Source: a virus (taxonomy: Duplodnaviria > Caudoviricetes). From it: a DNA stretch of 53,687 nt. Of the stretch, positions 1 through 53,687 are shown in pieces. The stretch lies in the IMG/VR virus record IMGVR_UViG_3300037462_000020, positions 1-53,687 of that record. The stretch is one strand, 5' to 3'. The notes under the pieces were generated by a model that saw only the letters and a list, made by a program, of their open reading frames with translations, made no database searches and was not told the DNA's origin. Every line of letters starts with the position of its first letter. The first letter of the stretch is position 1. Made by a program: the position numbers and the translations under genes.

Positions 1-2
1 GA

Positions 3-452
3 AAGTGGGGACGAATGGGAGAGAGTGCCGCTGCGGCGGGCGTCTCCAAGCAGACGGTCCGGAAAGCCCTCGAGGATGATGAAGACTTCGCCGAGGCTGT
101 GATGGCGTGTGAAGAGGAATACAAGGACAAGCTGATCGCCCATCATCAGAACCTCGTCTTCAATGGGCAGGAGAAGGTGAACTATGACCGAAATGGCAAC
201 ATCGTCTCCAGGGAGCAGATTTTTCCAATTCGGCTCATCGAGCTCGAATTGAAAAAACATGATAAGGGATACCGAGAGAAGATCGAGCAAGAGATCACTC
301 ACAAGGGCGGTGTTCTCGTGGCTCCTGCTGAGATGAAGACGATTGACGATTGGGAGAGCCGATTCGCCCGAGCGAAGGACGTCACTCCTGGGCAAGCTGC
401 CGAAGAGCCGACAAAGATGATTGATACGACTGATGAGGAAGAGCCGTTCTAA
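3..452 (+). CDS. terS: terminase small subunit (probably 5'-truncated by the window edge)
   Basis: HTH-like N-terminus (AAAAGVSKQTVRKALEDDEDF), LIELELK..DKGYRE segment; frame open to window start; lies upstream of terL. Confidence 0.7.
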   Translation, partial: KWGRMGESAAAAGVSKQTVRKALEDDEDFAEAVMACEEEYKDKLIAHHQNLVFNGQEKVNYDRNGNIVSREQIFPIRLIELELKKHDKGYREKIEQEITHKGGVLVAPAEMKTIDDWESRFARAKDVTPGQAAEEPTKMIDTTDEEEPF

Positions 453-612
453 TCGGTATCTTCGTCTGTCGACATATCATCTTCTTCATCTTCCCGGTCA
501 TCTTCATCATCCGTCTGACGATAAATATGATCGACGATGAAGATGATGATGACCGAGAGGAGAGAAGAACGAGGCTCATTCGACATAACGATGCTTGATC
601 GACATAAATGAC

Positions 613-641
613 TTGCATCCATAGGTTCTTGGACATAAAGT
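613..641 (+). promoter_or_regulatory. sigma70-type promoter
   Basis: TTGCAT-17-TAAAGT, followed by a leader hairpin at 649-667 and RBS AAGGAGG. Confidence 0.65.
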
Positions 642-685
642 TGTCTTACCAAGGCGCGGTGCCTTGGGAACCCAAGGAGGCTACC

Positions 686-901
686 ATGATCCAGAAATCC
701 CTTACCCTCTCGCTCGCCGCTGGTCGCTCGGTCTTCGTTGGCAAGCTGGCCGACACCTGTGACGCTCTGCGCCGCGAAGTCGCGATGCTCACCACGCTCT
801 ACAGCCGCGATGGTGGCATGATCACGGTCTGCCGCCCCGCTTTCGCGGCTGGCTGTGAAACGCCCAGCGCCGTTCGCGCCATGATCCGTCGTGATCGCTG
901 A
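686..901 (+). CDS. hypothetical early protein (71 aa)
   Basis: Strong RBS AAGGAGG before ATG 686, downstream of the promoter. Confidence 0.7.
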   Translation: MIQKSLTLSLAAGRSVFVGKLADTCDALRREVAMLTTLYSRDGGMITVCRPAFAAGCETPSAVRAMIRRDR

Positions 902-1065
902 TGAAGGCGCTGCTCATCGCTCTGTGGGGCCTGTGCCCCACAGAGGACGCGACGAACTGCGTGTGGGACGCAAAGACCCAAGGCAATGGAGAGGGCATCT
1001 CGTTCTTTGCCCTTGACGTTCCTGGCCGAGAGGTTGAACTTCTGCTTCTCTTGGGCTCCCACTGA
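901..1065 (+). CDS. small hypothetical protein (54 aa) with C..ED..NC.WDA...GNG.G.SF motif
   Basis: TGATG coupling to the previous ORF; motif recalled from small phage proteins; below the ORF-track cutoff. Confidence 0.6.
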   Translation: MKALLIALWGLCPTEDATNCVWDAKTQGNGEGISFFALDVPGREVELLLLLGSH

Positions 1066-1216
1066 CGAACGATGATGGTCGGTCTTCCTGCGTGGAGGAC
1101 CGACTGAGACCGAGGAGCCGACTGAGGAAGATGATGAGGAACCGATAGAGCAGATTGATACGACTGAAGATGAAGACGAAGATCGTCCCTCGGTCGGCTC
1201 GTCGGCCCGCTGCGTC

Positions 1217-1276
1217 GCAGCGTCGTATTCATCATCCTCTATGCTGCGGTGCAGCGTCGTATTCATCATCCTCTAT
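1217..1276 (+). repeat. 26-bp direct repeat GCAGCGTCGTATTCATCATCCTCTAT x2, with a degenerate copy near 1291
   Basis: Read directly from the sequence. Confidence 0.85.
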
Positions 1277-1483
1277 CTAAACGGTCCGGTTCGTATTCAT
1301 CTTCATCAATCTATACCGTCCAGTTCATATTCATGTCTTCATCTATATCAATATCTGCATCCGTTCTGGCAACGCATTGTTTTTATCCTCCGGTCCAAAC
1401 TGCCTTACTTTTGCCACAATTGGGGGCCATACAGGGTCCATGGCAAGCGCGGTGCTTGCCTGCTAACACAAAGGGTCTACCAA

Positions 1484-1909
1484 ATGGCTACCACCAAAAC
1501 CGCCCCCGCCCCCGTTGCCGCCGCTAAGGCCGCCCCCGCCCCCGCCCCCGTTGCCGCCCCCGTTGCGGCCCCGCTGGCCCCGCAAGCCCCGCTGTTTACC
1601 TTTGCGCCCTACAGCCCCGCCGCTGGCATGGGCTGGCCCGCCAAGGCCATGCAGGGCGCAACGGTGCGCGCCTATTGCGCCAAGGTGGCGCAGGCGCTGG
1701 CCAAGGCACAGCCCAACGGCTTTACCGTGGCACAGTATGCCGCCGCGCTGGCCGCTGCACAGCCCGGCACCACCTACCGCCTGCCCGCCAATGGCTTTGG
1801 CAATGCCGCCAACGGTGGCCAGCCCAACGCCACGGCCCGCCAGCACGCCACTTGGTTTGCTAACACTGGCCGTTACCTTGTGCCCGCTGGCACGGTGGCC
1901 AAGGGCTAA
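1484..1909 (+). CDS. Ala/Pro-rich basic protein (141 aa) with no Asp or Glu, inside a GA/TC-free island
   Basis: ATG 1484 after a leader hairpin and AAGGG; protein-like C-terminal domain; palindrome after the stop. Confidence 0.7.
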   Translation: MATTKTAPAPVAAAKAAPAPAPVAAPVAAPLAPQAPLFTFAPYSPAAGMGWPAKAMQGATVRAYCAKVAQALAKAQPNGFTVAQYAAALAAAQPGTTYRLPANGFGNAANGGQPNATARQHATWFANTGRYLVPAGTVAKG

Positions 1910-1925
1910 GGCCCGCCACGCCACA

Positions 1926-1951
1926 GGCCAGCCCCCGCGCGGGGGCTGGCC
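1926..1951. repeat. perfect 26-bp palindrome GGCCAGCCCCCGCGCGGGGGCTGGCC (terminator-like or protein-binding site)
   Basis: Self-complementary; 16 bp after the stop of 1484-1909; no U tract. Confidence 0.8.
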
Positions 1952-1982
1952 ACCCTGCCACCCCTAGCACAAGGCCCAAGCC

Positions 1983-2168
1983 ATGCCCCGCCCCTACAGC
2001 CCCCGCCCCTACGCTACACGCAAGGCCAGCCCCCGCGCCAAGGCCAGCCCCGCCCCCGCCGTGCTGGCCCCCGCCGTGCTGGCCGTGCTGGCCGTGGTCG
2101 GCGTCTGGTATATGCTGGCCCCCATGCTGGCCCATATCCAGTCCGCTCTGGCCGTGGCCATGCCATAG
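1983..2168 (+). CDS. small membrane protein (61 aa) with no Asp or Glu
   Basis: Basic N-terminus plus hydrophobic helix AVLAVLAVVGVWYMLA. Confidence 0.5.
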   Translation: MPRPYSPRPYATRKASPRAKASPAPAVLAPAVLAVLAVVGVWYMLAPMLAHIQSALAVAMP

Positions 2169-2327
2169 GCGCTAGGCGCTAGGGGCTGGCCAAGGCTGGC
2201 CCCGAACGGCTGGCCACCCTGCCACCCCGCCCCACGAACGGCACCCGCCGATTGCACCCCGGCCCCGCGTCCGCTCCCCCACGGTTCACCCGCTTCCCTG
2301 AACATTCTTCGAAAGACAACCGAACGC

Positions 2328-2356
2328 TTGTCATACACCCCACCCCATGCTAAGAT
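2328..2356 (+). promoter_or_regulatory. sigma70-type promoter
   Basis: TTGTCA-17-TAAGAT with GC before the -10, matching other promoters in the window. Confidence 0.75.
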
Positions 2357-2376
2357 CGTCTGAGGAGGATCTTAGC

Positions 2377-2574
2377 ATGTCCCAAAAATTCGAAGAGAAA
2401 CCCTCGTCCTACGAGATTCATGAGAATGCGCTCGCTGAGAGATGGAAGTCAGAAGGAAAGCAGCGAGTGCATTTCTGCCCTGAATGGGACTATCTACCGA
2501 TTCATGAGGAATCGGTAGAATTCGAGGCTTGTCTATGCGGCCTCAATGATGCACCCTGCAACACGAGCCCTTGA
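2377..2574 (+). CDS. hypothetical protein (HFCPEWD...C.C motif)
   Basis: RBS GAGGAGG, ATG 2377. Confidence 0.7.
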   Translation: MSQKFEEKPSSYEIHENALAERWKSEGKQRVHFCPEWDYLPIHEESVEFEACLCGLNDAPCNTSP

Positions 2575-2887
2575 TCTTTTTGAGATCCGCGGCTCGTGTG
2601 TGCGCTCTTTGGGATCAAACGCGATGCTTGATGTGCTTGTGATCATTCCGACATGCGGTCTAGCCCGTTGGAGAAACGACAACTCCGAGCAGATCGCCTT
2701 CATTCAGCTTGGAACTCAAACCGGTCGGTTCGAGGACGGAAAGAAGTTTCGATTCGTGGTCATTAATGACCACGATTGGCTGGACCGTCTGCGCGGTATT
2801 CGGTTTCGTGAATATCGTATCGAGCGTGGATGCAACCTCACGACGCGAGAAATCTCGGCGCTGCAAGCGATGATGCAGATATCATGA
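2546..2887 (+). CDS. hypothetical protein
   Basis: ORF overlapping both neighbours in an operon-like arrangement. Confidence 0.55.
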   Translation: MMHPATRALDLFEIRGSCVRSLGSNAMLDVLVIIPTCGLARWRNDNSEQIAFIQLGTQTGRFEDGKKFRFVVINDHDWLDRLRGIRFREYRIERGCNLTTREISALQAMMQIS

Positions 2888-3243
2888 TCAAGTTCGATCA
2901 ACAGATCTTGAGCGACCACGATAAGGGTTTCTACGGAGACTGTCTCCGAGCGTGTGTCTACACTCTGCTTCAGAAGGACATCGATCTTCCTCATCCCGTG
3001 AAGGGAGTGGGTGAGTGGAATTTCGATTTCTTCGATGATCTGGAACGGAAGACCGGAAAGGAACTTCTGTTTCAGCCTCGCGAGAAGGAGCATTGGCCGG
3101 AGTTGGTCATTCGAACAGGAAAGTCACCTCGCGACATATATCACGCGGTGGTCTGGCACAGATTATCTGGAACTATGTTTCACGATCCACACCCGAGCCG
3201 CTCTGGGCTTGTCACCTTCACCGGATGGTATGTCTTGAAATGA
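2884..3243 (+). CDS. hypothetical phage protein (GDCLRAC...HAVV...HDPHP)
   Basis: ATGA overlaps at both ends; Cys/His pattern suggests a papain-like fold. Confidence 0.7.
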   Translation: MIKFDQQILSDHDKGFYGDCLRACVYTLLQKDIDLPHPVKGVGEWNFDFFDDLERKTGKELLFQPREKEHWPELVIRTGKSPRDIYHAVVWHRLSGTMFHDPHPSRSGLVTFTGWYVLK

Positions 3244-4760
3244 ACATGCGCTTTCCCGACAACGTGGTATGGAGGCCGATGGCTGGATCTCAAGAAGCAT
3301 TCTTGAGTTCCACTCCTATCTTTGAGGTGCTGTTCGAAGGCACTCGCGGCGGCGGTAAAACCGACTGCCTTCTCATGTCGTTCGGAATGCACGTCGGAAA
3401 AGGATTCGGAGCCGCCTGGAAGGGAATCATATTCAGGCAAACGTATAAACAGTTGACTGATATTATCAGTAAGACTCAGAAATGGTTTCCGATGATCTGG
3501 CCGGAGGCGAAGTTCAACCATTCGGAACACGTTTGGACGTGGCCGACTGGAGAGAAGCTTCTGCTTCGGCAGTTTGCCAAACCAGATGACTACTGGAACT
3601 ATCACGGTCACGAATATCCGTTCATCGCGTGGGAAGAACTCTGCAACTGGCCCACGGACGAGGGCTATAAGAGAATGTTTTCGTGCTGCCGATCCTCGAC
3701 AAAAGGTATGCCGAGGATGGTTCGCGCCACGACGAACCCGTATGGTCCCGGTCACAATTGGGTGAAGCATCGGTTCAAACCGAACACGATGTCGATGATC
3801 GTTCGGCGCGATATTCTGGATGAGGAAGGTCGCCTCGAACCTCCTCGGCTCAGCATCCACTCGCATATCGACGAAAACCGCGCTCTGCTTGAGGCCGATC
3901 CCGATTACAAGCAGAAGATTGCTGCATCGGCTCGGAATGAAGCGGAACGGAAGGCATGGCTGGACGGCTCCTGGGATATCGTCGCGGGCGGTATGTTCGA
4001 CGACGTCTGGAATCCCAAGTGGAACGTGGTTGAGCCATTCGACATTCCCGACAACTGGAGACTAACGAGATCGTTCGACTGGGGCGACTCGAAGCCCTTC
4101 TCCGTGGGCTGGTGGGCCGTCTCCGATGGAAGCGACGTCCAACTCCGAGATGGAAGTTGGAGATCAACGATGCGCGGAGATCTGTTCCGAGTTCGGGAAT
4201 GGTATGGCTGCACAGGAAAGCCCAACGAGGGACTTCAGATGCTCGCGACTGACATCGCGGCTGGCATCGTGGAGCGAGAACTCGAGTGGGGATGGCGCGA
4301 ACGTGGAAACAACTGGTGCCGAGTGAAGGGCGGCGTCGCGGACTCGCAGATTTTTGTAGCTGAGAACGGAAACTGCATCGCAACGGACATGAAAGTTCGT
4401 GTCCGACTGGATGATGGCTTCAAATATCCTGGAATTCAGTGGTTTCCGGCTGACAAAAGGCCCGGATCGCGCAAAACTGGATGGGTTCAGATGCGTCAGA
4501 GGATGAAAAATGCTCATCCGAACATCAAGAAACACCCTCGTGACCCCGAAAAACTCATGGTTTATCCCCGTGAGAACCCTGGAATGTTCATTTTCAGTCA
4601 CTGCATGTCCTTCATCGACCTCATTCCGGTGCTTCCGAGGGACGAAAAGGACATGGATGACGTGAACACTGACGCCGAAGATCACGTCGCTGACGAATCT
4701 CGGTATCTCGTGCGTTACGTTTCCACTCTTGGGTCATCCGGAACTGTCACCGGTGTCTAA
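3240..4760 (+). CDS. terL: terminase large subunit
   Basis: Walker A-like GTRGGGKT, Walker B FIAWEE, ATTNPYGPGH coupling motif, nuclease motifs SFDWG and EDHVADE. Confidence 0.95.
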   Translation: MNMRFPDNVVWRPMAGSQEAFLSSTPIFEVLFEGTRGGGKTDCLLMSFGMHVGKGFGAAWKGIIFRQTYKQLTDIISKTQKWFPMIWPEAKFNHSEHVWTWPTGEKLLLRQFAKPDDYWNYHGHEYPFIAWEELCNWPTDEGYKRMFSCCRSSTKGMPRMVRATTNPYGPGHNWVKHRFKPNTMSMIVRRDILDEEGRLEPPRLSIHSHIDENRALLEADPDYKQKIAASARNEAERKAWLDGSWDIVAGGMFDDVWNPKWNVVEPFDIPDNWRLTRSFDWGDSKPFSVGWWAVSDGSDVQLRDGSWRSTMRGDLFRVREWYGCTGKPNEGLQMLATDIAAGIVERELEWGWRERGNNWCRVKGGVADSQIFVAENGNCIATDMKVRVRLDDGFKYPGIQWFPADKRPGSRKTGWVQMRQRMKNAHPNIKKHPRDPEKLMVYPRENPGMFIFSHCMSFIDLIPVLPRDEKDMDDVNTDAEDHVADESRYLVRYVSTLGSSGTVTGV

Positions 4761-4812
4761 TCGCAAGATATAACAATTGTCAGAAACGGCAGAATGTGCC
4801 ATTTCTGACAGT

Positions 4813-6336
4813 ATGACCACACTCAGCTCGAAACACCCTCAGTATTCTGCTGTCCTACCGGACTGGACGCTGATGCGCGATGCGTATCGGGGCGCTCGTC
4901 AGGTCAAGAACAAGGGTGCGCTGTATCTGCCTCCGACCAAGGCTCACATCATCGATGGATATGGGACCAACAAGGAGTCTGTCGGTCAAAAGGATTATGA
5001 GGCTTACAAGCTGCGGGCTCGTTTCCCGAACTTTGTGCGTGAAGCGGTCCAGATGGCGATCGGCATGATGCACAGTCAGCCTCCGATCATCGAAATGCCC
5101 AAGGCGATGCAGGGTATCAAGAGTTCGAAGGGTGAGCCACTGGAGGCTCTTCTTCGCAAGATCAACACCGAGCAGTTGATCACTGGACGCGTCGGCATCA
5201 TGGCTGACCTTCCGACCAATCCCGCTCCCGGAGAAGATCTGCCGTATCTGGCGACTTATGTCACGGAGCGAGTGATCAATTGGGACGATGGCCGTGTCGA
5301 GCAGATCGTTCCGCAGACGCTGAACTTCGTCGTTCTGGACGAGAGCGAGCAGCAGCGTATCACCGGCTTCGAATGGGAAGCCAAAGAGAAGTATCGAGTT
5401 CTCATCATCGGCGACGAACTACAGAACGAGACTCGTGGTCTCTATGTTCAGGCGGTCTTCGAAGAAGAGATGTATGATCCTTCGAAGCTGAAAGCGCCGT
5501 CGTGGCGGGGTCGAACTCTCGAGAAGATTCCGTTCGTGTTCGTGAACTCCTGTGATATCACGAGCGATGTCGATGATCCACCGCTGCTGGATCTCGGCGA
5601 TATCTGCATGGCGATCTATCGCGGCGAGGCCGACTATCGCCACAATCTCTACATGCAGGGTCAGGATACGCTGGTCACCATCGGCGGTGGCTTCGAAGAT
5701 ACCGATAAGGTTCGTGTCGGCGCGGGCGCTCGTCTCGATCTGCCCCAAGGTGCTGATGCGAAGTATATCGGAGTGAACTCCGCTGGTCTCCAGGAACAGC
5801 GTGAGGCCCTTGGGCGTTTGGAATCTCGGGCGGGTTCCATGGGCGCTCAAACTCTGGACACCACCTCCAGGGAACGCGAGAGCGGCGACTCGTTGCGGAT
5901 CCGAGTCGCCGCCCGCACGGCCGATATGAACCAGATCGTCGAATCGGGGGCGCTCGCTCTCGAGAACATTCTGAAGATCTGTGCTGAATGGATGGGCGAG
6001 AACCCTGAGGAAGTCAAGGTCAAGCCCAACAAGGAATTCGGCGAGATGCCGCTCACTGGCCAGACGATGGTCGAAATGGCGACGGCTCGCAACCTCGGCT
6101 TCCCGATCAGTGCGAAGACGATGCACGACCTTGCTCGCAAGCGTCGCATCACTCAGCGCACTTACGAAGAAGAATTGGCTGAGGCGAAGAAGGAAGATTC
6201 TATGGAGGACTTCCCCTTCGCCAAGGCTGATACGGGTGATCGCTCGGAAGATCAACCGAACGACGACCCGGACAACCCGCGCTCTGGAAAGCAAGGGTCA
6301 CAACAACAGAAACCGCCGAGTGAATCGGCTAAATAG
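4813..6336 (+). CDS. portal protein (DUF4055-like)
   Basis: Follows terL; HPQY...LYLP...Y..Y..RA.F.N, IPFVF and PPLLDL motifs. Confidence 0.9.
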   Translation: MTTLSSKHPQYSAVLPDWTLMRDAYRGARQVKNKGALYLPPTKAHIIDGYGTNKESVGQKDYEAYKLRARFPNFVREAVQMAIGMMHSQPPIIEMPKAMQGIKSSKGEPLEALLRKINTEQLITGRVGIMADLPTNPAPGEDLPYLATYVTERVINWDDGRVEQIVPQTLNFVVLDESEQQRITGFEWEAKEKYRVLIIGDELQNETRGLYVQAVFEEEMYDPSKLKAPSWRGRTLEKIPFVFVNSCDITSDVDDPPLLDLGDICMAIYRGEADYRHNLYMQGQDTLVTIGGGFEDTDKVRVGAGARLDLPQGADAKYIGVNSAGLQEQREALGRLESRAGSMGAQTLDTTSRERESGDSLRIRVAARTADMNQIVESGALALENILKICAEWMGENPEEVKVKPNKEFGEMPLTGQTMVEMATARNLGFPISAKTMHDLARKRRITQRTYEEELAEAKKEDSMEDFPFAKADTGDRSEDQPNDDPDNPRSGKQGSQQQKPPSESAK

Positions 6337-6346
6337 GAGATAGGGT

Positions 6347-7177
6347 ATGGACCCGCTCGAACTTGAGTATGACAGCCTTTCGGCTGTTCCCGAAGCTTTC
6401 CGCGGTCTCTTCAGTGAGAAAGATGGCAAGGCTGTTCTGACCGGAATCAACGGTCTGAAGACCCAGAACGACATCAACAATCTGCAAGAGGCCCTCCGCA
6501 AGGAGCGCAGTGATCACGCCGCTGCCAAGGCCGCGCTGCATCCCTGGAATTCTTTCGGCAAGAAGCCCGAGGAACTTCAGGCTCAGCTCGATCGCATCGC
6601 TGAACTCGAGGCTGCCGCCTCTGGCAAGGTCGATGACAAGAAGCTGAACGAACTGGTCGAAGCCCGTCTTGGGCAGAAGGTCGGCCCGATCGAGCGTCAA
6701 CTTCGGGAGAATACCACTCTCCTGGAAACCGTCACCCGCGAGCGGGACACTTTCCGCGATCAGCTTTTCCGTCGCGAGATGACCGACATCGTTCGCAACA
6801 TCGCCACCGAGATGAAGGTGGTTCCCAGCGCGATGGCCGACGTCGAACTCTTCGCTCAGTTCGCTCTGGAGCGTCAAGAGGATGGCACCTTCATCACGAA
6901 GTCTGGCATTCCCGGCGTGACGCCTGGAGTCGACGCCAAGACTCTGCTTCGTGAGATGCAGAAACAGCGGCCTCACTGGTGGCCTGCCTCGGCCGGAGGC
7001 GGTGCTGGTGGCGGAACGGGTGGCATCAACGGTGACAAGAACCCGTGGTCGGCTCAGCACTGGAATCTCACCGAGCAGGGCAAGATCGTCCGCGAGCATG
7101 GCATGGCCAAGGCTCAGGAACTGGCGAAACTCGCTGGTTCTCACGTCGGCGCGACGAAGCCTGCACAGAAAAAGTGA
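6347..7177 (+). CDS. capsid scaffolding protein
   Basis: Coiled-coil body; C-terminal PHWW..S.GGGAGG and NPWS...WNLTEQ motifs. Confidence 0.85.
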   Translation: MDPLELEYDSLSAVPEAFRGLFSEKDGKAVLTGINGLKTQNDINNLQEALRKERSDHAAAKAALHPWNSFGKKPEELQAQLDRIAELEAAASGKVDDKKLNELVEARLGQKVGPIERQLRENTTLLETVTRERDTFRDQLFRREMTDIVRNIATEMKVVPSAMADVELFAQFALERQEDGTFITKSGIPGVTPGVDAKTLLREMQKQRPHWWPASAGGGAGGGTGGINGDKNPWSAQHWNLTEQGKIVREHGMAKAQELAKLAGSHVGATKPAQKK

Positions 7178-7179
7178 CC

Positions 7180-7208
7180 TTGCTCTAGCCCTGCCCTTGC
7201 GCTATGGT
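7180..7208 (+). promoter_or_regulatory. sigma70-type promoter
   Basis: TTGCTC-17-TATGGT. Confidence 0.55.
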
Positions 7209-7213
7209 GTAGG

Positions 7214-7313
7214 GGCGGGGCGGGGTCTGGTAGCCTACCGCCACGCATGGCTTGCAGCGTCACCGCCGCTGTAACACGAACGGCCCCGGCGCTTCATTGA
7301 GCCGGGGTCGTTT
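7214..7313 (+). ncRNA. candidate ~100-nt small RNA
   Basis: Promoter upstream, internal hairpin TTGCAGCG/CGCTGTAA, terminator at the end, no credible ORF. Confidence 0.35.
7279..7313 (+). terminator. intrinsic terminator
   Basis: AACGGCCCCGGC...GCCGGGGTCGTTT. Confidence 0.7.
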
Positions 7314-7328
7314 CGCATGTAAATCAAT

Positions 7329-7357
7329 TTGTCTGAAAACAAGTCTTGTGCTACGAT
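7329..7357 (+). promoter_or_regulatory. sigma70-type promoter
   Basis: TTGTCT-17-TACGAT. Confidence 0.65.
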
Positions 7358-7379
7358 CCCTCAAAATCCGAGGAACAGC

Positions 7380-7673
7380 ATGACTTCTCCAATCTTCAAA
7401 ATTGGTGACACGATCAAAGTCGTTTCTCGGCTATTCGAGGATGATGGCACTCCTTTTCCGATCAACACCAAGGTCATTCGGTCTGTTCTGAAGAAAGGCA
7501 ATGAAGAAATCGTCGGCGTGAATCAGCTGACCGATAACTTCACGGTCATCACAATCTTCCAGACAACCGGAGCGACGGCTGGTCGCTATCAGACTGATAT
7601 CCGTTTCACGGAAGGAACCGAATCTTTCTCGACGCCAGTGGTGGTCGTCGATGTCGGACCGAGGATCAGCTGA
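7380..7673 (+). CDS. putative virion protein (beta-rich, BppU/Ig-like)
   Basis: RBS GAGGA; G.Y..DIRF motif. Confidence 0.6.
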   Translation: MTSPIFKIGDTIKVVSRLFEDDGTPFPINTKVIRSVLKKGNEEIVGVNQLTDNFTVITIFQTTGATAGRYQTDIRFTEGTESFSTPVVVVDVGPRIS

Positions 7674-7966
7674 TGAGAGTAGAGCAGGAATTCTCTGAAC
7701 TCTTCAGCTTGGATGCGCGGGTCTTCAAGATCACGAACCAGATGGCGTTCGTGGTCAACGCCGGAGGATCCTCTCTTCCCTACGTTCATACTCAGTCTTC
7801 GCCTTCCACCACTTGGGTCGTCAACCACAATCTCGGCTATCGTCCAGTCATTGAAGTTCTGAGTCCTGGTGGTATTGTCGTAGGTGCTGATGTCGTCCAT
7901 GTGTCTGTCAATCAGGCGCAAATCAACTTCAACAATCCCCAGACTGGGACCGTAACCGCGAGGTAA
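7673..7966 (+). CDS. putative virion fibre-associated protein
   Basis: YVHTQSSPSTTWVVNHNLGYRP motif typical of small phage fibre domains. Confidence 0.7.
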   Translation: MRVEQEFSELFSLDARVFKITNQMAFVVNAGGSSLPYVHTQSSPSTTWVVNHNLGYRPVIEVLSPGGIVVGADVVHVSVNQAQINFNNPQTGTVTAR

Positions 7967-7968
7967 TC

Positions 7969-8763
7969 ATGGCCAGAGATTTTCTGACTGACATCAATAT
8001 GGGTGGAGGCGCTCGGGTCATCGGGCTTCTCGATCCTGTCAACCCCCAAGACGCAGCGACGAAGGCATACGTCGATTCTGCTGTCGAAGGCATCGCGTGG
8101 AAATCGAACGTTCGTGTCGCTTCGACTGCGAACATCAACCTTTCCGCTCCGGGTGCCACGATCGACGGCATCACGATGGCGGTGAACGATCGCTTTCTCG
8201 CGAAGGATCAGACCACCCAGACTCAGAACGGCATCTATGTCTGGAACGGTGCTGCCACTCCGGCGACTCGTGCTGCTGACGCAAGCACGTTCGAGGAACT
8301 CGAGCAGGCTGTGGTCACCGCCGAGGAAGGCACTTCGAACGGTGGAACGACTTGGCGTCAAACCCAAGTGAATGGAACCGTCGGTTCCTCGAACATTCTG
8401 TTCACAGCTTTCGGCACGAGCGCAGGTGCTGCGACGGAGACCGCTGCTGGTGTCGCCGAGATTGCGACTCAGGGTGAGACGGATACGGGAACTGATGATA
8501 CCCGTTTCATCACTCCTCTGAAGCTGGCGAACTGGTCCGGTCGCAAGCGCAAGGCTTCCGCTGTGATCGGTGATGGCTCGGCCACCACCTTCAACATCGA
8601 TCACAACTTCAACACTCGGCAGGTCGTGGTCGAAGTCTACCGCAACAACGGCAACTTCGATACCGTGATCGCTGATGTGTCTCGACCGACGGTCAACCGC
8701 GTGACGATCACGTTCGCCTCGGCTCCGGCACTGAACGCCTACGAAGTCGTGGTTCTGGGGTAA
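7969..8763 (+). CDS. head/tail fibre-like structural protein
   Basis: DPVNPQDAATKAYVD, VRVASTANINLS.PGATIDG...R.L.KDQ....NGIY and GVAEIATQ.ET..GTDD..FITP fibre motifs. Confidence 0.8.
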   Translation: MARDFLTDINMGGGARVIGLLDPVNPQDAATKAYVDSAVEGIAWKSNVRVASTANINLSAPGATIDGITMAVNDRFLAKDQTTQTQNGIYVWNGAATPATRAADASTFEELEQAVVTAEEGTSNGGTTWRQTQVNGTVGSSNILFTAFGTSAGAATETAAGVAEIATQGETDTGTDDTRFITPLKLANWSGRKRKASAVIGDGSATTFNIDHNFNTRQVVVEVYRNNGNFDTVIADVSRPTVNRVTITFASAPALNAYEVVVLG

Positions 8764-8767
8764 GAAC

Positions 8768-9601
8768 ATGGTCATCGCAACAAGAGATCAGGCGTTCAAC
8801 GCTCTCGCCAACAACTCTTCGCGTTTCGTCTTGGAAAAAGCTTCCTTGGCGAACCAAGTCGCGAACACGCTTTGCAGCATGTGGAGATCTGCTGGTCAGC
8901 CTGCTCAGGGAGCGATTCCTGGAACGACTCCAGCTGTTCCGACGAAGGCTACTCTTGGAGCGATCGACTTCGCGAATCAGCTTTCCCCGGTCACCTCTTA
9001 TCTCCTCTGGGCTCTCGTTTACTCTGGAAACAGCGGCGGAGCAGTAGAATTTCATGATCGAGTCGCCCACATGGGAGGTCTCGTTCTAAACGTCACGACT
9101 GCTCAGAACATTACTGGTCTTGACATTTCCACTCTTGGGCTCGCTGCAGAACGTCGAGGGCCTGCTGATTTTTCTGATCTTCAGTGGTTCCTCGAAGTCT
9201 ACACCGATGGCGGTGCAACCGCTTCGAACGCAACAATCAACGTCACATATGATGATGCGACGACAGGAAACCTCACCGTCGTTGCTGTCGGCGGCACTCT
9301 TCGTGCTGGTCGAATGATTCCACTCACTCCTCTGATTCCTACCGCTCAGCAGGGGAAAAAGATTCGCGGTATCAACAGCGTGACTCTGAGTGCTTCTACT
9401 GGAACGGCTGGAAACTTCGGATTCACCTGCACCAGACAGAGAACTGGTGTCCCGATGGGACTCGCTGGAACTCCTTCGAAGCTGACTTGGCAAGACGGAT
9501 CGGCAGAAGTTCCGAACGATTCTTGTATCATGCTTGTCGTGAACTGCGCCACTACTTCTTCTGGAACAGTTCGCGGACAAGGCAAGATCGCTCATGGCTG
9601 A
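8768..9601 (+). CDS. putative virion structural protein
   Basis: Gly/Thr/Ala-rich beta protein inside the structural operon. Confidence 0.65.
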   Translation: MVIATRDQAFNALANNSSRFVLEKASLANQVANTLCSMWRSAGQPAQGAIPGTTPAVPTKATLGAIDFANQLSPVTSYLLWALVYSGNSGGAVEFHDRVAHMGGLVLNVTTAQNITGLDISTLGLAAERRGPADFSDLQWFLEVYTDGGATASNATINVTYDDATTGNLTVVAVGGTLRAGRMIPLTPLIPTAQQGKKIRGINSVTLSASTGTAGNFGFTCTRQRTGVPMGLAGTPSKLTWQDGSAEVPNDSCIMLVVNCATTSSGTVRGQGKIAHG

Positions 9602-9818
9602 TTTCGCCAGAATACAGAATTTCGATTCTGATTTCGGCCTGGATGAGAATTTCCAGTTCGATAACGATGTCGGCACAAAGATTGCGGACAACGATCTATT
9701 TGGAATCCCTGCTCCTCCCTCTACGGTTTATATCGGAGCAGCGGGTCAAGCCCAGAAGTATGTCGGTCTCAGAACCGAAGCGCAGCTATACGTCGGCGCT
9801 GGAGATCTTTGGCCGTAA
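9594..9818 (+). CDS. hypothetical protein (74 aa)
   Basis: Overlap-coupled; short Y(I/V)G repeats. Confidence 0.55.
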   Translation: MADFARIQNFDSDFGLDENFQFDNDVGTKIADNDLFGIPAPPSTVYIGAAGQAQKYVGLRTEAQLYVGAGDLWP

Positions 9819-9834
9819 TCCATACAAAACTTCC

Positions 9835-9863
9835 TTGCTGTGAGCAGGGAAGTGCTGTATGTT
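9835..9863 (+). promoter_or_regulatory. promoter of the major capsid gene
   Basis: TTGCTG-17-TATGTT with TG near the -10. Confidence 0.55.
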
Positions 9864-9951
9864 CGAAATCACTGAAGCCATGTGGCTTCAATCCATTGGA
9901 GCAGAACATGGGTTCGCTCATCCTCCACAGCGCCAATGAAAGGACATTCAC

Positions 9952-11013
9952 ATGGCCGCAGGTCCCACGGTTCGGGTGAGCGACGTTATCGTCCCCGAAG
10001 TCTTCACGCCCTACATGCAGCAACTGACCGAGGAGAAGTCGCGACTGGTTCAGTCGGGTCTGCTCGCTCGCTCCGAAGCGCTCGACACGCTGCTCGCTGG
10101 CGGCGGTCTGACCTTCCAGGTTCCCTCGTTCCGCGACCTCGACAACGATGCCGATCGCATCTCGACCGACACCTCGGTGCCGTTCGCTGATCCGGATGCT
10201 TCGCTGCCCGCTGGTGTCGCTCGGCCGCCGAACCCGCTGAAGATCCAGACCTCCAAGGAGATCGCGGTCCGGATGAACCGCAACAACTCCTGGTCTTCGA
10301 CCGACCTTGCTGCGATTCTCGCCGGCGTCGATCCCATGAATGCGATCGCTTCCCGCGTCGCTGCCTACTGGACTCGTCGTCTCCAGGCCTCTTTCATCGC
10401 GACGTGGCGTGGCGTCATCGCCGACAACGCTGCCAACGATGCTGGCGACTACATCAACAACATCAGCGGCGGTGCCTTCATCGACGGTGTGACCAACTTC
10501 TCGGCCGAAGCCTTCCTGGACGCTGCTCAGACGATGGGCGACTCGCAGGACGATCTGGTCGCGGTGGCTGTTCACTCGGTCGTCTACAACCGCATGATGA
10601 AGAACAACCTGATCGACTTCATCCCGGACGCTCGCGGCGAGATCAACATTCCGACCTTCCTCGGCCGTGAAGTGATCGTCGATGACGGCCTGCCCCGGAC
10701 CGGCTCGGTCTATGACACGTGGCTGTTCGGCTCGGGCGCGACCATGCTCGGCGTCGGCTCGCCTCCGGTCGCGACCGAAGTCGATCGTCGTGCTGGTGGC
10801 GGCAACGGTGGCGGTCAGGACGTCCTCTACTCGCGTGTCATGTGGACGATCCACCCGACGGGTCACGCCTTCGTGGGCGCTGGCGTTCCCGATGGTGGTC
10901 CGGCGAACTCCGGCACGGGCGGTCCCGACCTGGACGAAGCTGCCTCCTGGAACCGGGTCTACCCGGAACGGAAGCAGATCAAGTTCGCCCGTCTGGTCAC
11001 CCGCGAGGCGTAA
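9952..11013 (+). CDS. major capsid protein
   Basis: SDVIVPEVFTPY, VHSVVY..M.K..LIDF and TFLGREVIVDDGLP motifs; strong codon bias; terminator after. Confidence 0.93.
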   Translation: MAAGPTVRVSDVIVPEVFTPYMQQLTEEKSRLVQSGLLARSEALDTLLAGGGLTFQVPSFRDLDNDADRISTDTSVPFADPDASLPAGVARPPNPLKIQTSKEIAVRMNRNNSWSSTDLAAILAGVDPMNAIASRVAAYWTRRLQASFIATWRGVIADNAANDAGDYINNISGGAFIDGVTNFSAEAFLDAAQTMGDSQDDLVAVAVHSVVYNRMMKNNLIDFIPDARGEINIPTFLGREVIVDDGLPRTGSVYDTWLFGSGATMLGVGSPPVATEVDRRAGGGNGGGQDVLYSRVMWTIHPTGHAFVGAGVPDGGPANSGTGGPDLDEAASWNRVYPERKQIKFARLVTREA

Positions 11014-11028
11014 TCCTCCCTGTCGACT

Positions 11029-11057
11029 GAGAAGGCGGGCAACCGCCTTCTCTCTTT
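11029..11057 (+). terminator. intrinsic terminator
   Basis: GAGAAGGCGG-GCAA-CCGCCTTCTC then TCTTT. Confidence 0.75.
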
Positions 11058-11075
11058 CACGCTCAGGAGGGAACA

Positions 11076-11594
11076 ATGGGCAAAGGTCTTCCTCGTTCGA
11101 TGTCCCGAGGTGCTGCTCAGCAGCAGGACATCATCAAGCAGAATTTCGTCATTCGCGGAACGGTCGCTGTCACCGCCACGGGTGCCGCTGTCGGTTGGGG
11201 GACTGCCGTTATCGGCGATCTGCCCAAGGGCAACATTCTGCTCTTGGGCGCTGTCGCCTATGTCCAGCTTGCTGGCTCTGGCGCGGATCCCAACCTCGAC
11301 GCAACGTGGGATGGGGACTTCTCCATCGGCACGGCTCCGACTGCCGATGTCACGCTTTCGGGCGCTGAGATCGACATCATCGGCTCGACCGCTCTTGGCG
11401 CTGCCACGGCGGAGGTCTCTCCCCGCGTCCGCGCTGTGAACGCAACGCAGGCGATCTTCGACAACACGGACAACTCGCTCGAGTTGAACCTGAACGTGCT
11501 GGTCGATGCCGCCAACATCGTCGACGGGGCGACCGTCAACCTCACCGCCAGCGGCGTTCTGCAACTGGCCTACATCGTCATGCTTGACGACTGA
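11076..11594 (+). CDS. virion structural protein (capsid decoration candidate)
   Basis: RBS AGGAGG; directly after the capsid gene; beta-rich. Confidence 0.7.
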   Translation: MGKGLPRSMSRGAAQQQDIIKQNFVIRGTVAVTATGAAVGWGTAVIGDLPKGNILLLGAVAYVQLAGSGADPNLDATWDGDFSIGTAPTADVTLSGAEIDIIGSTALGAATAEVSPRVRAVNATQAIFDNTDNSLELNLNVLVDAANIVDGATVNLTASGVLQLAYIVMLDD

Positions 11595-11608
11595 TACGGA
11601 GAAGTGAT

Positions 11609-12268
11609 ATGGATATCCGGGAAGCTCTTTCTCAACTCGACACCCTGAACGACGACCACTGGACGTCCGAAGGCGCGCCGAAAATCGATGCTGTGAAGGA
11701 ACTTCTCGGAGGTCCTGTCACCCGTCAGGACATCATCAACGCGGCTCCGCATTTCAGCCGCGAGAACCCGATCGTGGAAGAGGAGAAGTCCAATGCCGAA
11801 GAAGGGCAAGGGGTATTCGAAGGGCGGCAAGAAGAAGTGATCATCGATTCTGCTCTGCTGGACGAGTTCGCCCAGAAAGAGCCGATGGACCCGAACCTCT
11901 TCTTGGGCTTCCTGATGACCGTTCCCACCGCTGGTCTTCAGGAACTCCTGGAAATTCTCCAGGAACAGCAGAGCGGTGTCGAAGCGAATCGCAAGAAGCT
12001 GGATGAGATGGATCTTCGCATCCGTCACGCCATGCTTCACACCAAGGCTCGCATCAACCGCGAAATTCCTGACGTCAGCGATCGTGAGGCGAACATGGCC
12101 TACATCAAGCGTCAGCAGGAACTTCGCGCTGCGAAACACGCCGCCACCACTCAGCTTCTGAAGGGTGTCGATCTGAAGAGCCTCGATCCTCGCGCTCCGA
12201 TCGATCGGGCGATGGCCCGCAAGACGCAGCGTGGTGTTCACCGTCCGAACTTCGGCGTGAAAGGGTAA
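11609..12268 (+). CDS. hypothetical protein
   Basis: N-terminal LD..NDDHWT..G.P small domain plus coiled coil. Confidence 0.75.
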   Translation: MDIREALSQLDTLNDDHWTSEGAPKIDAVKELLGGPVTRQDIINAAPHFSRENPIVEEEKSNAEEGQGVFEGRQEEVIIDSALLDEFAQKEPMDPNLFLGFLMTVPTAGLQELLEILQEQQSGVEANRKKLDEMDLRIRHAMLHTKARINREIPDVSDREANMAYIKRQQELRAAKHAATTQLLKGVDLKSLDPRAPIDRAMARKTQRGVHRPNFGVKG

Positions 12269-12272
12269 CGTC

Positions 12273-12638
12273 ATGGCGCTGGATCCGAAAGCTGCGAAGT
12301 CGAAGATCCAGCGTGATCGTCGGGTGGAGCGTAGCCGAAAGGAACGCTTCGCCGGACTGATCCAGACCCCGGCCTCGCTGCCCCTCCCGCTCCCCGAGGC
12401 CGGGGTCATCGGTGTCTCTTCAAGTGTCGCTGTCTCGCAGGGTCAGTTGATCATCACGACCTCAACTGGCCGCACTCTTGGAACTCCGAACCTCGCCGCG
12501 AATGAAGTCTGGAGGATCGGCTTCTTCGAGCGCGGAGTTGAGATCAACATCACCGCTGGTCCCAACGGAACGGCTCGGCTTCATTATCTGGACGATCGCC
12601 GTGAGGCGTCGATCATCGCAGCGAGAAACTTCCCATGA
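12273..12638 (+). CDS. hypothetical protein
   Basis: Fills the gap in the operon; ATGA overlap with the next gene. Confidence 0.6.
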   Translation: MALDPKAAKSKIQRDRRVERSRKERFAGLIQTPASLPLPLPEAGVIGVSSSVAVSQGQLIITTSTGRTLGTPNLAANEVWRIGFFERGVEINITAGPNGTARLHYLDDRREASIIAARNFP

Positions 12639-13480
12639 GCATGATTGTAGAGGACGGCTCCGGCATCTATGAAGCCAACTCCTATGCTGGCCTCTCCTAT
12701 GCTCATTCCTACCTTCATCGCAGAAATCGGCACTCCACTTGGGATGCTACGACTGCTGCTGTTCGTGAAGCTGCTCTGATCGCTGCCACCGATTATATCG
12801 ACAAGCGTTTCGGATCTTCGTTCCTCGGTCACAAGAAGTTCACCGAGTTGAGCGTCGCAGCTTCGAACTTTCTTCAGTTCAACACCCAACCGACGAATGG
12901 AAACAGTGTGACGATCGGATCAGTCACTCTGACCTTCGTGAACAATGCTCCTGGAGCAGGAGAAGTTGAGATCGGTTCCACCGTCGCTGTGACGATCGGA
13001 AATGTTCTGACCGCTCTCGCTTCGCACCCTCAGGTCGATGCTGAGACTGCTGGTTCCAACTCTATCATCGTCCGGAACAAGCTGACTGGTGAACAGGAAG
13101 ATATTCTCTGCTCCGCAATCTCAAACCACATTGAGTGGGACTATGACAAGCTGATCGGTGGAATCGATTCCACTGAGCAGATGCTGGAGTGGCCCAGAGA
13201 AGGAGCGATCTCCCGCGTCGGTGTTCCGTTCATCGGTATTCCCGAGAAGCTTCGTCAGGCAACTGTCGAATATGCCTTCCGCGCAATCAGCGGAACCCTC
13301 ATGCCTGATCCTGTCACCTCCGACACCGGACAGGACGTCCGTCGCATCATGGAGAAGGTCGGGCCGATCGAAACTGAAACGGCCTATTCGAACACCGTTC
13401 GTCAGATCTTCAAGAAATATCCGGAGGCTGATCGGCTTCTCGGTGAACTGATCGGCTCAACTGGAGGGGTCTATCGGTAA
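12635..13480 (+). CDS. head-tail adaptor (DnaT-like phage family) with an internal insertion
   Basis: IVEDGSG...ANSY, ALIAATDYID, Q.LEWPR, IP..LRQA..E.A and EKVGPIE motifs. Confidence 0.85.
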   Translation: MSMIVEDGSGIYEANSYAGLSYAHSYLHRRNRHSTWDATTAAVREAALIAATDYIDKRFGSSFLGHKKFTELSVAASNFLQFNTQPTNGNSVTIGSVTLTFVNNAPGAGEVEIGSTVAVTIGNVLTALASHPQVDAETAGSNSIIVRNKLTGEQEDILCSAISNHIEWDYDKLIGGIDSTEQMLEWPREGAISRVGVPFIGIPEKLRQATVEYAFRAISGTLMPDPVTSDTGQDVRRIMEKVGPIETETAYSNTVRQIFKKYPEADRLLGELIGSTGGVYR

Positions 13481-13872
13481 TGGTCGACTACGTCAAACTC
13501 GCAGCGACTGCTGAAAGGCTGGTTCGTGAGAATGGTCGACCGATATCTTTCGTGAGAAAGGCAGGCGGGCCGATCGATCCTTCCAGACCTTGGAAGGGAT
13601 CGGTCGATTCCGAGGATATTCTCGAGCTCAACGGTGTTTTCGTGACGCCGAACCAAGTTCGCATCTTCGGCCTGTCCGCCTTGGGCGAAGGCACCGAGTT
13701 CATCGATATGGTTTCGTTCAGTGAGCAGATTATCATCACCTGTCCTGGGGAGAATGATCTTCGTCTCTACCAGACAGTTCGTGATGGAACTATCAACTGG
13801 AACGTGACCGCCTATCAGTTTCTCCGCCCGGGAACCCTCAACATTCTTGCGTTCGTGGGGACCAGACGATGA
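13480..13872 (+). CDS. head closure/head-tail joining protein
   Basis: Position; DY.KLA.TA.RL...NGR start. Confidence 0.7.
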   Translation: MVDYVKLAATAERLVRENGRPISFVRKAGGPIDPSRPWKGSVDSEDILELNGVFVTPNQVRIFGLSALGEGTEFIDMVSFSEQIIITCPGENDLRLYQTVRDGTINWNVTAYQFLRPGTLNILAFVGTRR

Positions 13873-14288
13873 GCAACATCACCTTCGAGCAGGCCGTTGA
13901 TGATATGCAGACGATGGTTCTCGCTGCATGGACTCCGACTGGACATCAGATCTTCTGGGAAGCCGTTCAAGGCGACCGTGAAGTGGACGACACGGCGTGG
14001 GCCGTCTCAACGATCCGTCATGTGACTGGTCGTCAACAGACACTCGGTGGCATCGGCAATCGCGCCTTTGAACGCACCGGGATCATATTTCTGCAGATCT
14101 TCACTCGTGTTGGAAATGGCTTGCAAGAATCCTATCAGTTGGCTAAAGTAATGGCTGATGGTTTCGAAGGGAAGTCCTCTCCCAACGGGGTCTGGTTCCG
14201 GAATGTCCGGATCAATGAAGCTGGAAAAGACGGTGCATTCACTCAGACGAATGTGACAGTCGAGTTCCAATACAACGAAGTCAAGTAA
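13869..14288 (+). CDS. tail terminator protein
   Basis: R.G...LQIF...G.G motif; sits before the tail tube gene. Confidence 0.8.
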   Translation: MSNITFEQAVDDMQTMVLAAWTPTGHQIFWEAVQGDREVDDTAWAVSTIRHVTGRQQTLGGIGNRAFERTGIIFLQIFTRVGNGLQESYQLAKVMADGFEGKSSPNGVWFRNVRINEAGKDGAFTQTNVTVEFQYNEVK

Positions 14289-14298
14289 GGAGGCCGCA

Positions 14299-15852
14299 AT
14301 GGCACAGGTCCAAAAGATCGACTCCAACATCACCGGTCTCGCCTATGCCCAGGAGGCTCAGCTTGGCCTGCTTCCCGGTGAAGGTGGACTCGGTGGCACC
14401 CCGACGTGGTATCGTCTGGAGCCGAACAGCTACAACGACTTCGGTGGCGAGATTGTCACCGTCGCACCGAACCCGATCAACCCGTCCCGTCAGCGCCGCA
14501 AGGGCGTGACCACGGATCTCAACGCGGCTGGTGGCTTCAACCACAACCTGACCTTCCAGAACCTCACGGATCTGATGCAGGGCGTGATGTTCGCCGACAT
14601 TCGCCGCAAGGGACGCCAGACGGTCACCGCTGTCGACATCGATCTCGCAAACCCGGACGAGTATGAGGTCGCAGCGACTGCTGGCTTCCTCGTGAACTCG
14701 CTGATCAAGGGCATCGGCTTCGCCAACTCGGCGAACAACGCTCTGAACGTCGTGACTGCGATCACCACGAATACCTCGGTCGAAGTGGCCACGGGTCTTC
14801 TGGTTGCAGAACCGGCTCCTCCGACGGGTGCTCGTATCGACGTGGTCGGCTATCAGGCGGTCGCTGCCGATCTGAACGTTGACGTCACTGGCGACCTTCC
14901 GGCGCTGACGTCGACGACCCTGGACTTCACCACTCTGGGCATCGTGCCCGGACAGTGGGTGTTCGTGGGCGGGGACACCGCTCCCACTCGCTTCGTGACG
15001 GCTGCGAACAATGGCTTCAAGCGTGTCCGTTCGGTCGCTGCCAATCGCCTGACCTTCGACAAGTCCTTCACGGCGATGTCCGCGGAGACTGGCACGGGCC
15101 TCACGATTCGCCTTTTCTTCGGTGATGTTCTGCGGAACGAGACCGGCGCTCTCATCAAGCGGCGGACCTACAACGTCGAGCGTCTGCTCGGTGCGCCCGA
15201 CGACGCTTCGCCGAACGCGGTTCAGTCCGAAGTTCTGAAGGGTGCTGTGCCGAACGAGTTCACGCTGAACATTCCCTCGGCCGAACTGGTGAACGTCGAC
15301 TTCACCTTCGTGGCGACGGACAACGAGCAGCGCGATTCGGTGACCGGACCCAAGCAGACCGCCGTCCAGACCTTCGCCACCGCGAAGGAATACAATACGT
15401 CGAGCGACGTGGGTCGGATCCGGCTGTCCACTGTGTCCCAGACGGATGAAGCCCCTGCGGCTCTGTTCGCCTACGTCACCGAGGCAACGATCTCGATCAA
15501 CAACAACGTCACGCCGAACAAGGCGGTCGGTGTTCTCGGCGCGTTCGATGTGACTGCTGGCACCTTCACGGTGTCTGGCGAACTGACGGCCTACTTCTCC
15601 AACGTGTCTGCGACGCAGGCTGTGCGGAACAACGTGGACGTCACGCTGGACATCTCCTTCGTGAAGGACAACACCGGCATCGTCTACGATCTGCCGCTGA
15701 TCGCTCTGGGCGATGGGCGTCTGAACGTGGAAGTCGATCAGCCGATCACGCTGCCTCTCACCACGGATGCGGCGTCTGGTCAGGACGTGGCCCAGAACCT
15801 GGACCACACCCTCCTGATCACCTACTTCAACTACCTCCCGAACGCGGCGTAA
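14299..15852 (+). CDS. major tail tube protein
   Basis: W..LEPNSY.DFGG, PINPSRQRRKG..TDL and F.VSG..TAYF motifs; hairpin after the stop. Confidence 0.9.
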   Translation: MAQVQKIDSNITGLAYAQEAQLGLLPGEGGLGGTPTWYRLEPNSYNDFGGEIVTVAPNPINPSRQRRKGVTTDLNAAGGFNHNLTFQNLTDLMQGVMFADIRRKGRQTVTAVDIDLANPDEYEVAATAGFLVNSLIKGIGFANSANNALNVVTAITTNTSVEVATGLLVAEPAPPTGARIDVVGYQAVAADLNVDVTGDLPALTSTTLDFTTLGIVPGQWVFVGGDTAPTRFVTAANNGFKRVRSVAANRLTFDKSFTAMSAETGTGLTIRLFFGDVLRNETGALIKRRTYNVERLLGAPDDASPNAVQSEVLKGAVPNEFTLNIPSAELVNVDFTFVATDNEQRDSVTGPKQTAVQTFATAKEYNTSSDVGRIRLSTVSQTDEAPAALFAYVTEATISINNNVTPNKAVGVLGAFDVTAGTFTVSGELTAYFSNVSATQAVRNNVDVTLDISFVKDNTGIVYDLPLIALGDGRLNVEVDQPITLPLTTDAASGQDVAQNLDHTLLITYFNYLPNAA

Positions 15853-15889
15853 GCCGCGTTCACTCCTGCCAGAAAGAAGGATACTGCAT

Positions 15890-16318
15890 ATGGGAATGTA
15901 TGACACATTCGAGACGGACCCGAACATGGAACAGGAAGGCGTCTTCCTGGACTATGGTGATTTCCGGGTTCGCATCGCTCACGCCGGACAGGGCAACTCC
16001 AAGTATGTGAGATACGCGGAGAAGAAACTCAAGCCCGTCCGGAAAGCGATGGAGGCTGGCGCTCTGGGCAATGAGCGTTCCATGGCTATCATGATCGATA
16101 TCTACAGCGAGTCGATCATTCTGGACTGGCAGGTCCGCGAAGGCGACGAGTGGAAGTCCGGCATCGAAGCCCGTGATGGATCGGTGATGAAGTTCACCCG
16201 TGAGAATGTCGAGGCGACTCTTCGGGCGCTGCCCAATCTGTTCCTCGATATCCAGCAACAGGCTCAGTCGATCGCGAACTTCCGCCGCGCTGACCTCGAG
16301 GAAGAATCGGGAAACTGA
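15890..16318 (+). CDS. tail assembly chaperone (gpG-like)
   Basis: Between tail tube and tape measure; ends at slippery site GGGAAAC. Confidence 0.85.
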   Translation: MGMYDTFETDPNMEQEGVFLDYGDFRVRIAHAGQGNSKYVRYAEKKLKPVRKAMEAGALGNERSMAIMIDIYSESIILDWQVREGDEWKSGIEARDGSVMKFTRENVEATLRALPNLFLDIQQQAQSIANFRRADLEEESGN

Positions 16319-16644
16319 CAGAGGTCCTTCAGTATCAGCTGATACAAGGACCAGTCGAATCCCAGATCATTCAGCAGGCCGTGAAACACGGCCTGCCTCT
16401 TCCTGAGAAAATCCAAAATGCCCCTAGTCTTTGGCCGGGGCTTGAACTATACTACATAGGGTTCATGGATCTCATGGCCTCCAGACAGTCCGGCATGGGT
16501 CTTGGACCGATCTGGTGGGGAACGATCCAGGACTACTGCGAAAGGAAGGGCCTCGACGAGGAACAGACCGAAGCCATGCACTTGCACATTCGAGCGATGG
16601 ATGAGGTCTACATGAAACACGTTCAGCAGAAGACGAAGAAGTAA
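16309..16644 (+). CDS. -1 frameshift extension of the tail chaperone (gpGT-like)
   Basis: G GGA AAC at 16309-16315; the -1 frame is open into ORF 16381..16644. Confidence 0.8.
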   Translation, partial: GKLTEVLQYQLIQGPVESQIIQQAVKHGLPLPEKIQNAPSLWPGLELYYIGFMDLMASRQSGMGLGPIWWGTIQDYCERKGLDEEQTEAMHLHIRAMDEVYMKHVQQKTKK

Positions 16645-17138
16645 TGGCCACTCTCGCGCAATTCTCTCAGAATATCCGCAAGCGCGGATCGCAGATTGAG
16701 AACGCGGGAACTCGTTTCACGAAGACCGTTGCGAAACGTGCGTTGAGGGCTCTTGTGAACGCCACCCCTGTCGATACTGGTCGCGCTCGTTCCAACTGGC
16801 GCGTAGGTATCGGCGCTCCCACTCGTGCTGAAATTGAACCGTATGCCGAAGGCAAGAAACTCGGCATTGGTGAAAGAGCCAACGCCAACGCTGCGATCGC
16901 TGCTGGTCTCGCTCGGATCAACAGTGTTCGTGGTGTCTCTGGACGTGGGCTCGAGACCGCGATCTATATCAACAATAACACTCCTTACATCGGCAATCTG
17001 CCGAATGGTAAGGGGCTGAACGATGGATACTCTCCTCAGGCGGCTCCCGGTTTCATCGAGGCTGCTCTCCTTGAAGCGCGCTCTGTTCTTCCGAATCTGC
17101 GTGTCTTCACCAGTCGCGATGATGACGGAGACGAATGA
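16644..17138 (+). CDS. tail completion/neck protein (HK97 gp10-like)
   Basis: TPVDTGRARSNW...IYI.NN.PYI..LN.G.S.QA motif. Confidence 0.85.
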   Translation: MATLAQFSQNIRKRGSQIENAGTRFTKTVAKRALRALVNATPVDTGRARSNWRVGIGAPTRAEIEPYAEGKKLGIGERANANAAIAAGLARINSVRGVSGRGLETAIYINNNTPYIGNLPNGKGLNDGYSPQAAPGFIEAALLEARSVLPNLRVFTSRDDDGDE

Positions 17139-20100
17139 TGGTCAGAGAAAACGTCGATATCGTCTTTCGTGAATCAGGTATCCGAGTCATCAAGAGAAAT
17201 CTCGATGAACTCGGTGAGTCTGCGAACCGTGCAACTCGCGGCGTGTTTCTTCTTCAGCGGGCACTGTTCGTTCTCGGTGGCTTCGGCATCACGAGGGCGT
17301 TGATCGCCCAAGCGGATGCGCTGACCAACCTTGAGAACAGACTTCGTCTGACCACGAACTCTTCTGTCGAGTTGCAGCAAGTTCAGACTGAACTGTTCGC
17401 TATCGCTCGTCGGTCTCGCGCCGATCTTGAAGGTGTGGCTCAGACCTATACCAGAACCGCGCTGTCTGCGAAAGCATTGGGTCGCTCTCAGGAAGAGGTT
17501 CTGAAGTTCACTGAGTCAGTCACGAAAGCTGCCGTGCTTTCTGGTGCAAGCACTCGAGAGATCAACGCCTCCCTGATCCAGCTTGGTCAGGGTATTGCGT
17601 CGAACCGCCTCGGTGGTGACGAACTTCGTTCTATTCTGGAACAGCTTCCGCTCGTTGCAGACATCATCGCAAAGGAACTCGGGGTGACCCGTGGTCAGCT
17701 TCGTGAACTCGGTTCCGAAGGCAAGATCACTGGCGACATCATTCTCGATGCCTTCAAGAATGCGGCCGACGAAATCGACGCTCTGTTCGCGAATACACAA
17801 CCGACGATTGAACAAGCGTTCACCGTGGCGAGAACGAACTTCCTGGAATTCTTGGATACGTTTGATGATGCGACTGGCGCTTCCGCGAAGCTGGCCAATG
17901 CGATCATCTTCGTTTCGCAGAACATCGATCTTCTCGTTCGGTCCGCCGCTGTTCTCGCTGGGCTTCTCGCTCTCAGCTTCGCTGGCTCTGTGTTGACTTC
18001 TATCTTCACCTACGCCAACGGTCTTCGTGCGACTGCTGTTCAAGCGACTGCTGTTCTCAATCGGCTGGTCGCCATTCGTGGTGCGACCGTTGCGAACACC
18101 GCTGCTCAGGTTGCAGCGAATGCTTCTCGTCAAGCACAACTCACGCAGAACCTTGCACTCATCGCTCAGAAGAAGGCCCTGCTCCAGCAAGAGGTCCTCG
18201 AGGCTCAGTTCGTTGTTCGCAATGGTCAGGCTCGAAATATTCAGACTGGTCAGTTCGTGAGGCTCTCCGCAGCGAAAGCGAACCTCGCTCGACTGACGCA
18301 GCAACTGAGTATCGTTGAAGGCGTGGAGGCCGCACAGGCCGCTAGGCTAACGCAAGCGCGGGCGGCACAGGCGGGGGCCACCAATGCCCTAGCAGGCGCA
18401 CAGGCGCGGCTTGGCGCGGCACAGGCGGCACAGGCGGGGCTTGGGGCAAGGCTGGCCGCACAGTTCCCGCTTCTGGCTGGTGCAATCAACGCCGCGAGAG
18501 TCGCACTCGGCGGTCTGTGGGCTTTGCTGGCCGCGAATCCGATCACCGCTGTCATCAGTCTGATCGCGGCACTGGTCATCGGTATCGTGGCCTTCGGCGA
18601 CAAGATCGAATTCGCAAGCCTCGGCTTCGTTACTCTGAAGGATCTCGCGGTTGCCTCTCTCCAGCTGATCAGCGAGGCTTTGGCTCCCTTCCTTGGGCCT
18701 ATCTGGGACTTCATAAAGAATGCGGTGTCGACTGTCGGCAGCGCGATTGGATCTGCGTTCTCGACCGCAGCGACTGTGATCGCTCAGGTGGTCACGACGA
18801 TCATCGACACCGTGACTTTCCTGCCTCGTGTGGTGATTGCGATTGTCGCTGGTATCAATGCAGCATGGGACTCGATTCCCGCTGCTGCTGGTGCTGCGAT
18901 TGACAAGTTGACCGATATGTTCGCGACTGGCATGGAGTTCATCGCCAATCTCGGCATCAAAGCTGTGAACAAGATCATCGAAGCGTTCAATGGTCTTGCT
19001 GGAACCAAGGTCGGCGAACTCCTTGGGATTGACGCCGCTGAACTCATTCCTGAAGCGACTTTCGATAATCTCCGGACGAACTTCGGCGGAAGCGGAAAAG
19101 CTGCTGGCGATGCTTTCTCGAGTGCTTTCACTTCGAGCCTCGAGTCTACTCGCATTGAGAACATCGTCGGGTCGATCGGAAGTCAGATCGTTCAGCGAGC
19201 CCAAGAGAATGCGGCTACCGCTCGCTCTGATCGTATGTTGCAGGAAATGGCTGCTCAACGCGCTGCTGAAGAAGCGGCTGCGAATAACATCGTTCCTGGA
19301 GACGTTGGTGGCGGCGGTGGCGGTGGAGGAGGCGGCGCTCAACAAGCTGACTTCGCCAGCAAGATCGCAGCTATGCAGCAAGAGATCCAACTTCTGCAAC
19401 TCGGAAACCGTGAGCGTAAGATCGCTCAGGAACTGATCAACATTGAGAAAGAACTGAAGCGCGGCCTGACTGATCAGGAACGCGAACTCGCTGTTGCGAC
19501 CATTCAGCAACTGGAGGCAGCGCGTCAACAGGCTGAGGTTCTCGAGAGCATCGTCGGTCCTCGTGAGAAAGCAATCGAGCAGATGACTGCTCTGAATGCT
19601 CTGTTCCAGCAAGGACGAATCAGTGTTCAGGAATATGCCGCTGCTGTTCTGGAGATGGGCAACGCCCTGAACGCTGCAAGCGGAACTCTGATGGGTGGCT
19701 TCAAGGCCGCTATCGGCGAATCCATCATGAACGTCTCCGAATTCGGGAAGGCGATCGGTGGTCAGTTCGTCGGGTTCGTCAACAGCGCCGCAGATGCTAT
19801 CGTCGAGTTCGCGAGAACTGGTAAGCTGAACATCAAGCAACTCTTCGCTGAACTGTTCGCGAACCTGCTCAAGCTGGCGGCTCAACAACTTCTGCTTCGA
19901 CTGCTCGGTAGCTTCCTCGGTATTCCTGGAGGCGGCATCGGTCTTGGAACTCCGGTCGGGTTCGCGACAGGTGGTTCTATTCTTCCTTCTGGGCCTGGAA
20001 CCACCGACAGCCAACTGGTTCAGTTCAAGAAGCGTCCTGATGAGCGTGTCGATATTCTTACGCCTCAGCAACAGAAAGCCCAAGCGAATGCGATGGCTGG

Positions 20101-20260
20101 AGGCGGCGGAACGACCGTGGTTCAATCTCCCCCGGTAAATGTTGCAGCGGTGCTTTCGCCGGGCGATATTGTGGGGGCCTTCGACAACTCTGATGGTGAA
20201 ACGGTCGTGGTCAACATGATCAGCCGTAACGCCTCGACCATCAAACGAATTCTGGGGTAA
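17135..20260 (+). CDS. tail tape measure protein
   Basis: 1041 aa, Ala-rich; tape-measure domain (QL.QG.AS..L.GDE.RSI.EQ.P); C-terminal GFATGG. Confidence 0.95.
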   Translation: MMVRENVDIVFRESGIRVIKRNLDELGESANRATRGVFLLQRALFVLGGFGITRALIAQADALTNLENRLRLTTNSSVELQQVQTELFAIARRSRADLEGVAQTYTRTALSAKALGRSQEEVLKFTESVTKAAVLSGASTREINASLIQLGQGIASNRLGGDELRSILEQLPLVADIIAKELGVTRGQLRELGSEGKITGDIILDAFKNAADEIDALFANTQPTIEQAFTVARTNFLEFLDTFDDATGASAKLANAIIFVSQNIDLLVRSAAVLAGLLALSFAGSVLTSIFTYANGLRATAVQATAVLNRLVAIRGATVANTAAQVAANASRQAQLTQNLALIAQKKALLQQEVLEAQFVVRNGQARNIQTGQFVRLSAAKANLARLTQQLSIVEGVEAAQAARLTQARAAQAGATNALAGAQARLGAAQAAQAGLGARLAAQFPLLAGAINAARVALGGLWALLAANPITAVISLIAALVIGIVAFGDKIEFASLGFVTLKDLAVASLQLISEALAPFLGPIWDFIKNAVSTVGSAIGSAFSTAATVIAQVVTTIIDTVTFLPRVVIAIVAGINAAWDSIPAAAGAAIDKLTDMFATGMEFIANLGIKAVNKIIEAFNGLAGTKVGELLGIDAAELIPEATFDNLRTNFGGSGKAAGDAFSSAFTSSLESTRIENIVGSIGSQIVQRAQENAATARSDRMLQEMAAQRAAEEAAANNIVPGDVGGGGGGGGGGAQQADFASKIAAMQQEIQLLQLGNRERKIAQELINIEKELKRGLTDQERELAVATIQQLEAARQQAEVLESIVGPREKAIEQMTALNALFQQGRISVQEYAAAVLEMGNALNAASGTLMGGFKAAIGESIMNVSEFGKAIGGQFVGFVNSAADAIVEFARTGKLNIKQLFAELFANLLKLAAQQLLLRLLGSFLGIPGGGIGLGTPVGFATGGSILPSGPGTTDSQLVQFKKRPDERVDILTPQQQKAQANAMAGGGGTTVVQSPPVNVAAVLSPGDIVGAFDNSDGETVVVNMISRNASTIKRILG
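18327..18465. other. GA/TC-free island inside the tape measure gene
   Basis: No GA or TC dinucleotide over ~139 bp; repeated GCACAGGC. Confidence 0.85.
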
Positions 20261-20263
20261 GAC

Positions 20264-21754
20264 ATGCCTTTCGCGACTGGAACAGCCCGCACTCCGAGTG
20301 AACTTCTCAACGCTATCAACACGTTGATGACGGCGAACGGCTGGACCCGTCTGCGTGGTGAAACCGACATGAACTGCGCGGCTCCGAAAGCTGCTCGGTA
20401 TTGGCGGATCATTGTGTGGGAAATTCAGACCACGACCGACGACTTTCCTGGAGTTCAGCGTCTGCATCTTCGAACGACGATTGGTGGAGCCAACGTGGCG
20501 ACGAACGGTGCGAACTGGTCCTTCAATTCTCTTGGAACTGGCTCTGGAGCGCTGCTCGTTTCTGGTGGGAATACTCGTGCCGCAGATATCGATAATGGTC
20601 CTTGGATTCTGACTTACGACTTCGGATCTCCGACGACTATTCGTGAAATCGAAATGCAAGCTGACACCACGGTCGGCAACACTCCTCGCGACTTCTGCGT
20701 TCAGTGGTCGAACGACAATATCACCTGGACTACGATGGCTCAGTTCACAGCCCCGACGTGGACCGCTTCTCAGGTTCGTCAGTTCTCGTGGGCTGATGGC
20801 TCTCTGTATTCTCGACATGTCGCCGCTGATGCTCCTCGTCGGACAGGAACGTCTGGAGCGTGGACTGATTTCACCGTTCAATGGAATCCGACTTCTACCC
20901 ACAGAGACATGTCCAACGACACCTTCATCTGGCAGGGTCCTGGATACGATGCTTCTCGTCGTGTCTATATTCATGCTCGAGGAATGTGCCGAGAAGCTTC
21001 CGATACTCACATGATCAGTTTCGGATATGCCACTGGACACGATGCTGGAATTATCGGTTTCAATAACCAAATTGGATCTCCGACCGTAGATCGCACTCTG
21101 CTCATGAACTCCTCTCCGGTTGCTTTTTGGATTTATTGCAACTCTAAGAGACTGATTGTCATCACCAGAAGCGGAACTCAAGATTATACTTCGGCCTACG
21201 TCGGCTTCATGTCCGTGTTCGCGACTCCAGATCAATGGCCGTTTCCATTGGCCTGCACGACCACTTCTCTGGACGATAGCACCCATGTCTTCGGGGACAA
21301 CAACGCAAGACTTTCCTCTGCCGCCGATCCGGGTTTGAACGCTGGTGTCTGCCGTCTTTGGGACGGAACGCAACTTTCCATCAGCAATCGCCCGAACAAC
21401 GTGGTGAGTAATCTGTATCTTGCAAACGGAAACACTTGGGTTTCTCCATACTTCTATGGATGCTCTGGTCTAACTGATTGGCCTGGAGACCATACCGGAA
21501 ATCGGGTTGACTATCTTGGCCACTTCTTCGATCGTATAGATCCGAGTGTTCAGGGGCATCTGCCTCTATTTCCGTGTGTCGTTCAGGACAGGCTCTATGG
21601 AAACCTCGGAGTCCTGGACGGTCTTTTCGGAATTCCAGGTGGCGGCGTGTTGACTGCTACTCAGCTGATCACAGTCGCTGGTCAGAATTATCGGATCTTT
21701 CCGAATCGAACTCGCCGTGAAGGCGTCAACTGGTTTGCGGTTCGGGAGGACTGA
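20264..21754 (+). CDS. tail structural protein with a discoidin/carbohydrate-binding-like insert
   Basis: After the tape measure; ARYWRI and W...YDFGSP..IRE...PRDF.VQWS.DN..WT motifs. Confidence 0.75.
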   Translation: MPFATGTARTPSELLNAINTLMTANGWTRLRGETDMNCAAPKAARYWRIIVWEIQTTTDDFPGVQRLHLRTTIGGANVATNGANWSFNSLGTGSGALLVSGGNTRAADIDNGPWILTYDFGSPTTIREIEMQADTTVGNTPRDFCVQWSNDNITWTTMAQFTAPTWTASQVRQFSWADGSLYSRHVAADAPRRTGTSGAWTDFTVQWNPTSTHRDMSNDTFIWQGPGYDASRRVYIHARGMCREASDTHMISFGYATGHDAGIIGFNNQIGSPTVDRTLLMNSSPVAFWIYCNSKRLIVITRSGTQDYTSAYVGFMSVFATPDQWPFPLACTTTSLDDSTHVFGDNNARLSSAADPGLNAGVCRLWDGTQLSISNRPNNVVSNLYLANGNTWVSPYFYGCSGLTDWPGDHTGNRVDYLGHFFDRIDPSVQGHLPLFPCVVQDRLYGNLGVLDGLFGIPGGGVLTATQLITVAGQNYRIFPNRTRREGVNWFAVRED

Positions 21755-21755
21755 T

Positions 21756-22847
21756 ATGTCGTATTCAACTGGCTCTGGTGACTATATCGCTCTCATGAAC
21801 GCTGTTCTGGCGTTTGCGATAGCTGACGGGTGGACAACGACTGGTGGAAACTGGCCGATCAGTAAGGGTGTCGTTCGGGGCGTCGACTGGTCCACGTTCA
21901 CTCAGGCGGAGCCTGACTTCACCGCTCTTGGTGGAGCGAACAGAACTGCTCGATATATTCGTCTCGCTGTTGGGACAAGTCGCCCAGACGCGACCACGAA
22001 CGCAGCTTCAAGTGTGACTTCTGCTCTAGTTCCGAATATGGAGCGGACTTTCACCTCTTGGCATATCTTCTCTGATCCAGGAATCGGAAAGCCTGATTAT
22101 ATTCATGTTGTGGTCCAATTCTCTAACGGACTCGATCCTTCTTGTTGGTGCCACTTCTCCTTCGGTGAGATCGATCGTAACGGGATGACTCACACTGGAT
22201 GCGCTTATGCTGCATCCAATACGATGAGGGCTTATGTCGGAGGAAACGATTTCAGCTTCATCGGCTCTGAGTCGAGAGATTGGAACGGAGGTTTCAATGG
22301 AAGGAACCTCGGAATTTTCACTGGAACTGTCGGTCTCACAAGTTCTCCGAGATACTACAACAACGTCGGTCAGAGTCTGGTCGTTATCATCGATGGAACC
22401 GTGAGCCCTATTCCGGCGAGCGGATGGCCTCTGGTGAACACTGTTCTCGGCAGAGACAACTTCCTCAATATGACCTCGTTCTCTGCTGAATGGACAAACA
22501 ACAAAGGCCGTGATGTCATTACGGGATCTGCTCTCAACAAAGGTTTCCGTTACGCGACGATGGCTTCCTGCGCTCGAGCTCAGCCCTATTCTGGAGCGTT
22601 GTCGACAGCACCTTTCCATCTTGTGATCATGAACGGCGTAAGCAACGCTGCCCGTGCTATTTTCCTGGGAACTTTTCCTGGAGTTCGGAACACGAGCGTG
22701 GAAGATTACGGCGAAGGTGATGAGGTTACGTTCGCGTCCGATACTTTCAAACTGTTTCCGTATCTGGTCAAGAAAGACTGGTCAACTCTGGAAACCAACG
22801 TGGTCACTTCCGCTCATATGGGCCTCGCGTATAAGAGGGTCGCCTGA
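21756..22847 (+). CDS. tail structural protein
   Basis: RBS GGGAGG; N-terminus resembles that of the preceding gene. Confidence 0.75.
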   Translation: MSYSTGSGDYIALMNAVLAFAIADGWTTTGGNWPISKGVVRGVDWSTFTQAEPDFTALGGANRTARYIRLAVGTSRPDATTNAASSVTSALVPNMERTFTSWHIFSDPGIGKPDYIHVVVQFSNGLDPSCWCHFSFGEIDRNGMTHTGCAYAASNTMRAYVGGNDFSFIGSESRDWNGGFNGRNLGIFTGTVGLTSSPRYYNNVGQSLVVIIDGTVSPIPASGWPLVNTVLGRDNFLNMTSFSAEWTNNKGRDVITGSALNKGFRYATMASCARAQPYSGALSTAPFHLVIMNGVSNAARAIFLGTFPGVRNTSVEDYGEGDEVTFASDTFKLFPYLVKKDWSTLETNVVTSAHMGLAYKRVA

Positions 22848-24562
22848 TGTTCTTGATAGAGTCTCTTGGGGTTGGTCTGTTCAACGGAACTGTCACAATC
22901 GATGTGACTTTTCCGCTTGATCAGGGCTACATTCCGAGAGGTCCTGGTCAAGAGTCTTTCGGCAACACAGAATCTCTGGCTAATCAACCGGAGTTGTTCA
23001 CTACAACTATCGGTCCGGTAGTCAACGAGGCTTTGATCGGAAGCGGACTTCCAGTCGCTGCCTCAGACCAGCACTATGACTACCACTATCGTCTCTGGGT
23101 CTTTCCGACTGTTCTTCAGTTGACCAACCCGCAATTGGGAGTGAACATTCCGTTCCGTATCTGGAACACTCGGTATGATAACGAGACTATTTCGTCCGTT
23201 CTGGTGAATGGCTCCGAAGTTCTGACCTTTGACGTCGGACCTGGAACTGTGCTGACCTCGTTCCAGTTCCGCGAAGTGAACATGCAGATTGGCCCAGGAG
23301 AGTCGACTGTCGATGCTCTCGTGGAGTTTGTCACGGAGAACATGGAGGGAATTCTTCGTGTCATCGCGGCTATCTCTGACACGTTCAATCTGATTCCTGA
23401 TGTTCCTGTTCGCGAGATCTGGGAGTTCAAGACTGATATTCTTGAGAACTACCGTGGTCAAGAGCAGCGCATCGCTCTGCGTCGATATCCTCGAATTCGT
23501 CAAGAGTTCGATGTCGAGATCATCGATCTTCGCCAGCGTCGCGAACAGTATCTGCTTCTGCGGAAGAACATTGTCGTTCAGTCGCTGATTGCTTTCTATC
23601 AGTATGGAGTTCCTGTCAACGGCCTGAGCGTTACCGGATCAACGAAGATATTCTGTGAGACCAGAAGGTCGAACTTCCGAGTTGACGAGTTCGTGGCTGT
23701 CGTGAACACGACGACCGAAGAGTTGTTCCTTGGAAAGGTTACGCTCATTGAACCTGATGGAGTGACGGTGAACTCTGCTATCGGTTTCGACATCGATGGC
23801 ATCAATCAGGCTTGGGTCGCCATGCCTTCTTTCAACTGTCTGGTTGAAGATGGCAGCGGCATCACAATGAACATGGTCACTGGCAGGCTTTCGATCAAAG
23901 CTGATACCTACAGCGATCCTTCTCTGCTTCGACCTGGAGCGACCAGAGTAATCGATACCTTCGATGGTATTCCGTGGTTGAACCGTCGGCACCTGACGTC
24001 AGCGCCTGAAGACTTCTCCTATCGTCGTGATGTTATCGACAGTGAAGTCGGCATCCGTGATGTGAACAGTAGGGACTTCCATCCGAAGATCAGTGGAAAC
24101 AGAAAGTTCGTAATTCAGCGCAATGCTGATCCTGATGAAATGGATTACTGGCGTTCTCTGTTCGATACCACTCGCGGAGCCCAGAAGTCGTTTCTGATGT
24201 CCACCTATTTTCCGGACCTCACTCTCACTCCTGGGCAGCTTCCACTCTCAGACGGTGCATCTTCTTTCATCATCAATGAAGGTGATGCGAACTCTCTGCT
24301 TCTGTCCTACGATTCGTGGAGCAGAATTGAGGTCACTCATTCTAGCGGTGAGAGAACTCAGCACAAGATAACTTCCAGAACTGCAAACCTCGATGGAACT
24401 GTGACTATCGGCTTCACTCCTGCATTTCCGAACGGAACAGCCTACAGAAACCCGAGGATGGTCAGCTACCTTATGCGTGTGAGAGCAACGGACAGGGTTG
24501 CTTGGGAACACTTTGCGAACTATAGTGAGGTCAGCTTCGGCTTCGTATCATCGGATGAATAA
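22847..24562 (+). CDS. tail tip/distal tail-related protein
   Basis: E..EF.TDI......EQR.ALR..PR motif; position in the tail-tip cluster. Confidence 0.75.
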   Translation: MFLIESLGVGLFNGTVTIDVTFPLDQGYIPRGPGQESFGNTESLANQPELFTTTIGPVVNEALIGSGLPVAASDQHYDYHYRLWVFPTVLQLTNPQLGVNIPFRIWNTRYDNETISSVLVNGSEVLTFDVGPGTVLTSFQFREVNMQIGPGESTVDALVEFVTENMEGILRVIAAISDTFNLIPDVPVREIWEFKTDILENYRGQEQRIALRRYPRIRQEFDVEIIDLRQRREQYLLLRKNIVVQSLIAFYQYGVPVNGLSVTGSTKIFCETRRSNFRVDEFVAVVNTTTEELFLGKVTLIEPDGVTVNSAIGFDIDGINQAWVAMPSFNCLVEDGSGITMNMVTGRLSIKADTYSDPSLLRPGATRVIDTFDGIPWLNRRHLTSAPEDFSYRRDVIDSEVGIRDVNSRDFHPKISGNRKFVIQRNADPDEMDYWRSLFDTTRGAQKSFLMSTYFPDLTLTPGQLPLSDGASSFIINEGDANSLLLSYDSWSRIEVTHSSGERTQHKITSRTANLDGTVTIGFTPAFPNGTAYRNPRMVSYLMRVRATDRVAWEHFANYSEVSFGFVSSDE

Positions 24563-25368
24563 TGCCATATAACGACGACGAGATCAGCGCAACAAGTGGT
24601 CGTCCCCTGGAACTCTATACGTTCTCGGGGACTTACAACACTTATCGAATGACGAGCGCAGCTTTCCAAATCACCAGTGGTGGCTCGAACTTCATTCCAA
24701 CTCCGATCAAGCGTTCTCGGCTCAAGGTGTCAACCCAAGAGCAGACAGAGGCTGCGCTGGAAATCGAGATTCCGTTCGACCATCCTCTGGTCCGTGAATA
24801 TGCTTACGAGAATGCTCCACCGAACCTGACCATGAACCTGCGTCGTTGCCACGAGAGCGACTTCAACGATACGGTTCTTCTGTGGAACGGTCGTGTGACT
24901 GGATTCACTGTTGAAGGCCGGTTGGCGAAGCTGAGAGTTCCCGCGCTGTTCTCATACGTTCTCGAGGGCAACACGCCGACGCCTCGCTTTCAGGCTCCCT
25001 GTAATCATGTTCTTTACGATGCTCGTTGCGGTGTCGATCCTGCGACCCACCAACACATTACGACTGTGCTGTCGATTGTTGGAAATCAACTGACTGTCGC
25101 CAGTCTTCCGTTCGCACCCAATGAAGCTGCTGCTGGTATGGTGATCGCCCCATCTGGCGAATCTCGCATGGTGATCAGCAACGTCGGCACTTCTGTCACT
25201 CTCAGCTACAGCTTCGCTGGCTTGGAGATCGGCCAGTCCATTACCATTCGCAAAGGCTGTGATCACTCGTTTGAGGGTCACTGTAAAACTCGTTTCGCCA
25301 ATGGCGCTCGCTTCGGTGGGTTTCCTCTGGTGCCTGCCCGCAATCCTTTCACGAGCACACTCGAATGA
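24562..25368 (+). CDS. tail hub protein (BR0599/DUF2163-like)
   Basis: Q..C.H.LYD..CGV and GCD.....C..RF.N...FGGFP..P..NPF Cys motifs. Confidence 0.88.
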   Translation: MPYNDDEISATSGRPLELYTFSGTYNTYRMTSAAFQITSGGSNFIPTPIKRSRLKVSTQEQTEAALEIEIPFDHPLVREYAYENAPPNLTMNLRRCHESDFNDTVLLWNGRVTGFTVEGRLAKLRVPALFSYVLEGNTPTPRFQAPCNHVLYDARCGVDPATHQHITTVLSIVGNQLTVASLPFAPNEAAAGMVIAPSGESRMVISNVGTSVTLSYSFAGLEIGQSITIRKGCDHSFEGHCKTRFANGARFGGFPLVPARNPFTSTLE

Positions 25369-28300
25369 TCTGGTTCACACTCGCACTCTTCGTGGTCTCG
25401 TTTCTGCTGACGGCTCTGCTCGCGCCGAAGCCTCAGTTCGAAAATGCACGGCCTGATCAGCTGAACCCTGACAGCTTTCCTCGCGCGACCGAGAATGCGC
25501 CCATTCCTCTCGTCTTGGGCAAGGTGCGGATGGAAGCCCCGAACACGATCTGGTATGGACACTTCGAGTCTCGTCCGATCACTGAACGTATTCGTGTCAG
25601 TCTGTTCAAGAAGAAGACAGTCACAGTAGGTCACACCTACTATCTCGGTCTGAACCTCGCTCTGGCGATGGGGCCGAGAACTGCTCTGCGTGAAATCTAC
25701 TGTGATGATAAGCTGCTGTGGTCTGGCTCCACAAACCTCACGACTCCGACTTCTTTCAGTATCGATCAGCCGACTTTCTTCGGTGGCCACAAGGAAGGCG
25801 GTGGCTTCGCTTCTTCCTGCACCTATTATCCCGGAGCGCTGGACCTCACTGGCAACCCGATCGATAGCTATCTGGTCAGCCAGCTTGGCGCTGGAAACGT
25901 GCCTGCCTATCTCGGCACAGCGCACATCGTCTTCAATCAGGCTTACATCGGCGAGACTGCTGGTCTTCGCAAGATGGCCTTCGTTCTCGAGAACTACAGC
26001 AACGCTCTCGGTCTGCCGAACAACGGCAAGATCGGCGATGATATGAATCCTGCCGAAGCGATCTACCAGATCATGACCGATACTTGGCGTGGCATGGGTC
26101 TTGATCCTGCGATCATCAACGTGCCTCAGCTTCAAGCGATCGGAACTACCCTGTTCAATGAAGGCAATGGCTGCTCTGTTCTCGTGACTGCTGAAAGCAA
26201 TGGCACTCAGCTGATCCAGGAAATCTTCCGTCAGATTGATGCCATCGCCTATCAAGATCCTGACAACGGTCAGATCAACTTCATTCTGATTCGTGATGAC
26301 TATGATCCTGACACTCTGCCAGTCTACGACGAACTCGATGTTCTGAAAGTCGTGAACTTCTCGCGTTCCGGCTGGGATGAGGTTGTCGCCCAAGTGAAGG
26401 TGACCTTCCCGCAGCGTGATCGTGAAAGTGATGCAGTCGCTATCTCTCAGGACATGGCAACTGTAGCGATGATCGGTCGTCTTCGGTCAACCACAATCTC
26501 AATGCCGTTCGTCTACGACAAGACACTGGCTGCGAACATCGCTTCTCGTGAACGGGCTCAGCTTTCTGTTCCTTTGTTCCGCATCACTCTGGAGATGAAT
26601 AGAAACGCTTACGGTCTCCGTCCCGGTTCGGTGTTCAAGCTGGACTGGCCTGAGTATGGTTTCTCTGGTCTCGTTCTGCGAGTTCAGGAGTTTGACCTCG
26701 GCTCTCTGCTTGATGGCAAGATCATTGTCAAGTGTCTACAAGACAGTTTCTCTCTGGCGACCACCGTGTTCGCTCCGCCGCCTGACTCTGCTTGGGTTGC
26801 TCCTGTCACAGACCCAATGCCGATTGTCAACTCGGTTGTCATCGAGATGCCGAAGTTCTTCGCACAGCAGATCGAGTATCCAATCGATGACGGTCGCGTA
26901 GGCTATATCCCTCTCGCTGCGAAACCCGGAGCGGCTTCCAACGCTTTCGACTTCGCCGCTGGTGAAGTGACTGGAGTGCTTGACTCTCGTGATCCTGAAT
27001 ATGCTCAGTATGTCGGCTCTGGTGTGCTGACTGCTGTGTATCTCAACACGGCTGGTATCGAGAACGGTTTTGACAGCACCGGAACTATTCAAGTCAACGG
27101 CGCGAACGGAAGCATTTTCTCTGGCTCTCCACTCGCAACTATTCGTGACGGTGACGGTGGTCTTCTCTGGATCAACGGTGAATGGCTTGGTTTCACAACT
27201 GCTGTCGATCTTGGCGGCGGCGCTTGGAACCTGAGCGGCATCTATCGTGGTCTGTTCGGCACTCGTCCTCTGACGCACAACATCGGCACTCGCGTCTATC
27301 AGGTGTCCACTGACTTCCTGCCGAGTGGCGTGATTGAACTTGCCGAAGGAGCAACGCTGTTCTTCAAGTTTCTGGATCGCGCTGGTCGCAAGGCCCAAGA
27401 ACTGTCGCAGGTCTCACAGTCTACAATCGTTCTTAATGGCAACGTCCAGAACCGTCCGCTTCGGCCGAGTTTCCTTCAACTCGCTGGGCAGCGCACCGGA
27501 ATTTCCATCAACGACTTTGTTGCAAAGTCACTGACTTGGAGGCCCAGAAACAGACTGGTCACTCAGGCTGCGATCGAAGATGATGCTGCTCAGACTCCTG
27601 ATATCGCAGAGACCTATGACGTTGATGTAATGGTCAATGGTGTTCGAAATTCCACGCTCTCTGGTGTGAGCGTGACTAGCCCATACGTCGTTCCTTTCAA
27701 CCTGACAAACATCAATCAACTGAACTGTGAGTTCCGTGTATTCGCTCGCCGCACCGCTGGTGACTCGAGAGTTTCTGCGACTTACGCATGGCTTCCGTTC
27801 GAGATGAACCAGACCTACTCGCCTCCGGCTGATCCTCACATCGCGAGCGTGGTTCTGCTCATTGGTGCAGAGGGTGCAGATGGATCAACGACCATCATCG
27901 ACGAAAGCCCCGTCGGTCGGACCCTGACTGCCAACGGCGCTTGCGCGATCGAGACCACTGGCGCTCTACAACAGACCTCCAGTCTCGCGGTCAACCAAGC
28001 GAACGAAGGCACTGGCTTCCTCAACGCGGGTGCATCCAGCGACTTCAACTTCGGCACTGGTGACTTCACTATCGAAGGATGGGCGAAGTCCAACTTCAAC
28101 GACGCCATTTTCTTCCACTCGATCATCGGTAACTTCACGGGAACCGATACTGGAAGCTGGAGCGTGTTCGTCACTGATGATCCGACGAACAATATCAACT
28201 TCACGGTTGATCAGGCGTCTGGATCGTTCGACCTCTCTGGAACCACCGATCTTGGAACTGGCATCTTCCACTTTGCGGTTTCTCGCAACGGCACCACGGT

Positions 28301-28511
28301 TCGTCTGTTCATCAACGGTATCATGGAAGCCAAGTCCACGACGCTGACTGGTGCAGTCGGCGGAACTGGTGCTGTTATCGTTGGTGGAAACCAAGCTGGT
28401 TCCAACGACCGTTGGCGCGGGCTTCTGGACGAGATTCGTATCACCAAGGGCGTGGGTCGCTATAACTCCGACAGTGCCTTCACTCCGCAACCATTCTATT
28501 CGAGGTCGTGA
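25365..28511 (+). CDS. central tail/host-specificity protein with C-terminal LamG/ConA-like domain
   Basis: P.A.E..PIP.V.G, PAY.G and MNPAE.IY motifs; FGTGDFTIEGW...G.LDEIRITKGV.RY C-terminus. Confidence 0.88.
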   Translation: MIWFTLALFVVSFLLTALLAPKPQFENARPDQLNPDSFPRATENAPIPLVLGKVRMEAPNTIWYGHFESRPITERIRVSLFKKKTVTVGHTYYLGLNLALAMGPRTALREIYCDDKLLWSGSTNLTTPTSFSIDQPTFFGGHKEGGGFASSCTYYPGALDLTGNPIDSYLVSQLGAGNVPAYLGTAHIVFNQAYIGETAGLRKMAFVLENYSNALGLPNNGKIGDDMNPAEAIYQIMTDTWRGMGLDPAIINVPQLQAIGTTLFNEGNGCSVLVTAESNGTQLIQEIFRQIDAIAYQDPDNGQINFILIRDDYDPDTLPVYDELDVLKVVNFSRSGWDEVVAQVKVTFPQRDRESDAVAISQDMATVAMIGRLRSTTISMPFVYDKTLAANIASRERAQLSVPLFRITLEMNRNAYGLRPGSVFKLDWPEYGFSGLVLRVQEFDLGSLLDGKIIVKCLQDSFSLATTVFAPPPDSAWVAPVTDPMPIVNSVVIEMPKFFAQQIEYPIDDGRVGYIPLAAKPGAASNAFDFAAGEVTGVLDSRDPEYAQYVGSGVLTAVYLNTAGIENGFDSTGTIQVNGANGSIFSGSPLATIRDGDGGLLWINGEWLGFTTAVDLGGGAWNLSGIYRGLFGTRPLTHNIGTRVYQVSTDFLPSGVIELAEGATLFFKFLDRAGRKAQELSQVSQSTIVLNGNVQNRPLRPSFLQLAGQRTGISINDFVAKSLTWRPRNRLVTQAAIEDDAAQTPDIAETYDVDVMVNGVRNSTLSGVSVTSPYVVPFNLTNINQLNCEFRVFARRTAGDSRVSATYAWLPFEMNQTYSPPADPHIASVVLLIGAEGADGSTTIIDESPVGRTLTANGACAIETTGALQQTSSLAVNQANEGTGFLNAGASSDFNFGTGDFTIEGWAKSNFNDAIFFHSIIGNFTGTDTGSWSVFVTDDPTNNINFTVDQASGSFDLSGTTDLGTGIFHFAVSRNGTTVRLFINGIMEAKSTTLTGAVGGTGAVIVGGNQAGSNDRWRGLLDEIRITKGVGRYNSDSAFTPQPFYSRS

Positions 28512-28747
28512 TGGACGCAGAAGAAAGAGAAGCGCGGTTTCACAATCGCAGACGAATCGCCAAGCACAGCTTTCTTCTGATGTCTGGCACTCTCCTTGGG
28601 CTGATGGCCTTCGCTCTTTCGAGTGACGCAGCAGCCCAAAGAGTGTCTCAGATTCAGTGGTTGGTCGGCATCGCCGCGAGCCTGTGGTCAACATTGGTTC
28701 TCGGCTATTATGCCGCAGCAAGCTATGAACAAGGCCGCGCCCAATAG
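28511..28747 (+). CDS. putative holin (two transmembrane helices)
   Basis: RRR followed by two hydrophobic helices; first gene of the lysis block. Confidence 0.6.
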   Translation: MDAEEREARFHNRRRIAKHSFLLMSGTLLGLMAFALSSDAAAQRVSQIQWLVGIAASLWSTLVLGYYAAASYEQGRAQ

Positions 28748-28890
28748 GCGGGCCGCTGGTGGCCCTTGGCCGCTGGCCGCACCCTACCCCCTGCCGGGGG
28801 CCTTTGCCGCGCTGGCGGGGCCGCTGGCGCGGGGCTGGTGGCCAATGGCACAGGCCAGCCGCCACCAACACGTCTACAGGTGTCCAAAGG
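28728..28890 (+). repeat. GA/TC-free conserved element, copy A
   Basis: No GA/TC at 28728-28873; ACCCTACC at 28781; GCCACCAACA-N5-ACAG-N2-GTCCA at 28861. Confidence 0.85.
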
Positions 28891-28900
28891 AGGTAGTCTG

Positions 28901-29242
28901 ATGCTCCCGTGGGTTGTGCTGCGACGGTTTTTGCCGTATATCATCGGTATCATCGTGATCCTCGGCATGGGCTACTGGATCTATACCTCTGGATATCGTT
29001 CTGGCGTTGATGTCACCGTCCGAATGTATGAGCAGAGGATTCAGGAAGAACGTGAGCGACTGCTCGCCGCCAATCAGGCAGCACAAGAAGCCGCAAGGAA
29101 GAAAGAAGCGGAACTTCAACGCCTGCTGAGTGAGAGAAATGACACGATTCGGGTTCTCATGCAAGAAGCGTTCAACGATCCCAATGCTGGCAATGTCGCT
29201 ATCGGTGCTGACAGCGTGCGGCGAATCGATCGGATCCGTTGA
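28901..29242 (+). CDS. inner-membrane spanin (Rz-like)
   Basis: RBS AAGGAGG, N-terminal transmembrane helix, coiled coil, overlapped by a lipoprotein gene. Confidence 0.8.
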   Translation: MLPWVVLRRFLPYIIGIIVILGMGYWIYTSGYRSGVDVTVRMYEQRIQEERERLLAANQAAQEAARKKEAELQRLLSERNDTIRVLMQEAFNDPNAGNVAIGADSVRRIDRIR

Positions 29243-29444
29243 GCCTCCTGTTCTGACGGAAGCACCGTCTGAGTTCACACGGCCTTGCTCTCGGCCCGTG
29301 AAACTGCCCGAACGGCCTCTGACTCAGCTTGAAGTTGAAAGCAACTGGATCGAAGATCGCGGTCGGTTGATTTCTTGTGCAGAACGTCATGGCGCTGTGG
29401 TCGAGTTTTATCAAGATCGTGATAGCAGGATCATGGCGAAATGA
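29139..29444 (+). CDS. outer-membrane spanin lipoprotein (Rz1-like)
   Basis: Lipobox VLTAC, Pro-rich body, overlaps the end of Rz; start is 29139 or 29184. Confidence 0.8.
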   Translation: MTRFGFSCKKRSTIPMLAMSLSVLTACGESIGSVEPPVLTEAPSEFTRPCSRPVKLPERPLTQLEVESNWIEDRGRLISCAERHGAVVEFYQDRDSRIMAK

Positions 29445-29647
29445 ACGAAGAGCAACGCATCAAAGAACTCGAGCAGGAGTTGGTGGATCTCAGAAATGAG
29501 TTCCACAATTATGTTGACCAGAAACGGAAGGAAGAGTCGCAGCGTCTGAGAACGGCCCTCATGGCCGCTGGTGGCATCATTCTCGCCTTGGGCTCCTTCA
29601 TCTGGGTTGAGATCATCTGGCCGGTCATCAAGGCTGGTAGGCCATGA
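29441..29647 (+). CDS. small membrane protein (coiled coil plus C-terminal transmembrane helix)
   Basis: ATGA coupling within the lysis block. Confidence 0.7.
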   Translation: MNEEQRIKELEQELVDLRNEFHNYVDQKRKEESQRLRTALMAAGGIILALGSFIWVEIIWPVIKAGRP

Positions 29648-29802
29648 ATGAACTCATGAAGAGGATACTTCGATACTCGATCTATTCGATCTTCGCGATG
29701 CTTCTGGTTATCGCTCTGTATCTTGCTCCGAAGATCCAATTCTTGAGTCAACTTTACAACTGCGCTTCCAGTATGGAATGCGTTCTCAGAAAAGGAGACT
29801 GA
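29644..29802 (+). CDS. small membrane protein (52 aa)
   Basis: ATGA coupling, one transmembrane helix; below the ORF-track cutoff. Confidence 0.55.
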   Translation: MNELMKRILRYSIYSIFAMLLVIALYLAPKIQFLSQLYNCASSMECVLRKGD

Positions 29803-29803
29803 C

Positions 29804-30319
29804 GTGTCGAAGATCATCGGTGTGACATGGCACTGGACGGCTGGAGCCGACGGTGTCAACGATGTCGAGAAAGATGCCTACAACTTCATCTGCTCTCGGC
29901 AAGGATTCACTGTTCCTGGCGACTTTCCGCCGGAAGCGCAGACTCCGGCCAATATCAAGCGCGGATCGAACTTCTACGCGGCTCACACTCTGAACGCGAA
30001 CAGCTACCGAATCGGTTACGCCGCCGACGCGATGGCTGGTGCCCAAGAGAGGCCGCTCAATTGGGGATCTGCTCCTCTGACAGAGGTGCAGATTCGTGAA
30101 ATGATGAAGTTCACCGCTGGTCTCGTTCGCGTCTACAAGCTGACTGTCAGCCGCCAGACTCTTCTGTCTCATGCCGAAGTCGAGCGGACGCTCGGTATCA
30201 AGCAGAGGGCGAAGTGGGATATCACCTGTCTGCCGGGAGATGTGCGTGTTCGCGACGCAATCGAAGTGGGAGATATTCTGAGGGACATGGTTGTGAAAGC
30301 CATGACAGGGCGGCTCTAG
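29804..30319 (+). CDS. endolysin, N-acetylmuramoyl-L-alanine amidase-like
   Basis: HWTAG, AHT..AN...IG and HAEV...K.DI motifs; RBS AAGGAG, GTG start. Confidence 0.85.
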   Translation: MSKIIGVTWHWTAGADGVNDVEKDAYNFICSRQGFTVPGDFPPEAQTPANIKRGSNFYAAHTLNANSYRIGYAADAMAGAQERPLNWGSAPLTEVQIREMMKFTAGLVRVYKLTVSRQTLLSHAEVERTLGIKQRAKWDITCLPGDVRVRDAIEVGDILRDMVVKAMTGRL

Positions 30320-30564
30320 GTTGAGTCAAGTAGAGTCACCCGCGCCTCGTAACCCATTGTTTTTGCTGTGGTGGCTTTACATGCAGCACTTACACAGGCA
30401 CGGCGCGGTTGCTAGGCCCACAGGGTGCAGCGAAGCAAAAGGTGCACGGCGGGTTTAGTTATGTTTGTCCTGTAAGTTAAGTAAAGAGAAAGAAAAGTAA
30501 GTGTTTACAGGGCTTTAGGTATGGCTTAACTTGGCAGGCATAACTTATCAAAGTAGAGCATGTT

Positions 30565-31101
30565 ATGCCATCAGAGAAAGAAATCATCGAGGAGTTTCTG
30601 GAATATGTTCCTTCTCTTGGGCTGTTCTGGAAGAAAAATCGTCCTCCCGCCAAGAAAGGTCAGAAGGTATTCGGCAGAGCGCAACTCAGAATATGTGGAA
30701 AGAGAATCTACAATCATCACATAGTCTGGTTCATTCATCACGGATACTTTCCATCTGATAAAGGAATCTGGATAGATCATGCTGACGGAAATCCAGATAA
30801 TAACACGATAGAAAACCTTAGGATAGTCACCCCAGAACAAAATAACATGAATCGGGGTCCAAGGAGAAACAGAGAACTTCCTAAAGGCGTCTACGAAAGA
30901 CAAGGAAAGTATGATTCTAGAATTCAGTGGAAAGGGCAGGTCATCTTTCTTGGGTTGTTCGATACAGTTAGTGAAGCTGAAGCAGCATACCAAGGAGCGT
31001 CAAGAGTTCTTCAAAGAGAATTCTCTTTCTACAACAGAGATGGCTTGTCATTAGAAGCTGTGCCTGTTAAGATTATCACAGAAAAGGAGCAACAAGAATG
31101 A
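30565..31101 (+). CDS. HNH homing endonuclease with AP2-like domain
   Basis: IDH.DGNP.NN.IENLR..T..QN..N and LPKGV...LG.FDT..EA..AY motifs; AT-richer than flanks. Confidence 0.9.
   Translation: MPSEKEIIEEFLEYVPSLGLFWKKNRPPAKKGQKVFGRAQLRICGKRIYNHHIVWFIHHGYFPSDKGIWIDHADGNPDNNTIENLRIVTPEQNNMNRGPRRNRELPKGVYERQGKYDSRIQWKGQVIFLGLFDTVSEAEAAYQGASRVLQREFSFYNRDGLSLEAVPVKIITEKEQQE
31045..31073 (+). promoter_or_regulatory. sigma70-type promoter
   Basis: TTGTCA-17-TAAGAT upstream of the helicase. Confidence 0.7.
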
Positions 31102-32567
31102 AGATAGAAGAATTCCCTCATACGATCAAACCGTTCGAACATCAGATCAATCACCTCAAGAACTATGTTGAACGGAAAGCGTGGGGCCTGCTATGGGAGC
31201 AGGGAACCGCGAAGACCAAGCCTATCATTGAGACTGCCGCCTATCTGTTCGCGAACGGCAAGATCAATGGGCTTCTCGTTGTCGCTCCTCCAGGAGTCGA
31301 GCGCAACTGGAACACAGACGAGATTCCCAAGCATCTTCCTTCTGAATTCGCCCTCGACACGATGGTGCAGGTGTTCAGCACCGCGCGCAAGGCGACACAG
31401 GCGCACAAGCGAGCGATGAACGCACTTCTCCGTCATGACGGTCTCGCCATTCTCCTCATCAGCTACAACGCTTTCATGACTAAGGAAGGCAAGAAGCTGG
31501 TCTGGGACTTTCTCAAGAAGCGCCGCTGCCTCTACGTTCTGGACGAAGCGCACAACATCAAGTCACCCGGAGCCAAGCGCACTCTGTCGATCAATGCTTC
31601 GTCGAAGTATGCTCCGTATCGTCGCATCCTGACCGGCACTCCCATCGCTGTCGGGCCTTTCGATCTGTATTCGCAGATCAAGTTCCTGGACGAGTGGTTC
31701 TGGAAGAACAAGGGTATTCATGGCGCAGTCGAGTTCCGAAACTATTTCGGTCTCTGGTTCACTCGCGCTGAACACCAGAAGCAGTTCGGCTGGGATCCCG
31801 GTTACGACAAGCTGCTCGAGTATCAGAACCTCGACAAGCTGACTGAGTGGTTGGCAGAGATCAGCGATCGCGTTCTGAAAAACAACGTTCTCGATCTGCC
31901 GCCGAAACTCTACACGAAGCGTTACTTCGACATGTCGCCTGCACAGAAAGCGGCATACAACGAACTTCGCGAAGAACTCATGCTGGAGATCGGTGATCAC
32001 CTGATCACGGCAGAACTTCCCATCGTCAAGCTGCTGCGTCTCCAACAGATCGCCTGCAACTATGTTCCTGTCGCCGAGGATGAGCCTGTTCACATGTTTG
32101 GTAACAGCAATCCTCGCCTTGGAATCATGGAGGACATTCGTGATGCGACGTTTACTCCTGGGATTGTCTGGGCTCGTTTCCGCCATGACGTCGATCAGAT
32201 CATGGACCTTCTCGGACGCGATGCCGTCCGTTACGACGGATCTGTGGACGACGATGAGGCTGAACGAAATAAGCTGGCGTTTCAGAGAGGTGACGCCAAG
32301 TGGTTCGTCGGAACAGCCCAGAAGGGCGGACCGGGACTGACGCTCACTCAGGCGAAGGTGATGGTCTATTACTCGAACAGCTTCCGTCTGGTGGATCGCC
32401 TCCAGTCCGAGGACCGCTGCCACCGTGCGGGCATGGACGAGCATCCGGTCACATACATCGATATTGTGGCCAACCAGACTGTCGATGAGAAAATCGTCGA
32501 AAATCTGCGAAACAAGAGAGACATCGCTCAGTTGATTCAGGGCGATGAATGGAAGGAGTGGATCTGA
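31098..32567 (+). CDS. SNF2-family (SF2) helicase
   Basis: EQGTAKT, LDEAH.IK, LTGTP, GLTL..A and QSEDRCHR.G motifs. Confidence 0.92.
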   Translation: MKIEEFPHTIKPFEHQINHLKNYVERKAWGLLWEQGTAKTKPIIETAAYLFANGKINGLLVVAPPGVERNWNTDEIPKHLPSEFALDTMVQVFSTARKATQAHKRAMNALLRHDGLAILLISYNAFMTKEGKKLVWDFLKKRRCLYVLDEAHNIKSPGAKRTLSINASSKYAPYRRILTGTPIAVGPFDLYSQIKFLDEWFWKNKGIHGAVEFRNYFGLWFTRAEHQKQFGWDPGYDKLLEYQNLDKLTEWLAEISDRVLKNNVLDLPPKLYTKRYFDMSPAQKAAYNELREELMLEIGDHLITAELPIVKLLRLQQIACNYVPVAEDEPVHMFGNSNPRLGIMEDIRDATFTPGIVWARFRHDVDQIMDLLGRDAVRYDGSVDDDEAERNKLAFQRGDAKWFVGTAQKGGPGLTLTQAKVMVYYSNSFRLVDRLQSEDRCHRAGMDEHPVTYIDIVANQTVDEKIVENLRNKRDIAQLIQGDEWKEWI

Positions 32568-32905
32568 TGACCGTGTTCGTCGTTCAGCAGCAAATGCGGT
32601 TCGACCAGATTCGCAAGGAGTTGGTTCCCCGCTTCACGTCTATCAACAAGGCGTTGAAGTGGGGAAACATCGAGTTCATTCTGTCGCCCTCAGCCCACCC
32701 GTTCAATCCTGATACTGTTCTCGGAGATATCCACGAGAAGCTGTCTGGGTTCAGGGATGATGATCATCTTCTTCTCATCGGCAATCCGGCTCTGATCGGC
32801 ATGGTCACGGCTATCGCGGCTCACTACAACAATGGAACTGTGAAGTTCCTGCAATGGAGCGGACGTCACGGTGAATACACTGAGATTGTTGCGAAGATAT
32901 ATTGA
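32567..32905 (+). CDS. hypothetical protein
   Basis: TGATG coupling; D.LLLIG.P motif. Confidence 0.75.
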   Translation: MTVFVVQQQMRFDQIRKELVPRFTSINKALKWGNIEFILSPSAHPFNPDTVLGDIHEKLSGFRDDDHLLLIGNPALIGMVTAIAAHYNNGTVKFLQWSGRHGEYTEIVAKIY

Positions 32906-32907
32906 AC

Positions 32908-32936
32908 TTGTCTTTTGCTGCCTGCCAAGGTAAGGT
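32908..32936 (+). promoter_or_regulatory. sigma70-type promoter
   Basis: TTGTCT-17-TAAGGT. Confidence 0.65.
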
Positions 32937-32967
32937 GAACGGGTAGGACATAACCAAGGAACTTGCC

Positions 32968-33516
32968 ATGGACGACCCGTATGCCGATTTCAAGGCAAAT
33001 GAAGGCGACAACATCAAGACAGTTCTTCGCGCCCTTGCAGATGAACTTGTCGTTGCGATGGCAGAGGTCGAGCGAATTCAGGCAGAACTTGAAGTCGCCA
33101 AGAACGTGGTCAAGGATCTGACCGAGAATCGCATTCCCGCCGTTGCTGAGGGCCTCGAGGGCAAGTTCGACCTCGGCGATGGCCGGACGCTCACCATCAA
33201 GGAAGAGATCCGCGCCTCGGTCGCTGGTGACAAGCTGGCACCCGCCGTCGAGTGGCTGGATGCTCATGACTACGGCGGTCTGGTCAAGCGCAACCTCACG
33301 TTCGAGTTCGGCAAGGACGATGACGAACGTGTCAAGAAGTTCAAGGAAGCGGTGGAACCGATCCTCAAGGCCCAGAAGCTGGTCCTCAAGGAGAAACACG
33401 CGATTCACCCTGCCACCCTCGTCGCTTGGGTCAAGGAACGCCTTGCCGAAGGAGATGCCCTTCCGGTCGAGACGTTTGGCATCTTCCGTCAACGCATCGC
33501 GAAAGTGAAGGAGTGA
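32968..33516 (+). CDS. hypothetical replication-module protein
   Basis: Coiled coil; WL...G.G.LVK and IHP.TL.AWVKE motifs. Confidence 0.8.
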   Translation: MDDPYADFKANEGDNIKTVLRALADELVVAMAEVERIQAELEVAKNVVKDLTENRIPAVAEGLEGKFDLGDGRTLTIKEEIRASVAGDKLAPAVEWLDAHDYGGLVKRNLTFEFGKDDDERVKKFKEAVEPILKAQKLVLKEKHAIHPATLVAWVKERLAEGDALPVETFGIFRQRIAKVKE

Positions 33517-33519
33517 GGC

Positions 33520-33642
33520 ATGTTCTGGTTCGCTGTCGGAGTTGTGGTCGGAGTGTTTCTGCCTGTCCACATCAACATCATGATCAAGGACACGATCAAG
33601 GCTGGCATCGGCTGGCTGACCTCGCTTGGTCGCAAGGAATAA
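33520..33642 (+). CDS. small membrane protein (40 aa)
   Basis: RBS GGAG; hydrophobic N-terminus. Confidence 0.5.
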   Translation: MFWFAVGVVVGVFLPVHINIMIKDTIKAGIGWLTSLGRKE

Positions 33643-33761
33643 CGCTCCCCGCTTGAGTGCGTTCTCAAGCGTTCGGTTCACGCGCCGGATTTAGGGAAGC
33701 GGAGTGCGGAGGTCCCTGCCGAGGTCTGAAGTGGGACAATCAACAGAAGAGAGAAAAGCAA

Positions 33762-34625
33762 ATGGCAAAGACAGACGTCGATACCGTGAAGAACACCGCA
33801 GTCGGTTCCTTCGACTATGGTGATATGGCACACGAAGGCTTCGAAGGCACGTCCATCAAGGACCTTTCGATTCCCTTCATCAACGTGCTGCAATCGCTTT
33901 CGCCTGAAGTCCAGGACGAGACCGTTGCTGGCGCGAAGGCTGGTGATCTGCTGAACTCCGTCACCAAGGAGATCCTCAAGCAGCCTCTGATCGTGATCCC
34001 GATCGAGAAGGAAGAGTCGTGGGTCGAGTGGGTTCCGCGGACGAAGGGCGGTGGCCTCGTTGGGCGTCATGATCCCAGCAGCGAACTGGTCCTGTCGGCG
34101 ATCAAGAACAACGGTGGATCGCGCATTCCGCCGAAAGATGCCGAGGGCAAGCGGATCGCCTTCAAGACTCCCGCTGGCAACGATCTGATCGAGACGCACT
34201 ACGTCTACTGTCTGATCATGGACGAAGAAGGCAAGAGCATCGAGAGCTACTGCGTTCTCAGCTTCTCGTCGGCCAAGATCAAGGCTTACAAGGACTGGAT
34301 GACCTCGCTCTATACCCAGAAGGGTCGGCCGCCGATCTTCGCCAACCGCGCCAAGATCAGCACGGTCAAGCAGAAGAACGAATCGGGCACCTTCTTCATC
34401 TACGGCGTGGCTCCGCTGAACGACACGTGGCGTGAGTCGCTGATTCCGCCGGACGCCGAGGGCATGAAGCTTCTGAAGGAAGCCCAGGAGTTCCGGAAGA
34501 TGATCCACGAGGGCCTCGCACGTCCTGACTATGACAGCGTGGCGACGAGTGGTTCTGATGCCGATCAGGCTGGACCTTCCACTGGCGGCGGTCGCGGCAA
34601 CAACGACGACGATCCGCCGTTCTGA
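33762..34625 (+). CDS. putative ssDNA-binding/annealing protein
   Basis: DL.IP...LQ.LSP motif; acidic tail DDDPPF; replication context. Confidence 0.65.
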   Translation: MAKTDVDTVKNTAVGSFDYGDMAHEGFEGTSIKDLSIPFINVLQSLSPEVQDETVAGAKAGDLLNSVTKEILKQPLIVIPIEKEESWVEWVPRTKGGGLVGRHDPSSELVLSAIKNNGGSRIPPKDAEGKRIAFKTPAGNDLIETHYVYCLIMDEEGKSIESYCVLSFSSAKIKAYKDWMTSLYTQKGRPPIFANRAKISTVKQKNESGTFFIYGVAPLNDTWRESLIPPDAEGMKLLKEAQEFRKMIHEGLARPDYDSVATSGSDADQAGPSTGGGRGNNDDDPPF

Positions 34626-34641
34626 GAACTGCACCATCAAC

Positions 34642-34672
34642 GCGGGCGGGAGGAAACTCCCGTCCGTTTTCT
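34642..34672 (+). terminator. intrinsic terminator
   Basis: GCGGGCGGGAG-GAAA-CTCCCGTCCGT then TTT. Confidence 0.75.
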
Positions 34673-34685
34673 CTTGGAGGTATGA

Positions 34686-35918
34686 ATGCAGTTCTCACCA
34701 GAGCAGGATGCTGCTCTACGAAAAGCGGACGACTGGTTTCGCAACGGCGACAAGCATGTGTTCCACTTCTTTGGGTATGCTGGCACAGGCAAGACGACGC
34801 TGGCCCGCCACCTCGCACAGAACATAGATGGCGACGTTCTGTTCGCCGCCTACACAGGCAAGGCCGCGCATGTGCTGAAGAGCAAAGGCTGCGAGAATGC
34901 CTCCACGATCCATTCGTTGATCTATCACAGTCGAGACAAGAGCCGCGCTCGCCTCAAGCATCTTGAGGAACAGCTTGAGATCCTTCTCAAGGAACTGATC
35001 GACGCTCGCATCGAAGACTTCGACAATCACCCGAAGGTTCGTGAACTCCGCAAGGAGATCAAGCATGAAATCGACAACGCCGAACAGCCGATGTTCATTC
35101 GCAACGATGACAGCATCGTGAAAGACGCCGAGTTGGTGATCATTGACGAATGCTCCATGGTTGACGCCAGAATGGGCGAAGACCTTCTCTCGTTCGGAAC
35201 TCCTGTTCTCGTCTTGGGCGATCCTGCTCAGTTGCCGCCCGTCGGTGGTGCTGGCTATTTCACCGAGGGTGTTCGACCAGATGTCATGTTGACCGAGATC
35301 CATCGTCAGGCCGAGGAAAGTCCGATCCTTCGGATGGCGACCAAGGTTCGCAACCAAGAATCTCTGGAACTCGGTGACTATGGACAGAATTGCAAGGTTC
35401 TACCCAAGGGACACAAGCTGGACCCAGAAGAGGTTCTGGCCTACGATCAAGTTCTCGTCGGCAAGAACGCAACGCGCCGATCCAGCAACAAGCGCATTCG
35501 TCAGCTGAAAGGTCATCATGACCTCTACCCTGTAATCGGTGACCGTTTGGTTTGCTTGAGGAACAATAGTGAGTTAGGCTTGCTGAACGGGGCGATCTTT
35601 CACGTTGCTGATGTCACTGGTGTAATGGACCAGAAGGTGTTCATGTCCATCACGCCTGAAGACAGCATCGTCTCGGTGGAGGTCGGCGCTCACGAACACT
35701 ACTTCCTCGGCAAAGAGGACGAGTTGAAGTGGTTCGAACGGCGCGAAGCACAGGAGTTTGACTACGGTTACGCGCTGACCGTTCATAAGTCCCAAGGTTC
35801 GCAATGGGACTCTGTCTGTCTTTTCGACGAATCATGGTGCTTCCGCAACGATCGTTGGCGGTGGCTCTATACAGGAATAACCCGCGCCGCTGACTCAGTC
35901 ACCGTCGTCCGCATGTAG
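34686..35918 (+). CDS. SF1B helicase (RecD/Dda-like)
   Basis: GYAGTGKTT, IDECSM, GDPAQLPPV, HRQA, TVHKSQGSQW and YTGITRA motifs. Confidence 0.93.
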   Translation: MQFSPEQDAALRKADDWFRNGDKHVFHFFGYAGTGKTTLARHLAQNIDGDVLFAAYTGKAAHVLKSKGCENASTIHSLIYHSRDKSRARLKHLEEQLEILLKELIDARIEDFDNHPKVRELRKEIKHEIDNAEQPMFIRNDDSIVKDAELVIIDECSMVDARMGEDLLSFGTPVLVLGDPAQLPPVGGAGYFTEGVRPDVMLTEIHRQAEESPILRMATKVRNQESLELGDYGQNCKVLPKGHKLDPEEVLAYDQVLVGKNATRRSSNKRIRQLKGHHDLYPVIGDRLVCLRNNSELGLLNGAIFHVADVTGVMDQKVFMSITPEDSIVSVEVGAHEHYFLGKEDELKWFERREAQEFDYGYALTVHKSQGSQWDSVCLFDESWCFRNDRWRWLYTGITRAADSVTVVRM

Positions 35919-35931
35919 AAGAGAGGAACCA

Positions 35932-37776
35932 ATGACACCACAGGAGTTCAGACGAATGTATGGACCAACAAACCCGGACTGCGACCTCGTTCACGCAGAG
36001 AAATATCGGGGCGAGAACGAGACCTTTCGCGAAGCCGCCAATCGCTGGTCTGGCTTTCTTCAGGACAGCCACGATCACTATATGGCTTTCCGTGACATCT
36101 CCCTCTATCAGCGTTTCATGCCTCCGGGACGTGTTCAGGCCGGGGCTGGTTCGCTCAAAAACGTGACGCTCTACAACTGCTTCGTGATGCCGACCATTCA
36201 CGACAGCTTCACGGACGGACCTTCCCAGGAAGAGATCAACAGCATTCCTCCGGGCTACCATGCAGCCGCTTCGATCATGGACGTCGCCAAGATGGCCGCG
36301 ATTACCATGCGTCAGGGTGGTGGCGTCGGCTACGACATCAGCAGTCTGCGTCCCAAGGGCGACATGATCAAGGGTGTTCAATCACTCACCGACGGGCCGC
36401 TCGCGTTCGCTCCTATCTATGACGCCGTGTGCCGCGCTACCTCTTCGGCAGGCAATCGTCGCGGCGCACAGATGCTGGTGATGCGAATCGACCATCCCGA
36501 TATCGAGGCCTTCATTCGTGCGAAGCAGGTCTCCGATCCGTCGATTCCGTATGACATGCGCCCGCTCCGTGGGTTCAACATGTCCGTCGCTGTGACCGAC
36601 AAGTTCATGGAATGCCTCGCCTCCGGCAAGCCGTTCCCGCTCCAGTTCGGTGGCCGCGTCTATCGCGAAGTCGATCCCCACGCTCTGTGGGACATGATCA
36701 TGCGGGGAACCTACGATTGGGCGGAGCCGGGAGTTCTGTTCATCGACACCATCAATCGCATGAACAATCTGTGGTATTGCGAGAATATCGCCGCCACGAA
36801 TCCCTGCGGTGAGCAGCCGCTTCCTCCCTATGGTGCATGTCTTCTCGGAAGCTTCAACCTCGTGAAGTATCTGAAGAAGGACAGCGAGGGTGCCTACTAC
36901 TTCGACTACGATATGCTGAAAGCTGATATTCCGCATGTCGTTCGGGCCATGGACAACGTGATCGATCGGTCGCGCTATCCGCTGCCTCAGCAACGGGTGG
37001 AAGCCCAGAGGAAGCGGCGCATGGGTCTCGGTGTGACCGGCCTCGCCAACGCTATCGAAGCGATGGGCGCTCCCTATGGCTCGCCTCTCTTCCTGGATAT
37101 CCAGAATCAGATCATGGGCACGATCAATCGTGAATGCTATCGTGCTTCTGCTCTGCTGGCCAAGGAGAAGGGCGCGTTTCCGCTGTTCGACTCCGAACGC
37201 TACTTGCAGGGCGAGTTCATCAAGACGCTCGACGATGAGACTCGTGATCTGATCAAGAAGTATGGCATCCGCAACTCGCACCTGACTTCGGTCGCGCCGA
37301 CTGGCACGATCAGCTTCACCGCTGACAACGTGTCCTCCGGCATCGAGCCTGTGATCGCCTACGAACAGAAGCGTCGAGTCATCGTTCCCGGTGGTCATCG
37401 GATCGTGACGGTTCCTGACTATGGCGTCTCTTCCTTGGGCGTTCGTGGTCGCACTGTCGCCAGCAATGAGATCTCGGCCAAGGAGCATATCGGTGTTCTC
37501 TGCACAGCGCAGATGCACATCGATTCGGCTTGCTCCAAGACCGTGAACGTTCCTGCGAACTTCTCGTTCGATGACTTCAAGGGCCTCTACATCATGGCCT
37601 ACGAAGGCGGCGCGAAGGGCTGCACGACCTACCGTCCGGCTGGAAACTACGATGAGCCGATCAAGGCTGCGGAAGCTGAGAAGGCCGCTGACGAGGCTGA
37701 ACAGCGTGAGCAGCCTGAGGCCTGCGGTTGGGATCCGATCACGGGTGTCCGCACGGGGGCCTGCGCCGAGAACTGA
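35932..37776 (+). CDS. nrdJ: class II (B12-dependent) ribonucleotide reductase
   Basis: TNPCGEQPL, NCF, GGGVG and APTGTIS motifs; C-terminal Cys pair; no beta-subunit gene in the window. Confidence 0.9.
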   Translation: MTPQEFRRMYGPTNPDCDLVHAEKYRGENETFREAANRWSGFLQDSHDHYMAFRDISLYQRFMPPGRVQAGAGSLKNVTLYNCFVMPTIHDSFTDGPSQEEINSIPPGYHAAASIMDVAKMAAITMRQGGGVGYDISSLRPKGDMIKGVQSLTDGPLAFAPIYDAVCRATSSAGNRRGAQMLVMRIDHPDIEAFIRAKQVSDPSIPYDMRPLRGFNMSVAVTDKFMECLASGKPFPLQFGGRVYREVDPHALWDMIMRGTYDWAEPGVLFIDTINRMNNLWYCENIAATNPCGEQPLPPYGACLLGSFNLVKYLKKDSEGAYYFDYDMLKADIPHVVRAMDNVIDRSRYPLPQQRVEAQRKRRMGLGVTGLANAIEAMGAPYGSPLFLDIQNQIMGTINRECYRASALLAKEKGAFPLFDSERYLQGEFIKTLDDETRDLIKKYGIRNSHLTSVAPTGTISFTADNVSSGIEPVIAYEQKRRVIVPGGHRIVTVPDYGVSSLGVRGRTVASNEISAKEHIGVLCTAQMHIDSACSKTVNVPANFSFDDFKGLYIMAYEGGAKGCTTYRPAGNYDEPIKAAEAEKAADEAEQREQPEACGWDPITGVRTGACAEN

Positions 37777-37806
37777 ACTATTTGCCAAGAGCGCGACAAA
37801 TAGTGC

Positions 37807-37836
37807 TTGCCTCCAGCGTCAGACCCGTGGTAGTGT
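37807..37836 (+). promoter_or_regulatory. sigma70-type promoter with leader hairpin at 37844-37865
   Basis: TTGCCT-18-TAGTGT. Confidence 0.6.
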
Positions 37837-37892
37837 TCTGATGTTGGAGGCAATGGTGCTTCCAAGGCAAATGTGCAGAAATGGAGTCACCC

Positions 37893-38606
37893 ATGACCAA
37901 GACCATCGCCTTCCTGGGCAAAGACTACACGCAGGCCGCTCTCGCCGCCATGACCGACGAGTCGCTGCTCGAACTCCGGAACCTCGTCGCCTCCAACCTC
38001 GGTGTGGCCTCGATCCGCGGCTTCAAGGACCACGATCACGCTGTCGAGCAGACCTGGAAGGCGCTCGAGAAGTTCGAGTCCACCGCTGCCTCGGAAGCTG
38101 GCGAAGCCGGTCCGGCCGAGGAAAAGCCCAAGAAGGCCAAGGCTCCGAAGGAACCCAAGGAACGGAAGCTGGCCAAGTCGTCCGGCGCGAGCCTCGTCAA
38201 GCGTCCGACCCGCAAGATGTTCGCCACCATCAAGAAGACCGGCGAGCATGATGGGACGCAGGGCCGTCAGCATCGCTGGCCGAACTACAAGGACGGCATG
38301 ACCATCGTCGACGTGATCGAGACCGAAGGCACGGAACCCTGGGACGTCTACAACTGGCAGTCGAAGGGCATCATGACCGTGGTCGAGGCCACCGACGAGG
38401 AATACGCCGAGCGTCGCGCCGCGTGGTATGCGAAGCACGGCCTGACCGACCCGGACCTGTCCAAGGAGCAGAAGGCCAAGGAGAAGGCCGACGCCAAGGC
38501 GAAGCGCGAGGCCGACATGGCCGCGAAGAAGGCTGAACGCGAGGCTGCGGCGAAGGCCAAGGCTGATGCGAAGGCCGCTGCTGCTGCGGCTCCGGCCGAG
38601 GCCTGA
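37893..38606 (+). CDS. Lys/Ala-rich hypothetical protein, possibly DNA-binding
   Basis: RBS GGAG; strong codon bias; KA-rich tail. Confidence 0.8.
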   Translation: MTKTIAFLGKDYTQAALAAMTDESLLELRNLVASNLGVASIRGFKDHDHAVEQTWKALEKFESTAASEAGEAGPAEEKPKKAKAPKEPKERKLAKSSGASLVKRPTRKMFATIKKTGEHDGTQGRQHRWPNYKDGMTIVDVIETEGTEPWDVYNWQSKGIMTVVEATDEEYAERRAAWYAKHGLTDPDLSKEQKAKEKADAKAKREADMAAKKAEREAAAKAKADAKAAAAAAPAEA

Positions 38607-38611
38607 CCTTC

Positions 38612-39535
38612 ATGGTCAGCCTCAGGGCATCCGCGTTCTACGATTACCTCAACGAACGTGAAGCGATCCGCCTTCGAAAGGAGGCGGATCGACTTGCTTC
38701 GGAGAACTTCGAAACTCCGCAAGGTCCACCGTGGACTAAGGATCAGATCCTTCGGGAATACAAGTTCACGAACGTGCGCCGCCACCACGATCGCACGAGC
38801 AACGAACTTCGTCAGAGATTCTACGGTCCGCACTTCTTCGATGATCGACGTTCGATCCTCATGAACTGCGCTCTGTTCCGATACTTCGGGACATGGGAAT
38901 TTGCTTGGGCTGTCGGCTGGCAAGATTACGAAAACTTCGACTTCGAGATGATCAAGGACGTTGCCTTCGATCGGCTCGCTGCTGGAGAGCGTGTGTTCAC
39001 CGGAGCCTACGTCATCACGAACCAAGGCATCTCAGCACCGAAGCAGGAAGTGGTCGTCGACTACTTTCTCAAGGACCTGTGGAAAGCCGTTCCTGAACTG
39101 ATGGAAATCGTCCAGAAGACCCACAAGTGGGAGAAGGTCGCAGACCGTATGCGCCAGATCGGCGGATTCGGTGGCACTGGCTTCATGACGAAGGAAGTCC
39201 TTCTGGATACGACCTACACCGGATTCTGGGAGAAGAAGTTCGAGCATCCCAAAGACGGAAGCTTCTCGTTTCCTGTCGACTGGGACAGCTGGACACCGAT
39301 CGGTCCCGGAGCGAGGCGTGGTGCTGCTCGCGTCTTGGGTGATGACTCTGCTACACCGATCAGCGAAAGCAAGTCGATGTGGGTGATCACTGAACTGCTC
39401 GAGTGGCAGAAGATCTACTGGGAACACGAAGACGTTCTCGTTCCCACGGACATTCAATTCGCGCTCTGTGAGTTCGACAAGTATGAGCGCGTCCGTCTCG
39501 GACAGGGCAAGCCTCGGAGTCGGTATCGTGCCTGA
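38612..39535 (+). CDS. 5-hmdU DNA kinase (aGPT-Pplase1/HMUDK helical family)
   Basis: ERE.IR..KE...PPWT.D.IL..YKFTNV.R..DR.S, GPGA.RG and LCEFDKY.R motifs. Confidence 0.85.
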   Translation: MVSLRASAFYDYLNEREAIRLRKEADRLASENFETPQGPPWTKDQILREYKFTNVRRHHDRTSNELRQRFYGPHFFDDRRSILMNCALFRYFGTWEFAWAVGWQDYENFDFEMIKDVAFDRLAAGERVFTGAYVITNQGISAPKQEVVVDYFLKDLWKAVPELMEIVQKTHKWEKVADRMRQIGGFGGTGFMTKEVLLDTTYTGFWEKKFEHPKDGSFSFPVDWDSWTPIGPGARRGAARVLGDDSATPISESKSMWVITELLEWQKIYWEHEDVLVPTDIQFALCEFDKYERVRLGQGKPRSRYRA

Positions 39536-39719
39536 TTGGGCATTCTGGCTCGTGGTCTGGTGGGCAGGGTGGTTTCTCATCCTGCTCACTTGGTATGAGA
39601 ATAACAAGAAGGAAGCACTTTCCGGATGGGTGTGTTTCTTCATGTTTTTTATGGCTGGATTTGCGCCGATCGTAGGCTTGATCATCGCAGTAAGAAAAGG
39701 CTTTAGAAAAGACAACTAG
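39528..39719 (+). CDS. small membrane protein
   Basis: Two hydrophobic segments; GTG start overlapping the previous stop. Confidence 0.55.
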   Translation: MPDWAFWLVVWWAGWFLILLTWYENNKKEALSGWVCFFMFFMAGFAPIVGLIIAVRKGFRKDN

Positions 39720-39722
39720 CAC

Positions 39723-39752
39723 TTGTCTTTTACAGCCGCCCCGTGCTACTAT
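39723..39752 (+). promoter_or_regulatory. sigma70-type promoter
   Basis: TTGTCT-18-TACTAT. Confidence 0.65.
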
Positions 39753-39781
39753 AAATCACACGAAGCAGCGGGGCATGAAAT

Positions 39782-41071
39782 ATGAAAATTCTGGTTGCGC
39801 TTCACCAAGTCATGGATCTTGGCGGCATCATCAACCACACAGAGCAACTGATCGGCGGCCTGAAAGATCTCGGCCACACAGTTCATCTGAAGCAGTTCGT
39901 CTATGGGATGAACGCATTCGACCAGAGGCGTGACGGTGACTTCATCGTCGGCCCAAGTGGAATTCCGCACAATCAGGGCAAGGGCTGGAACTTCACGCGA
40001 ATGCAGCGTGTTCCCTACAAGGGCGGCGCGAACCTGACATCTGCCAAGCAGATCCTCTCTGGGTATGACCTCGTGATCTGGACCGTGCCTGTTCCTTCCA
40101 AGAACAAGGAGAACCTCGGCAATCACGAATGGGTGGAACTGTATGACCTTCCGCCCAAGGTGAAGCAGATCGCCTTCGTTCATGACGGCAACATTCGCCA
40201 AGGTGCGCCTCACATTCTGGCGATCCATGACAAGCTGTCTGGTCTGGCCTGTGTCCATGGCTGTGCGCTCAACGGCTCCGACTTCATTCCCGTTCCGCGG
40301 GCGCTGATCCTCAATCCCCAGGAGATGCCGGTTCGTGGCGTCGCAGCTTGGTCTTCCAAGAAGCCGGGATTCGTGAACATGCAGACCTTCAAGGCTTGGA
40401 AACATGCTCATGAACTCATTCAAGCGATCGCCTACATGCCCAACAAGGAAGATGGCGAACTGCGCGAAGTCGCTGGCATGGGCATCGAGTATCAGTATAT
40501 GACCAGCGAGGACAAGTGCAAGGAAGAATATTTCCACGGTCCTGCTGACGACGCGTGGTTCGGCGGTATGCGATTCTGGGAAGCTGCCGAGATGAACGGC
40601 ATGGTCCATCACGGCTACTGGAACACGAATGAAGTCGCCGCGTGGCTGACGCAGGCTCGGGTCTTGGTTGACCCTAGCTGGTCCAGAAAGTATTCGGCGA
40701 TCGGCGGTCACTGGAACCGTGTCGTCGTTGACGCCATGATCCATGGTGTGATCCCCGTCGCCACTGAGATGGGCATGGGTTCGGAGATCTTTGAGGAGGG
40801 TGTTCATTACGTTGGAATTCCCGCCGGAGGTAACGATCCTCAGCAATACGCTGACATCATCCTCGAGACCAGCCACATGAACTATCGTCAAGCGGAGAAT
40901 TTCCGAGACGCTGCTCTCGATGTGCTTCCTCTTTTCGACCGCAAGACCGTTGCTCAGCAGGTCGTCGATCTTGCGAACGGAAACCTCGACACCGTCACCG
41001 GTTCCTTGAAAGGCGAGTTCGCTGACAAGGCCAGTGACATCATGTTCAACCACTTTGGAGTCCTGATGTAA
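39782..41071 (+). CDS. GT-B fold glycosyltransferase, putatively DNA-modifying
   Basis: MKIL...GG...H...L..GL..LGH.V N-terminus; LVDPS and VDAM..G.IPV C-terminal motifs. Confidence 0.75.
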   Translation: MKILVALHQVMDLGGIINHTEQLIGGLKDLGHTVHLKQFVYGMNAFDQRRDGDFIVGPSGIPHNQGKGWNFTRMQRVPYKGGANLTSAKQILSGYDLVIWTVPVPSKNKENLGNHEWVELYDLPPKVKQIAFVHDGNIRQGAPHILAIHDKLSGLACVHGCALNGSDFIPVPRALILNPQEMPVRGVAAWSSKKPGFVNMQTFKAWKHAHELIQAIAYMPNKEDGELREVAGMGIEYQYMTSEDKCKEEYFHGPADDAWFGGMRFWEAAEMNGMVHHGYWNTNEVAAWLTQARVLVDPSWSRKYSAIGGHWNRVVVDAMIHGVIPVATEMGMGSEIFEEGVHYVGIPAGGNDPQQYADIILETSHMNYRQAENFRDAALDVLPLFDRKTVAQQVVDLANGNLDTVTGSLKGEFADKASDIMFNHFGVLM

Positions 41072-42042
41072 TGCAGATTATCTCTTCCCGAAACGTCAAC
41101 GAGGCCCTTCTGCTTGGGCTTCATGCCGTGAATGAATACGGCGTTCTCCGTGACAGCCGCAACGGTCCTGTCAAGGTGTTCCGGACTCCGGTGACAACGA
41201 TCTATGAGCGGCCGACCGAGCGTGTCGTGTTCTACCCAGAGAGGGACGCCAACCCGTTCTTCCACTTTATGGAAGGACTGTGGATGATCGCTGGTCGCAA
41301 TGATGTCGAGTGGATCAGCCGGTTCAACTCGTCCATCGTGAACTACAGCGATGATGGTGTCACCTTCCATGGGGCCTACGGCTATCGCTGGCGGAAACAT
41401 TTCGGCTTCGATCAGCTGGACATCATCGCCCACCTGCTTCGCACGAACCCTGACGATCGCCGTATCGTTCTGCAGATGTGGGATCCTCGCGTCGACCTCG
41501 CCCGTGGCGGCAAGGACTTTCCCTGCAATACGGCAATCAAGTTTCGTGTGCGGGATGGTGAACTTGACATGACCGTCGAGAACCGCAGCAACGACATGAT
41601 CTGGGGAGCCTACGGCGCGAATGCCGTTCATTTCTCAATGCTTCAGGAGTTCATGGCAGCGTGGACTGGTTTCCGTGTCGGCCACTACTGGCAGGTCTCT
41701 ACGAACTTCCACGCCTACGTCTCTACGATGGAGAAACACGCTTCTCTGCTGACGCTGTCTCCCGGCTTCGACGACTACAGCATCGGAGGCGTGGAGCCTT
41801 TCCCGATGGTGAACACGGACATCGAGACCTGGATGCAGGAACTCGATATGTTCATCAATGAAGGCGCTGTCCTCGGCTTCCAGGACAAGTTCTTCAAGAA
41901 GGTGGCGATTCCCATGCTGCTCGCGTGGCAAGCCTACAAGAACAAGGAGTATGGAAAGGCGCAGTCCATTCTCACAGAGACCTGCGTCGCAACCGACTGG
42001 CGCAAGGCCGGTATCGAGTGGATCGAGCGGAGGATCAAGTGA
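41071..42042 (+). CDS. thymidylate synthase homolog, probable dUMP hydroxymethylase
   Basis: YG.RW, D.PCN and RSND..WG...AN motifs (Asn implies a dUMP substrate); clustered with HMUDK. Confidence 0.85.
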   Translation: MQIISSRNVNEALLLGLHAVNEYGVLRDSRNGPVKVFRTPVTTIYERPTERVVFYPERDANPFFHFMEGLWMIAGRNDVEWISRFNSSIVNYSDDGVTFHGAYGYRWRKHFGFDQLDIIAHLLRTNPDDRRIVLQMWDPRVDLARGGKDFPCNTAIKFRVRDGELDMTVENRSNDMIWGAYGANAVHFSMLQEFMAAWTGFRVGHYWQVSTNFHAYVSTMEKHASLLTLSPGFDDYSIGGVEPFPMVNTDIETWMQELDMFINEGAVLGFQDKFFKKVAIPMLLAWQAYKNKEYGKAQSILTETCVATDWRKAGIEWIERRIK

Positions 42043-42591
42043 ATGTATAAACTTCTCACGAACCAAGAGCGTGTGAAGTTTCTTCGTGAGGCGGGTGACG
42101 TGCAGAGACTGCATGTCATTCGCACCATCGGGGAATACTCGAATGCACAGCATTCCTTCAACATGCTGGCGATCCTTCGCCTTCTCTGGCCGGACGCACC
42201 CATCCAGCTTCTCTGGGCTATCGTGGAGCATGATGTGCCTGAGCGACTGATCGGAGACATTCCCTCTCCTTCTATTCATTACGGCGGCTTCATCGAGCCG
42301 TTCTCGATGATGGAGATGGAGCAGAGGATTCTCGGCGAACTGTTCGGCGAGTTCCATCACACCAACCTCGACGATCTGCTTCAGAGTTGGCTCAAGGGTC
42401 TGGATCTGCTCGAACTCTACCTGTATGCGAAGGACCAACTTCGCCTCGGGAACCGCAACCTGGAGACGATGCGAGTGTTCATCGAGGAACGCTTCAAGCA
42501 GAAAGCGTCTCTGTATCCTGAACCCATTCTGAATCTCTTCTACGAGTGCAAGAATTCGGATTGGGTCCACCTTCCTGACCTTGGAGCCTGA
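42043..42591 (+). CDS. HD-domain 5'-deoxynucleotidase-like protein
   Basis: V.R.H, S.A.HS, HD.PE...GDIP.P and D.LE motifs. Confidence 0.85.
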   Translation: MYKLLTNQERVKFLREAGDVQRLHVIRTIGEYSNAQHSFNMLAILRLLWPDAPIQLLWAIVEHDVPERLIGDIPSPSIHYGGFIEPFSMMEMEQRILGELFGEFHHTNLDDLLQSWLKGLDLLELYLYAKDQLRLGNRNLETMRVFIEERFKQKASLYPEPILNLFYECKNSDWVHLPDLGA

Positions 42592-42593
42592 TC

Positions 42594-43205
42594 ATGAACG
42601 ACGGAACAGAACCTGACAATCGCTACGTCGCCCAAGAAGGAGGCGACCACTATCAGGCCGAGTATCAGCATTGGGACTGGGTGACTGATATCGGCATGGG
42701 CTATCTTCCTGGGAACGCCACGAAGTATGTCGCTCGCTGGCGCAAGAAGAACGGGCTGGCCGATCTCAAGAAGGCCATGACCTACATCGACAAGATGATC
42801 GCCATTCGCCTTGTTGATCCCATCGCCGTGTTCAACCATCCGATCGGCAATGGATACAAGCTGGCGAAATGCACCGAGAGGTTCGTCGCTGTGAACCAGC
42901 TTGGTGACAAGGAACGGTCCATCTGCGAGGCCTTGTCCTACAAGTGCGATGACGCAATGTTGCGCGTTGCTCGTGATACGCTGGCGAGCCTTGTGCTGGC
43001 CGCTGGCAGGGCACAAGCCCCCGCCGCTACCCTACCACCCGCCGCCCCCGTTGCGGCCCCTGCTGGCGCGGCCTGTGGCGCGGCTGGCGGTGCTGTAGGG
43101 CAGGCCCCCGCCACCAGCACGGCCACAGAGGTCCACAGAAAGGGTCTCGACGGCATGGAGCATCCTTTCGGCTATGATGACTGGCATGAAGGTGGTCCGA
43201 CGTGA
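42594..43205 (+). CDS. DUF3310-like (T7 gp1.7-type nucleotide kinase) protein with Ala/Pro-rich tail
   Basis: GG.HY...GNA.KY..R..KKNG..DL.KA..Y motif. Confidence 0.75.
   Translation: MNDGTEPDNRYVAQEGGDHYQAEYQHWDWVTDIGMGYLPGNATKYVARWRKKNGLADLKKAMTYIDKMIAIRLVDPIAVFNHPIGNGYKLAKCTERFVAVNQLGDKERSICEALSYKCDDAMLRVARDTLASLVLAAGRAQAPAATLPPAAPVAAPAGAACGAAGGAVGQAPATSTATEVHRKGLDGMEHPFGYDDWHEGGPT
42987..43140 (+). repeat. GA/TC-free conserved element, copy B (inside a CDS)
   Basis: No GA/TC at 42987-43128; ACCCTACC at 43029; GCCACCAGCA-N5-ACAG-N2-GTCCA at 43110. Confidence 0.85.
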
Positions 43206-43318
43206 CGTGGTTCCTCCTCGCGATCTGCGTAATCTTGGTCCTGCTTCCTCCGAAGTGGGACCCTGCAATCAGGCTCAAGGAATGGAACCAGAAACGTGGT
43301 CATCAGAAAGAAAAGTGA
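43202..43318 (+). CDS. small membrane protein (38 aa, LPPKWDPAIRLKEW)
   Basis: GTGA coupling; hydrophobic N-terminus. Confidence 0.5.
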   Translation: MTWFLLAICVILVLLPPKWDPAIRLKEWNQKRGHQKEK

Positions 43319-45359
43319 TCCCAACAAGGGAGGCGCTCTCCAGCTTGGCTTCTTTACTCCTGAAGCCAGATGGTCCCCTCCTTCTATGTCAGATCTACCG
43401 TCTTGGAAGGGCGCAAAGAGAATTGCGATCGACGCAGAAACTCGCGATCCATCTCTCAGCAATGGCCTTGGACCGGGTGCTATCCGAGATGGTTACTCGG
43501 TGGGATGGGCATTCGCCATTGATGGTGGACCAAAGCATTACCTTCCCTTCCGACACGAGGGTGGTGATAACCTACCGATCGAGCAGGTTCTCGGATATCT
43601 GAGAGCACAGATCAAGGACTTCGAGGGAGAGTTCGTCGGAGCGAACCTTTCCTACGATGTTGACTATGGCTACGCTGACGGTTTCGAGTGGAACCCGAAT
43701 GCCAAGTTTCGTGATATTCAGATCGCCGACCCTCTGATCTACGAACTTCACATGAACTACTCGCTGAAAGCAATCGGCGAGAGATATGGCATCCAGTCGA
43801 AGGACGAGAACGTTCTGCTGGAGGCTGCGCGCTCCTTTGGGCTTGACCCCAAGAAAGGGTTGTGGAGACTTCCCGCTCGCTATGTCGGCGAATATGGTGA
43901 GCAAGACGTTACCTCTCCGCTGGAAATCCTCAGTGCCCAAGAGAAGATCATCGAGCAGCGCGGCCTTCGGGAGATCTGGGACCTTGAGTCCGATGTTCTG
44001 CCGGTTCTGGTTCGTATGCGACGCCGTGGTGTTCGCATTGACTTTGATCGTCTTGAGCAGATCGAAATCTGGGCGGAAAATCAAGAGCGAGAAGCCCTGC
44101 GTCTCATCAAGCACGAGACTGGTGTTCAGATCGGCTTCGGTGATGTATGGAAAGCCAACGCTCTGGCTCCTGCTCTTGAAGCGACCGGTATGCGTCTCGG
44201 CAAGACTTCCACTGGCGCACCGCAGATCGACAAGGCGCTGCTGGCTGGAGCGAAGCATCCGGTTGCGAGTGCAGTTCTTCGCGCCCGCAAGGTGAACAAG
44301 ATCCGCACCACTTTCGCAGCATCTATTCGGAAGTATGCGATCAACGGTCGCATCCATTGCAGCTTCCATCAGATCGCTCGGGAGGACGAGGACGGTGACC
44401 AGAAAGGCGTTCGGTATGGACGCCTTTCTGCTGCTGATCCGAACATGCAGCAACAGCCTTCACCGGACCGTGATCCTGAAATTGCTGGAGAATGGCGCAA
44501 GATCTTCATACCAGAGGAAGGAGCGATCTGGGGCTGCAACGACTATTCTCAGCAGGAGCCCCGGTGGACGACTCACTTCGCGGCTGTGATGGATCTACCC
44601 AAGGCGAGAGAAGCTGCCCTCCGTTACCAGAACGACCCGAACACCGACAACCATGAGATGATGACGCGACTCATTCATGGTGACTCTCAGGTCGATGCGT
44701 GGTTGGCAGAGAAGTCTCCCAACTTCAAGGTCAACCGGGGATATGCGAAGAATATCTTTCTCGGCCTGTGCTATGGCGAGGGCGAGGCGAAACTGTGTCA
44801 CGACATCGGCCTTCCCACTCGTTGGGCTTTGATCACTGGATGGGGTGAGTATCGCAGAACCGAACTGTTCGAGCATCGCTACGAAGCGATGTCTGCTCGG
44901 ATGGAGGCTGGCAAGGGATACGTCAAGGAGGTCGCTGGTCCGGAAGGTCGCGATATTCTCGATAACTTCAACAGTGAAGTTCCATATGTCGGAAAGCTGG
45001 CTGAGGCTGCGACTGAAAGAGCCAAAGAGAAAGGCTTCGTCAAAACCATCTTCGGTCGACAGTTGAACTTCGAACGTCGTGATGATGGAACCTACGACTT
45101 CACCCACAAGGCTCTGAACAGAATCATCCAAGGTTCTTCTGCGGATCAGACGAAGCTGGCCATTGTGGAACTAGATCGGGCGGGATACTTCATCCAGCTA
45201 CAGGTTCACGACGAAACTGACGGTAGCTTCGGTTCTGTTGAAGAAGCGAAAGCTGCTGGCGATATCATGAGGGACTGCGTTCTTACTCGCTGTAAGCCGT
45301 GGGTTCCCTTCAAGGTCGATACTGAATGTGGTCCTTCGTGGGGAGAAGTCAAGAAATGA
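43296..45359 (+). CDS. polA: DNA polymerase family A (3'-5' exonuclease plus polymerase)
   Basis: IDAET, GRLS..DPN.QQ, DYSQQEPR, K...LG..YG, N..IQGS.AD and QVHDE motifs. Confidence 0.95.
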   Translation: MVIRKKSDPNKGGALQLGFFTPEARWSPPSMSDLPSWKGAKRIAIDAETRDPSLSNGLGPGAIRDGYSVGWAFAIDGGPKHYLPFRHEGGDNLPIEQVLGYLRAQIKDFEGEFVGANLSYDVDYGYADGFEWNPNAKFRDIQIADPLIYELHMNYSLKAIGERYGIQSKDENVLLEAARSFGLDPKKGLWRLPARYVGEYGEQDVTSPLEILSAQEKIIEQRGLREIWDLESDVLPVLVRMRRRGVRIDFDRLEQIEIWAENQEREALRLIKHETGVQIGFGDVWKANALAPALEATGMRLGKTSTGAPQIDKALLAGAKHPVASAVLRARKVNKIRTTFAASIRKYAINGRIHCSFHQIAREDEDGDQKGVRYGRLSAADPNMQQQPSPDRDPEIAGEWRKIFIPEEGAIWGCNDYSQQEPRWTTHFAAVMDLPKAREAALRYQNDPNTDNHEMMTRLIHGDSQVDAWLAEKSPNFKVNRGYAKNIFLGLCYGEGEAKLCHDIGLPTRWALITGWGEYRRTELFEHRYEAMSARMEAGKGYVKEVAGPEGRDILDNFNSEVPYVGKLAEAATERAKEKGFVKTIFGRQLNFERRDDGTYDFTHKALNRIIQGSSADQTKLAIVELDRAGYFIQLQVHDETDGSFGSVEEAKAAGDIMRDCVLTRCKPWVPFKVDTECGPSWGEVKK

Positions 45360-45544
45360 AAAGCAACCTTCTGGATATTCCTGCTCGGTTCATCGCCGAG
45401 ACAGAGAAGGCGAGAAAGTTCGACGTCGGTCTTAAGGATGCTGTCTGGCTTCCCAAGAGCCAACACGAATGGGATGAGGCAGAAGGAATCATCACTCTGC
45501 CTGAAGATGTGGCCATCGAGAAAGGTATGGAGAATCTCGCATGA
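45356..45544 (+). CDS. hypothetical protein (ETEKA...VWLPKSQ)
   Basis: ATGA coupling at both ends. Confidence 0.7.
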   Translation: MKSNLLDIPARFIAETEKARKFDVGLKDAVWLPKSQHEWDEAEGIITLPEDVAIEKGMENLA

Positions 45545-46038
45545 AATGGAACCAGAAAACGATTCACCAGTGGGGAATCGATACGTTCGGAAATGCTGCC
45601 CTCAACACTCTGGGCGTCGCTATCCGAATGTCGAAGGAAGCGATCGAACTTTCGAACGTTCTCATGAAGCTGGATGATGTCGAGAAGATCTCGATGGAGT
45701 CTGCTGATGTCGCGATCGTTCTCGTTCAGGTTGCGAACTGCATCGGCTTCGATGTTCACGCTGAAGATCAAGCTGTCGAAGAAGTCGACAGTGCGATCGA
45801 CACTGAAATCGATGCCGCCATGATCTTGAACGCAGCGGCTATCGATCTTCTGTCCGCGATCTTCCATGGTGCGGAGAGAACGCAGGTTGTTCTTCAGATC
45901 AGGAAGATCATGACCTGTCTCGGCGCGCTCGAAGAGATCTACGAATTTGATCTGGTTGAGAAGATCCAGGTCAAGATGGAGATCAACGCCGCCCGTCAGT
46001 GGGCTCAGGGTAAAGATGGGAGTTTCCAGCATGTCTGA
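45541..46038 (+). CDS. MazG-like nucleotide pyrophosphohydrolase
   Basis: W...TFG, E..EL, E.ADV.I and KM.IN..R.W motifs. Confidence 0.75.
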   Translation: MKWNQKTIHQWGIDTFGNAALNTLGVAIRMSKEAIELSNVLMKLDDVEKISMESADVAIVLVQVANCIGFDVHAEDQAVEEVDSAIDTEIDAAMILNAAAIDLLSAIFHGAERTQVVLQIRKIMTCLGALEEIYEFDLVEKIQVKMEINAARQWAQGKDGSFQHV

Positions 46039-46462
46039 TCATCACAAGACCCTGATGAACATTGCATGGGCGCACTCTTCGATGAGCCGAGATCCCTCGA
46101 CCAAGGTGGGCGCTGTCATCGTCGATCAAGGCCGCATTGTGTCTTGGGGATACAATCATGTTCCTGAACAGATTCCCCACACCGAAGACATGCTGCACGA
46201 TCGGGAATGGAAATATCCAAGGGTGATCCACGCAGAGCATCACGCGATGTCGCAGATCGGAGTTCATCGACTCAAGTATCCGATCATGTATGTGACGCAC
46301 CATCCCTGCGAACGGTGCGCCGCTGCGATCATTCATGGTGGCATTCGTGAAGTCTACACTCACAGGCCGCCGAGTGAGATGCTGGATCGGTGGCCGGGAA
46401 TGAAGATCGCTGCGGAAATGTTCCTCGAAGCGAAGATTCCGCTGACTTTCGTAGAACTTTAG
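46031..46462 (+). CDS. dCMP deaminase
   Basis: S.DPSTKVGAVI, GYN, HAE and PC.RC motifs. Confidence 0.92.
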   Translation: MSDHHKTLMNIAWAHSSMSRDPSTKVGAVIVDQGRIVSWGYNHVPEQIPHTEDMLHDREWKYPRVIHAEHHAMSQIGVHRLKYPIMYVTHHPCERCAAAIIHGGIREVYTHRPPSEMLDRWPGMKIAAEMFLEAKIPLTFVEL

Positions 46463-46465
46463 CCA

Positions 46466-46494
46466 TTGTCTCGGCGGTGTCAAGCGGCTACTGT
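46466..46494 (+). promoter_or_regulatory. sigma70-type promoter
   Basis: TTGTCT-17-TACTGT. Confidence 0.6.
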
Positions 46495-46519
46495 AAAAGC
46501 CAACTAGAAGGTTCCCATC

Positions 46520-47161
46520 ATGCAATATCATCCCGAATACGATGTCTGGTTCATGGGGCATGGAGATCCCTATGTCTTCACCGAGCAGCGTCGTGATTAT
46601 GGTCGTGTCGCTGAACGGGCCAAGGGTGCTCGTGTCCTGGACTTCGGCGCTCACTGCGGCTTCTTCAACGTGTTTCTAAGTCGCAGCTTCGAGCCCGCCT
46701 CGATCATCTCGGTGGAGCCGGATCGTCGCATGGAAGAGGTTCTGAAGAAGAACGTTCGTCCAGGAACTGAACTGATCATGGCCGCTGTCGTCGATCAGAC
46801 GTATCCCGAGATGTTCATTCCACTGTATCTCGGAAAGACTTTCTCGGCCACCAACTCCATCGAGCCGTTCCGCGGTCGCGAGGAAGTTCAGGTGCCCGTG
46901 GTTCACTTCCAGGAACTTCTGGCAACTGGTGTGAATTTCATCAAGTGTGACTGCGAAGGTGGCGAGTATTCTCTGGACTGGTCCAATCTTCCGACCGAGG
47001 TTCACACCATCGCCATCGAGTTTCACTTCCACCGCCCTTCTTGGGCTACCGAGATGGAGAACATCAACGGTCGTCTTGTCTCTCAGGGCTTCCGTTTTGT
47101 TCGTCGGCCGAAAGTCAACAATTTCCGGAAAGTGGACACGGGGCTCTATGTCAGAGGCTAG
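46520..47161 (+). CDS. FkbM-family SAM-dependent methyltransferase
   Basis: VLDFGAHCG.F, VEPD, IKCDCEGGEY and IEFH motifs. Confidence 0.85.
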   Translation: MQYHPEYDVWFMGHGDPYVFTEQRRDYGRVAERAKGARVLDFGAHCGFFNVFLSRSFEPASIISVEPDRRMEEVLKKNVRPGTELIMAAVVDQTYPEMFIPLYLGKTFSATNSIEPFRGREEVQVPVVHFQELLATGVNFIKCDCEGGEYSLDWSNLPTEVHTIAIEFHFHRPSWATEMENINGRLVSQGFRFVRRPKVNNFRKVDTGLYVRG

Positions 47162-47585
47162 TATGAAGTCGGTGCTGACGAGGGCGCTGTCTTCGTTGGA
47201 CCCTGTCTGTATCGAAAGCCCAAAGACAGGGCTGGGAATTCCCGACGTCAATTTCATTGGAGGATGGTTCGAATGCAAGAATCTGGATGCGTGGCCAAAG
47301 GGAGCGGACACCAATCCGGTGAAGTTCAAGCATCCTCTATCGAAAGAGCAGGGGATCTGGCTATACCGGAGAGCGAGAGCGGGTGGCTTCGCGATGGTCT
47401 GCGCGAAGGTTTCGTGCTCGTGGTTCTTCTTCGACGGAATGTGGATCAAAGATAGATGGGACAAGATGACACGGCAGGACATGATCTTGGAAGCGGATCT
47501 GTATATGCCGAACAAGCTGGAGAAGGAACGGCTGCTGAAATTCATTGCAGAGCGGTCGGAGAACTCACGCCTCGCGAGAAGCTGA
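47148..47585 (+). CDS. PD-(D/E)xK nuclease (VRR-NUC/resolvase-like)
   Basis: IE....GIPD.....W.E.K...EQ..W...R...GG motif. Confidence 0.8.
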   Translation: MSEASMKSVLTRALSSLDPVCIESPKTGLGIPDVNFIGGWFECKNLDAWPKGADTNPVKFKHPLSKEQGIWLYRRARAGGFAMVCAKVSCSWFFFDGMWIKDRWDKMTRQDMILEADLYMPNKLEKERLLKFIAERSENSRLARS

Positions 47586-47884
47586 TTCTCTACAGGCGTC
47601 GGCTGGAGTTCAGTCAAGAACAGATGGCCGCGCTGTTCGGTATTCACCGAGAGACCTATGGCAGAATTGAAAGGGGACAAATTCCCCAGACGGAAGATGT
47701 CGTTGGTGATCTCGGCGGGCTGCGCGACCATGAGAAGTGCTATATTCTCAGGAAGCGTTCCGGAAGAAGGCAAATAGAATGCGCTCAGGAAATGGGCGTC
47801 ACGAGGTTCTGGTTCAATCAGATGGAACTTGGCAAGGTTCCCTGCGAGCCACTTATCGAATACTGGAGAAGCCATGCAGGGTGA
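47456..47884 (+). CDS. tandem XRE-type HTH protein (start uncertain)
   Basis: RRRLEFSQEQMA..FGI.RETY.RIERG and a second R..Q.E.A..MGV......E.G. Confidence 0.75.
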   Translation: MGQDDTAGHDLGSGSVYAEQAGEGTAAEIHCRAVGELTPREKLILYRRRLEFSQEQMAALFGIHRETYGRIERGQIPQTEDVVGDLGGLRDHEKCYILRKRSGRRQIECAQEMGVTRFWFNQMELGKVPCEPLIEYWRSHAG

Positions 47885-50258
47885 CAGCAAGAGAGCAGTA
47901 GAGTTCCTCAAGAAATGGAACCCGAATGGTCCTTGGGTTCTTACGAGTATCAGCACTGATCGCAAGGGTATCACGACCACGACCTTCACTCCGTCGGAGG
48001 AGAAGGAACTGCTCTCTTGGCTGAACAAATTCAACGGCGATCGCAACATCTACTTCTCCGTCAACACGGTGAAGGGCAAGGCAACGAGCAAGGCCAACAA
48101 GGAAGACATTTCTTCTGCCGAATGGCTGCACGTTGATATCGACCCCGCCGATGGTCAAGATCTCAAGGAAGAGCGTGAGCGGGCGCTGTCCACTCTTACG
48201 GATCGTCTGCCCAAGGGAGTTCCCGAGCCGACCTGCATCGTGTTCTCGGGCGGCGGCTTCCAGGCTTTCTGGAAACTCAAGAAGCCCGTGGTCATTGATG
48301 GTGACATCGCCAAGGCCGAGGAGTTCGAACTCTACAACAAGCGTCTGGAGCAGATCTTCGGAGGCGATCACTGCCACAACGTCGACCGCATCATGCGCCT
48401 TCCTGGGACAGTCAACGTTCCTGACGCCAAGAAGCGTAAGAAGGGCCGTGTTGAGGAACTGGCGGCGCTGCTCCAGTTCACCAAGAATGAGTATGATCTC
48501 GAGCAATTCAAAAAGGCAGCGGGAGTTCAGATCTCGAGCGGCAGTTCGGCTCGTGATGGTGGCGATTACGGTCAGAACCTTGACATTCCCGGTAATGTGG
48601 AACGCATCCAAGATCTTTCAGAATTGGATGCGTGGAACGTTCCAGATCGTGTCAAGATTATCGTTGCTCAGGGTATGCACCCTGATCAGCCCAAGAAGGA
48701 TGACAACTCTCGCTCGGCGTGGCTCTTCGATTGCGTCTGCTCTCTGGTTCGCTGTGGAGTTCCGGACGCAGTCATCTATTCTCTGATCACTGACGCTGAT
48801 TGGGGCATCGCCTCCTCTGTTGTTGAGTTGAAAGGTGGCGCTGATCGGTATGCTCGCAGGCAGATCAAGCGAGCCAAGGAGTATTGCGAGGATCCGAACC
48901 TTACAACGATGAATGATCGACATGCGGTCATTGGCAACATCGGTGGAAAGTGCCGTGTTATTGAAGAGATTACCGACGAGGTTCTCCACCGCAGCCGTAT
49001 CACATTGTCTTCGTTCGAGGACATTCGCAACCGATATGGTCACATTCAGGTTCAGGTCGGCACGACGGACAAGGGTCTGCCAATCATGCAGTCTCTCGGC
49101 AAGTATTGGCTGAACAGTCCGAACCGCCGACAGTATGACACCATGAAGTTCATGCCTCAGGGTGATCGTCCGGGTGTCTACAATCTATGGCGCGGCTTCA
49201 ACGTAGAGCCTCGCCCCGGCGACTGTTCTCTGTATCTCGCGCACATTCGTGACAACGTCTGCTCTGGCCGTGAGGACTATTACAAATATGTGATCAACTG
49301 GCTGGCGCGGACTGTTCAGACTCCAGCTTCTCCTGGCGAAGTCGCGATCGTTCTTCGTGGTGGCAAAGGCACAGGGAAGTCGTTGTTTGCCACTCTCTTT
49401 GGGCGTCTATTCGGAAGGCACTTTCTGCATGTCGCGAACCCGTCGCATCTTGTTGGGAACTTCAACGCTCACCTGCGGGACGTCATCCCGCTTTTCGCCG
49501 ACGAAGCTTTCTTCGCTGGCGACAAACGACACGAATCTGTTCTCAAGATGCTCGTCACAGAAGACTCCATTCCCATTGAAGCAAAAGGAGTCGACGTCGA
49601 GACGTATCCGAACTACGTCCACCTGATCATGGCTTCCAACGACCCGCACGTCATTCGGGCAACCGGAGACGAACGCAGGTATTTCGTTCTGGATATGGGC
49701 GAGAACAGAAAGCAGGACAAAGCCTATTTCAAGGCCCTGATCGACCAGATGGAGAACGGCGGCTACGAGGCCCTTCTCTACTTCCTGCAATCTGTTGACT
49801 TGACCGACTTCCAGGTTCGTGACGTTCCTGAGACTGACGCTCTGCAAGAACAAAAGCTGCTGTCCATGAGCATCGACGAAGAGTGGTGGTATAGAAAACT
49901 GCAGAACGGGCGTATTCTGGATCACGACGCTAAGTGGGAACGCAACGTTCTCTGCGACGCAGTTACTCACGACTTCACCAGTTATGCTGAGAAATGGAAA
50001 TTCTCACGTCGTGGAAACGAAACGGCTCTAGGTCGTTTCCTTTCCAGGGTCTGTCCACACATCACCAAGTCTCAGCGGAGAACACTCGTCGAGGAGCCTG
50101 ATGAACACGGTCGGCCCAAGAGGGTAGCGAAGCGATCCTATCACTACGACTTCGGCACTCTTGATCAGTGTCGTGAAGCATGGTCCAAGATTTACGGCAA
50201 GATCGACTGGATGGAGCCGGTTCAGCTAGAACTAGATCAGCCTGAAGAACCATTCTGA
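47874..50258 (+). CDS. primase-helicase (RepB-like primase plus SF3 helicase)
   Basis: HVDID, SGGG.QAFW, RIMRLPGT.N, G.KGTGKS, FADEA and ERRYF motifs. Confidence 0.9.
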   Translation: MQGDSKRAVEFLKKWNPNGPWVLTSISTDRKGITTTTFTPSEEKELLSWLNKFNGDRNIYFSVNTVKGKATSKANKEDISSAEWLHVDIDPADGQDLKEERERALSTLTDRLPKGVPEPTCIVFSGGGFQAFWKLKKPVVIDGDIAKAEEFELYNKRLEQIFGGDHCHNVDRIMRLPGTVNVPDAKKRKKGRVEELAALLQFTKNEYDLEQFKKAAGVQISSGSSARDGGDYGQNLDIPGNVERIQDLSELDAWNVPDRVKIIVAQGMHPDQPKKDDNSRSAWLFDCVCSLVRCGVPDAVIYSLITDADWGIASSVVELKGGADRYARRQIKRAKEYCEDPNLTTMNDRHAVIGNIGGKCRVIEEITDEVLHRSRITLSSFEDIRNRYGHIQVQVGTTDKGLPIMQSLGKYWLNSPNRRQYDTMKFMPQGDRPGVYNLWRGFNVEPRPGDCSLYLAHIRDNVCSGREDYYKYVINWLARTVQTPASPGEVAIVLRGGKGTGKSLFATLFGRLFGRHFLHVANPSHLVGNFNAHLRDVIPLFADEAFFAGDKRHESVLKMLVTEDSIPIEAKGVDVETYPNYVHLIMASNDPHVIRATGDERRYFVLDMGENRKQDKAYFKALIDQMENGGYEALLYFLQSVDLTDFQVRDVPETDALQEQKLLSMSIDEEWWYRKLQNGRILDHDAKWERNVLCDAVTHDFTSYAEKWKFSRRGNETALGRFLSRVCPHITKSQRRTLVEEPDEHGRPKRVAKRSYHYDFGTLDQCREAWSKIYGKIDWMEPVQLELDQPEEPF

Positions 50259-50287
50259 TTTTCGCCGAAACCGCGCCGTGCTACACT
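50259..50287 (+). promoter_or_regulatory. possible sigma70-type promoter
   Basis: TTTTCG-17-TACACT with TGC before the -10. Confidence 0.45.
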
Positions 50288-50317
50288 ATTGTCATGACGC
50301 CAAACGGAGCCCGCCTG

Positions 50318-50450
50318 ATGCCCTTGCGCCTTGGCCGCACCCTTACCCCTGCCAAGGCCCGCAAGGCCCCCCGCTGGCCGCGCCTGTGGCCGCGCTGGCC
50401 GCACCCTAGCCCATTGGCCCGCCACCAACAGCACCACAGATGTCCAAGGA
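50318..50450 (+). repeat. GA/TC-free conserved element, copy C
   Basis: No GA/TC at 50318-50439; ACCCTTACC at 50339; GCCACCAACA-N5-ACAG-N2-GTCCA at 50421. Confidence 0.85.
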
Positions 50451-51384
50451 AACAGTCATGAAGCCAATGCTCGCCTGTAAGTTCGATAAATCGCTGGTCG
50501 AACGTCAACTTCCCGTCCTCGCGCAGCCGAAATTGGACGGTATTCGCCTTCTGATTCGCGACGGAATCGCGTGGACTCGCAGCTTGAAGCCGCTTCGGTC
50601 GACATGGCTCCAGTCTTGGGTCGCGAACCACAAGAGACAGCTTGAGGGGCTGGACCTTGAGGTTGTCACAGGTGACCCTCTGGCTCCTGACGCATATCGT
50701 CGGACCAGTTCGGCGGTAATGTCCTATGACAATCAGGACGCACTGAACTCCAAGTTCTATGTGTTCGACAAGTGGGACTCGGCCGAGCCGTATGTCGACA
50801 GGTTCTGGGAGATTTCCAACACCGAACTTCCGACATTCTGCGAAGTGCTGGAGACCGTGACTGTCAGCACGATGGAACTGCTTCTGGAATACGAAGCAGG
50901 ACTGCTCGCTCGTGGGCATGAAGGTGTCATCCTTCGCGATCCACATGGATACTACAAGTTCGGAAGATCGACGCCCAAGGAAGGGACGCTCATCAAGATG
51001 AAGCAGTTCCTGGACACCGAAGCCACGATCACCACCGTTCATGAACTGAGGCACAACGCCAATGAGCAGACAACCAACGAACTCGGATATGCCGAGAGAT
51101 CTGGACACCAAGAGAACCTCATCCCGATGGACACACTTGGAGCGATTCAATGTGTCGGCTACTGGCCGGATGGTTCAGAGTATGAAGTTCGCATCGGCAC
51201 CGGCTTCGATGAAGAAACTCGGTTGCGACTCTGGCGCGACAGAGACCGACTGATCGGGAAGATTGTCAAGTTCAAATATTTCCCGACCGGTGCGAAGGAG
51301 GCTCCGCGCTTTCCTGTGTTCTTGGGCTTCCGTGATGCCGACGACATGGACGCCGGACAGGCTCAACAACTGAGTTTGTTCTGA
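50440..51384 (+). CDS. ATP-dependent DNA ligase
   Basis: KLDGIR, EGVILR, K.K.F.D, GTGF and PRFPVF motifs; start may be 50458. Confidence 0.93.
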   Translation: MSKETVMKPMLACKFDKSLVERQLPVLAQPKLDGIRLLIRDGIAWTRSLKPLRSTWLQSWVANHKRQLEGLDLEVVTGDPLAPDAYRRTSSAVMSYDNQDALNSKFYVFDKWDSAEPYVDRFWEISNTELPTFCEVLETVTVSTMELLLEYEAGLLARGHEGVILRDPHGYYKFGRSTPKEGTLIKMKQFLDTEATITTVHELRHNANEQTTNELGYAERSGHQENLIPMDTLGAIQCVGYWPDGSEYEVRIGTGFDEETRLRLWRDRDRLIGKIVKFKYFPTGAKEAPRFPVFLGFRDADDMDAGQAQQLSLF

Positions 51385-51501
51385 TGGAAGCTGGAGTCTA
51401 TACCGCTCGTGGAATTCACGAACTCGGCCAGATGGTGAGCAGTCTGGCTCAGCAGGGATTTCGTATTGTTGCTGTGATAGATACGCAGAACGGAGACTAC
51501 C

Positions 51502-51780
51502 ATGTCGTCGCCCAGAGAGATGAACCACGACATTCTGGCTGACAAGATTCGCAAGGCGATGGGAGGTCGGCCTCCCGTCGCTGCCCGTGAGAAATGGGCC
51601 GAGTTCGTTCGAACTCGTGGCACTCGCTTCGTCATGCGCTATGAGTGGATTCAGGACAATCGATTCTACAAGTGGGTCTGGGACAATCAGGATACCCTTG
51701 ATATTGAAGACGGAACCGAATGGTTCGGAGTTTTCATATGGGAACCTCAAGACATGGTCACGCCGCCTTCTCCAAGCTAA
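51502..51780 (+). CDS. hypothetical protein
   Basis: RBS GGAG. Confidence 0.65.
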   Translation: MSSPREMNHDILADKIRKAMGGRPPVAAREKWAEFVRTRGTRFVMRYEWIQDNRFYKWVWDNQDTLDIEDGTEWFGVFIWEPQDMVTPPSPS

Positions 51781-51810
51781 CCTGTGTTAGTGCCTGCATT
51801 GGAGACCAGC

Positions 51811-52290
51811 ATGAGCAGAATCGTATTTGTTGGACAACAGCCTTCTCGATACGAGGACGAGGGCTTTGTTCTGCCCGTTCGTCCTGGAAGTTCCGGCGAC
51901 CGCATCGTCAGAATGATGGGTGTCACCGAACAGGCGTTTCGTGAGAACTTCGACTGTATCAATGTGAGTGCCCGCTACGACCCCGACGGTTTCTCGCCTA
52001 TCTACCATACCAAGGAAGTTCTGAATCTGCGTTCTCTGCTTCGCGGACGCAAGGTTGTTCTCCTTGGGCCAGCCGTTGCGGAAGCTTTCGAGATCGAGCG
52101 GACGAAATACCACTGGTGCGACTGGTTCGATCATCCCAAGTGGGAGGAACACCACGGTCTGTTCAGCGTGATTCCGCATCCGTCTGGCGCGAACAGGCTC
52201 TACAACAATCCCGAGATATTCGAGATGGTGAGAACACATCTCGATTTCATGTGGCAGCAGCGAGATCAGAGGAAGGAATATGTGATGTGA
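51811..52290 (+). CDS. uracil-DNA glycosylase superfamily protein
   Basis: FVGQQPS, VVLLG..VA and IPHPSG.NR.YN motifs. Confidence 0.75.
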   Translation: MSRIVFVGQQPSRYEDEGFVLPVRPGSSGDRIVRMMGVTEQAFRENFDCINVSARYDPDGFSPIYHTKEVLNLRSLLRGRKVVLLGPAVAEAFEIERTKYHWCDWFDHPKWEEHHGLFSVIPHPSGANRLYNNPEIFEMVRTHLDFMWQQRDQRKEYVM

Positions 52291-52946
52291 CTGAATGTGA
52301 ATTTCAGATTGGTGATCTCGTTCGGTTGAAAACCGGAGAGTCGCCACAGAAAGTGCTGGACATTCGGAGATCTACCCGATACGAAGGATATGAACTCAAG
52401 TGTGCATATCTCTCTGATGTTCACTACCACGCCAGAATCGGTGACCCCGATGGCGTCTATGCAAGAAAGTGGCGAACGGCGACTGACTTCGTTCGCTACG
52501 TCGAAGAACCCCTGAAACAACTTCCTGGAGAGGAAATCATCGTGCCTGATCTGTATCAACTCAAGAAAGAACCGAACCGCTTCGGCACCGTCCTGCAGAA
52601 CTCCGCCGGACAGGCGCTTCGCAACTCCACTGGACACATCGTCCTGGAAATGAAGGGCGAAGGCGGCAAGGTCGAGGCGTTCCCCGAGGATGAACTCGAA
52701 CTGGTGACGCCGTTCACCGTGAAACTGCATCGTCTGACCGTCGGCGGTGGCGAGAAGACCGACTCCCAGATCGACGTGATCGCCGAAAACGGTCAGGTTC
52801 AGAAGGACGATGTTCTTCTGGAACTGAACAGCGGTCATCTGTGGAGGGTCACGGCGCTGGACACGAAGTGCCGTTCGGCGAAAGAGAACCGCTCCAAGTG
52901 GATCAAGATCGCCACCGAGACCATCAAGTTCGGTTCGAACGAATAA
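52287..52946 (+). CDS. hypothetical protein
   Basis: GTGA coupling; N-terminal F.IGD.V.LKTG.SP SH3-like motif; may have an internal start. Confidence 0.6.
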   Translation: MTECEFQIGDLVRLKTGESPQKVLDIRRSTRYEGYELKCAYLSDVHYHARIGDPDGVYARKWRTATDFVRYVEEPLKQLPGEEIIVPDLYQLKKEPNRFGTVLQNSAGQALRNSTGHIVLEMKGEGGKVEAFPEDELELVTPFTVKLHRLTVGGGEKTDSQIDVIAENGQVQKDDVLLELNSGHLWRVTALDTKCRSAKENRSKWIKIATETIKFGSNE

Positions 52947-53014
52947 CTGAACTGGTCACAGGCCAAGTCTCCGGGGTATGCTGTAGGCATAGCATAACCC
53001 CGGAGGCTACCGAA

Positions 53015-53687
53015 GTGACCATATTCTTTCAGAACCACGGACTGATCGACCTCGACGTCATCCGAACGATGGGTGTGTCGGTCAAGAACTCGAAGAGCCC
53101 GATCGGCTACTTCGGCACGGGCTTGAAATTCGCCCTTGCGACGCTGCTCCGCACCGGACACAAGATCACCCTTGAACGCGGCGGCGACCTGATCGAGTTC
53201 CGCACCGTGACCAAGGAAATTCGCGGCGCTGAATTTCAGATGATCATGATGGGCGACGAGCAACTCGCGTTCACGACGGAACTCGGCAAGAACTGGGAAG
53301 TCTGGCAGGCGTATCGCGAACTCCATGCGAATACGCTCGATGAAAACGGCTCCATCAGCCGTCAGCCCAAAGACATCGGGCCGAACTGCACCACGTTCAT
53401 GATCTCCGGCGAGGAGATTGAATCTGTCTTCGATGACAGATTCAAAATCTTTCTGGCCAGCGATCCTTCTTGGGTTGTCGATGGACTGGAAATTCACCGT
53501 GGAGCGAGTTCCTACCTCTACTATCGTGGCGTTCGTGTGGCGCAGCTTCCCAAGCCGACCGCGTTCACCTACAACTTCACGATGCCGATGAGGCTTACCG
53601 AGGATCGCAACCTCGACTCCATGTATGACGCGAACTACAAGATCAGCACTCGGATTCCGATGGTCGCTGATCCTGAGTTCTGTCGAC
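53015..53687 (+). CDS. GHKL (HSP90-like) ATPase, rIIA-like; 3'-truncated
   Basis: RBS GGAGG, GTG start; MG.S.K....IG.FGTGLK.A and A.REL..N..DE motifs; open to the window end, so absent from the ORF track. Confidence 0.75.
   Translation, partial: MTIFFQNHGLIDLDVIRTMGVSVKNSKSPIGYFGTGLKFALATLLRTGHKITLERGGDLIEFRTVTKEIRGAEFQMIMMGDEQLAFTTELGKNWEVWQAYRELHANTLDENGSISRQPKDIGPNCTTFMISGEEIESVFDDRFKIFLASDPSWVVDGLEIHRGASSYLYYRGVRVAQLPKPTAFTYNFTMPMRLTEDRNLDSMYDANYKISTRIPMVADPEFCR

What the first reader, a model, noticed from the sequence alone, without database searches (positions are those of the whole stretch)
1477..50439. Genome-wide set of islands with no GA/TC dinucleotide in a phage encoding a thymine-hypermodification pathway
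Seen: GA and TC (one step read on the two strands) are abundant here; I counted 7 and 14 in two sampled 60-nt coding lines. They are completely absent from 1477-2098 (~620 bp), 18327-18465, 28728-28873, 30348-30432, 42987-43128 and 50318-50439, and depleted at ~7186-7276. T and A still occur in other contexts, so high GC alone does not explain it. Two islands sit in-frame inside other genes. Known: dUMP hydroxymethylase plus 5-hmdU DNA kinase drive post-replicative thymidine hypermodification in M6/ViI/phiW-14-type phages. Inference: the bulky modification is placed on T of TC steps. The phage may keep sequence-encoded unmodified windows every ~2-13 kb where proteins such as host RNA polymerase or replication and entry factors must bind. 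I know of no description of such an arrangement.
Basis: partly seen in the sequence, partly recalled or inferred. Interest (0 to 1): 0.95.

Follow-up and report, generated by a model that had tools for sequence, protein, structure and literature searches.

The report
Phage DNA islands lacking GA/TC steps
A group of uncultured phages packs its genome with the two-base step GA/TC but removes it completely from a few conserved patches, one holding a whole gene, which looks like a sequence-written map of where a DNA-level process, probably a base modification, must not act.

Summary
Six stretches of 85-622 nt contain no GA or TC at all, and a seventh is depleted. Elsewhere the step occurs about every 6 nt and is over-represented (observed/expected 1.35-1.44). 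No shuffle comes near this, and no other dinucleotide behaves this way.

The islands are not an assembly artefact or a one-off. GA/TC-free patches sit at the same genome positions in many independent metagenomic relatives (38-59% GC, proteins down to about 45-55% identity). The largest island carries a conserved gene, P5. Its homologues avoid TC/GA codons by synonymous choice and have almost no Asp or Glu. This points to selection on the DNA itself, not to chance, protein low complexity or mutation bias.

The link to thymine hypermodification is plausible but unproven. The clade has a thymidylate-synthase-like gene, an HMUDK_hel protein and usually a glycosyltransferase. It lacks the catalytic 5-hmdU kinase and the amino acid:DNA transferase of M6-type phages. 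M6 and Ab18 have no such islands.

What the islands do is unknown. I found no promoter consensus, no RNA structure signal and no shared motif, and no published description.

The parts
1477..2098 (.). Island 1: 622 nt without GA or TC, 74% GC. The GA-free run extends over 1182-2204, and a second TC-free run covers 2148-2270.
   Evidence: Homologous islands of 570-784 nt lie upstream of terL in relatives.
1484..1909 (+). Gene P5 (141 aa), wholly inside island 1. It has an Ala/Pro/Lys-rich N-terminal tail, a conserved domain of about 90 aa and no Asp or Glu.
   Evidence: 22 homologues aligned, 11 invariant columns; 199 database relatives; 79 of 119 have no D/E; synonymous avoidance of TC codons. 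AF2 model with pLDDT 78.6.
1983..2168 (+). ORF P6 (61 aa, hydrophobic C-terminus), mostly inside island 1. Weakly conserved.
   Evidence: tblastn hits in only 2 loci.
1201..1440 (.). Flank of island 1 that is TC-dense on the + strand and GA-free (33 TC and 0 GA in 1201-1400). It includes 34-nt direct repeats at 1209-1324. A GA-dense block lies just upstream at 1101-1200.
   Evidence: A similarly strand-asymmetric dense flank is seen in 8 of 9 relatives examined, with opposite polarity in L089.
7177..7278 (.). Partial island between genes 6347-7177 and 7329-7673: GA-free, with 2 TC.
18327..18465 (.). Island 2, in frame inside the tape-measure gene (Ala/Gln/Gly-rich segment).
   Evidence: A run of 111-123 nt lies at the same depth in the tape-measure gene of L169 and L170, and 59 nt in L172.
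28728..28873 (.). Island 3, between the tail-fibre gene (25365-28511) and gene 28901-29242.
   Evidence: Paired runs of 50-61 nt lie just upstream of the 28901 homologue in L167, L169, L170, L172 and L173, and a run of 137 nt in G002.
30348..30432 (.). Island 4, at the head of the replication module (58% GC). The depleted zone is 30324-30576.
   Evidence: Runs of 66-80 nt lie upstream of SNF2 in L169, L170 and L173.
42987..43128 (.). Island 5, in frame in the C-terminal linker of the DUF3310 protein, about 170 nt upstream of the DNA polymerase gene.
   Evidence: At the same place 11 of 20 clade loci have a run of 115-143 nt, 4 have 63-81 nt and 5 have 41-48 nt.
50318..50439 (.). Island 6, non-coding spacer between primase and ligase.
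   Evidence: It is conserved in position in relatives. The small ORF in it is broken by frame-shifting indels relative to L001.
38612..39535 (+). HMUDK_hel-family protein (homologue of M6 gp55; some records annotate the family as aGPT-Pplase clade 1).
39782..41071 (+). Group-1 glycosyltransferase inside the modification cluster.
   Evidence: It is detected in most clade loci that cover its expected position, but not in L014, L015 and L022.
41071..42042 (+). Thymidylate-synthase-family protein (candidate dUMP hydroxymethylase).
42043..42591 (+). Weak HD-domain match (below Pfam's cut-off); candidate nucleotide phosphohydrolase.
45947..46462 (+). dCMP deaminase.
46520..47161 (+). FkbM-family methyltransferase.

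Best explanation
The islands are kept free of the GA/TC base-pair step by selection on the double-stranded DNA, in a clade of uncultured siphophage-like viruses. The most likely reason is that a phage-encoded DNA modification acts at this step, most plausibly on the hydroxymethyl-uracil-derived thymine of 5'-TC-3' on either strand. On this reading the bulk genome is enriched in the step to raise modification density, and the islands are written so that they cannot be modified. They would then be patches of near-native, T-poor DNA at fixed places: the P5 region between the two terminase genes, the borders of gene modules, and two protein linkers.

Shown: the absence, its statistical weight, its conservation in position, and its maintenance by synonymous codon choice. 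Inferred: that the agent is a modification, that its target is T in TC, and that the islands serve DNA-protein transactions that a modified duplex would hinder. Packaging recognition near the terminase genes is the leading guess for island 1.
For: (1) The absence is complete and far beyond chance, and it applies to this step only.
(2) It is symmetric on both strands, as expected for a duplex-level agent. GA-free and TC-free runs coincide at every island.
(3) It is conserved. At the DUF3310 site 15 of 20 clade loci have runs of 63-143 nt, against 1 of 60 other loci with a run of at least 100 nt. Of 79 terL loci, 28 have runs of at least 100 nt and 18 have at least 200 nt, while none of the 29 loci with distant terL exceeds 83 nt. 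The tape-measure, pre-28901 and pre-SNF2 islands recur. Five near-complete relatives carry 4-10 runs of 55 nt or more each.
(4) Sequence drifts while the property stays. Sixty-two non-redundant islands span 49-80% GC and share no universal motif.
(5) Selection acts at synonymous sites. In the window's bulk genes TTC is 86% of Phe codons, ATC 73% of Ile and TCN 73% of Ser. The island-1 ORFs use TTT 5 of 5 and AGC 4 of 4, and have 0 GA/TC codons where 19.8 were expected. Over 22 P5 homologues the counts are TTC 11 vs TTT 51, TCN 30 vs AGY 95 and GTC 22 vs other Val codons 129. The mean bulk fractions in the same loci are 0.69, 0.73 and 0.34.
(6) The bulk genome is enriched beyond amino-acid and codon usage. 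At codon junctions GA has z=+20.7 and TC z=+30.8 in 300 synonymous shuffles. The ratios in nine clade loci are 1.18-1.46 and 1.27-1.64.
(7) Thymine-pathway genes are present.
(8) Dinucleotide-level thymine specificity is known: TG/TC inferred for M6, ViI and phiW-14 (PMC6449724, passages) and NTC for a phage T-dioxygenase (PMC13229309, passages).
(9) 38.7% of all T lie in TC context. That is close to the 43% and 47-48% of T replaced in ViI and phiW-14 DNA (PMC6449724, passages).
Against: No modification was mapped, and the chemistry of this clade's DNA is unknown. The catalytic 5-hmdU kinase (PF18748) and the amino acid:DNA transferase (PF18724) are absent from the window and from 5 of 5 near-complete relatives, although the same search detects the kinase family in M6 and Ab18. 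M6, Ab18 and Simon show no islands for any step. Junction enrichment of GA/TC is not unique to the clade: L020 and L140 show it too, and part of it may follow from TA avoidance. L029, a more distant lineage, has GA/TC-free runs of 128-144 nt in a bulk that is poor in GA/TC (frequency 0.096), which does not fit 'bulk enrichment plus islands'. Unmodified GC-rich islands would expose restriction sites such as GGCC (46 of the genome's 252 GGCC lie in the 2.3% of sequence that is island). That cost needs a benefit I cannot name. The abstract of PMC11550810 reports only moderate effects of natural 5-substituted uracils on T7 RNA polymerase transcription, so a modified duplex need not block proteins. 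These genomes assemble from ordinary metagenomes, whereas heavily hypermodified Carin-5 DNA resisted amplification (PMC12686479, passages read).
Confidence: 0.45

Rival explanations
1. The islands avoid a GA/TC-specific DNA-level agent other than thymine hypermodification. Candidates are a modification of A, C or G at this step, a phage or host nuclease or nickase, or a TC-specific deaminase acting on exposed single strands.
For: All the evidence for selection on the duplex step is neutral about the agent. The canonical kinase and transferase are missing. The genome also encodes an FkbM-family methyltransferase, an HNH endonuclease and a UDG-family protein. From recall, not checked here: a 7-deazaguanine modification in phage CAjan was reported at GA and GGC.
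Against: Pfam scans covered 30 ORFs of the window, not every ORF; none is a deazaguanine, Mom-type or cytosine-modification gene. A nuclease or deaminase that acts at TC would select against the step everywhere, yet the bulk is enriched 1.35-1.44-fold.
Confidence: 0.25
2. Mutational decay. A modified T in TC mispairs, giving TC to CC and GA to GG. Unconstrained DNA (spacers, disordered linkers) then drifts to GC-rich, GA/TC-free sequence without any function.
For: The islands are GC-rich with CCCCC runs (88-fold enriched). They lie in spacers or low-complexity linkers. They are poorly conserved in sequence and rich in indels. In the tape-measure island, Gly codons sit where a coiled coil would be expected to carry Glu or Asp (my reading).
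Against: Sites free to change synonymously show the opposite trend. Junction T|C is 1.74-fold over-represented (z about +28 to +31), GGA exceeds GGG (25% vs 8%) and AGA exceeds AGG (11% vs 6%). A T-to-C bias cannot turn TTC into TTT, yet Phe is TTT in 51 of 62 codons across the 22 P5 genes, and 5 of 5 in the window. Island lengths at one site stay within about 105-145 nt across distant genomes.
Confidence: 0.1
3. The islands are copies of a GC-rich interspersed repeat or mobile element, or DNA acquired from a high-GC source.
For: The islands share short motifs. A 29-nt 3' motif (CCGCCACCA...ACAG.TGTCCA) is present in three islands at 79-83% identity, and a 50-nt block is shared by islands 3 and 6 at 74%.
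Against: There are no near-identical copies, terminal inverted repeats or target duplications. Positions are conserved across genomes whose proteins are only 45-60% identical. The property persists while the sequence diverges. High-GC genomes use GAC, GAG, TTC and ATC freely, so acquisition does not explain a total lack of GA/TC (composition control).
Confidence: 0.05
4. The pattern is an artefact of assembly or base-calling, or a by-product of Ala/Pro-rich protein composition.
For: The genome is a metagenomic contig. Two islands encode Ala/Pro/Gly-rich peptide.
Against: The same feature occurs in contigs from many independent samples and collections. Three islands and the partial one are non-coding. 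Avoidance holds in all frames and at synonymous sites.
Confidence: 0.02

Closest known systems
Sequence-context-dependent thymidine hypermodification in phages M6, ViI and phiW-14 (Lee et al. 2018/2021; Flodman et al. 2019)
   Same: There is a thymidylate-synthase-like gene and an HMUDK_hel-family gene in one cluster with dCMP deaminase and a weak HD-domain match. Only part of the thymines are modified in those phages, apparently by 3' neighbour (TG/TC; PMC6449724 passages). The cluster lies in the same genome neighbourhood as in the related phages M6 and Ab18.
   Different: There is no P-loop 5-hmdU kinase and no amino acid:DNA transferase (with a positive control). A glycosyltransferase sits in the cluster instead. 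Only TC/GA is avoided here, and TG/CA is frequent inside the islands. M6 and Ab18 have no islands.
Phage T-dioxygenase 5mYOX97 with NTC preference (PMC13229309)
   Same: It is a phage enzyme that acts after replication on thymine, chosen by a 3' C.
   Different: It belongs to a different enzyme family, which I did not search for in this window. Islands are not mentioned in the passages I read.
Restriction-site and target-site avoidance in phage genomes, for example the first-step-transfer DNA of T5 lacking EcoRI sites (recalled, not checked here)
   Same: The sequence is shaped so that an enzyme finds no target in a defined part of the genome.
   Different: Here the avoided word is a 2-bp step, the avoidance is total over 85-780 nt, it is local, and the same word is enriched everywhere else.
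Vertebrate CpG islands and base J domains of kinetoplastids (analogy only, recalled)
   Same: They are discrete genomic patches whose modification state differs from the bulk and that lie at borders of transcription units.
   Different: CpG islands keep the target dinucleotide and are protected by proteins. Here the target itself is deleted from the sequence, so the pattern would be hard-wired.
Rickettsia palindromic elements inserted in frame in genes (recalled)
   Same: Short GC-skewed segments of about 100-150 nt are found both between genes and in frame inside genes.
   Different: Those are recognisable repeat copies at variable sites. These islands are positionally conserved, diverge in sequence and are defined by a missing dinucleotide.

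Membership tests
M6/ViI/phiW-14-type thymidine hypermodification pathway | Thymidylate-synthase-family dUMP hydroxymethylase | tested here: met
   Gene 41071-42042 matches Pfam Thymidylat_synt at E=5e-23 and is 54% identical to M6 gp58. This is homology only. Hydroxymethylase and methylase activity cannot be told apart here.
M6/ViI/phiW-14-type thymidine hypermodification pathway | P-loop 5-hmdU DNA kinase (Pfam PF18748; M6 gp54) | tested here: not met
   There is no match at E<=1 in the window and none at E<=0.1 in 5 of 5 relatives that are 97-100% complete. tblastn with M6 gp54 and Ab18 ORF12 finds nothing. The positive control gives M6 at E=1e-19 and Ab18 at 4e-4. Caveat: the window is estimated 85% complete.
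M6/ViI/phiW-14-type thymidine hypermodification pathway | Amino acid:DNA transferase (aGPT-Pplase clade 2, Pfam PF18724) | tested here: not met
   There is no match in the window or in 5 of 5 relatives. The family is found in M6 gp51 and Ab18 ORF09 by hmmscan.
M6/ViI/phiW-14-type thymidine hypermodification pathway | HMUDK_hel-family protein (M6 gp55 type) | tested here: met
   Gene 38612-39535 matches PF18723 at E=6e-33 over 6-277 of 281 profile positions. It is 26.5% identical to M6 gp55 over 339 columns.
M6/ViI/phiW-14-type thymidine hypermodification pathway | Hypermodified thymidine present in virion DNA | not testable with these tools
   No isolate exists. Public runs that hold the sequence are kept only as contigs.
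Interspersed repeat or miniature mobile element | Several near-identical copies with terminal repeats or target duplications at variable sites | tested here: not met
   The best inter-island similarity is 74-83% over 29-58 nt, with no terminal inverted repeats. Sites are conserved across the clade.
Low-complexity protein linker as sole cause | Compositional bias confined to a coding frame and explained by amino-acid content | tested here: not met
   Islands 3, 4 and 6 and the partial island are non-coding. Own-composition shuffles never reach zero. Synonymous codons are shifted.
Structured RNA or known RNA family | Folding energy beyond shuffles, or an Rfam match | tested here: not met
   z-scores range from -1.26 to +0.88 for six segments. 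There are 0 Rfam matches at gathering score and 0 tRNAs.
Sigma-70-type promoter windows | -35/-10 consensus inside the islands | tested here: inconclusive
   The consensus scan finds none inside the GC-rich islands. One site lies at 2328-2356, just after island 1. The scan covers only one promoter type.

The most novel reading that the evidence does not exclude
A widespread clade of uncultured phages hard-wires an epigenetic map into its primary sequence. It enriches the TC/GA step genome-wide so that a bulky thymine modification coats the DNA. It deletes the step from a fixed set of islands that stay as native duplex. These islands are the only places where particular proteins (the terminase at the P5 region, and factors at module borders) can read the DNA. 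The constraint is strong enough to have shaped a whole protein family (P5) that lacks acidic residues because GAN codons are forbidden.
Probability: 0.3. Interest if true: 0.95.

Novelty: categorically new. Interest (0 to 1): 0.86.

Why it matters
If the reading holds, the sequence alone would show which dinucleotide an unknown phage DNA modification targets, and where the phage cannot tolerate it. That would allow modification specificity to be predicted from metagenomes, without isolates.

It would also show that a DNA-level rule can override protein composition, since it would have produced a conserved protein family with no Asp or Glu. And it would define short, conserved pieces of DNA that probably mark key protein-DNA contacts (packaging, module borders) in a large uncultured phage group.

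Even if the modification link fails, a total, conserved, local ban on one base-pair step has no described cause and needs one.

Tried and rejected
Chance, or GC content alone. Rejected by shuffles and by comparison with the other nine steps.

Artefact of one assembly. Rejected because the feature recurs in IMG/VR, Logan, ENA and JGI sequences.

RNA structure. Six segments fold no better than shuffles. There were no Rfam or tRNA hits.

Promoters and terminators. The consensus scans gave nothing inside the GC-rich islands.

Small proteins encoded by islands 3 and 6. ORFs of 58 and 47 aa with similar C-termini looked attractive. The island-6 ORF is broken by frame-shifting indels in L001, so I treat both islands as non-coding.

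A shared binding motif. Pooled k-mer analysis of 62 islands found only lineage-specific words such as CCCTGCCC, plus words from the P5 coding sequence.

A-to-G hypermutation at GA. I considered this because Gly codons sit where Glu or Asp would fit in the tape-measure island. I rejected it as the main cause for the reasons given under the mutational rival.

Template-strand logic. The GA-free run at island 1 starts about 300 nt before the TC-free run, but the polarity is reversed in L089, so I draw no conclusion.

Fold of P5. Foldseek against PDB found nothing at E<=0.001. VIA-align gave a best Z of 5.4. Many of the rows at Z 3.5-5.4 are winged-helix domains, but these scores are below the tool's stated noise level, so this is a lead only.

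Sequencing runs. One run holds the whole stretch and may be its source. Twenty-three others hold 7-13% of the words. All are kept as contigs. No RNA holder is on record. Laying four runs showed relatives at mostly under 95% identity and gave no information on depth, molecule ends or modification.

Cultured close relatives. None was found in the phage collection. The best matches were terL 58% (RDJL3) and PolA 55% (Simon).

Papers. I read passages of PMC8989533, PMC6449724, PMC13229309, PMC5977210 and PMC12686479, and the abstract and outline of PMC11550810. Other papers were seen as search listings only. Supplementary files were not opened. The restriction tables of PMC6449724 and the SI of PMC13229309 may bear on the context claims.

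Full report
**What is there**

The window is a 53,687-nt viral contig at 55.4% GC. IMG/VR classes it as linear, and CheckV estimates it 85% complete. All identified genes lie on the + strand. They include:
- small terminase, cut at the contig start
- large terminase, portal, tape measure, tail fibre and an endolysin-like protein
- HNH endonuclease, SNF2 and Dda-like helicases, ribonucleotide reductase
- family-A DNA polymerase, primase, ligase and a UDG-family protein

GA and TC are the most over-represented dinucleotides (observed/expected 1.35 and 1.44), and TA is the most depleted (0.39). Together GA and TC start at 17.2% of positions.

Against this background, six stretches have none at all: 1477-2098, 18327-18465, 28728-28873, 30348-30432, 42987-43128 and 50318-50439. 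Region 7177-7278 has no GA and two TC. A density scan finds exactly seven depleted segments and nothing else.

**Is it more than chance?**

Yes. The evidence is as follows.
- The longest GA/TC-free run reached at most 97 nt in 500 mononucleotide shuffles and at most 60 nt in 100 first-order Markov simulations, against 621 nt observed.
- Five of the six islands are 74-77% GC, and island 4 is 58%. Shuffling each island's own letters still left 2-37 GA/TC at minimum, and gave zero in 0 of 5000 trials for every island. From base composition 10-59 were expected.
- T and A remain present in the islands in the TG/CA, TT/AA and TA contexts.
- None of the other nine strand-symmetric steps has a comparable gap. 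The log score is 108 for GA/TC and at most 7.6 for the rest.

**It is a property of a clade, not of this contig**

The DUF3310 protein that holds island 5 has 223 relatives at E<=0.001. The island region aligns as a conserved Ala/Pro/Gly-rich segment even where the flanks differ.

I examined twenty IMG/VR loci whose DNA polymerase is at least 63% identical to the window's.
- Eleven have a GA/TC-free run of 115-143 nt at the same place.
- Four have 63-81 nt.
- Five have 41-48 nt, where the segment is depleted but not empty.
- Among the 60 other loci fetched with the same query, one (L029) has a run of at least 100 nt.

These loci range from 38% to 58% GC.

A second patch lies 7-8 kb downstream, in the primase-ligase spacer.

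Upstream of the large terminase, 28 of 79 loci have runs of at least 100 nt and 18 have runs of at least 200 nt (up to 784 nt). None of the 29 loci with a distant terminase exceeds 83 nt.

The tape-measure island, the island before gene 28901 and the island before the SNF2 operon recur in relatives whose tail proteins are only about 45-65% identical.

Five relatives that are 97-100% complete have a GA+TC observed/expected ratio of 1.27-1.32, and 4-10 runs of at least 55 nt each. Some lie at shared positions and some at lineage-specific ones.

Sequence inside the islands drifts and gains indels while the property is kept. Sixty-two non-redundant islands span 49-80% GC and share no universal motif.

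**Selection on the DNA, shown by codon choice**

Island 1 carries a real gene, P5 (1484-1909).
- Twenty-two homologues align with 11 invariant columns.
- A profile search finds 199 database relatives.
- Nine of the 23 gene copies examined contain no GA/TC at all, eight contain 1-8, and six contain 10-38. About 60 would be expected at bulk density.

The avoidance is achieved synonymously.

| Measure | Bulk genes of the window | Island-1 ORFs |
|---|---|---|
| Phe | TTC 86% | TTT 5 of 5 |
| Ile | ATC 73% | no Ile codons |
| Ser | TCN 73% | AGC 4 of 4 |
| GA/TC-containing codons | 19.8 expected at bulk usage | 0 observed |

| Codon pair | Count over 22 P5 genes | Mean bulk fraction of the first codon(s) in the same loci |
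|---|---|---|
| TTC vs TTT | 11 vs 51 | 0.69 |
| TCN vs AGY | 30 vs 95 | 0.73 |
| GTC vs other Val codons | 22 vs 129 | 0.34 |

GAN codons are excluded as well. Seventy-nine of 119 database homologues have no Asp or Glu, and 110 have at most two. Asp plus Glu make up 12.5% of the window's bulk proteins.

C-ending codons dominate in the island (GCC 38 of 54, CCC 22 of 25). This is what the rule predicts, because a C-ending codon can be followed by any codon without creating GA or TC (my reading).

**The bulk is pushed the other way**

I held the protein sequences and global codon usage fixed and shuffled synonymous codons. At codon junctions GA then has z=+20.7 and TC z=+30.8, while TA has z=-28.9.

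An automated version gives GA/TC junction ratios of 1.36/1.74 for the window and 1.18-1.46/1.27-1.64 for nine clade loci. The comparison phages give 1.11/1.19 (M6), 1.15/0.96 (Ab18) and 0.92/0.88 (Simon). Two unrelated loci, L020 and L140, are also high, so this enrichment is supportive but not specific.

**What the mutational rival cannot explain**

A modified T that is read as C would erase TC and raise GC, as seen in the islands. It would also deplete synonymous T|C junctions and NGA codons in genes, and these are enriched. It also cannot create TTT from TTC. I therefore keep it only as a minor contributor.

**Link to thymine modification**

The cluster at 37881-42591 encodes:
- an unknown protein
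- an HMUDK_hel-family protein
- a group-1 glycosyltransferase
- a thymidylate-synthase-like protein
- a weak HD-domain match

dCMP deaminase and an FkbM-family methyltransferase lie nearby.

The HMUDK_hel protein is the homologue of M6 gp55, not of gp54. Lee et al. (PMC8989533, passages read) showed that gp54 is the kinase. hmmscan assigns gp54 to PF18748, gp51 to PF18724 (amino acid:DNA transferase) and gp55 to PF18723. PF18748 and PF18724 are absent from the window and from five near-complete relatives. The same search finds PF18748 in M6 (E=1e-19) and Ab18 (E=4e-4).

The clade therefore has a variant, uncharacterised pathway. M6, Ab18 and Simon show no island for any step.

Literature support for a dinucleotide context:
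- Flodman et al. infer TG/TC for M6, ViI and phiW-14 (PMC6449724).
- A phage T-dioxygenase prefers NTC (PMC13229309).
- Kropinski et al. note, citing unpublished data, that putrescinylthymine is not randomly placed and might matter for packaging (PMC5977210).

In the window 38.7% of thymines on the two strands are followed by C.

**What the islands might do**

They lie at module borders:
- between the two terminase genes (island 1, with P5)
- after the head-morphogenesis gene (partial island)
- inside the tape-measure gene
- before the 28901-endolysin group
- before the replication module
- about 170 nt before the polymerase gene
- before the ligase gene

In several relatives the primase-ligase patch sits just upstream of a TATAAT-like element. 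In the window and L001 it sits just downstream of a TGnTACACT element (my reading).

The islands themselves hold no sigma-70 consensus. They fold no better than shuffles and match no Rfam family.

Island 1 is preceded by a strongly strand-asymmetric, GA- or TC-dense block with 34-nt repeats. Eight of nine relatives examined show a similar flank. A maximally modifiable block next to an unmodifiable one, between the terminase genes, makes packaging recognition my leading guess for island 1. This is an inference.

P5 has an Ala/Pro/Lys-rich tail and a compact domain (pLDDT 78.6). Its best structural matches are weak (Z at most 5.4) and many are winged-helix domains. This suggests a linker-histone-like DNA binder, but the scores are below the tool's noise level.

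**Verdict**

The islands are conserved, and selection on the duplex GA/TC step maintains them.

The best explanation is a sequence-encoded exemption from a TC/GA-specific DNA modification (confidence 0.45). An unidentified GA/TC-specific agent of another kind is the main rival (0.25).

I found no description of such an arrangement in six full-text searches. The feature lies far from any known kind of genome organisation.

Noticed in passing
window 1484-1909; loci L082-L124 and others; proteins P0129-P0247: P5 is a widespread, unannotated phage protein family with 199 database relatives. It has an Ala/Pro/Lys/Thr-rich tail and a conserved domain of about 90 aa, and almost no acidic residues (79 of 119 homologues have none). 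There is no Pfam, PHROG or NCBIfam match. Structural matches to winged-helix domains are weak (Z at most 5.4).
   Followed up: partly
window 1101-1440: A GA-dense block (23 GA and 5 TC in 1101-1200) is followed by a TC-dense, GA-free block (33 TC and 0 GA in 1201-1400) with three to four 34-nt direct repeats at 1209-1324. A 55-nt repeat lies at 388-442 and 1122-1176. This could be a packaging or replication site.
   Followed up: partly
window 37881-42042 and records G001-G005: The clade's thymine-pathway cluster lacks the P-loop kinase and the amino acid:DNA transferase. It carries a group-1 glycosyltransferase and an unknown 241-aa protein with a Lys/Ala-rich tail. This suggests an undescribed modification route, possibly a glycosylated hydroxymethyluracil.
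   Followed up: partly
L029:323-466, 8226-8353, 8677-8804: A more distant lineage (HMUDK_hel 28% identical, 49% GC) also has GA/TC-free runs of 128-144 nt, yet its bulk is poor in GA/TC (frequency 0.096). The island phenomenon may be wider than one clade and need not go with bulk enrichment.
   Followed up: no
window, whole: TA is strongly depleted (observed/expected 0.39; junction z=-28.9), and CC and GG are depleted at codon junctions (z=-22.5 and -15.2). GATC (515) and TCGA (453) each occur more than twice as often as base composition predicts, which is about what the GA and TC excess alone would give.
   Followed up: partly
window 4108, 7004, 10792, 14527, 28755, 28834, 29567 (+ strand); 43111 (- strand): The octamer GCTGGTGG (the E. 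coli Chi sequence, from recall) occurs 7 times on the + strand and once on the - strand. Two of the + strand copies lie inside island 3. The host is unknown, so the meaning is open.
   Followed up: no
window 1-452 and 52841-53686: The contig is probably not complete. The small terminase gene is open at the 5' end (its profile match starts at position 43 of 180), another ORF runs off the 3' end, and CheckV estimates 85% completeness. Relatives are 59-65 kb long.
   Followed up: partly
window 41000-50990 laid against runs X2, X5, X6, X13: Contigs mostly under 95% identical to the window are present in drinking-water, aquatic, wastewater and animal-gut metagenomes, so the clade is environmentally widespread.
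   Followed up: partly
window 1926-1951: A perfect 11-bp GC-rich hairpin (GGCCAGCCCCC gcgc GGGGGCTGGCC) lies 17 nt after the P5 stop codon, inside island 1. It has no T-run after it.
   Followed up: no

What the first reader, a model, noticed from the sequence alone, without database searches (positions are those of the whole stretch)
1484..1909. Entire gene written without GA/TC, giving a 141-aa protein with no Asp or Glu
Seen: there is no GA or TC in the CDS, so no GAN codons and no TCN Ser or TTC Phe. Phe is TTT and the stop is TAA, unlike usage elsewhere in the window. After an Ala/Pro linker the product has a protein-like domain (GWPAKAMQGATVRAYCAKVAQAL...ARQHATWF). Inference: an immediate-early gene that must be transcribed from incoming modified DNA, so the DNA constraint overrides the amino-acid alphabet. 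Its product may enable expression of the modified remainder or counter host defence.
Basis: partly seen in the sequence, partly recalled or inferred. Interest (0 to 1): 0.9.

Follow-up and report, generated by a model that had tools for sequence, protein, structure and literature searches.

The report
Phage operon written without modification sites
A virus of bacteria that chemically decorates its own DNA at the two-letter site TC keeps one small two-gene operon free of that site, which bars the codons for aspartate and glutamate from the encoded protein.

Summary
CDS 1484-1909 has 0 GA and 0 TC inside a 622-nt stretch free of both, in a genome where GA/TC is the commonest dinucleotide pair. 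Given the protein and the phage's codon usage, 30.5±4 GA/TC are expected.

The gene is real. It has 71 homologs, 53 with no Asp/Glu, a third-codon-position excess of substitutions, and a confident winged-helix-like fold. It lies in a conserved terS–orf608–repeats–gene–small membrane peptide–terL arrangement.

The window is an uncultivated relative of the M6/PaMx11 siphophages and carries a 5-hmdU DNA kinase. Six-bp palindromes are purged unless they contain GA/TC. The same test on PaMx11 gives TG+TC, the context published for M6. TC is therefore the inferred hypermodification context, and the cassette and several short islands are modification-free.

Across 20 loci, sense-strand GA (template-strand TC) is 0-3 in 18, while sense TC ranges from 0 to normal. 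This fits a constraint on transcription.

Early timing and the protein's function are not shown. One lineage that still carries the TC signature has relaxed the ban. I found nothing like this in print.

The parts
1484..1909 (+). CDS of P0001. It encodes a 141-aa basic protein (pI 10.4, no Asp/Glu). Residues 1-32 form a disordered Ala/Pro/Thr-rich N-terminus and residues ~33-135 a folded winged-helix-like domain.
   Evidence: 0 GA and 0 TC. 71 homologs. Third-position excess of substitutions between homologs. AF2 pLDDT 85-91 over residues 33-135. VIA-align list dominated by winged-helix/RRE domains, best Z 5.4. No Pfam, PHROG or PDB sequence match.
1476..2098 (.). Stretch with neither GA nor TC on either strand (622 nt, GC 72%).
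   Evidence: Only the GA/TC pair gives such gaps.
1181..2204 (+). Run without GA on the sense strand, which means without TC on the template strand (1023 nt).
   Evidence: The same zone runs from about -200 to +500/+600 relative to the ATG in a profile over 16 loci.
1371..1384 (+). Conserved operator-like motif AACGCATTGTTTTT just upstream of the candidate promoter. A second exact copy of the pattern lies at 30351.
   Evidence: Only two exact matches in the window. It aligns with the conserved AACAAACTGTTT block of 11 loci.
1405..1433 (+). Candidate sigma-70-type promoter: -35 TTACTT, 17-nt spacer, -10 CATACA. It is weak in the window. Relatives have TTGCAN/TTGTAC and TATAGT/CATATT at the same place.
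   Evidence: Alignment A3 of 11 loci. The consensus scanner did not call it. The TSS is not mapped.
1442..1460 (+). 5' leader hairpin GGCAAGC-GCGGT-GCTTGCC, followed by the RBS AAGGG at 1471-1475.
   Evidence: Fold (z -0.6, so not significant on its own). The block ..GCAATGGTGC.. is conserved in relatives.
1926..1951 (+). 11-bp G+C hairpin between the two genes, without a U-tract.
   Evidence: z -2.5.
1983..2168 (+). CDS of a 61-aa small membrane peptide (P0002) with 0 GA and 5 TC. It is the conserved downstream partner of P0001.
   Evidence: Similar hydrophobic peptides follow the homolog in W, L005, L006, L007, L008, L010, L015, L038, L046 and L047.
1217..1324 (+). Three to four 34-nt tandem repeats that are TC-rich and GA-free on the + strand, with GCTGC-N3-GCAGC palindromes beside them. 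Relatives have different repeat arrays at the same place.
28727..28873 (.). Short GA/TC-free island (GC 76%) between the holin-like and spanin-like genes. It ends in the motif CCGCCACCAACACGTCTACAG, followed by an RBS and ATG.
   Evidence: It is syntenic in G001, G002 and G005.
42986..43128 (.). Short GA/TC-free island between the DUF3310 gene and the DNA polymerase gene. It belongs to the same repeat family.
   Evidence: It is syntenic in G001, G002 and G003. PaMx11 has an annotated terminator at the matching junction.
50317..50439 (.). Short GA/TC-free island before the ligase gene. It belongs to the same repeat family.
18326..18465 (.). GA/TC-free island inside the tape-measure ORF, which reads AQA-type repeats without Asp/Glu there.
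   Evidence: G003 has one beside its tape-measure homolog.
30347..30548 (.). GA/TC-poor intergenic region (6 sites where 35 are expected) ahead of the replication module. It starts with the second AACCCATTGTTTTT motif and holds TTTACA-type -35-like hexamers.
38612..39535 (+). 5-hmdU DNA kinase gene, which starts thymidine hypermodification.
   Evidence: PF18723, E 6e-33. 28% identity to PaMx11 gp50. Present in 4 of 5 relatives' records.
41071..42042 (+). Thymidylate-synthase homolog, presumed to be the dUMP hydroxymethylase.
   Evidence: PF00303, E 5e-23. 50% identity to PaMx11 gp51.

Best explanation
The window is an uncultivated siphophage of the M6/PaMx11 kind. Such phages replace T by 5-hmdU and then hypermodify a subset of those bases.

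In this clade the modified context is inferred to be T in 5'-TC-3'. About 39% of all T lie in that context.

Most of the genome is rich in TC/GA and so would be shielded from restriction. A few stretches are written without TC on either strand and would therefore be plain DNA in the virion. The largest such stretch is a complete, conserved cassette of promoter, leader, P0001 gene, hairpin and small membrane-peptide gene. It lies between terS and terL.

The ban on GA in the sense strand removes every GAN codon. That is why P0001 has no Asp or Glu, with Gln, Asn and Ala standing in.

The ban is kept by ongoing selection. It is strictest for the template strand.

The most likely reason is that host RNA polymerase must bind and read this cassette on fully modified DNA. 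I think the incoming genome is the more likely case and late, pre-packaging DNA the less likely one.

P0001 is a small, strongly basic, winged-helix-like protein and probably binds nucleic acid. Its target is unknown.

Status of each step:
- Shown: the dinucleotide ban, its action at the DNA level, its conservation, the strand asymmetry, the modification genes, and the palindrome signature.
- Inferred: that TC is the modified context, that the islands are unmodified, that transcription is the selective agent, the timing, and the protein's function.
For: 1. DNA-level ban. 0 GA/TC are observed against 30.5±4.0 expected given the protein and codon usage. Phe is TTT 5 of 5 times against 15% in reference genes. 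In strict relatives Ser is only AGY, Phe is only TTT, and GTC and CTC are absent.

2. Ongoing selection. L046 and L047 differ by 30 synonymous codons, yet both keep 0 GA/TC.

3. The fold tolerates acids. The distant homolog P0081 has 23 Asp/Glu, some at positions that are Gln or Ala here.

4. The phage looks like a modifier. It has a 5-HMUDK and a thymidylate-synthase homolog, and its replication/modification module is syntenic with that of PaMx11. The kinase is present in 4 of 5 relatives' records.

5. TC is the inferred context. 6-bp palindromes with GA/TC have a median O/E of 1.08 against 0.11 without (p 5e-6). No other pair compares. The same holds in G002, G003, G004 and G005, and more weakly in G001. 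The control PaMx11 gives CA/TG and GA/TC together. That matches the TG/TC motif in restriction-resistant sites of M6 (PMC6449724, passages). GTAC is absent against about 79 expected.

6. The extent matches a transcription unit. Over 16 loci, sense GA is at most 1 per 100 nt from -200 to +500. Sense TC drops from -100. Both recover by +700.

7. Strand asymmetry. Sense GA is 0-3 in 18 of 20 loci, while sense TC runs from 0 to 25; L037 has GA 0 and TC 25. GA outside Asp/Glu codons is at 0-0.52 of expectation, against a median of about 1.2 for reference genes.

8. Conserved promoter-like blocks carry GA-free -35 variants.

9. Biochemical precedent. Bulky C5-pyrimidine groups block bacterial RNAP, probably at initiation (PMC4838386, abstract). 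With T7 RNAP, template-strand and non-template-strand uracil modifications act differently (PMC11550810, abstract).
Against: - L005/L006 orthologs have TC at expectation (15 vs 15.8 and 17 vs 17.2), 7-9 GA and 3 Asp/Glu. Their genome G005 still shows the GA/TC palindrome signature (0.81 vs 0.17, p 7e-5) and no GTAC. The ban is therefore not indispensable in a phage that seems to modify TC.
- The replication and modification genes, presumably early, have normal GA/TC density. RNAP must therefore cope with modified templates elsewhere.
- The published in vitro work points to initiation, not elongation, as the sensitive step. That would explain clean promoters better than a clean whole gene.
- The window's own promoter candidate is a poor consensus match, and the scanner did not call it.
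- The sense-GA-free zone starts about 100 nt upstream of the candidate -35. Reading of the template strand does not explain that part.
- One island lies inside the tape-measure gene, and the short islands sit at module junctions where PaMx11 has a terminator. Not all islands are early genes.
- There are no chemical data, no modification map, and no RNA data of any kind.
Confidence: 0.55

Rival explanations
1. The island is first of all a cis-acting DNA site that must stay unmodified so that a sequence-specific protein can read the duplex. Candidates are a packaging signal, a replication origin or a regulator platform. The genes inside it merely had to adapt.
For: - The island sits between terS and terL, next to species-specific repeat arrays with palindromes.
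- Other islands are not genes. One lies inside the tape-measure ORF. Nine intergenic ones share a conserved end motif and hold syntenic positions.
- Many metagenome contigs end near this region.
Against: - A duplex binding site predicts symmetric avoidance. Yet in 10 of 20 loci TC has returned on the sense strand while GA stays at 0-3.
- The zone spans about 800 nt and matches promoter-to-end-of-operon in 16 loci. That is far larger than known pac or cos or operator sites.
- The repeat arrays themselves are TC-rich in W, L008 and L006.
Confidence: 0.15
2. The protein is acid-free for its own function, as a polycationic, histone-H1-like DNA binder. The nucleotide pattern is a by-product or a separate matter.
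For: - Asp+Glu remain rare even where TC is back to normal: 0-3 per protein in L004, L008, L011, L015 and L037. Pooled over 71 homologs they are 0.39% of residues.
- The protein has net charge +9.6 and a winged-helix-like domain with Ala/Pro/Lys-rich tails in several homologs.
Against: - Synonymous and junction sites obey the ban.
- The promoter, the leader, the intergenic spacer and the neighbouring peptide gene obey it too.
- P0081 has 13% Asp/Glu in the same domain.
- Other islands in the genome show the same ban without this protein.
Confidence: 0.08
3. The constraint acts on the mRNA. A transcript without GA (and, in strict lineages, without UC) escapes a host or phage endoribonuclease or avoids internal Shine-Dalgarno-like GGAG/GAGG sites.
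For: Sense-strand GA is the universal and most persistent avoidance, seen in 18 of 20 loci. It covers both genes of the operon.
Against: - 8 of 20 loci avoid TC as well, symmetrically.
- The GA-free zone begins about 100 nt upstream of the candidate promoter.
- Non-transcript-like islands exist, including one inside the tape-measure gene.
- The genome-wide palindrome signature points to a duplex-DNA property of GA/TC.
- I know of no RNase with bare GA specificity. This is recalled and was not searched.
Confidence: 0.07
4. The logic is the same, that the DNA stays readable when modified, but the timing is the opposite. Hypermodification late in infection damps transcription. The modification-free cassette and islands keep a few functions expressed or regulated at the very end, around packaging and lysis.
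For: - The cassette lies inside the late packaging module.
- One island family sits at the start of the lysis cassette.
- Hypermodification is post-replicative and complete before packaging (PMC8989533, passage).
Against: - The sigma-70-like promoter blocks and the motif shared with the region ahead of the replication module suggest co-regulation with early genes.
- Another island precedes the DNA polymerase gene.
Confidence: 0.12

Closest known systems
Thymidine-hypermodifying siphophages M6 / PaMx11 (5-hmdU DNA kinase pathway)
   Same: - A 5-HMUDK and a thymidylate-synthase homolog.
- HD protein, family A polymerase, primase and helicases in the same order.
- terL is similar at 66-69% DNA identity.
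- Palindromes are tolerated only when they hold the inferred modified context.
   Different: - PaMx11 has no GA/TC-free islands. Its longest gap is 64 nt against about 61 expected.
- PaMx11 has no P0001 homolog.
- Its palindrome signature is TG+TC, not TC alone.
- The window lacks homologs of PaMx11 gp45-49, including gp46/47. Those two make N-alpha-GlyT and 5-NmdU (PMC11472151, abstract start in the listing). In their place it has a GT1-like protein and a 241-aa unknown. The final chemistry is therefore probably different.
Restriction-site (palindrome) avoidance in phage genomes
   Same: Short palindromes without GA/TC are strongly depleted. The median O/E is 0.11, and GTAC, GCATGC and GGGCCC are absent.
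   Different: What is avoided in the islands is not a restriction site. It is the phage's own inferred modification context, avoided locally in a genome that is otherwise enriched for it. Avoidance of a bare dinucleotide over 600-1000 nt is a different scale and logic.
Vertebrate CpG islands (unmethylated promoter islands). Recalled knowledge and an analogy only.
   Same: Short stretches of modification-free DNA at regulatory regions within an otherwise modified genome.
   Different: CpG islands are rich in the target motif and are kept unmethylated by protein binding. Here the motif itself is deleted from the sequence, which also constrains codons. There is no evolutionary relation.
Modification-aware phage factors: T4 Alc and SPO1 TF1. 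Recalled knowledge.
   Same: These are small phage proteins whose action depends on whether DNA carries the phage's base modification. That is a possible model for what a basic winged-helix protein encoded on the unmodified cassette might do.
   Different: There is no sequence or family match (Pfam and PHROG found nothing). Function was not tested. This is only a working analogy.
Winged-helix / linker-histone-like DNA-binding domains
   Same: - A three-helix core plus beta elements.
- The VIA-align list holds JetA, MukF, ORC, MCM-WH, Fox, H1.8 and RRE domains.
- Basic Ala/Pro/Lys-rich tails occur in several homologs.
   Different: The best Z is only 5.4, below the level at which the tool's own note regards a match as more than a common arrangement. 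Foldseek found nothing in the PDB. There is no sequence similarity.

Membership tests
Thymidine-hypermodifying phages (5-HMUDK pathway) | 5-hmdU DNA kinase gene | tested here: met
   PF18723, E 6.4e-33, 114.8 bits against a cut-off of 25.
Thymidine-hypermodifying phages (5-HMUDK pathway) | dUMP hydroxymethylase (a thymidylate-synthase homolog) and the phage's own DNA polymerase | tested here: met
   PF00303, E 5e-23, 50% identical to PaMx11 gp51. Family A polymerase, 51% identical. Hydroxymethylase rather than methylase activity is not testable here.
Thymidine-hypermodifying phages (5-HMUDK pathway) | Downstream decorating enzymes of the M6/PaMx11 type (gp46/gp47-like) | tested here: not met
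   tblastn of the window's module against PaMx11 1-50000 finds no homolog of gp45-49. The window has a GT1-like protein and an unknown protein there.
Thymidine-hypermodifying phages (5-HMUDK pathway) | Hypermodified thymidine present in virion DNA, in a defined sequence context | not testable with these tools
   The evidence is only indirect: the palindrome-tolerance signature for GA/TC.
Winged-helix DNA-binding proteins | Winged-helix fold | tested here: inconclusive
   AF2 pLDDT is 85-91 over residues 33-135. The VIA-align top 50 is mostly WH/RRE domains, but Z is at most 5.4. Foldseek found no PDB match.
Winged-helix DNA-binding proteins | Sequence membership in a described HTH/WH family | tested here: inconclusive
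   No Pfam hit for P0001. HTH_69 matched 2 of 33 members at E 0.3 only. No PDB sequence hit.
Winged-helix DNA-binding proteins | Binds DNA | not testable with these tools
   The only indications are the charge (+9.6, pI 10.4) and the fold resemblance.
Sigma-70 promoter-driven (host RNAP) early gene | -35 and -10 hexamers at the proper spacing, conserved | tested here: inconclusive
   Conserved blocks in 11 loci: TTGCAN/TTGTAC, 17-18 nt, (C/T)ATA(T/C)N. The window's own copy (TTACTT / CATACA) is weak and the scanner did not call it.
Sigma-70 promoter-driven (host RNAP) early gene | Transcript present in the first minutes of infection | not testable with these tools
   The runs laid were probably DNA and consisted of contigs of relatives.
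Real protein-coding gene (as against an open frame by composition) | Purifying selection on the protein, and homologs across divergent genomes | tested here: met
   71 homologs and 19 cluster representatives. Differences at codon positions 1/2/3 are 7/4/35 for L046-L047 and 28/23/69 for L008-L037. Synteny is conserved in 12 loci.

The most novel reading that the evidence does not exclude
These phages use their own thymidine hypermodification as more than armour against restriction. It also works as a genome-wide layer of transcriptional control.

A small set of regulatory islands and one whole operon are written in a modification-proof alphabet. P0001 is a factor that tells modified from unmodified DNA. 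It would bind the plain-DNA islands, which share the motif ~CAACCAACACGTCCACAG, or the host chromosome, and so switch the programme. This would be a phage counterpart of CpG-island logic, in which an epigenetic mark dictates which amino acids a protein may contain.
Probability: 0.15. Interest if true: 0.92.

Novelty: categorically new. Interest (0 to 1): 0.82.

Why it matters
- It would be a clear natural case in which a DNA modification context, not protein function, removes two amino acids from a conserved protein. Strand-specific selection is still visible.

- It offers a way to read a phage's hypermodification context from sequence alone. The question asked is which dinucleotide rescues palindromes from avoidance. 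For M6-type phages the exact motifs were described as not yet known in 2018 (PMC5889632, passage). In 2019 they were inferred only from restriction patterns (PMC6449724).

- It opens a testable question of how host RNA polymerase and DNA-binding proteins cope with hypermodified templates.

- It points to a new, uncharacterised protein family and a set of conserved plain-DNA elements as the place to look.

- Practically, modification-free islands are the parts of such genomes that remain open to restriction enzymes, CRISPR and sequencing chemistry.

Tried and rejected
- ORF artefact. Several frames are open here because TGA/TCA cannot occur. I rejected this for the 1484-1909 frame because of its homologs, its codon-position pattern and its fold.

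- Tandem-repeat origin of the composition. Only the first ~100 nt (the Ala/Pro part) is repetitive (family D1). The domain part is complex.

- Structured RNA in the short islands. Folding z-scores run from -1.5 to +0.2. The three-copy alignment gives no convincing covariation. Rfam finds nothing in the window.

- Small ORFs in the short islands. Copies differ by 4- and 2-nt indels and lack a conserved start. I treat them as non-coding, but this is not proven.

- Shared k-mers between islands, such as GCTGGCCGC (6 of 7 copies lie in islands). This may only reflect the restricted alphabet, so I drew no conclusion.

- Expression data. Runs listed as RNA were rated probably DNA, and the material laid was contigs of relatives. 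Nothing can be said about transcription. Parts without cover mean nothing.

- Homodimer prediction for residues 33-141. No answer was returned, score 0.00 against a mark of 0.42. This is evidence neither way.

- Protein atlas. No usable hit.

- Loss of modification as the cause of the relaxed lineage. Rejected, because G005 keeps the palindrome signature.

- Physical genome ends near the gene. Contig ends cluster around terS and the gene, but G001/G002 carry terminal repeats with arbitrary starts. This is undecided.

- DNA for the acidic distant homologs P0081 and P0084. None was found in viral contigs.

- Cultured phages. tblastn of P0001 against 50,697 GenBank phage records found nothing.

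- Literature. Searches found no description of modification-free islands or of a dinucleotide-free gene in modified phages. This covers only the held library, and supplements were not seen.

Full report
**Observation**

The ORF at 1484-1909 (+) is 426 nt long and encodes 141 aa. It contains no GA and no TC, and so no Asp or Glu.
- All 5 Phe are TTT. In 24 long reference genes TTC makes up 405 of 474 Phe codons.
- The one Ser is AGC and the stop is TAA. By comparison, 17 of 28 long ORFs end in TGA.

- Neither dinucleotide occurs from 1476 to 2098 (622 nt).
- The zone 1390-2269 has 11 sites where 151 are expected.
- The + strand has no GA from 1181 to 2204.

The window as a whole is the opposite. 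GA (4549) and TC (4706) are its most frequent dinucleotides, at 17.2±4.0 per 100 nt, and GATC occurs 515 times. Of the ten dinucleotide/complement pairs, only GA/TC leaves gaps far above the expected maximum of about 53 nt. Those gaps are 622, 146, 142, 139, 122 and 85 nt.

With the protein held fixed and codons drawn from the phage's own usage, 30.5±4.0 GA/TC are expected. The minimum in 20,000 draws was 16, against 0 observed.

**Is it a gene?**

Open frames mean little here, because TGA and TCA cannot occur. Four other lines of evidence show that it is a gene.
- The protein has 71 homologs in the 5.8-billion-protein set and 19 cluster representatives in the exhaustive search.
- Pairs of homologs differ mainly at third codon positions. 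L046/L047 differ at 7/4/35 sites, with 30 synonymous and 8 non-synonymous codon changes. L008/L037 differ at 28/23/69.
- AlphaFold with 33 sequences folds residues 33-135 at pLDDT 85-91. The Ala/Pro/Thr-rich N-terminus is disordered.
- The order terS, orf608, repeats, this gene, (membrane peptide), terL, portal recurs in 12 loci.

A short hydrophobic peptide gene follows the homolog in at least 10 loci.

The family has no Pfam, PHROG or PDB-sequence match and no homolog in 50,697 GenBank phage records. Structure comparison gives only weak matches, with best Z 5.4. They are dominated by winged-helix and RRE domains. Foldseek finds nothing in the PDB and one unnamed viral homolog. The protein is strongly basic, with pI 10.4 and net charge +9.6.

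**What the window is**

It is an IMG/VR viral contig, about 85% complete. Its terminase and portal are distantly like those of the Pseudomonas phages PaMx11, Ab18 and relatives.

Its replication module is syntenic with that of PaMx11. It includes a 5-hmdU DNA kinase (PF18723, E 6e-33) and a thymidylate-synthase homolog. These are the genes that start thymidine hypermodification in M6, ViI and PaMx11 (PMC8989533, passages).

Homologs of PaMx11 gp45-49 are absent. A GT1-like protein and an unknown protein stand in their place. The final chemical group may therefore differ.

**Which context is modified?**

I tested which dinucleotide, when present in a 6-bp palindrome, spares that palindrome from avoidance.

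| Genome | Median O/E with GA/TC | Median O/E without | p |
|---|---|---|---|
| Window | 1.08 (16 palindromes) | 0.11 (48 palindromes) | 5e-6 |
| G003 | 1.22 | 0.30 | not restated |
| G002 | 1.09 | 0.27 | not restated |
| G004 | 0.99 | 0.48 | not restated |
| G005 | 0.81 | 0.17 | not restated |
| G001 | 0.79 | 0.40 | 0.02 |

In the window no other dinucleotide pair comes close.

PaMx11 serves as the control. There, both CA/TG (1.11 vs 0.00) and GA/TC (0.97 vs 0.00) rescue palindromes. This agrees with the TG/TC motif found in restriction-resistant sites of its relative M6 (PMC6449724, passages).

GTAC is absent from the window, G003, G001 and G005, although about 79 copies are expected.

I therefore infer that T in 5'-TC-3' is the protected, modified context in this clade. 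In the window 38.7% of all T lie in that context. That is in the range reported for hypermodified T in M6 and ViI, "up to half" (abstract of PMC8989533).

Stretches without TC on either strand would then be plain DNA. These stretches are themselves poor in palindromes. The main island has 11 against 26.3±5.1 expected.

**Comparative test of the ban**

DNA was available for 28 loci, of which 20 were used. The eight dropped are listed under Tried and rejected.
- Eight loci are strict, with GA+TC at most 1: W, L007, L009, L010, L018, L039, L046 and L047. Their free stretches span 306-851 nt.
- Ten loci keep sense-strand GA at 0-3 but have 3-25 TC. L037 has GA 0 and TC 25.
- Two loci, L005 and L006, have 7-9 GA and 15-17 TC.

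Given each protein and the local codon usage, TC is at expectation in L005, L006 and L011. GA is still depleted there. GA outside Asp/Glu codons is at 0-0.52 of expectation, against a median of about 1.2 for other genes of the same genomes.

Strict loci lie on both sides of the midpoint root of a poorly resolved tree.

Averaged over 16 loci, sense GA falls to at most 1 per 100 nt from -200 to +500 relative to the ATG. Sense TC falls only from -100. Both recover by +700.

The universal feature is therefore a template strand free of TC from upstream of the promoter to the end of the two-gene operon. Avoidance on the other strand is variable.

**Asp/Glu**

53 of 71 homologs have none. Pooled, Asp+Glu are 0.39% of residues, against 12.4% in the window's other genes.

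The fold does not forbid acids. The distant homolog P0081 has 23 Asp/Glu in 177 residues, some at positions that are Gln or Ala here.

Together with the evidence from synonymous sites and flanks, this makes the DNA ban the primary cause. Persistent selection against sense-strand GA explains why acids stay rare even where TC has returned.

**Signals**

Eleven loci share the following elements, in this order:
- a palindromic block (AACAAACTGTTT);
- a -35-like hexamer without GA (TTGCAN, TTGTAC);
- a 17-18-nt spacer;
- a -10-like (C/T)ATA(T/C)N;
- a leader hairpin;
- AAGG, then the ATG.

The window's own copy is weak, and the consensus scanner did not call it.

The motif AAC[GC]CATTGTTTTT occurs exactly twice. 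One copy is at 1371. The other is at 30351, at the head of the GA/TC-poor region before the replication module.

**Other islands**

Three islands of about 150 nt (28727, 42986, 50317) are copies of one element. With six more in relatives, they end in ~CAACCAACACGTCCACAG followed by an RBS and ATG.

They occupy conserved junctions:
- DUF3310|polymerase in W, G001, G002 and G003;
- tail protein|lysis genes in W, G001, G002 and G005.

PaMx11 has an annotated terminator at the first junction.

Another island lies inside the tape-measure ORF.

PaMx11 itself has no such islands.

**Interpretation and its limits**

The best reading is that the cassette is kept free of modification sites so that it can be bound and read on fully modified DNA.

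In favour of this reading:
- The strand asymmetry and the unit-sized extent favour transcription over a duplex binding site.
- The symmetric strict cases, the non-coding flanks and the genome-wide palindrome signature argue against a purely RNA-level cause.
- Published in vitro work shows that bulky C5 groups can block bacterial RNAP, probably at initiation. It also shows that template and non-template uracil modifications act differently on T7 RNAP (abstracts of PMC4838386 and PMC11550810).

Against an absolute requirement:
- L005/L006 have relaxed the ban although G005 keeps the TC signature.
- The TC-rich replication genes must also be transcribed.
- The GA-free zone starts upstream of the candidate promoter.

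Timing, whether early or late, and the function of the protein remain open. No RNA evidence could be obtained. The dimer prediction gave no answer.

Literature searches found no description of such islands. This covers only the held library, and supplements were not seen.

Noticed in passing
whole window; also G003, G001, G005: GTAC is completely absent, 0 observed against about 79 expected. GCATGC, GGGCCC, TGCGCA, GGCGCC and ATGCAT are also absent from the window. G002 has 120 GTAC. This points to host restriction systems that differ between lineages.
   Followed up: partly
1217-1324 (and 1203-1264): Three to four 34-nt tandem repeats (..TCGTATTCATCATCCTCTAT..) lie here with GCTGC-N3-GCAGC palindromes. 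They are TC-rich and GA-free on the + strand. Relatives carry unrelated repeat arrays with their own palindromes at the same place, for example GTAACAAATTGTTAC in L018 and GCGTTA-N4-TAACGC in L007. They may be packaging or operator sites.
   Followed up: partly
388-442 and 1122-1176: The acidic C-terminal end of terS is repeated at 76% identity about 730 nt downstream. It looks like a remnant of a duplication between terS and the cassette.
   Followed up: no
28859-28887, 43108-43136, 50419-50447; G001, G002, G003, G005 islands: Nine intergenic GA/TC-free islands in five genomes end in a shared motif (~CAACCAACACGTCCACAG). It lies 10-25 nt before an RBS and start codon. It is a candidate phage-specific promoter or regulator site.
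   Followed up: partly
18326-18465: A 139-nt GA/TC-free island lies inside the 1041-aa tape-measure ORF. That stretch of the protein (AQA/ARL repeats) therefore also lacks Asp/Glu. G003 has a 170-nt one beside its tape-measure homolog.
   Followed up: partly
42594-43205: The DUF3310 ORF reads through the 42986 island. Only residues 14-126 match PaMx11 gp53. The last ~75 codons may be read-through of a stop-poor island rather than real protein.
   Followed up: partly
37881-38606 and 39782-41071: The kinase is flanked by a 241-aa protein with no family match and by a GT1-like glycosyltransferase, in place of PaMx11's gp45-49. This suggests a thymidine hypermodification not yet described, possibly one that contains sugar.
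   Followed up: no
28508-30319: Read by eye, this is a lysis cassette. It holds a two-TM holin-like ORF (28508-28747) and a spanin-like ORF with an N-terminal TM and coiled coil (28902-29242). It also holds an overlapping ORF with a lipobox-like LTAC (29130-29444) and a 171-aa endolysin-like ORF (29804-30319). None of this was checked against profiles.
   Followed up: no
30347-30548: This intergenic region ahead of the HNH/replication module is AT-richer (GC 47%) but GA/TC-poor. It uses TTTACA rather than TTGACA as its -35-like hexamers, as if promoters here also avoid the modified context.
   Followed up: partly
protein P0081 (no DNA held): This distant homolog of the family has 13% Asp/Glu and a Lys/Glu-rich N-terminus. 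Its genome would be the natural outgroup for testing the link to TC modification.
   Followed up: partly

Follow-up and report, generated by a model that had tools for sequence, protein, structure and literature searches.

A GA- and TC-free island in frame within the tape measure gene of an uncultured siphophage and its relatives: a possible unmodified site for DNA wrapping

What keeps a stretch of 139 nt inside the tape measure gene of a phage completely free of GA and TC, when these dinucleotides are over-represented in the genome as a whole? The question is raised by 53,687 nt of DNA from an uncultured siphophage, analysed at full length and called the window hereafter. GA/TC positions account for 9255 of its 53,687 positions (17.2%), and the ratios of observed to expected counts are 1.35 for GA, 1.44 for TC and 1.40 for the two combined. 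The longest GA/TC-free run expected by chance is ~48 nt; the runs found measure 622, 146, 142, 139, 122 and 85 nt. When the ten strand-symmetric dinucleotide classes were compared, only GA/TC had runs several-fold above the expected maximum, the sole other run exceeding 1.5 times expectation being an AA/TT run of 152 nt that falls within the 622-nt GA/TC-free run. The 139-nt gap is bounded by the GA at 18326-18327 on one side and by the TC at 18465-18466 on the other, and chance as its source is rejected on this evidence. The features concerned are collected in Table 1.

Table 1. Positions of the GA/TC-free or GA/TC-poor stretches and of the genes discussed in the text, in window coordinates
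Feature	Coordinates	Strand	Remarks
Large GA/TC-poor island, whole transcription unit	1394-2236	+	Strict run 1477-2098, 622 nt
ORF A, 141 aa, no Asp or Glu	1484-1909	+	Ala/Pro/Lys-rich tail and possibly winged-helix domain
ORF B, 61 aa	1983-2168	+	Basic N-terminus and hydrophobic helix; within the large island
Minor GA/TC-poor intergenic patch	7185-7260		Runs of 42 and 34 nt; after scaffold gene
Tape measure protein gene, 1041 aa	17135-20260	+	Aligns with annotated YuA and M6 tape measure proteins
GA/TC-free island, in frame in tape measure gene	18327-18465		Codons 398-442; G+C ~0.70
Small GA/TC-free island, 146 nt	28728-28873		Between small membrane-protein ORF (28511-28747) and spanin-like gene (28901-29242)
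GA/TC-poor A+T-rich intergenic region	30348-30548		Runs of 85, 36 and 56 nt; upstream of HNH and helicase genes
5-hmdU DNA kinase	38612-39535	+	PF18723, E 6.4e-33, 114.8 bits vs cutoff 25
Group-1 glycosyltransferase	39782-41071	+	Adjoins kinase; in clade-wide modification module with 241-aa ORF 37881-38606
Thymidylate-synthase homolog, candidate dUMP hydroxymethylase	41071-42042	+	PF00303, E 5e-23; followed by HD-domain protein 42043-42591
Small GA/TC-free island, 142 nt	42987-43128		In-frame linker in DUF3310 gene (42594-43205), upstream of PolA
Small GA/TC-free island, 122 nt	50318-50439		Between primase (47829-50258) and ligase genes

The tape measure gene gave a blastn match to the annotated tape measure genes of YuA and M6, its protein aligns at 32-33% identity over the entire length, and the gene order around it, with the tail chaperone genes on one side and the distal tail genes on the other, is collinear with that of M6. 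The island is translated as AAQAARLTQARAAQAGATNALAGAQARLGAAQAAQAGLGARLAAQ and sits in a coiled-coil stretch of ~125 aa, directly before a hydrophobic FPxLAG segment; the whole coiled-coil stretch is missing from the tape measure proteins of M6 and Bhz59. The first-pass annotation had described an in-frame island of ~139 bp with an abrupt shift toward the codons CTA, AGG and GGG, and both observations hold. Across 14 distinct orthologous islands, CTA makes up 43% of Leu codons compared with 9% in the rest of the gene, AGG 36% of Arg codons compared with 6%, GGG 47% of Gly codons compared with 9%, and AGC 92% of Ser codons compared with 12%. The annotation had further mentioned repeats and an inverse match to another island. 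The repeats are present, with five copies of GCACAGGC spaced by 33, 33, 21 and 9 nt (nine copies in the window, 1.8 expected), and the 12-mer GCCGCGCCTGTG occurs exactly at 18399-18410 on the minus strand and at 50377-50388 on the plus strand; but this match is weak evidence of common origin, because the shuffle null ignores the G+C-rich, GA/TC-free composition that the islands share.

The small islands of the window and its relatives are 70-170 nt long, G+C-rich and T-poor (pooled T 13%). No shared motif was found in k-mer counts over 17 islands, which returned just generic G+C-rich words (GGCCGC in 12 islands, GCTGGCCG in seven). CTAG was counted 20 times in 1638 nt of tape measure islands and 111 times in 41,715 nt, and the frequency of CTAG and CCTA words in these islands is to a large extent caused by the forced codon choice. 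Chi-like words (GCTGGTGG) were noticed by eye in two islands. Structured RNA was considered and rejected, as six islands (both strands of four from the window, the plus strand of two orthologs) folded no better than shuffled sequences, with z between -1.6 and +0.25.

Selection on the island was seen directly in comparisons with orthologs. Among 43 tape measure orthologs, i.e., relatives found by homology, 19 (14 distinct sequences) contain a GA/TC-free run of 70-170 nt; its start is invariably at codon 398-410, and no other run in the gene is as long. A profile search of metagenome contigs with the tape measure profile found no relative. In the nearest relative the island occupies the same codons and has the same length of 139 nt, at 73% nucleotide identity. 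None of the 37 island substitutions since the split of these two sequences created a GA or TC, while ~32% of random ones would (P ~8e-7); in the flanks only half of the GA/TC sites are in common. Given each protein sequence and the codon usage of the gene itself, 6.5-12.6 GA/TC would be expected and none was observed, with probabilities of 7e-7 for the window, 1e-8 for G001, 1.6e-6 for G004 and 7e-5 for G005. The sequence of the orthologous islands is not conserved. These results support the view, at the level of sequence comparison, that the constraint acts on DNA and not on protein.

On the genome scale, small islands are found at up to five syntenic places including the tape measure gene, 7-17 kb apart, in relatives with ~50% protein identity, and the genomes concerned have the kinase, the glycosyltransferase and the ThyA-like module in common. 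The number of islands per genome varies from one to six. Of 33 loci whose kinase is at least 55% identical, 17 have the PolA-side island; every locus with a more distant kinase lacks it. Of distinct runs measuring 90-180 nt, 43 were counted over all loci, and their lengths concentrate at 112-146 nt; the small islands of the window measure 122-146 nt. Two further stretches of the window stand apart: the intergenic region upstream of the HNH and helicase genes is of a different kind (G+C 0.39-0.51), and at the place of the patch after the scaffold gene no run of at least 70 nt was found in relatives. The membrane-protein ORF preceding the spanin-like gene is holin-like in our own reading, with no family match. 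Headful-cut sites, recombination in the terminal redundancy and bending points of the capsid spool were dropped as explanations, because the spacing and the variable number of islands do not fit them.

Thus, of the claims in the first-pass annotation, that of a constraint on DNA has passed the ortholog comparison, in which neither synonymous nor non-synonymous changes created GA/TC, and the idea of a function needed at intervals along the chromosome agrees with the up to four other syntenic places. The picture of a discrete repeated element with a conserved core has to be given up: the orthologous sequences are unconserved, and the tape measure island resembles the other islands of the window by only 70-83% over 29-50 nt. 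Normal GA/TC content in relatives that modify their DNA, which the annotation had named as evidence against its proposal, was found in part of the clade. The island is kept in 19 of 43 orthologs but missing in 24, and the homologous 150 nt of the tape measure gene of G002 contain ~11 GA/TC despite the same modification genes in that genome; G002 has none of the small islands, though both the modification module and ORF A are present. The island is therefore selected where present but not indispensable, and its function must be dispensable or replaceable.

The presence of a 5-hmdU DNA kinase, a glycosyltransferase and a ThyA-like module indicates that the phage hypermodifies thymidine, and this pathway makes GA/TC plausible as the modification motif. 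The kinase, which presumably sets the sequence context of the modification, is conserved at 63-75% identity in G001-G005 and shares no more than 30% identity with any kinase among 50,697 phage records; it is paired here with the group-1 glycosyltransferase and an FkbM-type methyltransferase. Hypermodification of T has been described in the TG context in phage 15599 (PMC13458397) and in Pbunavirus (bioRxiv 10.1101/2025.03.31.646159), and in the TG/TC context in M6, ViI and PhiW-14 (PMC6449724). Modification in M6, ViI, PhiW-14, PaMx11, Acinetobacter phage 15599 and Pbunavirus is limited to a dinucleotide context; the set of a 5-hmdU DNA kinase, a thymidylate-synthase homolog and tailoring enzymes is common to these phages and the window. 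For the window, TC is the probable modified context judging from sequence statistics alone; the presumed motif is over-represented (1.40), as is CA/TG in PhiW-14 (1.32). Unlike the window, M6, Bhz59, PhiJL001, 14-1 and PhiW-14 have no run of any dinucleotide class above ~1.65 times expectation (first 50 kb of PhiJL001 and 14-1; first 50 kb of the 157 kb of PhiW-14), and no motif-free island was found in the 50 kb of PhiJL001 despite its kinase, glucosyltransferase and similar GA/TC excess. Hypermodified phages can therefore manage without such patches.

In the small islands A/T is phased at 10-10.5 bp. For the 14 tape measure islands, z was 10.4-12.7 relative to GA/TC-free codon shuffles, a level that 0 of 300 shuffles reached; against a dinucleotide-preserving null, z was 5.7 for 16 PolA-side islands and 3.6 for seven lysis and ligase islands. 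Phasing was absent in 600 non-island control segments and in the large ORF A islands. Compared with the other segments of its own gene, the tape measure island ranks first in phasing in G000, G001 and G004 (0 of 182, 0 of 186 and 0 of 186 segments reach it) and within the top 1% in G005. Taken singly, five of 14 named islands (p at most ~0.012) and seven of 16 PolA-side islands (p at most 0.022) are phased; the PolA-side and lysis islands of the window itself gave p of 0.29 and 0.09. These statistics overstate the number of independent cases, because orthologous islands share ancestry, and in the tape measure gene the 3.5-residue repeat of the coiled coil alone could give a 10.5-nt signal. The phasing fits any protein that wraps DNA and has nothing specific to gyrase.

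We tentatively propose that the islands are adduct-free patches, maintained by selection, on which a protein may wrap DNA, the lead candidate being host gyrase; this reading is possible rather than probable. Thymine would be replaced through the 5-hmdU pathway, and the DNA kinase would mark hmU in 5'-TC-3'. A stretch without TC or GA would then carry adduct on neither strand in any state of the chromosome, because it has no TC on either strand. Under selection, 45 codons of the tape measure gene have been recoded, within a coiled-coil spacer where many amino-acid changes are tolerated, and the same has happened at up to four other syntenic places. Conserved are the absence of the motif, a length of ~10-14 helical turns, a high G+C combined with little T, and A/T at every 10-10.5 bp. 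Since A/T phasing is a signature of DNA bent on a protein surface, the small islands may be read as places where a protein incapable of handling adduct-covered DNA docks or wraps the DNA. Such a site could serve replication or topology. The island, the selection on it, its synteny and the phasing are thus observed; TC as the modified motif, the wrapping and gyrase belong to the interpretation.

Host DNA gyrase, which these phages must borrow, could be that protein; a search of five genomes, of which four are at least 97% complete, found no type II topoisomerase domain. The analogy is with the strong gyrase site (SGS) of Mu, which is needed for Mu replication, and with the E. coli gyrase motif known from Topo-seq, a degenerate 130-bp motif with G/C arms phased at 10.75 bp that matches the gyrase footprint (both from PMC6379681). 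Gyrase sites are ~130 bp long, too degenerate for a consensus and phased at 10.75 bp; the islands, 70-170 nt long and unconserved in sequence, fit this length, and at group level their phasing comes near. The Mu SGS has no counterpart to the complete absence of one dinucleotide from both strands within a hypermodified genome, and the islands also differ in lying at several sites per genome, some of them inside coding sequence.

The same phased, adduct-free patch might be bound by a phage protein, either the acid-free, histone-H1-like ORF A product or another nucleoid-type protein, which would bind plain DNA only and, nucleating at the islands, would help to organise, condense or import the chromosome. 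We regard this as rather doubtful. Its attraction is that the ORF A gene is itself the most conserved GA/TC-free island (20 of 21 islands of relatives examined, and all six whole genomes), in a GA/TC-free transcription unit of 0.6-1.2 kb, and that small-island phasing is compatible with any wrapping protein. The ORF A family is confined to this uncultured group, with 207 metagenomic homologs and no match in 50,697 phage records, and a basic tail without acidic residues is found in 77 of the 120 best-scoring homologs listed. The AF2 model (pLDDT 77, pTM 0.65) matched mostly winged-helix domains in the VIA structure search, many at Z 3.5-5 and the best at Z 5.3 (8as8_E, rmsd 4.1, 81 residues aligned), but these matches are weak and below the noise guidance of the tool; Foldseek found nothing (best E 3.1), and no Pfam or PHROG match was obtained. 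Moreover, G002 carries ORF A without small islands, the islands have no common sequence motif, and DNA binding by ORF A is putative. It is unlikely, too, that the islands are transcription signals kept unmodified for the host polymerase, the tape measure island being an internal promoter for the distal tail genes. The large island would suit such a role, since it is a complete unit, conserved in relatives, whose start precedes a sigma-70-like -35/-10 pair by 20-35 nt and which spans ORF A, a hairpin (1926-1951) that separates the two ORFs, and ORF B; three small islands lie directly upstream of gene starts and have a common 3' motif in the window, and in YuA nine of 21 mapped transcription starts carry a phage-specific motif (bioRxiv 10.1101/2023.10.13.562163). 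The composition of the small islands, G+C-rich and T-poor, speaks against promoters, however, and the consensus scans were at chance level (nine sigma-70 matches in positions 1-20000 where 6.3 were expected, 24 sigma-54 matches where 23.4 were expected). No sigma-70-type match falls within 18200-18600 in a sigma-70 and terminator scan of positions 1-20000, and no sigma-54 pattern within the tape measure island. Two islands, those of the tape measure and DUF3310 genes, are translated as linkers and are not followed by a gene start, one island lies between the small membrane-protein ORF and the spanin-like gene, and a promoter needs neither 100-170 bp nor a 10-bp phasing.

If the islands were origins, loading sites for primase and helicase, or strand-exchange patches on an adduct-covered template, the two of them that flank the PolA-primase block would be well placed, and their length and phasing would fit, as origin complexes also wrap phased DNA; besides, the first round of replication must begin on fully modified parental DNA (PMC8989533). 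However, neither iterons nor an A+T-rich unwinding element occur in the islands, their sequence is not conserved, their number differs among genomes, and their spacing is too wide for recombination within the terminal redundancy, so that such a role seems quite improbable. Shelter from host defences against modified DNA, i.e., modification-dependent nucleases or glycosylases that would find nothing to cut or excise, is a still fainter prospect. YuA, M6 and other T-hypermodified phages are attacked early in infection by nucleases, against which phages carry inhibitors (bioRxiv 10.1101/2025.03.31.646159), and a whole target-free gene unit (ORF A with ORF B) would remain expressible; but protecting a tape measure spacer or a linker would make no sense, a genome cleaved at all its other sites would be lost in any case, and the phasing and the common size of ~120-146 nt would be left unexplained. 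Least credible of all is that the DNA has no function, the Ala/Gln-rich spacer having grown by slippage of GA/TC-free 9-nt units or a mobile repeat having landed in frame. The repetition of GCACAGGC and other short units, an internal 60-nt duplication in the G001 island, and the similarities of 29-50 nt together with the one exact inverted 12-mer among the window islands would be accounted for in this way. The absence of GA/TC from the 37 later substitutions and from all 14 distinct orthologous sequences would not. Low complexity alone does not explain the island either, because the poly-Gly tract of the same gene uses GGA and the low-complexity stretch of G002 does contain the motif; the globular part of ORF A is likewise encoded without it. 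Recent insertion is ruled out by positions that are syntenic across ~50% protein divergence, and a MITE-like repeat was rejected on this ground and for the low similarity of the copies; no terminal inverted repeats surround the islands among the 25 inverted pairs shown of 256 found. Both slippage and recent mobile insertion are thus rejected, and the explanation without function is largely refuted.

Phage genomes are known to avoid restriction sites and other short motifs, with selection removing a word regardless of the protein encoded, normally across the whole genome. Here the word is over-represented genome-wide and absent just in sharply bounded islands. Vertebrate CpG islands and the base-J-free regions of trypanosomes are stretches that escape a pervasive base modification and serve as entry points for proteins. 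CpG islands keep the motif and block the enzyme, whereas in the phage the motif itself is deleted from the sequence, so that the escape from modification would be hard-wired. In a full-text search of a limited literature collection, no earlier description of such islands was found.

Carried further, and here we are speculating with considerable doubt, the chromosome of the phages of this clade would be adduct-covered DNA punctuated by hard-wired 'modification deserts'. The small deserts, of the size of a nucleosome or gyrase footprint and phased, would be the sole grip sites for a wrapping protein, which may be host gyrase or the acid-free, linker-histone-like protein of the phage whose gene lies in the largest desert; in the latter version that gene would work no matter how the remainder of the genome is modified. 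Whether a dinucleotide occurs or is missing would in this way act as a primitive chromatin code of a virus. As a rule, the DNA of hypermodified phages is regarded as uniformly protected, and the clade studied here keeps sharply bounded stretches free of the presumed target at the same genome positions across deep divergence, despite the cost of a recoded essential structural gene and a protein without Asp or Glu. If the proposal is true, a modification motif could be read from metagenomic sequence as the dinucleotide that is over-represented overall and absent in islands, and the old question of how enzymes of replication, topology and transcription cope with bulky base adducts would become testable by synonymous recoding. 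The islands would then be cis-sites at which host machinery makes contact with the phage chromosome, and may be weak points for defences as well as handles for engineering.

GA (O/E 1.35) and TC (O/E 1.44) were the commonest dinucleotides in the window, jointly occupying 17.2% of positions, and the longest run free of both expected by chance was ~48 nt. GA/TC-free runs of 622, 146, 142, 139, 122 and 85 nt were found, and no other dinucleotide class had comparable runs in the window. The 139-nt run corresponds to codons 398-442 of the tape measure gene (1041 aa); its translation is the same as that given in the first-pass annotation. The abrupt codon shift described there was also recovered: CTA, AGG, GGG and AGC dominated in 14 distinct orthologous islands, displacing the CTC/CTG, AGA/CGT, GGT/GGA and TCN usual in the gene. 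In these 14 lineages leucine was CTA in 43% of island cases, although CTG is likewise GA/TC-free, and CTAG was 4.6 times commoner inside the islands than elsewhere in the gene (20 in 1638 nt vs. 111 in 41,715 nt). For all islands of six whole genomes pooled, the O/E of TA was 1.27 inside and 0.55 outside. The window's tape measure island contains five copies of GCACAGGC, spaced by 33, 33, 21 and 9 nt. It lies in a coiled-coil stretch of ~125 aa, absent from the tape measure proteins of M6 and Bhz59, directly upstream of a hydrophobic FPxLAG segment. As 17 of the 45 island residues differ from the nearest relative, compared with 76% identity across the whole protein, this part of the protein tolerates change.

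In the nearest relative (tape measure protein 74-76% identical), a 139-nt GA/TC-free run is limited by the same bounding codons. Between the two islands, 37 substitutions in 135 positions have produced not a single GA or TC (P ~8e-7; a random substitution in such sequence makes one in ~32% of cases), while half of the GA/TC sites in the 300-nt flanks are common to both. When the protein was held fixed and synonymous codons were drawn from the remainder of the same gene, 6.5-12.6 GA/TC were expected vs. 0 observed, with P(0) of 7e-7 in the window and 1e-8, 1.6e-6 and 7e-5 in the related genomes G001, G004 and G005. Chance or protein composition as the cause is ruled out by this codon null and the 37 GA/TC-free substitutions. 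A profile search returned 46 tape measure loci, 43 of which, window included, span the island site. In nineteen (14 distinct sequences), the longest run of the gene measures 70-170 nt and starts at codon 398-410; the other 24 lack the island, with longest runs of 23-60 nt, still at codons 403-444 in 14 of them. The related genome G002, with the same modification genes, has ~11 GA/TC across the homologous 150 nt, and GGA codons occur in the poly-Gly tract of the same gene in the window; low complexity therefore lowers GA/TC density without abolishing it. The island is actively maintained where present, and the clade is viable without it.

Terminase-based and kinase-based searches, together with whole genomes G001-G005 (59-68 kb), revealed islands at matching genome positions in phages with proteins ~40-80% identical to those of the window (see table). 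The six whole genomes all had the ORF A unit island, as did most terminase loci extending that far, and G002 had no small islands whatever. Several of the 16 loci that, with kinases at least 55% identical, did not show the DUF3310-gene linker island stop short of its place; it was absent in loci with more distant kinases. The DUF3310 ORF continues through the island to a conserved ...(M)EHPFGYDD tail. In this nucleotide-kinase-like protein, in the window and L113-L144, the island encodes a variable Ala/Gly/Pro/Thr linker, and linker plus conserved C-terminal peptide form a docking-peptide-like architecture. The spanin-side, PolA-side and primase-ligase islands of the window have short mutual similarities and a common 3' end, CCGCCACCARCA...ACAG, followed by the ribosome site of the next gene; this sequence is not kept in the orthologous islands of relatives. 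No islands of any dinucleotide were found in M6, Bhz59, PhiJL001, 14-1 and PhiW-14 (first 50 kb for the last three). The A+T-rich region at 30324-30547, unlike the window's G+C-rich islands, is the best candidate for an early promoter region. Near-identical or related sequence occurs in contigs of sequencing runs X1-X20, from 9 studies, which sampled wetlands, animal guts, soils, fresh water, drinking water and wastewater (shares <0.2 verified in X6, X7 and X13).

Positions and occurrence of the islands, genes and neighbouring features (L-numbers, contig loci of relatives)
Feature	Position	Description or occurrence
Tandem 34-nt repeats	window 1217-1324	three (TCGTATTCATCATCCTCTAT...), very TC-rich, directly upstream of large island
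5'-UTR stem-loop	window 1438-1483	before ORF A; conserved at same place in 19 relatives
ORF A	window 1484-1909	
ORF B	window 1983-2168	small membrane ORF
ORF A unit	between terS-like gene and terL	0.6-1.2 kb, GA/TC-free or nearly so
Tape measure island	window 18327-18465; codon ~400	window genome, its nearest relative, G001, G004, G005; weak in G003
Island ahead of spanin-like gene		window genome, G004; L133 and L140 by position
DUF3310-gene linker island	upstream of PolA	17/33 loci with kinase at least 55% identical
Primase-ligase island	between primase and ligase	window genome, L006, G004, G005
5-hmdU DNA kinase	window 38612-39535	PF18723, E 6e-33
Group-1 glycosyltransferase	window	
Thymidylate-synthase homolog, HD-domain protein	window	
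DUF3310 protein	window 42594-43205	
PolA, primase-helicase, ATP-dependent ligase	window	
UDG-superfamily protein, FkbM-type methyltransferase	window	
Modification module	window 37881-41071, 46520-47161, 51784-52290	kinase, unannotated 241-aa protein, group-1 glycosyltransferase, FkbM-type methyltransferase, UDG-superfamily protein
AC/GT-free runs	L138:9787-9980, L142:6143-6297, L144:9781-9955	154-193 nt (2.3-2.9x expectation)
A+T-rich intergenic region	window 30324-30547	G+C 0.39-0.51; GA/TC scarce; flanked by leftward small ORFs on one side, HNH and SNF2 genes on the other
Chi word GCTGGTGG (E. coli consensus; may not be the host's)	window 28753-28802	twice, in the 28.7-kb island, by eye
Chi word GCTGGTGG (same consensus)	L002:4192-4331	once, in a relative's tape measure island, by eye

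The small islands have no shared motif except generic G+C-rich words, and their sequence is not conserved. Six islands folded against shuffles had no RNA structure beyond composition. Their G+C is 13-16 points over that of the genome, T amounts to 13%, and the lengths of 43 distinct runs (90-180 nt) cluster at 112-146 nt. TC is absent from both strands, and the constraint therefore acts on duplex DNA. A/T positions recur at 10-10.5 bp. For the 14 tape measure islands this phasing gave z of 10.4 and 12.7 (0/300 GA/TC-free codon shuffles as high) and, against a dinucleotide-preserving null, 5.7 for 16 PolA-side islands and 3.6 for 7 lysis and ligase islands, where codon periodicity is absent; orthologous islands are not independent, and shared ancestry inflates these statistics. 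Taken one by one, 5 of the 14 named islands were significantly phased (the PolA-side and lysis islands of the window were not), as were 7 of the 16 PolA-side islands. When all equal-length windows of the tape measure gene were ranked, the island came first in the window genome, G001 and G004, and within the top 1% in G005. The coiled-coil repeat of 3.5 residues could add to the signal within this gene. Phasing was found neither in 600 non-island segments nor in the large ORF A islands.

The window record (53,687 bp; completeness estimate 85%) is nearest to the YuA/M6 Pseudomonas siphophages in gene order and weak DNA similarity. Since it encodes a 5-hmdU kinase, a glycosyltransferase, a thymidylate-synthase homolog and others, the phage is predicted to be thymidine-hypermodifying, of the 5-hmdU type. 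Its modification gene set is unlike that of M6, PaMx11 and ViI, and may point to a thymidine hypermodification not yet described, perhaps one that carries a sugar. AC/GT-free runs adjoin the kinase gene upstream in three contigs that are more distant; these could be another motif desert or a plain low-complexity tract. According to passages of PMC8989533 and PMC5889632, every T in the 5-hmdU pathway is first made as hmU, which the DNA kinase then marks "in sequence-specific contexts" for further chemistry. In the relatives that have been examined, T is modified in a single dinucleotide context: TG in phage 15599 (PMC13458397) and Pbunavirus (bioRxiv 10.1101/2025.03.31.646159), and TG/TC in M6, ViI and PhiW-14 (PMC6449724). 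The modified context is over-represented in PhiW-14 (CA/TG, O/E 1.32, first 50 kb) to an extent similar to GA/TC in the window (1.40), where the TC context is deduced from sequence.

The obvious candidate for the TC reader would be the phage's own hmU kinase. If the kinase reads TC, the islands, which lack it, would thus never be able to bear the modification adduct, and an adduct-free patch of ~130 bp could be the site where a protein, most likely host gyrase, wraps DNA. The E. coli gyrase motif is described as 130 bp with arms phased at 10.75 bp, the size of the gyrase footprint, and phage Mu replication as needing such a site (PMC6379681). The small islands are likewise ~130 bp, degenerate, G+C-rich and A/T-phased at 10 bp, and no type II topoisomerase domain was found in the 5 genomes searched; gyrase wrapping is therefore ranked first, as a tentative reading with somewhat less than an even chance. 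That the selected TC-free patch is unmodified, that it is wrapped and that gyrase does the wrapping are inferences. The small-island features fit wrapping proteins in general, none singling out gyrase, and the lack of the island in 24/43 orthologs, G002 without small islands, and the absence of islands in other hypermodified phages count against a wrapping site.

Instead of gyrase, ORF A or some other nucleoid protein could read the same adduct-free patch, a possibility that we consider unlikely. ORF A is a real, conserved protein of 120-160 aa (31-57% identity among relatives) with an Ala/Pro/Lys/Thr-rich tail, H1-like in its Ala/Pro/Lys, and a folded domain of ~80 aa. Asp and Glu are absent from the window's ORF A and from 77 of the best 120 metagenomic homologs, 22 others having one; across the family (207 or more metagenomic members) they make up 0.5% of residues, and Ala 28%. 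No match was found in Pfam, PHROG or phage records. The AlphaFold model (pLDDT 77) gave weak structure matches, mostly to winged-helix domains (best Z 5.3), and the predicted winged-helix fold is a lead, not a result; ORF A may act as a linker-histone-like protein of the phage or as an early DNA-binding protein. Of 20 versions of its gene, 8 lack GA/TC and others have as many as 16. The ORF A unit island begins 20-35 nt ahead of a sigma-70-like promoter; beyond this come the 5' stem-loop, the ribosome site AAAGG, ORF A itself, a hairpin and the small membrane ORF. The stem is GGCAAGC/GCTTGCC in the window, and the loop is CAATGG in many relatives; together with the GA-free AAAGG, the stem-loop suggests a stable, strongly expressed ORF A mRNA. 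Other short repeats, e.g., CGCCACATTTC x3 and AACAAATTGTTACAG-type palindromes, stand in relatives at the place of the window's tandem repeats, and such repeats may be operator, pac or iteron sites.

The remaining explanations are ranked lower still. First among them are transcription signals; no promoter consensus was found at the small islands (sigma-70 scan of window 1-20000; sigma-54 pattern). Next come replication or recombination sites, offered in the first-pass annotation as examples of a DNA-level function, then shelter from modification-dependent defences and, last, islands without function.

In a limited literature collection searched by full text, no account of islands free of modification or of a motif in the genomes of hypermodified phages was found. 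Phased gyrase sites, motif avoidance and T hypermodification specific to a dinucleotide are each known separately. That the islands amount to a "viral chromatin code" is rather improbable in our judgment; as far as seen, what is new is the combination of a motif-enriched genome with sharply bounded, syntenic, selected motif deserts, some of them within essential genes.

Follow-up and report, generated by a model that had tools for sequence, protein, structure and literature searches.

Thymidine hypermodification in the M6, PaMx11, and ViI phages, as Lee et al. are said to have described in 2018 and 2021, reportedly depends on 5-HMUDK, aGPT-Pplase2/AADT, and tailoring enzymes. The window analyzed here, a stretch of 53,687 nucleotides from an uncultured phage related to Pseudomonas phage M6 (genome ~85% complete), belongs to the same phage family neighbourhood as these phages, with 64–69% nucleotide identity over TS-HD-PolA (thymidylate synthase homologue, HD-domain protein, and family A DNA polymerase). 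The genes for 5-hmdU supply are common to both, and a clade-1 aGPT-Pplase (Pplase1) is likewise located upstream of the hydroxymethylase gene. The window differs in being without the P-loop kinase, the amino acid:DNA transferase (AADT), and the PLP, radical SAM (rSAM), and FAD tailoring enzymes, and the slot that Nmad5 occupies in M6-like phages is taken by a GT-B type glycosyltransferase (hereafter GT).

The glucosylation of hmC in T-even phages shares the scheme predicted for the window, in which a TS homologue makes the hydroxymethyl-pyrimidine at the nucleotide level, with sugar addition following replication. The T4 base is cytosine-derived, whereas that of the window is predicted, from the Asn type of its TS homologue, to be uracil-derived; none of the 59 members of the window GT family matched the Pfam family of T4 DNA α-glucosyltransferase (AGT, PF11440) at E ≤ 5, and T4 has no counterpart of the obligatory Pplase1 partner of the window. 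Base J of the kinetoplastids, made by the JBP hydroxylase and JGT, is of the same predicted product class (glycosylated 5-hydroxymethyluracil in DNA), but the likeness lies in the predicted product only: hmU in the window is predicted to be formed before replication by a TS-type enzyme instead of the JBP hydroxylase, neither TET/JBP (PF12851) nor PF20691 was found in the window record, the enzyme is GT-B as against the GT-A type JGT, and base J is a local modification whereas replacement in the window is likely to be genome-wide. In the phage pathways that join 5mYOX/TET or T-dioxygenases to glycosyltransferases (Pyle et al. preprint; PMC13229309), a DNA glycosyltransferase likewise acts on a 5-hydroxymethyl-pyrimidine, and O-methyltransferases and sugar epimerases co-occur, but there a dioxygenase creates the hydroxymethyl group on the DNA itself, and the parts of these sources drawn on here report no Pplase1 partner.

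A grouping of TS, Pplase1, and a glucosyltransferase has already been published for pelagiphages (PMC9599517), and this is the nearest item to our pathway in the literature, as far as the parts of the sources drawn on here go; Iyer et al. 2013 or Lohr et al. 2005 may already depict or suggest the neighbourhood. In HTVC023P-type pelagiphages, TS and aG/PT-PPlase1 are named 'partner AMGs', and TS, Pplase1, a 5'-deoxynucleotidase, and sometimes a 'beta-glucosyl-HMC-alpha-glucosyltransferase' are grouped near PolA (PMC9599517); the parts of that paper drawn on here neither remark on the missing kinase and AADT nor propose a product. The cultured phage PhiJL001 encodes Pplase1 (gp19), TAGT (gp22), Nmad5 (gp23), and TS (gp24), with no PF18748 in its whole record. 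The T2/T6 DNA glucosyltransferase belongs to the TAGT family (PMC13216743). The pelagiphage and PhiJL001 cassettes carry the GT-A enzyme TAGT, whereas the GT-B enzyme of the window is unrelated to it.

Gene content and the 5-hmdU supply module

The genes that a sequence-only reading had placed around polA were all recovered by Pfam and PHROG searches, on the + strand and at or near the positions it had claimed (Table 1).

Table 1. Features of the cassette region in the window, with its upstream border.
Feature	Position	Strand	Evidence or remark
Ribonucleotide reductase large subunit (nrdA)	35932..37776	+	PF02867, E 1e-102; upstream border of the variable cassette
Conserved 241-aa protein with Ala/Lys-rich tail	37881..38606	+	between nrdA and Pplase1
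Clade-1 aGPT-Pplase (Pplase1)	38612..39535	+	PF18723 'HMUDK_hel', E 6.4e-33
Small 63-aa predicted two-helix membrane protein	39528..39719	+	read from sequence; GTG start overlaps Pplase1 stop
GT-B glycosyltransferase, predicted 5-hmdU DNA glycosyltransferase	39782..41071	+	Glycos_transf_1, E 3.4e-7
Predicted dUMP hydroxymethylase, Asn-type thymidylate synthase homologue	41071..42042	+	E 5.3e-23; phrog_5131, 1e-124
HD-domain 5'-deoxynucleotidase-like protein	42043..42591	+	Pfam HD 0.0026, below cut-off; phrog_6047, 9e-31
DUF3310 protein	42594..43205	+	PF11753, 2.1e-7; phrog_5839, 1.7e-23
Family A DNA polymerase (PolA)	43296..45359	+	PF00476, 8.5e-40; phrog_17, 4.9e-96
MazG-like/dNTP pyrophosphohydrolase-like protein	45541..46038	+	weak, partial: PF04447, 5.2e-5; phrog_9236, 7e-6
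dCMP deaminase	45947..46462	+	PF00383, 2.5e-20, domain from residue 32
FkbM-family methyltransferase	46520..47161	+	PF05050, 2.5e-7

The nrdA gene is syntenic in those related loci that extend far enough upstream. The 241-aa protein next to it shows 51–78% identity within the main clade, matches neither Pfam nor PHROG families, and is not similar to the Nmad5 and DUF3489 proteins of PaMx11 and MW2; it was considered as a hidden kinase and rejected, having no Walker A motif, no Pfam match, and no similarity to the PaMx11 or MW2 kinase. By tblastn, 15 of the 38 loci examined contain the hydrophobic part of the 63-aa protein, and in each it falls within the gap between Pplase1 and GT. The GT stop and the hydroxymethylase start overlap by 1 nt. 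The dCMP deaminase probably starts further downstream than listed, as the TTG given for it would place 92 nt of its reading frame within the preceding ORF. The FkbM-family protein is a possible tailoring enzyme, an assignment in which we have low confidence. Promoter and terminator scans of positions 35800–47300 stayed at shuffle level (4 promoters vs 4.7 in shuffles; 9 terminators vs 8.2).

PaMx11 and MW2 have a homologous 5-hmdU supply module. The TS homologue of the window shares 50–53% identity with gp51 of PaMx11 and with its MW2 counterpart, has Asn at the Asn/Asp specificity position, and finds its best solved relative in the CMP hydroxymethylase MilA (E 4.8e-25, vs ~3.5e-14 for true TS); the Cys of the PCN motif and the Asn of GAN are kept in 36/36 homologues, and the product is predicted to be a dUMP hydroxymethylase supplying 5-hmdU. 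The HD protein, which probably edits the dTMP/dNMP pool, shows 35–38% identity to the MW2 and PhiJL001 5'-deoxynucleotidases, and a homologue in one related locus (L071) matches YfbR-like proteins at 1e-13. The DUF3310 protein matches phrog_236 'nucleotide kinase' (7e-13) over residues 14–70 only; because PHROG families with DUF3310 are annotated as nucleotide kinase, it may phosphorylate 5-hmdUMP.

Pplase1 and the missing kinase and amino-acid branch

The first gene of this group had been read as HMUDK, a label that proved wrong, since its product matches only PF18723, a helical protein, and has no P-loop domain. The 307-aa protein scores 114.8 bits against PF18723 (cut-off 25) over residues 8–297. 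The PF18723 protein is the stand-alone protein named clade-1 aGPT-Pplase in the literature, and in PaMx11 and MW2 the kinase (PF18748) is encoded separately, by a 188–189-aa ORF immediately preceding that of the PF18723 protein. The fold of Pplase1 is helical, HhH DNA-glycosylase-like, and related to that of Pplase2; Foldseek with the Pplase1 model gave nothing at E ≤ 0.001, so that a wide VIA search was required, and the Pplase1 profile gave noise only against PDB sequences. Near the C-terminus lies an LCE motif, invariant in 17/17 diverse Pplase1 proteins, which contains Cys286-Glu287; in PaMx11 gp46, a similar C-terminal helix, 'LCKWK', carries the catalytic Cys247. The sequence-only reading had missed that its supposed HMUDK, which has an invariant Cys-Glu pair, is itself a paralogue of AADT. 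A predicted complex of Pplase1 with GT scored 0.00 and was counted neither for nor against their interaction.

No PF18748 kinase was found in the window at E ≤ 10, and tblastn of the PaMx11 and MW2 kinases against the window gave no match. The earlier observation that aGPT-Pplase2/AADT (PF18724), PLP, and radical SAM enzymes are absent from the window was borne out by Pfam searches of 30 window ORFs, and the complete relatives agree. Neither PF18748 nor PF18724 was found at E ≤ 1 in 13 near-complete relatives (CheckV 97–100%; 4 with terminal repeats), in a search that detected the MW2 and PaMx11 controls. Pfam scans of 20 larger ORFs in the part of two complete relatives (G006 and G002) that the window lacks likewise detected neither these families nor a PLP or rSAM enzyme. 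The complete relatives and these scans rule out PF18724 and PF18748 proteins hidden in the missing ~15% of the genome, where a transferase had been allowed for. The premise of kinase-activated 5-hmdU is not supported, no P-loop kinase having been found in the window or in any of the 13 relatives, and the 'phospho-sugar' option therefore loses its specific support.

The glycosyltransferase and its linkage to Pplase1

Judged by sequence, GT is an ordinary GT4-like enzyme, matching Glycos_transf_1 (PF00534) at 30.4 bits (cut-off 26.4), as do 57 of the 59 family members. Its AF2 model is a GT-B fold (pLDDT 94.3) whose closest structure is T4 AGT, which leads other GT-B folds by only ~1.5 Z units; Foldseek with the model returned HepE, PimA, and MshA at E ~1e-11, and an ESM-Atlas feature search placed a PF11440 AGT cluster at rank 7, above bacterial GT4 clusters. 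GT is predicted to be a 5-hmdU DNA glycosyltransferase. Neither GT nor its 40%-identical pelagiphage-type relative had a tblastn match among GenBank phages (50,697 records).

Among 41 contigs found to carry GT, 2 were set aside because the contig end cuts the sequence upstream of GT, and Pplase1 adjoins GT in all of the 39 evaluable contigs. Among these contigs are ~41-kb phages in which the genes run GT-Pplase1-TS-HD, with stops that overlap starts, and in which PolA identity is only 24–27%. A census of 79 Pplase1 loci, drawn from the 80 best of the IMG/VR loci, which number at least 554, and biased to relatives of the window protein, gave as partners this GT-B (16 loci), a TAGT-like GT-A (46), a P-loop kinase (5, with a kinase HMM built from two seed sequences), or none detected (12), that is, a glycosyltransferase in 62/79 sampled loci. 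Pfam censuses concur that kinases are rare in this sample, and PF20691 was matched by 38 of 92 slot ORFs. A single Pplase1 clade of 17 (FastTree support 98, as a local SH-like value) contains 13 loci with GT-B, 3 with TAGT, and 1 without a detected partner. The slot content is swapped among close relatives, and GT-A and GT-B, which are unrelated folds, converge on the same Pplase1 slot. An NDP-sugar epimerase/dehydratase (E 1.8e-51) lies beside TAGT in the slot of one locus (L092), and four others (L064–L066 and L097) have FkbM methyltransferase and radical SAM/SPASM genes within the slot between Pplase1 and the glycosyltransferase, where they were found with either GT type.

A proposed pathway and its alternatives

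We propose, at a probability of roughly 0.6, that 5-hmdU in the DNA is O-glycosylated after replication, yielding a base-J-like base. Gene content, absences, synteny, folds, and co-occurrence were observed directly, whereas every chemical step given here is one that we infer, as are the identity and anomer of the sugar and the extent of modification. 5-hmdUTP would be made before replication: the dCMP deaminase would give dUMP, the Asn-type TS homologue would convert it to 5-hmdUMP, and the DUF3310 kinase-like protein with host kinases would phosphorylate this further to 5-hmdUTP; the dTTP/dUTP pools would be trimmed by the HD and MazG-like enzymes. After incorporation by PolA, 5-hmdU would be flipped out by the GT-B enzyme, for which T4 AGT is the model, and a host NDP-sugar would donate its sugar to the hydroxyl, the product being 5-(glycosyloxymethyl)-dU. 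Neither phosphorylation nor amino-acid transfer would occur, and Pplase1 would take part in this pathway, acting on the same base as GT. Because GT is tied to the 5-hmdU cluster, a sugar-modified 5-hmdU, as the sequence-only reading had suggested, is the best reading of the locus. The sequence-only reading is also supported in its 5-hmdU hypermodification setting and in its lack of the amino-acid branch, but not in its kinase premise, and nothing in the sequence supports the TC context that it predicted.

In T4 a glycosyltransferase alone suffices, and the O-glycosylation model therefore leaves the constant retention of Pplase1 unexplained. This retention would be accounted for if Pplase1 acted first, adding a group at the C5-methylene of 5-hmdU by AADT-type Cys286 chemistry, and GT then decorated that group. 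The invariant LCE motif and the position of Cys247 in PaMx11 gp46 point in this direction, and the characterised T2/T6 TAGT puts a second sugar onto an existing one (PMC13216743). We nevertheless regard such an order of events as improbable, as AADT requires a phosphorylated substrate (PMC8989533) and the activating enzyme is absent here. The top structural match of GT works directly on hydroxymethyl-pyrimidine, and the equivalence of Cys286 and Cys247 received an hhalign probability of 0.2% against a two-sequence Pplase2 alignment, the fold search giving no residue-level alignment.

We give little credence to the idea that the sugar is itself the activating group, in which case GT would stand in for the kinase, Pplase1 would displace the glycoside by a nucleophile or hydride as AADT displaces phosphate, and the final base would be a non-sugar derivative or thymine. 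Pplase1 does neighbour a hydroxyl-derivatising enzyme either way, the kinase in M6-like phages and GT here, its Cys-Glu pair is conserved, and in PhiW-14 thymine too arises from hmU within the DNA polymer. A glycoside, however, leaves less readily than phosphate, the epimerase/dehydratase, FkbM, and rSAM genes of the slot would make little sense if the sugar were discarded, and in lysates the M6 reaction proceeded without M6 gp55, according to the part of PMC8989533 drawn on here. GT might instead work on a non-DNA acceptor, such as a small molecule, a phage protein, or a glycan of the host envelope, and sit in the cluster incidentally, with plain 5-hmdU or T in the DNA; this would fit its generic GT4-like Pfam match, the label 'glycosyltransferase involved in cell wall biosynthesis' that JGI gives to its relatives, and the adjoining gene for a small membrane protein. 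Such a role is hard to reconcile with the occurrence of GT beside both Pplase1 and the hydroxymethylase in every evaluable contig, despite 24–32% identical polymerases and permuted gene order, with the overlap of its stop with the hydroxymethylase start, with the occupation of the same slot in close relatives by TAGT, a DNA-glycosyltransferase family, and with AGT as its top structural match; we consider it very unlikely.

A more far-reaching reading, which we put forward tentatively and think doubtful, holds that Pplase1 is the core enzyme, and not a kinase-pathway accessory, of a widespread phosphorylation-independent sugar-thymidine pathway. Its Cys-Glu pair would act on 5-hmdU or glycosyl-5-hmdU, with interchangeable GT-A and GT-B partners, and would yield one or more undescribed hypermodified thymidines, possibly linked otherwise than by a simple O-glycoside, in hundreds of marine and freshwater phages including pelagiphages.

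If our proposal is true, phage DNA hypermodification would acquire a new branch, in which a glycosylated thymidine derivative ("phage base J") arises with neither a kinase nor a dioxygenase, and clade-1 aGPT-Pplase, so far without a role in the M6/ViI literature, would gain its first testable function. For the tagging of 5-hmU, the enzymes could be useful tools as well. The pairing of Pplase1 with a glycosyltransferase seems common and the family extends to abundant pelagiphages; the pathway would therefore bear on restriction evasion, modification-dependent defences, and the sequencing behaviour of such genomes.

Identity of Pplase1 and the missing kinase branch

The gene labelled HMUDK in the sequence-only reading does not encode the kinase, as its product (here Pplase1) matches PF18723 ("5-hmdU DNA kinase, helical domain") over residues 8–297 of 307, and PaMx11 and MW2 encode the P-loop kinase (PF18748) in a separate ORF directly upstream of the PF18723 ORF. 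The gene order of SN1 is given in a section of PMC9476957 as aGPT-Pplase2, PLP, rSAM, nucleotide kinase, aGPT-Pplase1, Nmad5, and hydroxymethylase; MW2 has the same order, with PF18724, PF18748, PF18723, and PF18757, and GenBank annotates the SN1 and AN14 homologues with PF18723 as "pyrophosphorylase clade 1". Judging from the separate kinase ORF, these gene orders and these labels, PF18723 is the clade-1 aGPT-Pplase, equivalent to M6 ORF055/gp55. Parts of PMC8989533 give PaMx11 gp49 as the kinase (Table 1) and report that the minimal M6 reconstitution lost no product when gp55 was omitted; no function assignment for ORF055/gp55 was found in the portions of the literature searched.

Nineteen Pplase1 clade members share 61–85% identity with the window protein, and 99 columns of the alignment are invariant. 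The motif LCE(F/W/Y)xK is invariant in 17/17 diverse Pplase1 proteins, including PaMx11 gp50, the MW2 protein and those of ~41-kb phages. The nucleophile of PUGT, an AADT-type (aGPT-Pplase2) enzyme, is reportedly Cys247 (PMC11472151, in part), which sits in a C-terminal "LCKWK" stretch resembling the LCE motif; a profile comparison of the two protein families gave no match that would align the two cysteines. Residues 132–141 of Pplase1, TGAYVITNQGISAPKQEVVV, are nearly invariant in the clade, yet are the only part of the model with pLDDT <50, and may form a substrate- or DNA-binding loop.

The lack of a recognizable amino acid transferase, PLP or radical SAM gene in the window was borne out and extends to the kinase, as Pfam scans of 30 window ORFs found none of the four. 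PF18748 and PF18724 (AADT) had no window match at E ≤10, and the kinase, AADT and Nmad5 proteins of PaMx11 and MW2, used as tblastn queries, gave no hit better than E 0.3 in the window or two complete relatives. Because the window record (the entire virus record, linear, 53,687 bp; G+C 50–62%) is incomplete, with a CheckV estimate of 85%, we also searched 13 relatives carrying the same glycosyltransferase (97–100% complete, four with terminal repeats). Neither family was found in any of these 13 at E ≤1, and the same searches find both in MW2 and PaMx11. In the parts of two relatives (G006 and G002) that are missing from the window, the 20 larger ORFs scanned gave matches only to exonuclease, pyrimidine-dimer glycosylase, UDG and DUF families. 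Neither TET/JBP nor TAGT (an unrelated GT-A family, PF20691) was found in the window record.

The glycosyltransferase and its conserved linkage

The window glycosyltransferase (GT) belongs to a family of 340 members at E ≤0.001 in a 5.8-billion-protein collection; the 120 members listed show 53–97% identity, often lie on contigs of ~60–67 kb, and bear no functional name other than generic JGI labels. A database search found the GT absent from GenBank phages. Sixty-four columns are invariant among the 59 members aligned, and the AF2 model (pLDDT 94.3, pTM 0.92) is a GT-B fold, for which Foldseek returned GT4-like retaining enzymes and T4 AGT (DNA alpha-glucosyltransferase) at E 1e-11 to 1e-9. 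An independent language-model search ranked a PF11440 AGT cluster seventh (score 0.98), ahead of bacterial GT4 clusters; by sequence, 0/59 members fall in the AGT family. The Asn-type thymidylate synthase homologue (TS, the predicted hydroxymethylase) is 50–53% identical to the PaMx11 and MW2 enzymes, and its best solved relative is the CMP hydroxymethylase MilA (E 4.8e-25; true thymidylate synthases, ~3.5e-14). All 36 aligned homologues retain the catalytic PCN cysteine and have Asn at the Asp/Asn specificity position.

GT-based searches yielded 41 distinct IMG/VR contigs, and Pplase1 lies ≤1.8 kb from the GT in all 39 that have an upstream flank, with TS following wherever the contig continues. 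The order in the main clade is nrdA, p241 (a 241-aa protein), Pplase1, GT, TS, HD, DUF3310, PolA. In five ~41–42 kb contigs, whose proteins are distant from those of the window (identity: PolA 24–27%, GT 37–40%, Pplase1 26–28%), the GT comes first, followed by Pplase1, TS and HD, and the stop and start codons overlap. The window GT and TS genes share one base at their stop and start, and gaps of 0–2 bases separate TS, HD and DUF3310. The Pplase1-GT gap is filled by an ORF of 63 aa that has two hydrophobic helices and whose GTG start overlaps the Pplase1 stop; 15/38 related loci keep its hydrophobic part, which is missing from those with a gap of just ~95 bp.

By blastn, 94 GenBank phage records match the region at 60–80% identity, over the TS-HD-PolA genes only; the best are PaMx11, Bordetella phages MW2, CN1 and FP1, and M6-like phages, all Mesyanzhinovviridae. 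ORF and Pfam/PHROG checks agreed with the plus strand and the family matches first given for the cluster, although the HD and MazG-like labels stand mainly on PHROGs and homology to relatives, their Pfam match being weak. Read from its listed TTG start, the dCMP deaminase ORF shares 92 nt with the MazG-like ORF, and the true start is probably further downstream, since the deaminase domain starts at residue 32. A UDG-superfamily protein, also kept in relatives, is encoded in this phage, which is predicted to carry a uracil-derived base.

Alternating glycosyltransferase folds beside Pplase1

Fifteen diverse Pplase1 queries gave at least 554 confirmed IMG/VR places, of which the best 80 were kept, so that the sample is biased towards the window's relatives. 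Among the 79 of these with a Pplase1 ORF, the GT-B family is present in 16, a ~260-aa TAGT-like protein in 46 and the P-loop kinase in 5 (in one case alongside AADT); the other 12, some of them truncated, have none of these. Pfam bears this out, as the matches for the 92 ORFs between Pplase1 and TS in loci without GT-B were PF20691 TAGT (38; best E 5.8e-26), FkbM methyltransferase (4), radical SAM/SPASM (4), NAD epimerase/GDP-mannose dehydratase (2), PF18748 (2), and Nmad5 (1). The T2/T6 enzyme that adds a second glucose to glucosyl-hmC belongs to the TAGT family (PMC13216743, PMC13390438, both in part). The 25 families listed for 143 ORFs upstream of Pplase1 do not include PF18748; 13 of these ORFs match PF03013, a T4 endoV-like pyrimidine-dimer DNA glycosylase (~160–170 aa and just upstream of Pplase1 in loci of the L131–L157 type), and 6 match AlkB-like 2OG-Fe(II) oxygenases.

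A tree of 81 Pplase1 proteins built with FastTree, which has long branches and only local support values, shows at least 12 changes of partner type, and the window's well-supported clade (n = 17) has 13 GT-B, 3 TAGT and 1 without a detected partner. Census and tree therefore indicate that the slot next to Pplase1 and the hydroxymethylase switches between two unrelated glycosyltransferase folds. FkbM and radical SAM/SPASM genes, whose products may be sugar-tailoring enzymes, sit in this slot with either type: Pplase1, FkbM, rSAM/SPASM, GT-B, TS (L064); GT-B, rSAM/SPASM, Pplase1, TS (L145); and Pplase1, rSAM/SPASM, FkbM, TAGT, TS (L097). L092, which has the order Pplase1, epimerase/dehydratase, TAGT, TS, and L093 are closely related to the window phage and lack GT-B.

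Features in the window and in related loci (L-numbers, IMG/VR contigs; L159 is PhiJL001)
Feature	Location	Strand	Remark
63-aa ORF	window 39528-39719	+	Pplase1-GT gap
dCMP deaminase/MazG-like overlap	window 45947-46038		listed TTG start
FkbM-family methyltransferase	window 46520-47161	+	after dCMP deaminase
UDG-superfamily protein	window 51784-52290	+	PF03167, E 1.5e-5
UDG-superfamily protein	L032 12932-13402	-	
UDG-superfamily protein	L096 3891-4397		
PF03013 ORF	L032 4933-5463	-	
NAD-dependent NDP-sugar epimerase/dehydratase	L092 5904-6854; L093 6088-7038		PF01370, 1.8e-51; between Pplase1 and TAGT
FkbM and radical SAM/SPASM	L064 4284-5003 and 4922-6004; L097 5578-7178		inside Pplase1-GT slot
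PhiJL001 cassette	L159 4272-8121		

A predicted kinase-less sugar branch

The supply module predicts 5-hmdU DNA, on which the GT would act directly by O-glycosylation. We infer this to be the most economical next step because the kinase and AADT are missing, the fold is AGT-like, the linkage is conserved, a known family of DNA glycosyltransferases alternates with the GT, and sugar-handling genes lie in the slot. Pplase1 is clearly part of the pathway; in two less likely rival readings, it would act before the GT, or after it on the glycoside. In a third, the least likely, the GT would have a non-DNA target. The candidate sugar-tailoring genes speak for a sugar that remains in the final product; nothing supports the "TC" context earlier predicted for the modification.

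Co-located TS, Pplase1 and glucosyltransferase genes are described for pelagiphages in part of PMC9599517, and surveys have noted GTs that co-occur with ThyS or 5mYOX genes (bioRxiv 2023.12.21.572611, PMC13229309, both in part). In the literature searched, we found no paper on the kinase-less logic, the GT-B family or the GT-A/GT-B alternation beside Pplase1, or on measured glycosyl-5-hmdU in phage.

A cultured example is PhiJL001 (AY576273.1; Keylargovirus, Mesyanzhinovviridae), whose cassette encodes Pplase1 (gp19; custom HMM, 1.7e-79), which also has the LCE(F/W/Y)xK motif, a "glucosyl transferase" of the TAGT type (gp22), Nmad5 (gp23), TS (gp24), HD (gp25), and DUF3310 (gp26), and the PF18748 P-loop kinase is absent from the whole record. 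PhiJL001 lends itself readily to testing the predicted kinase-less sugar branch.
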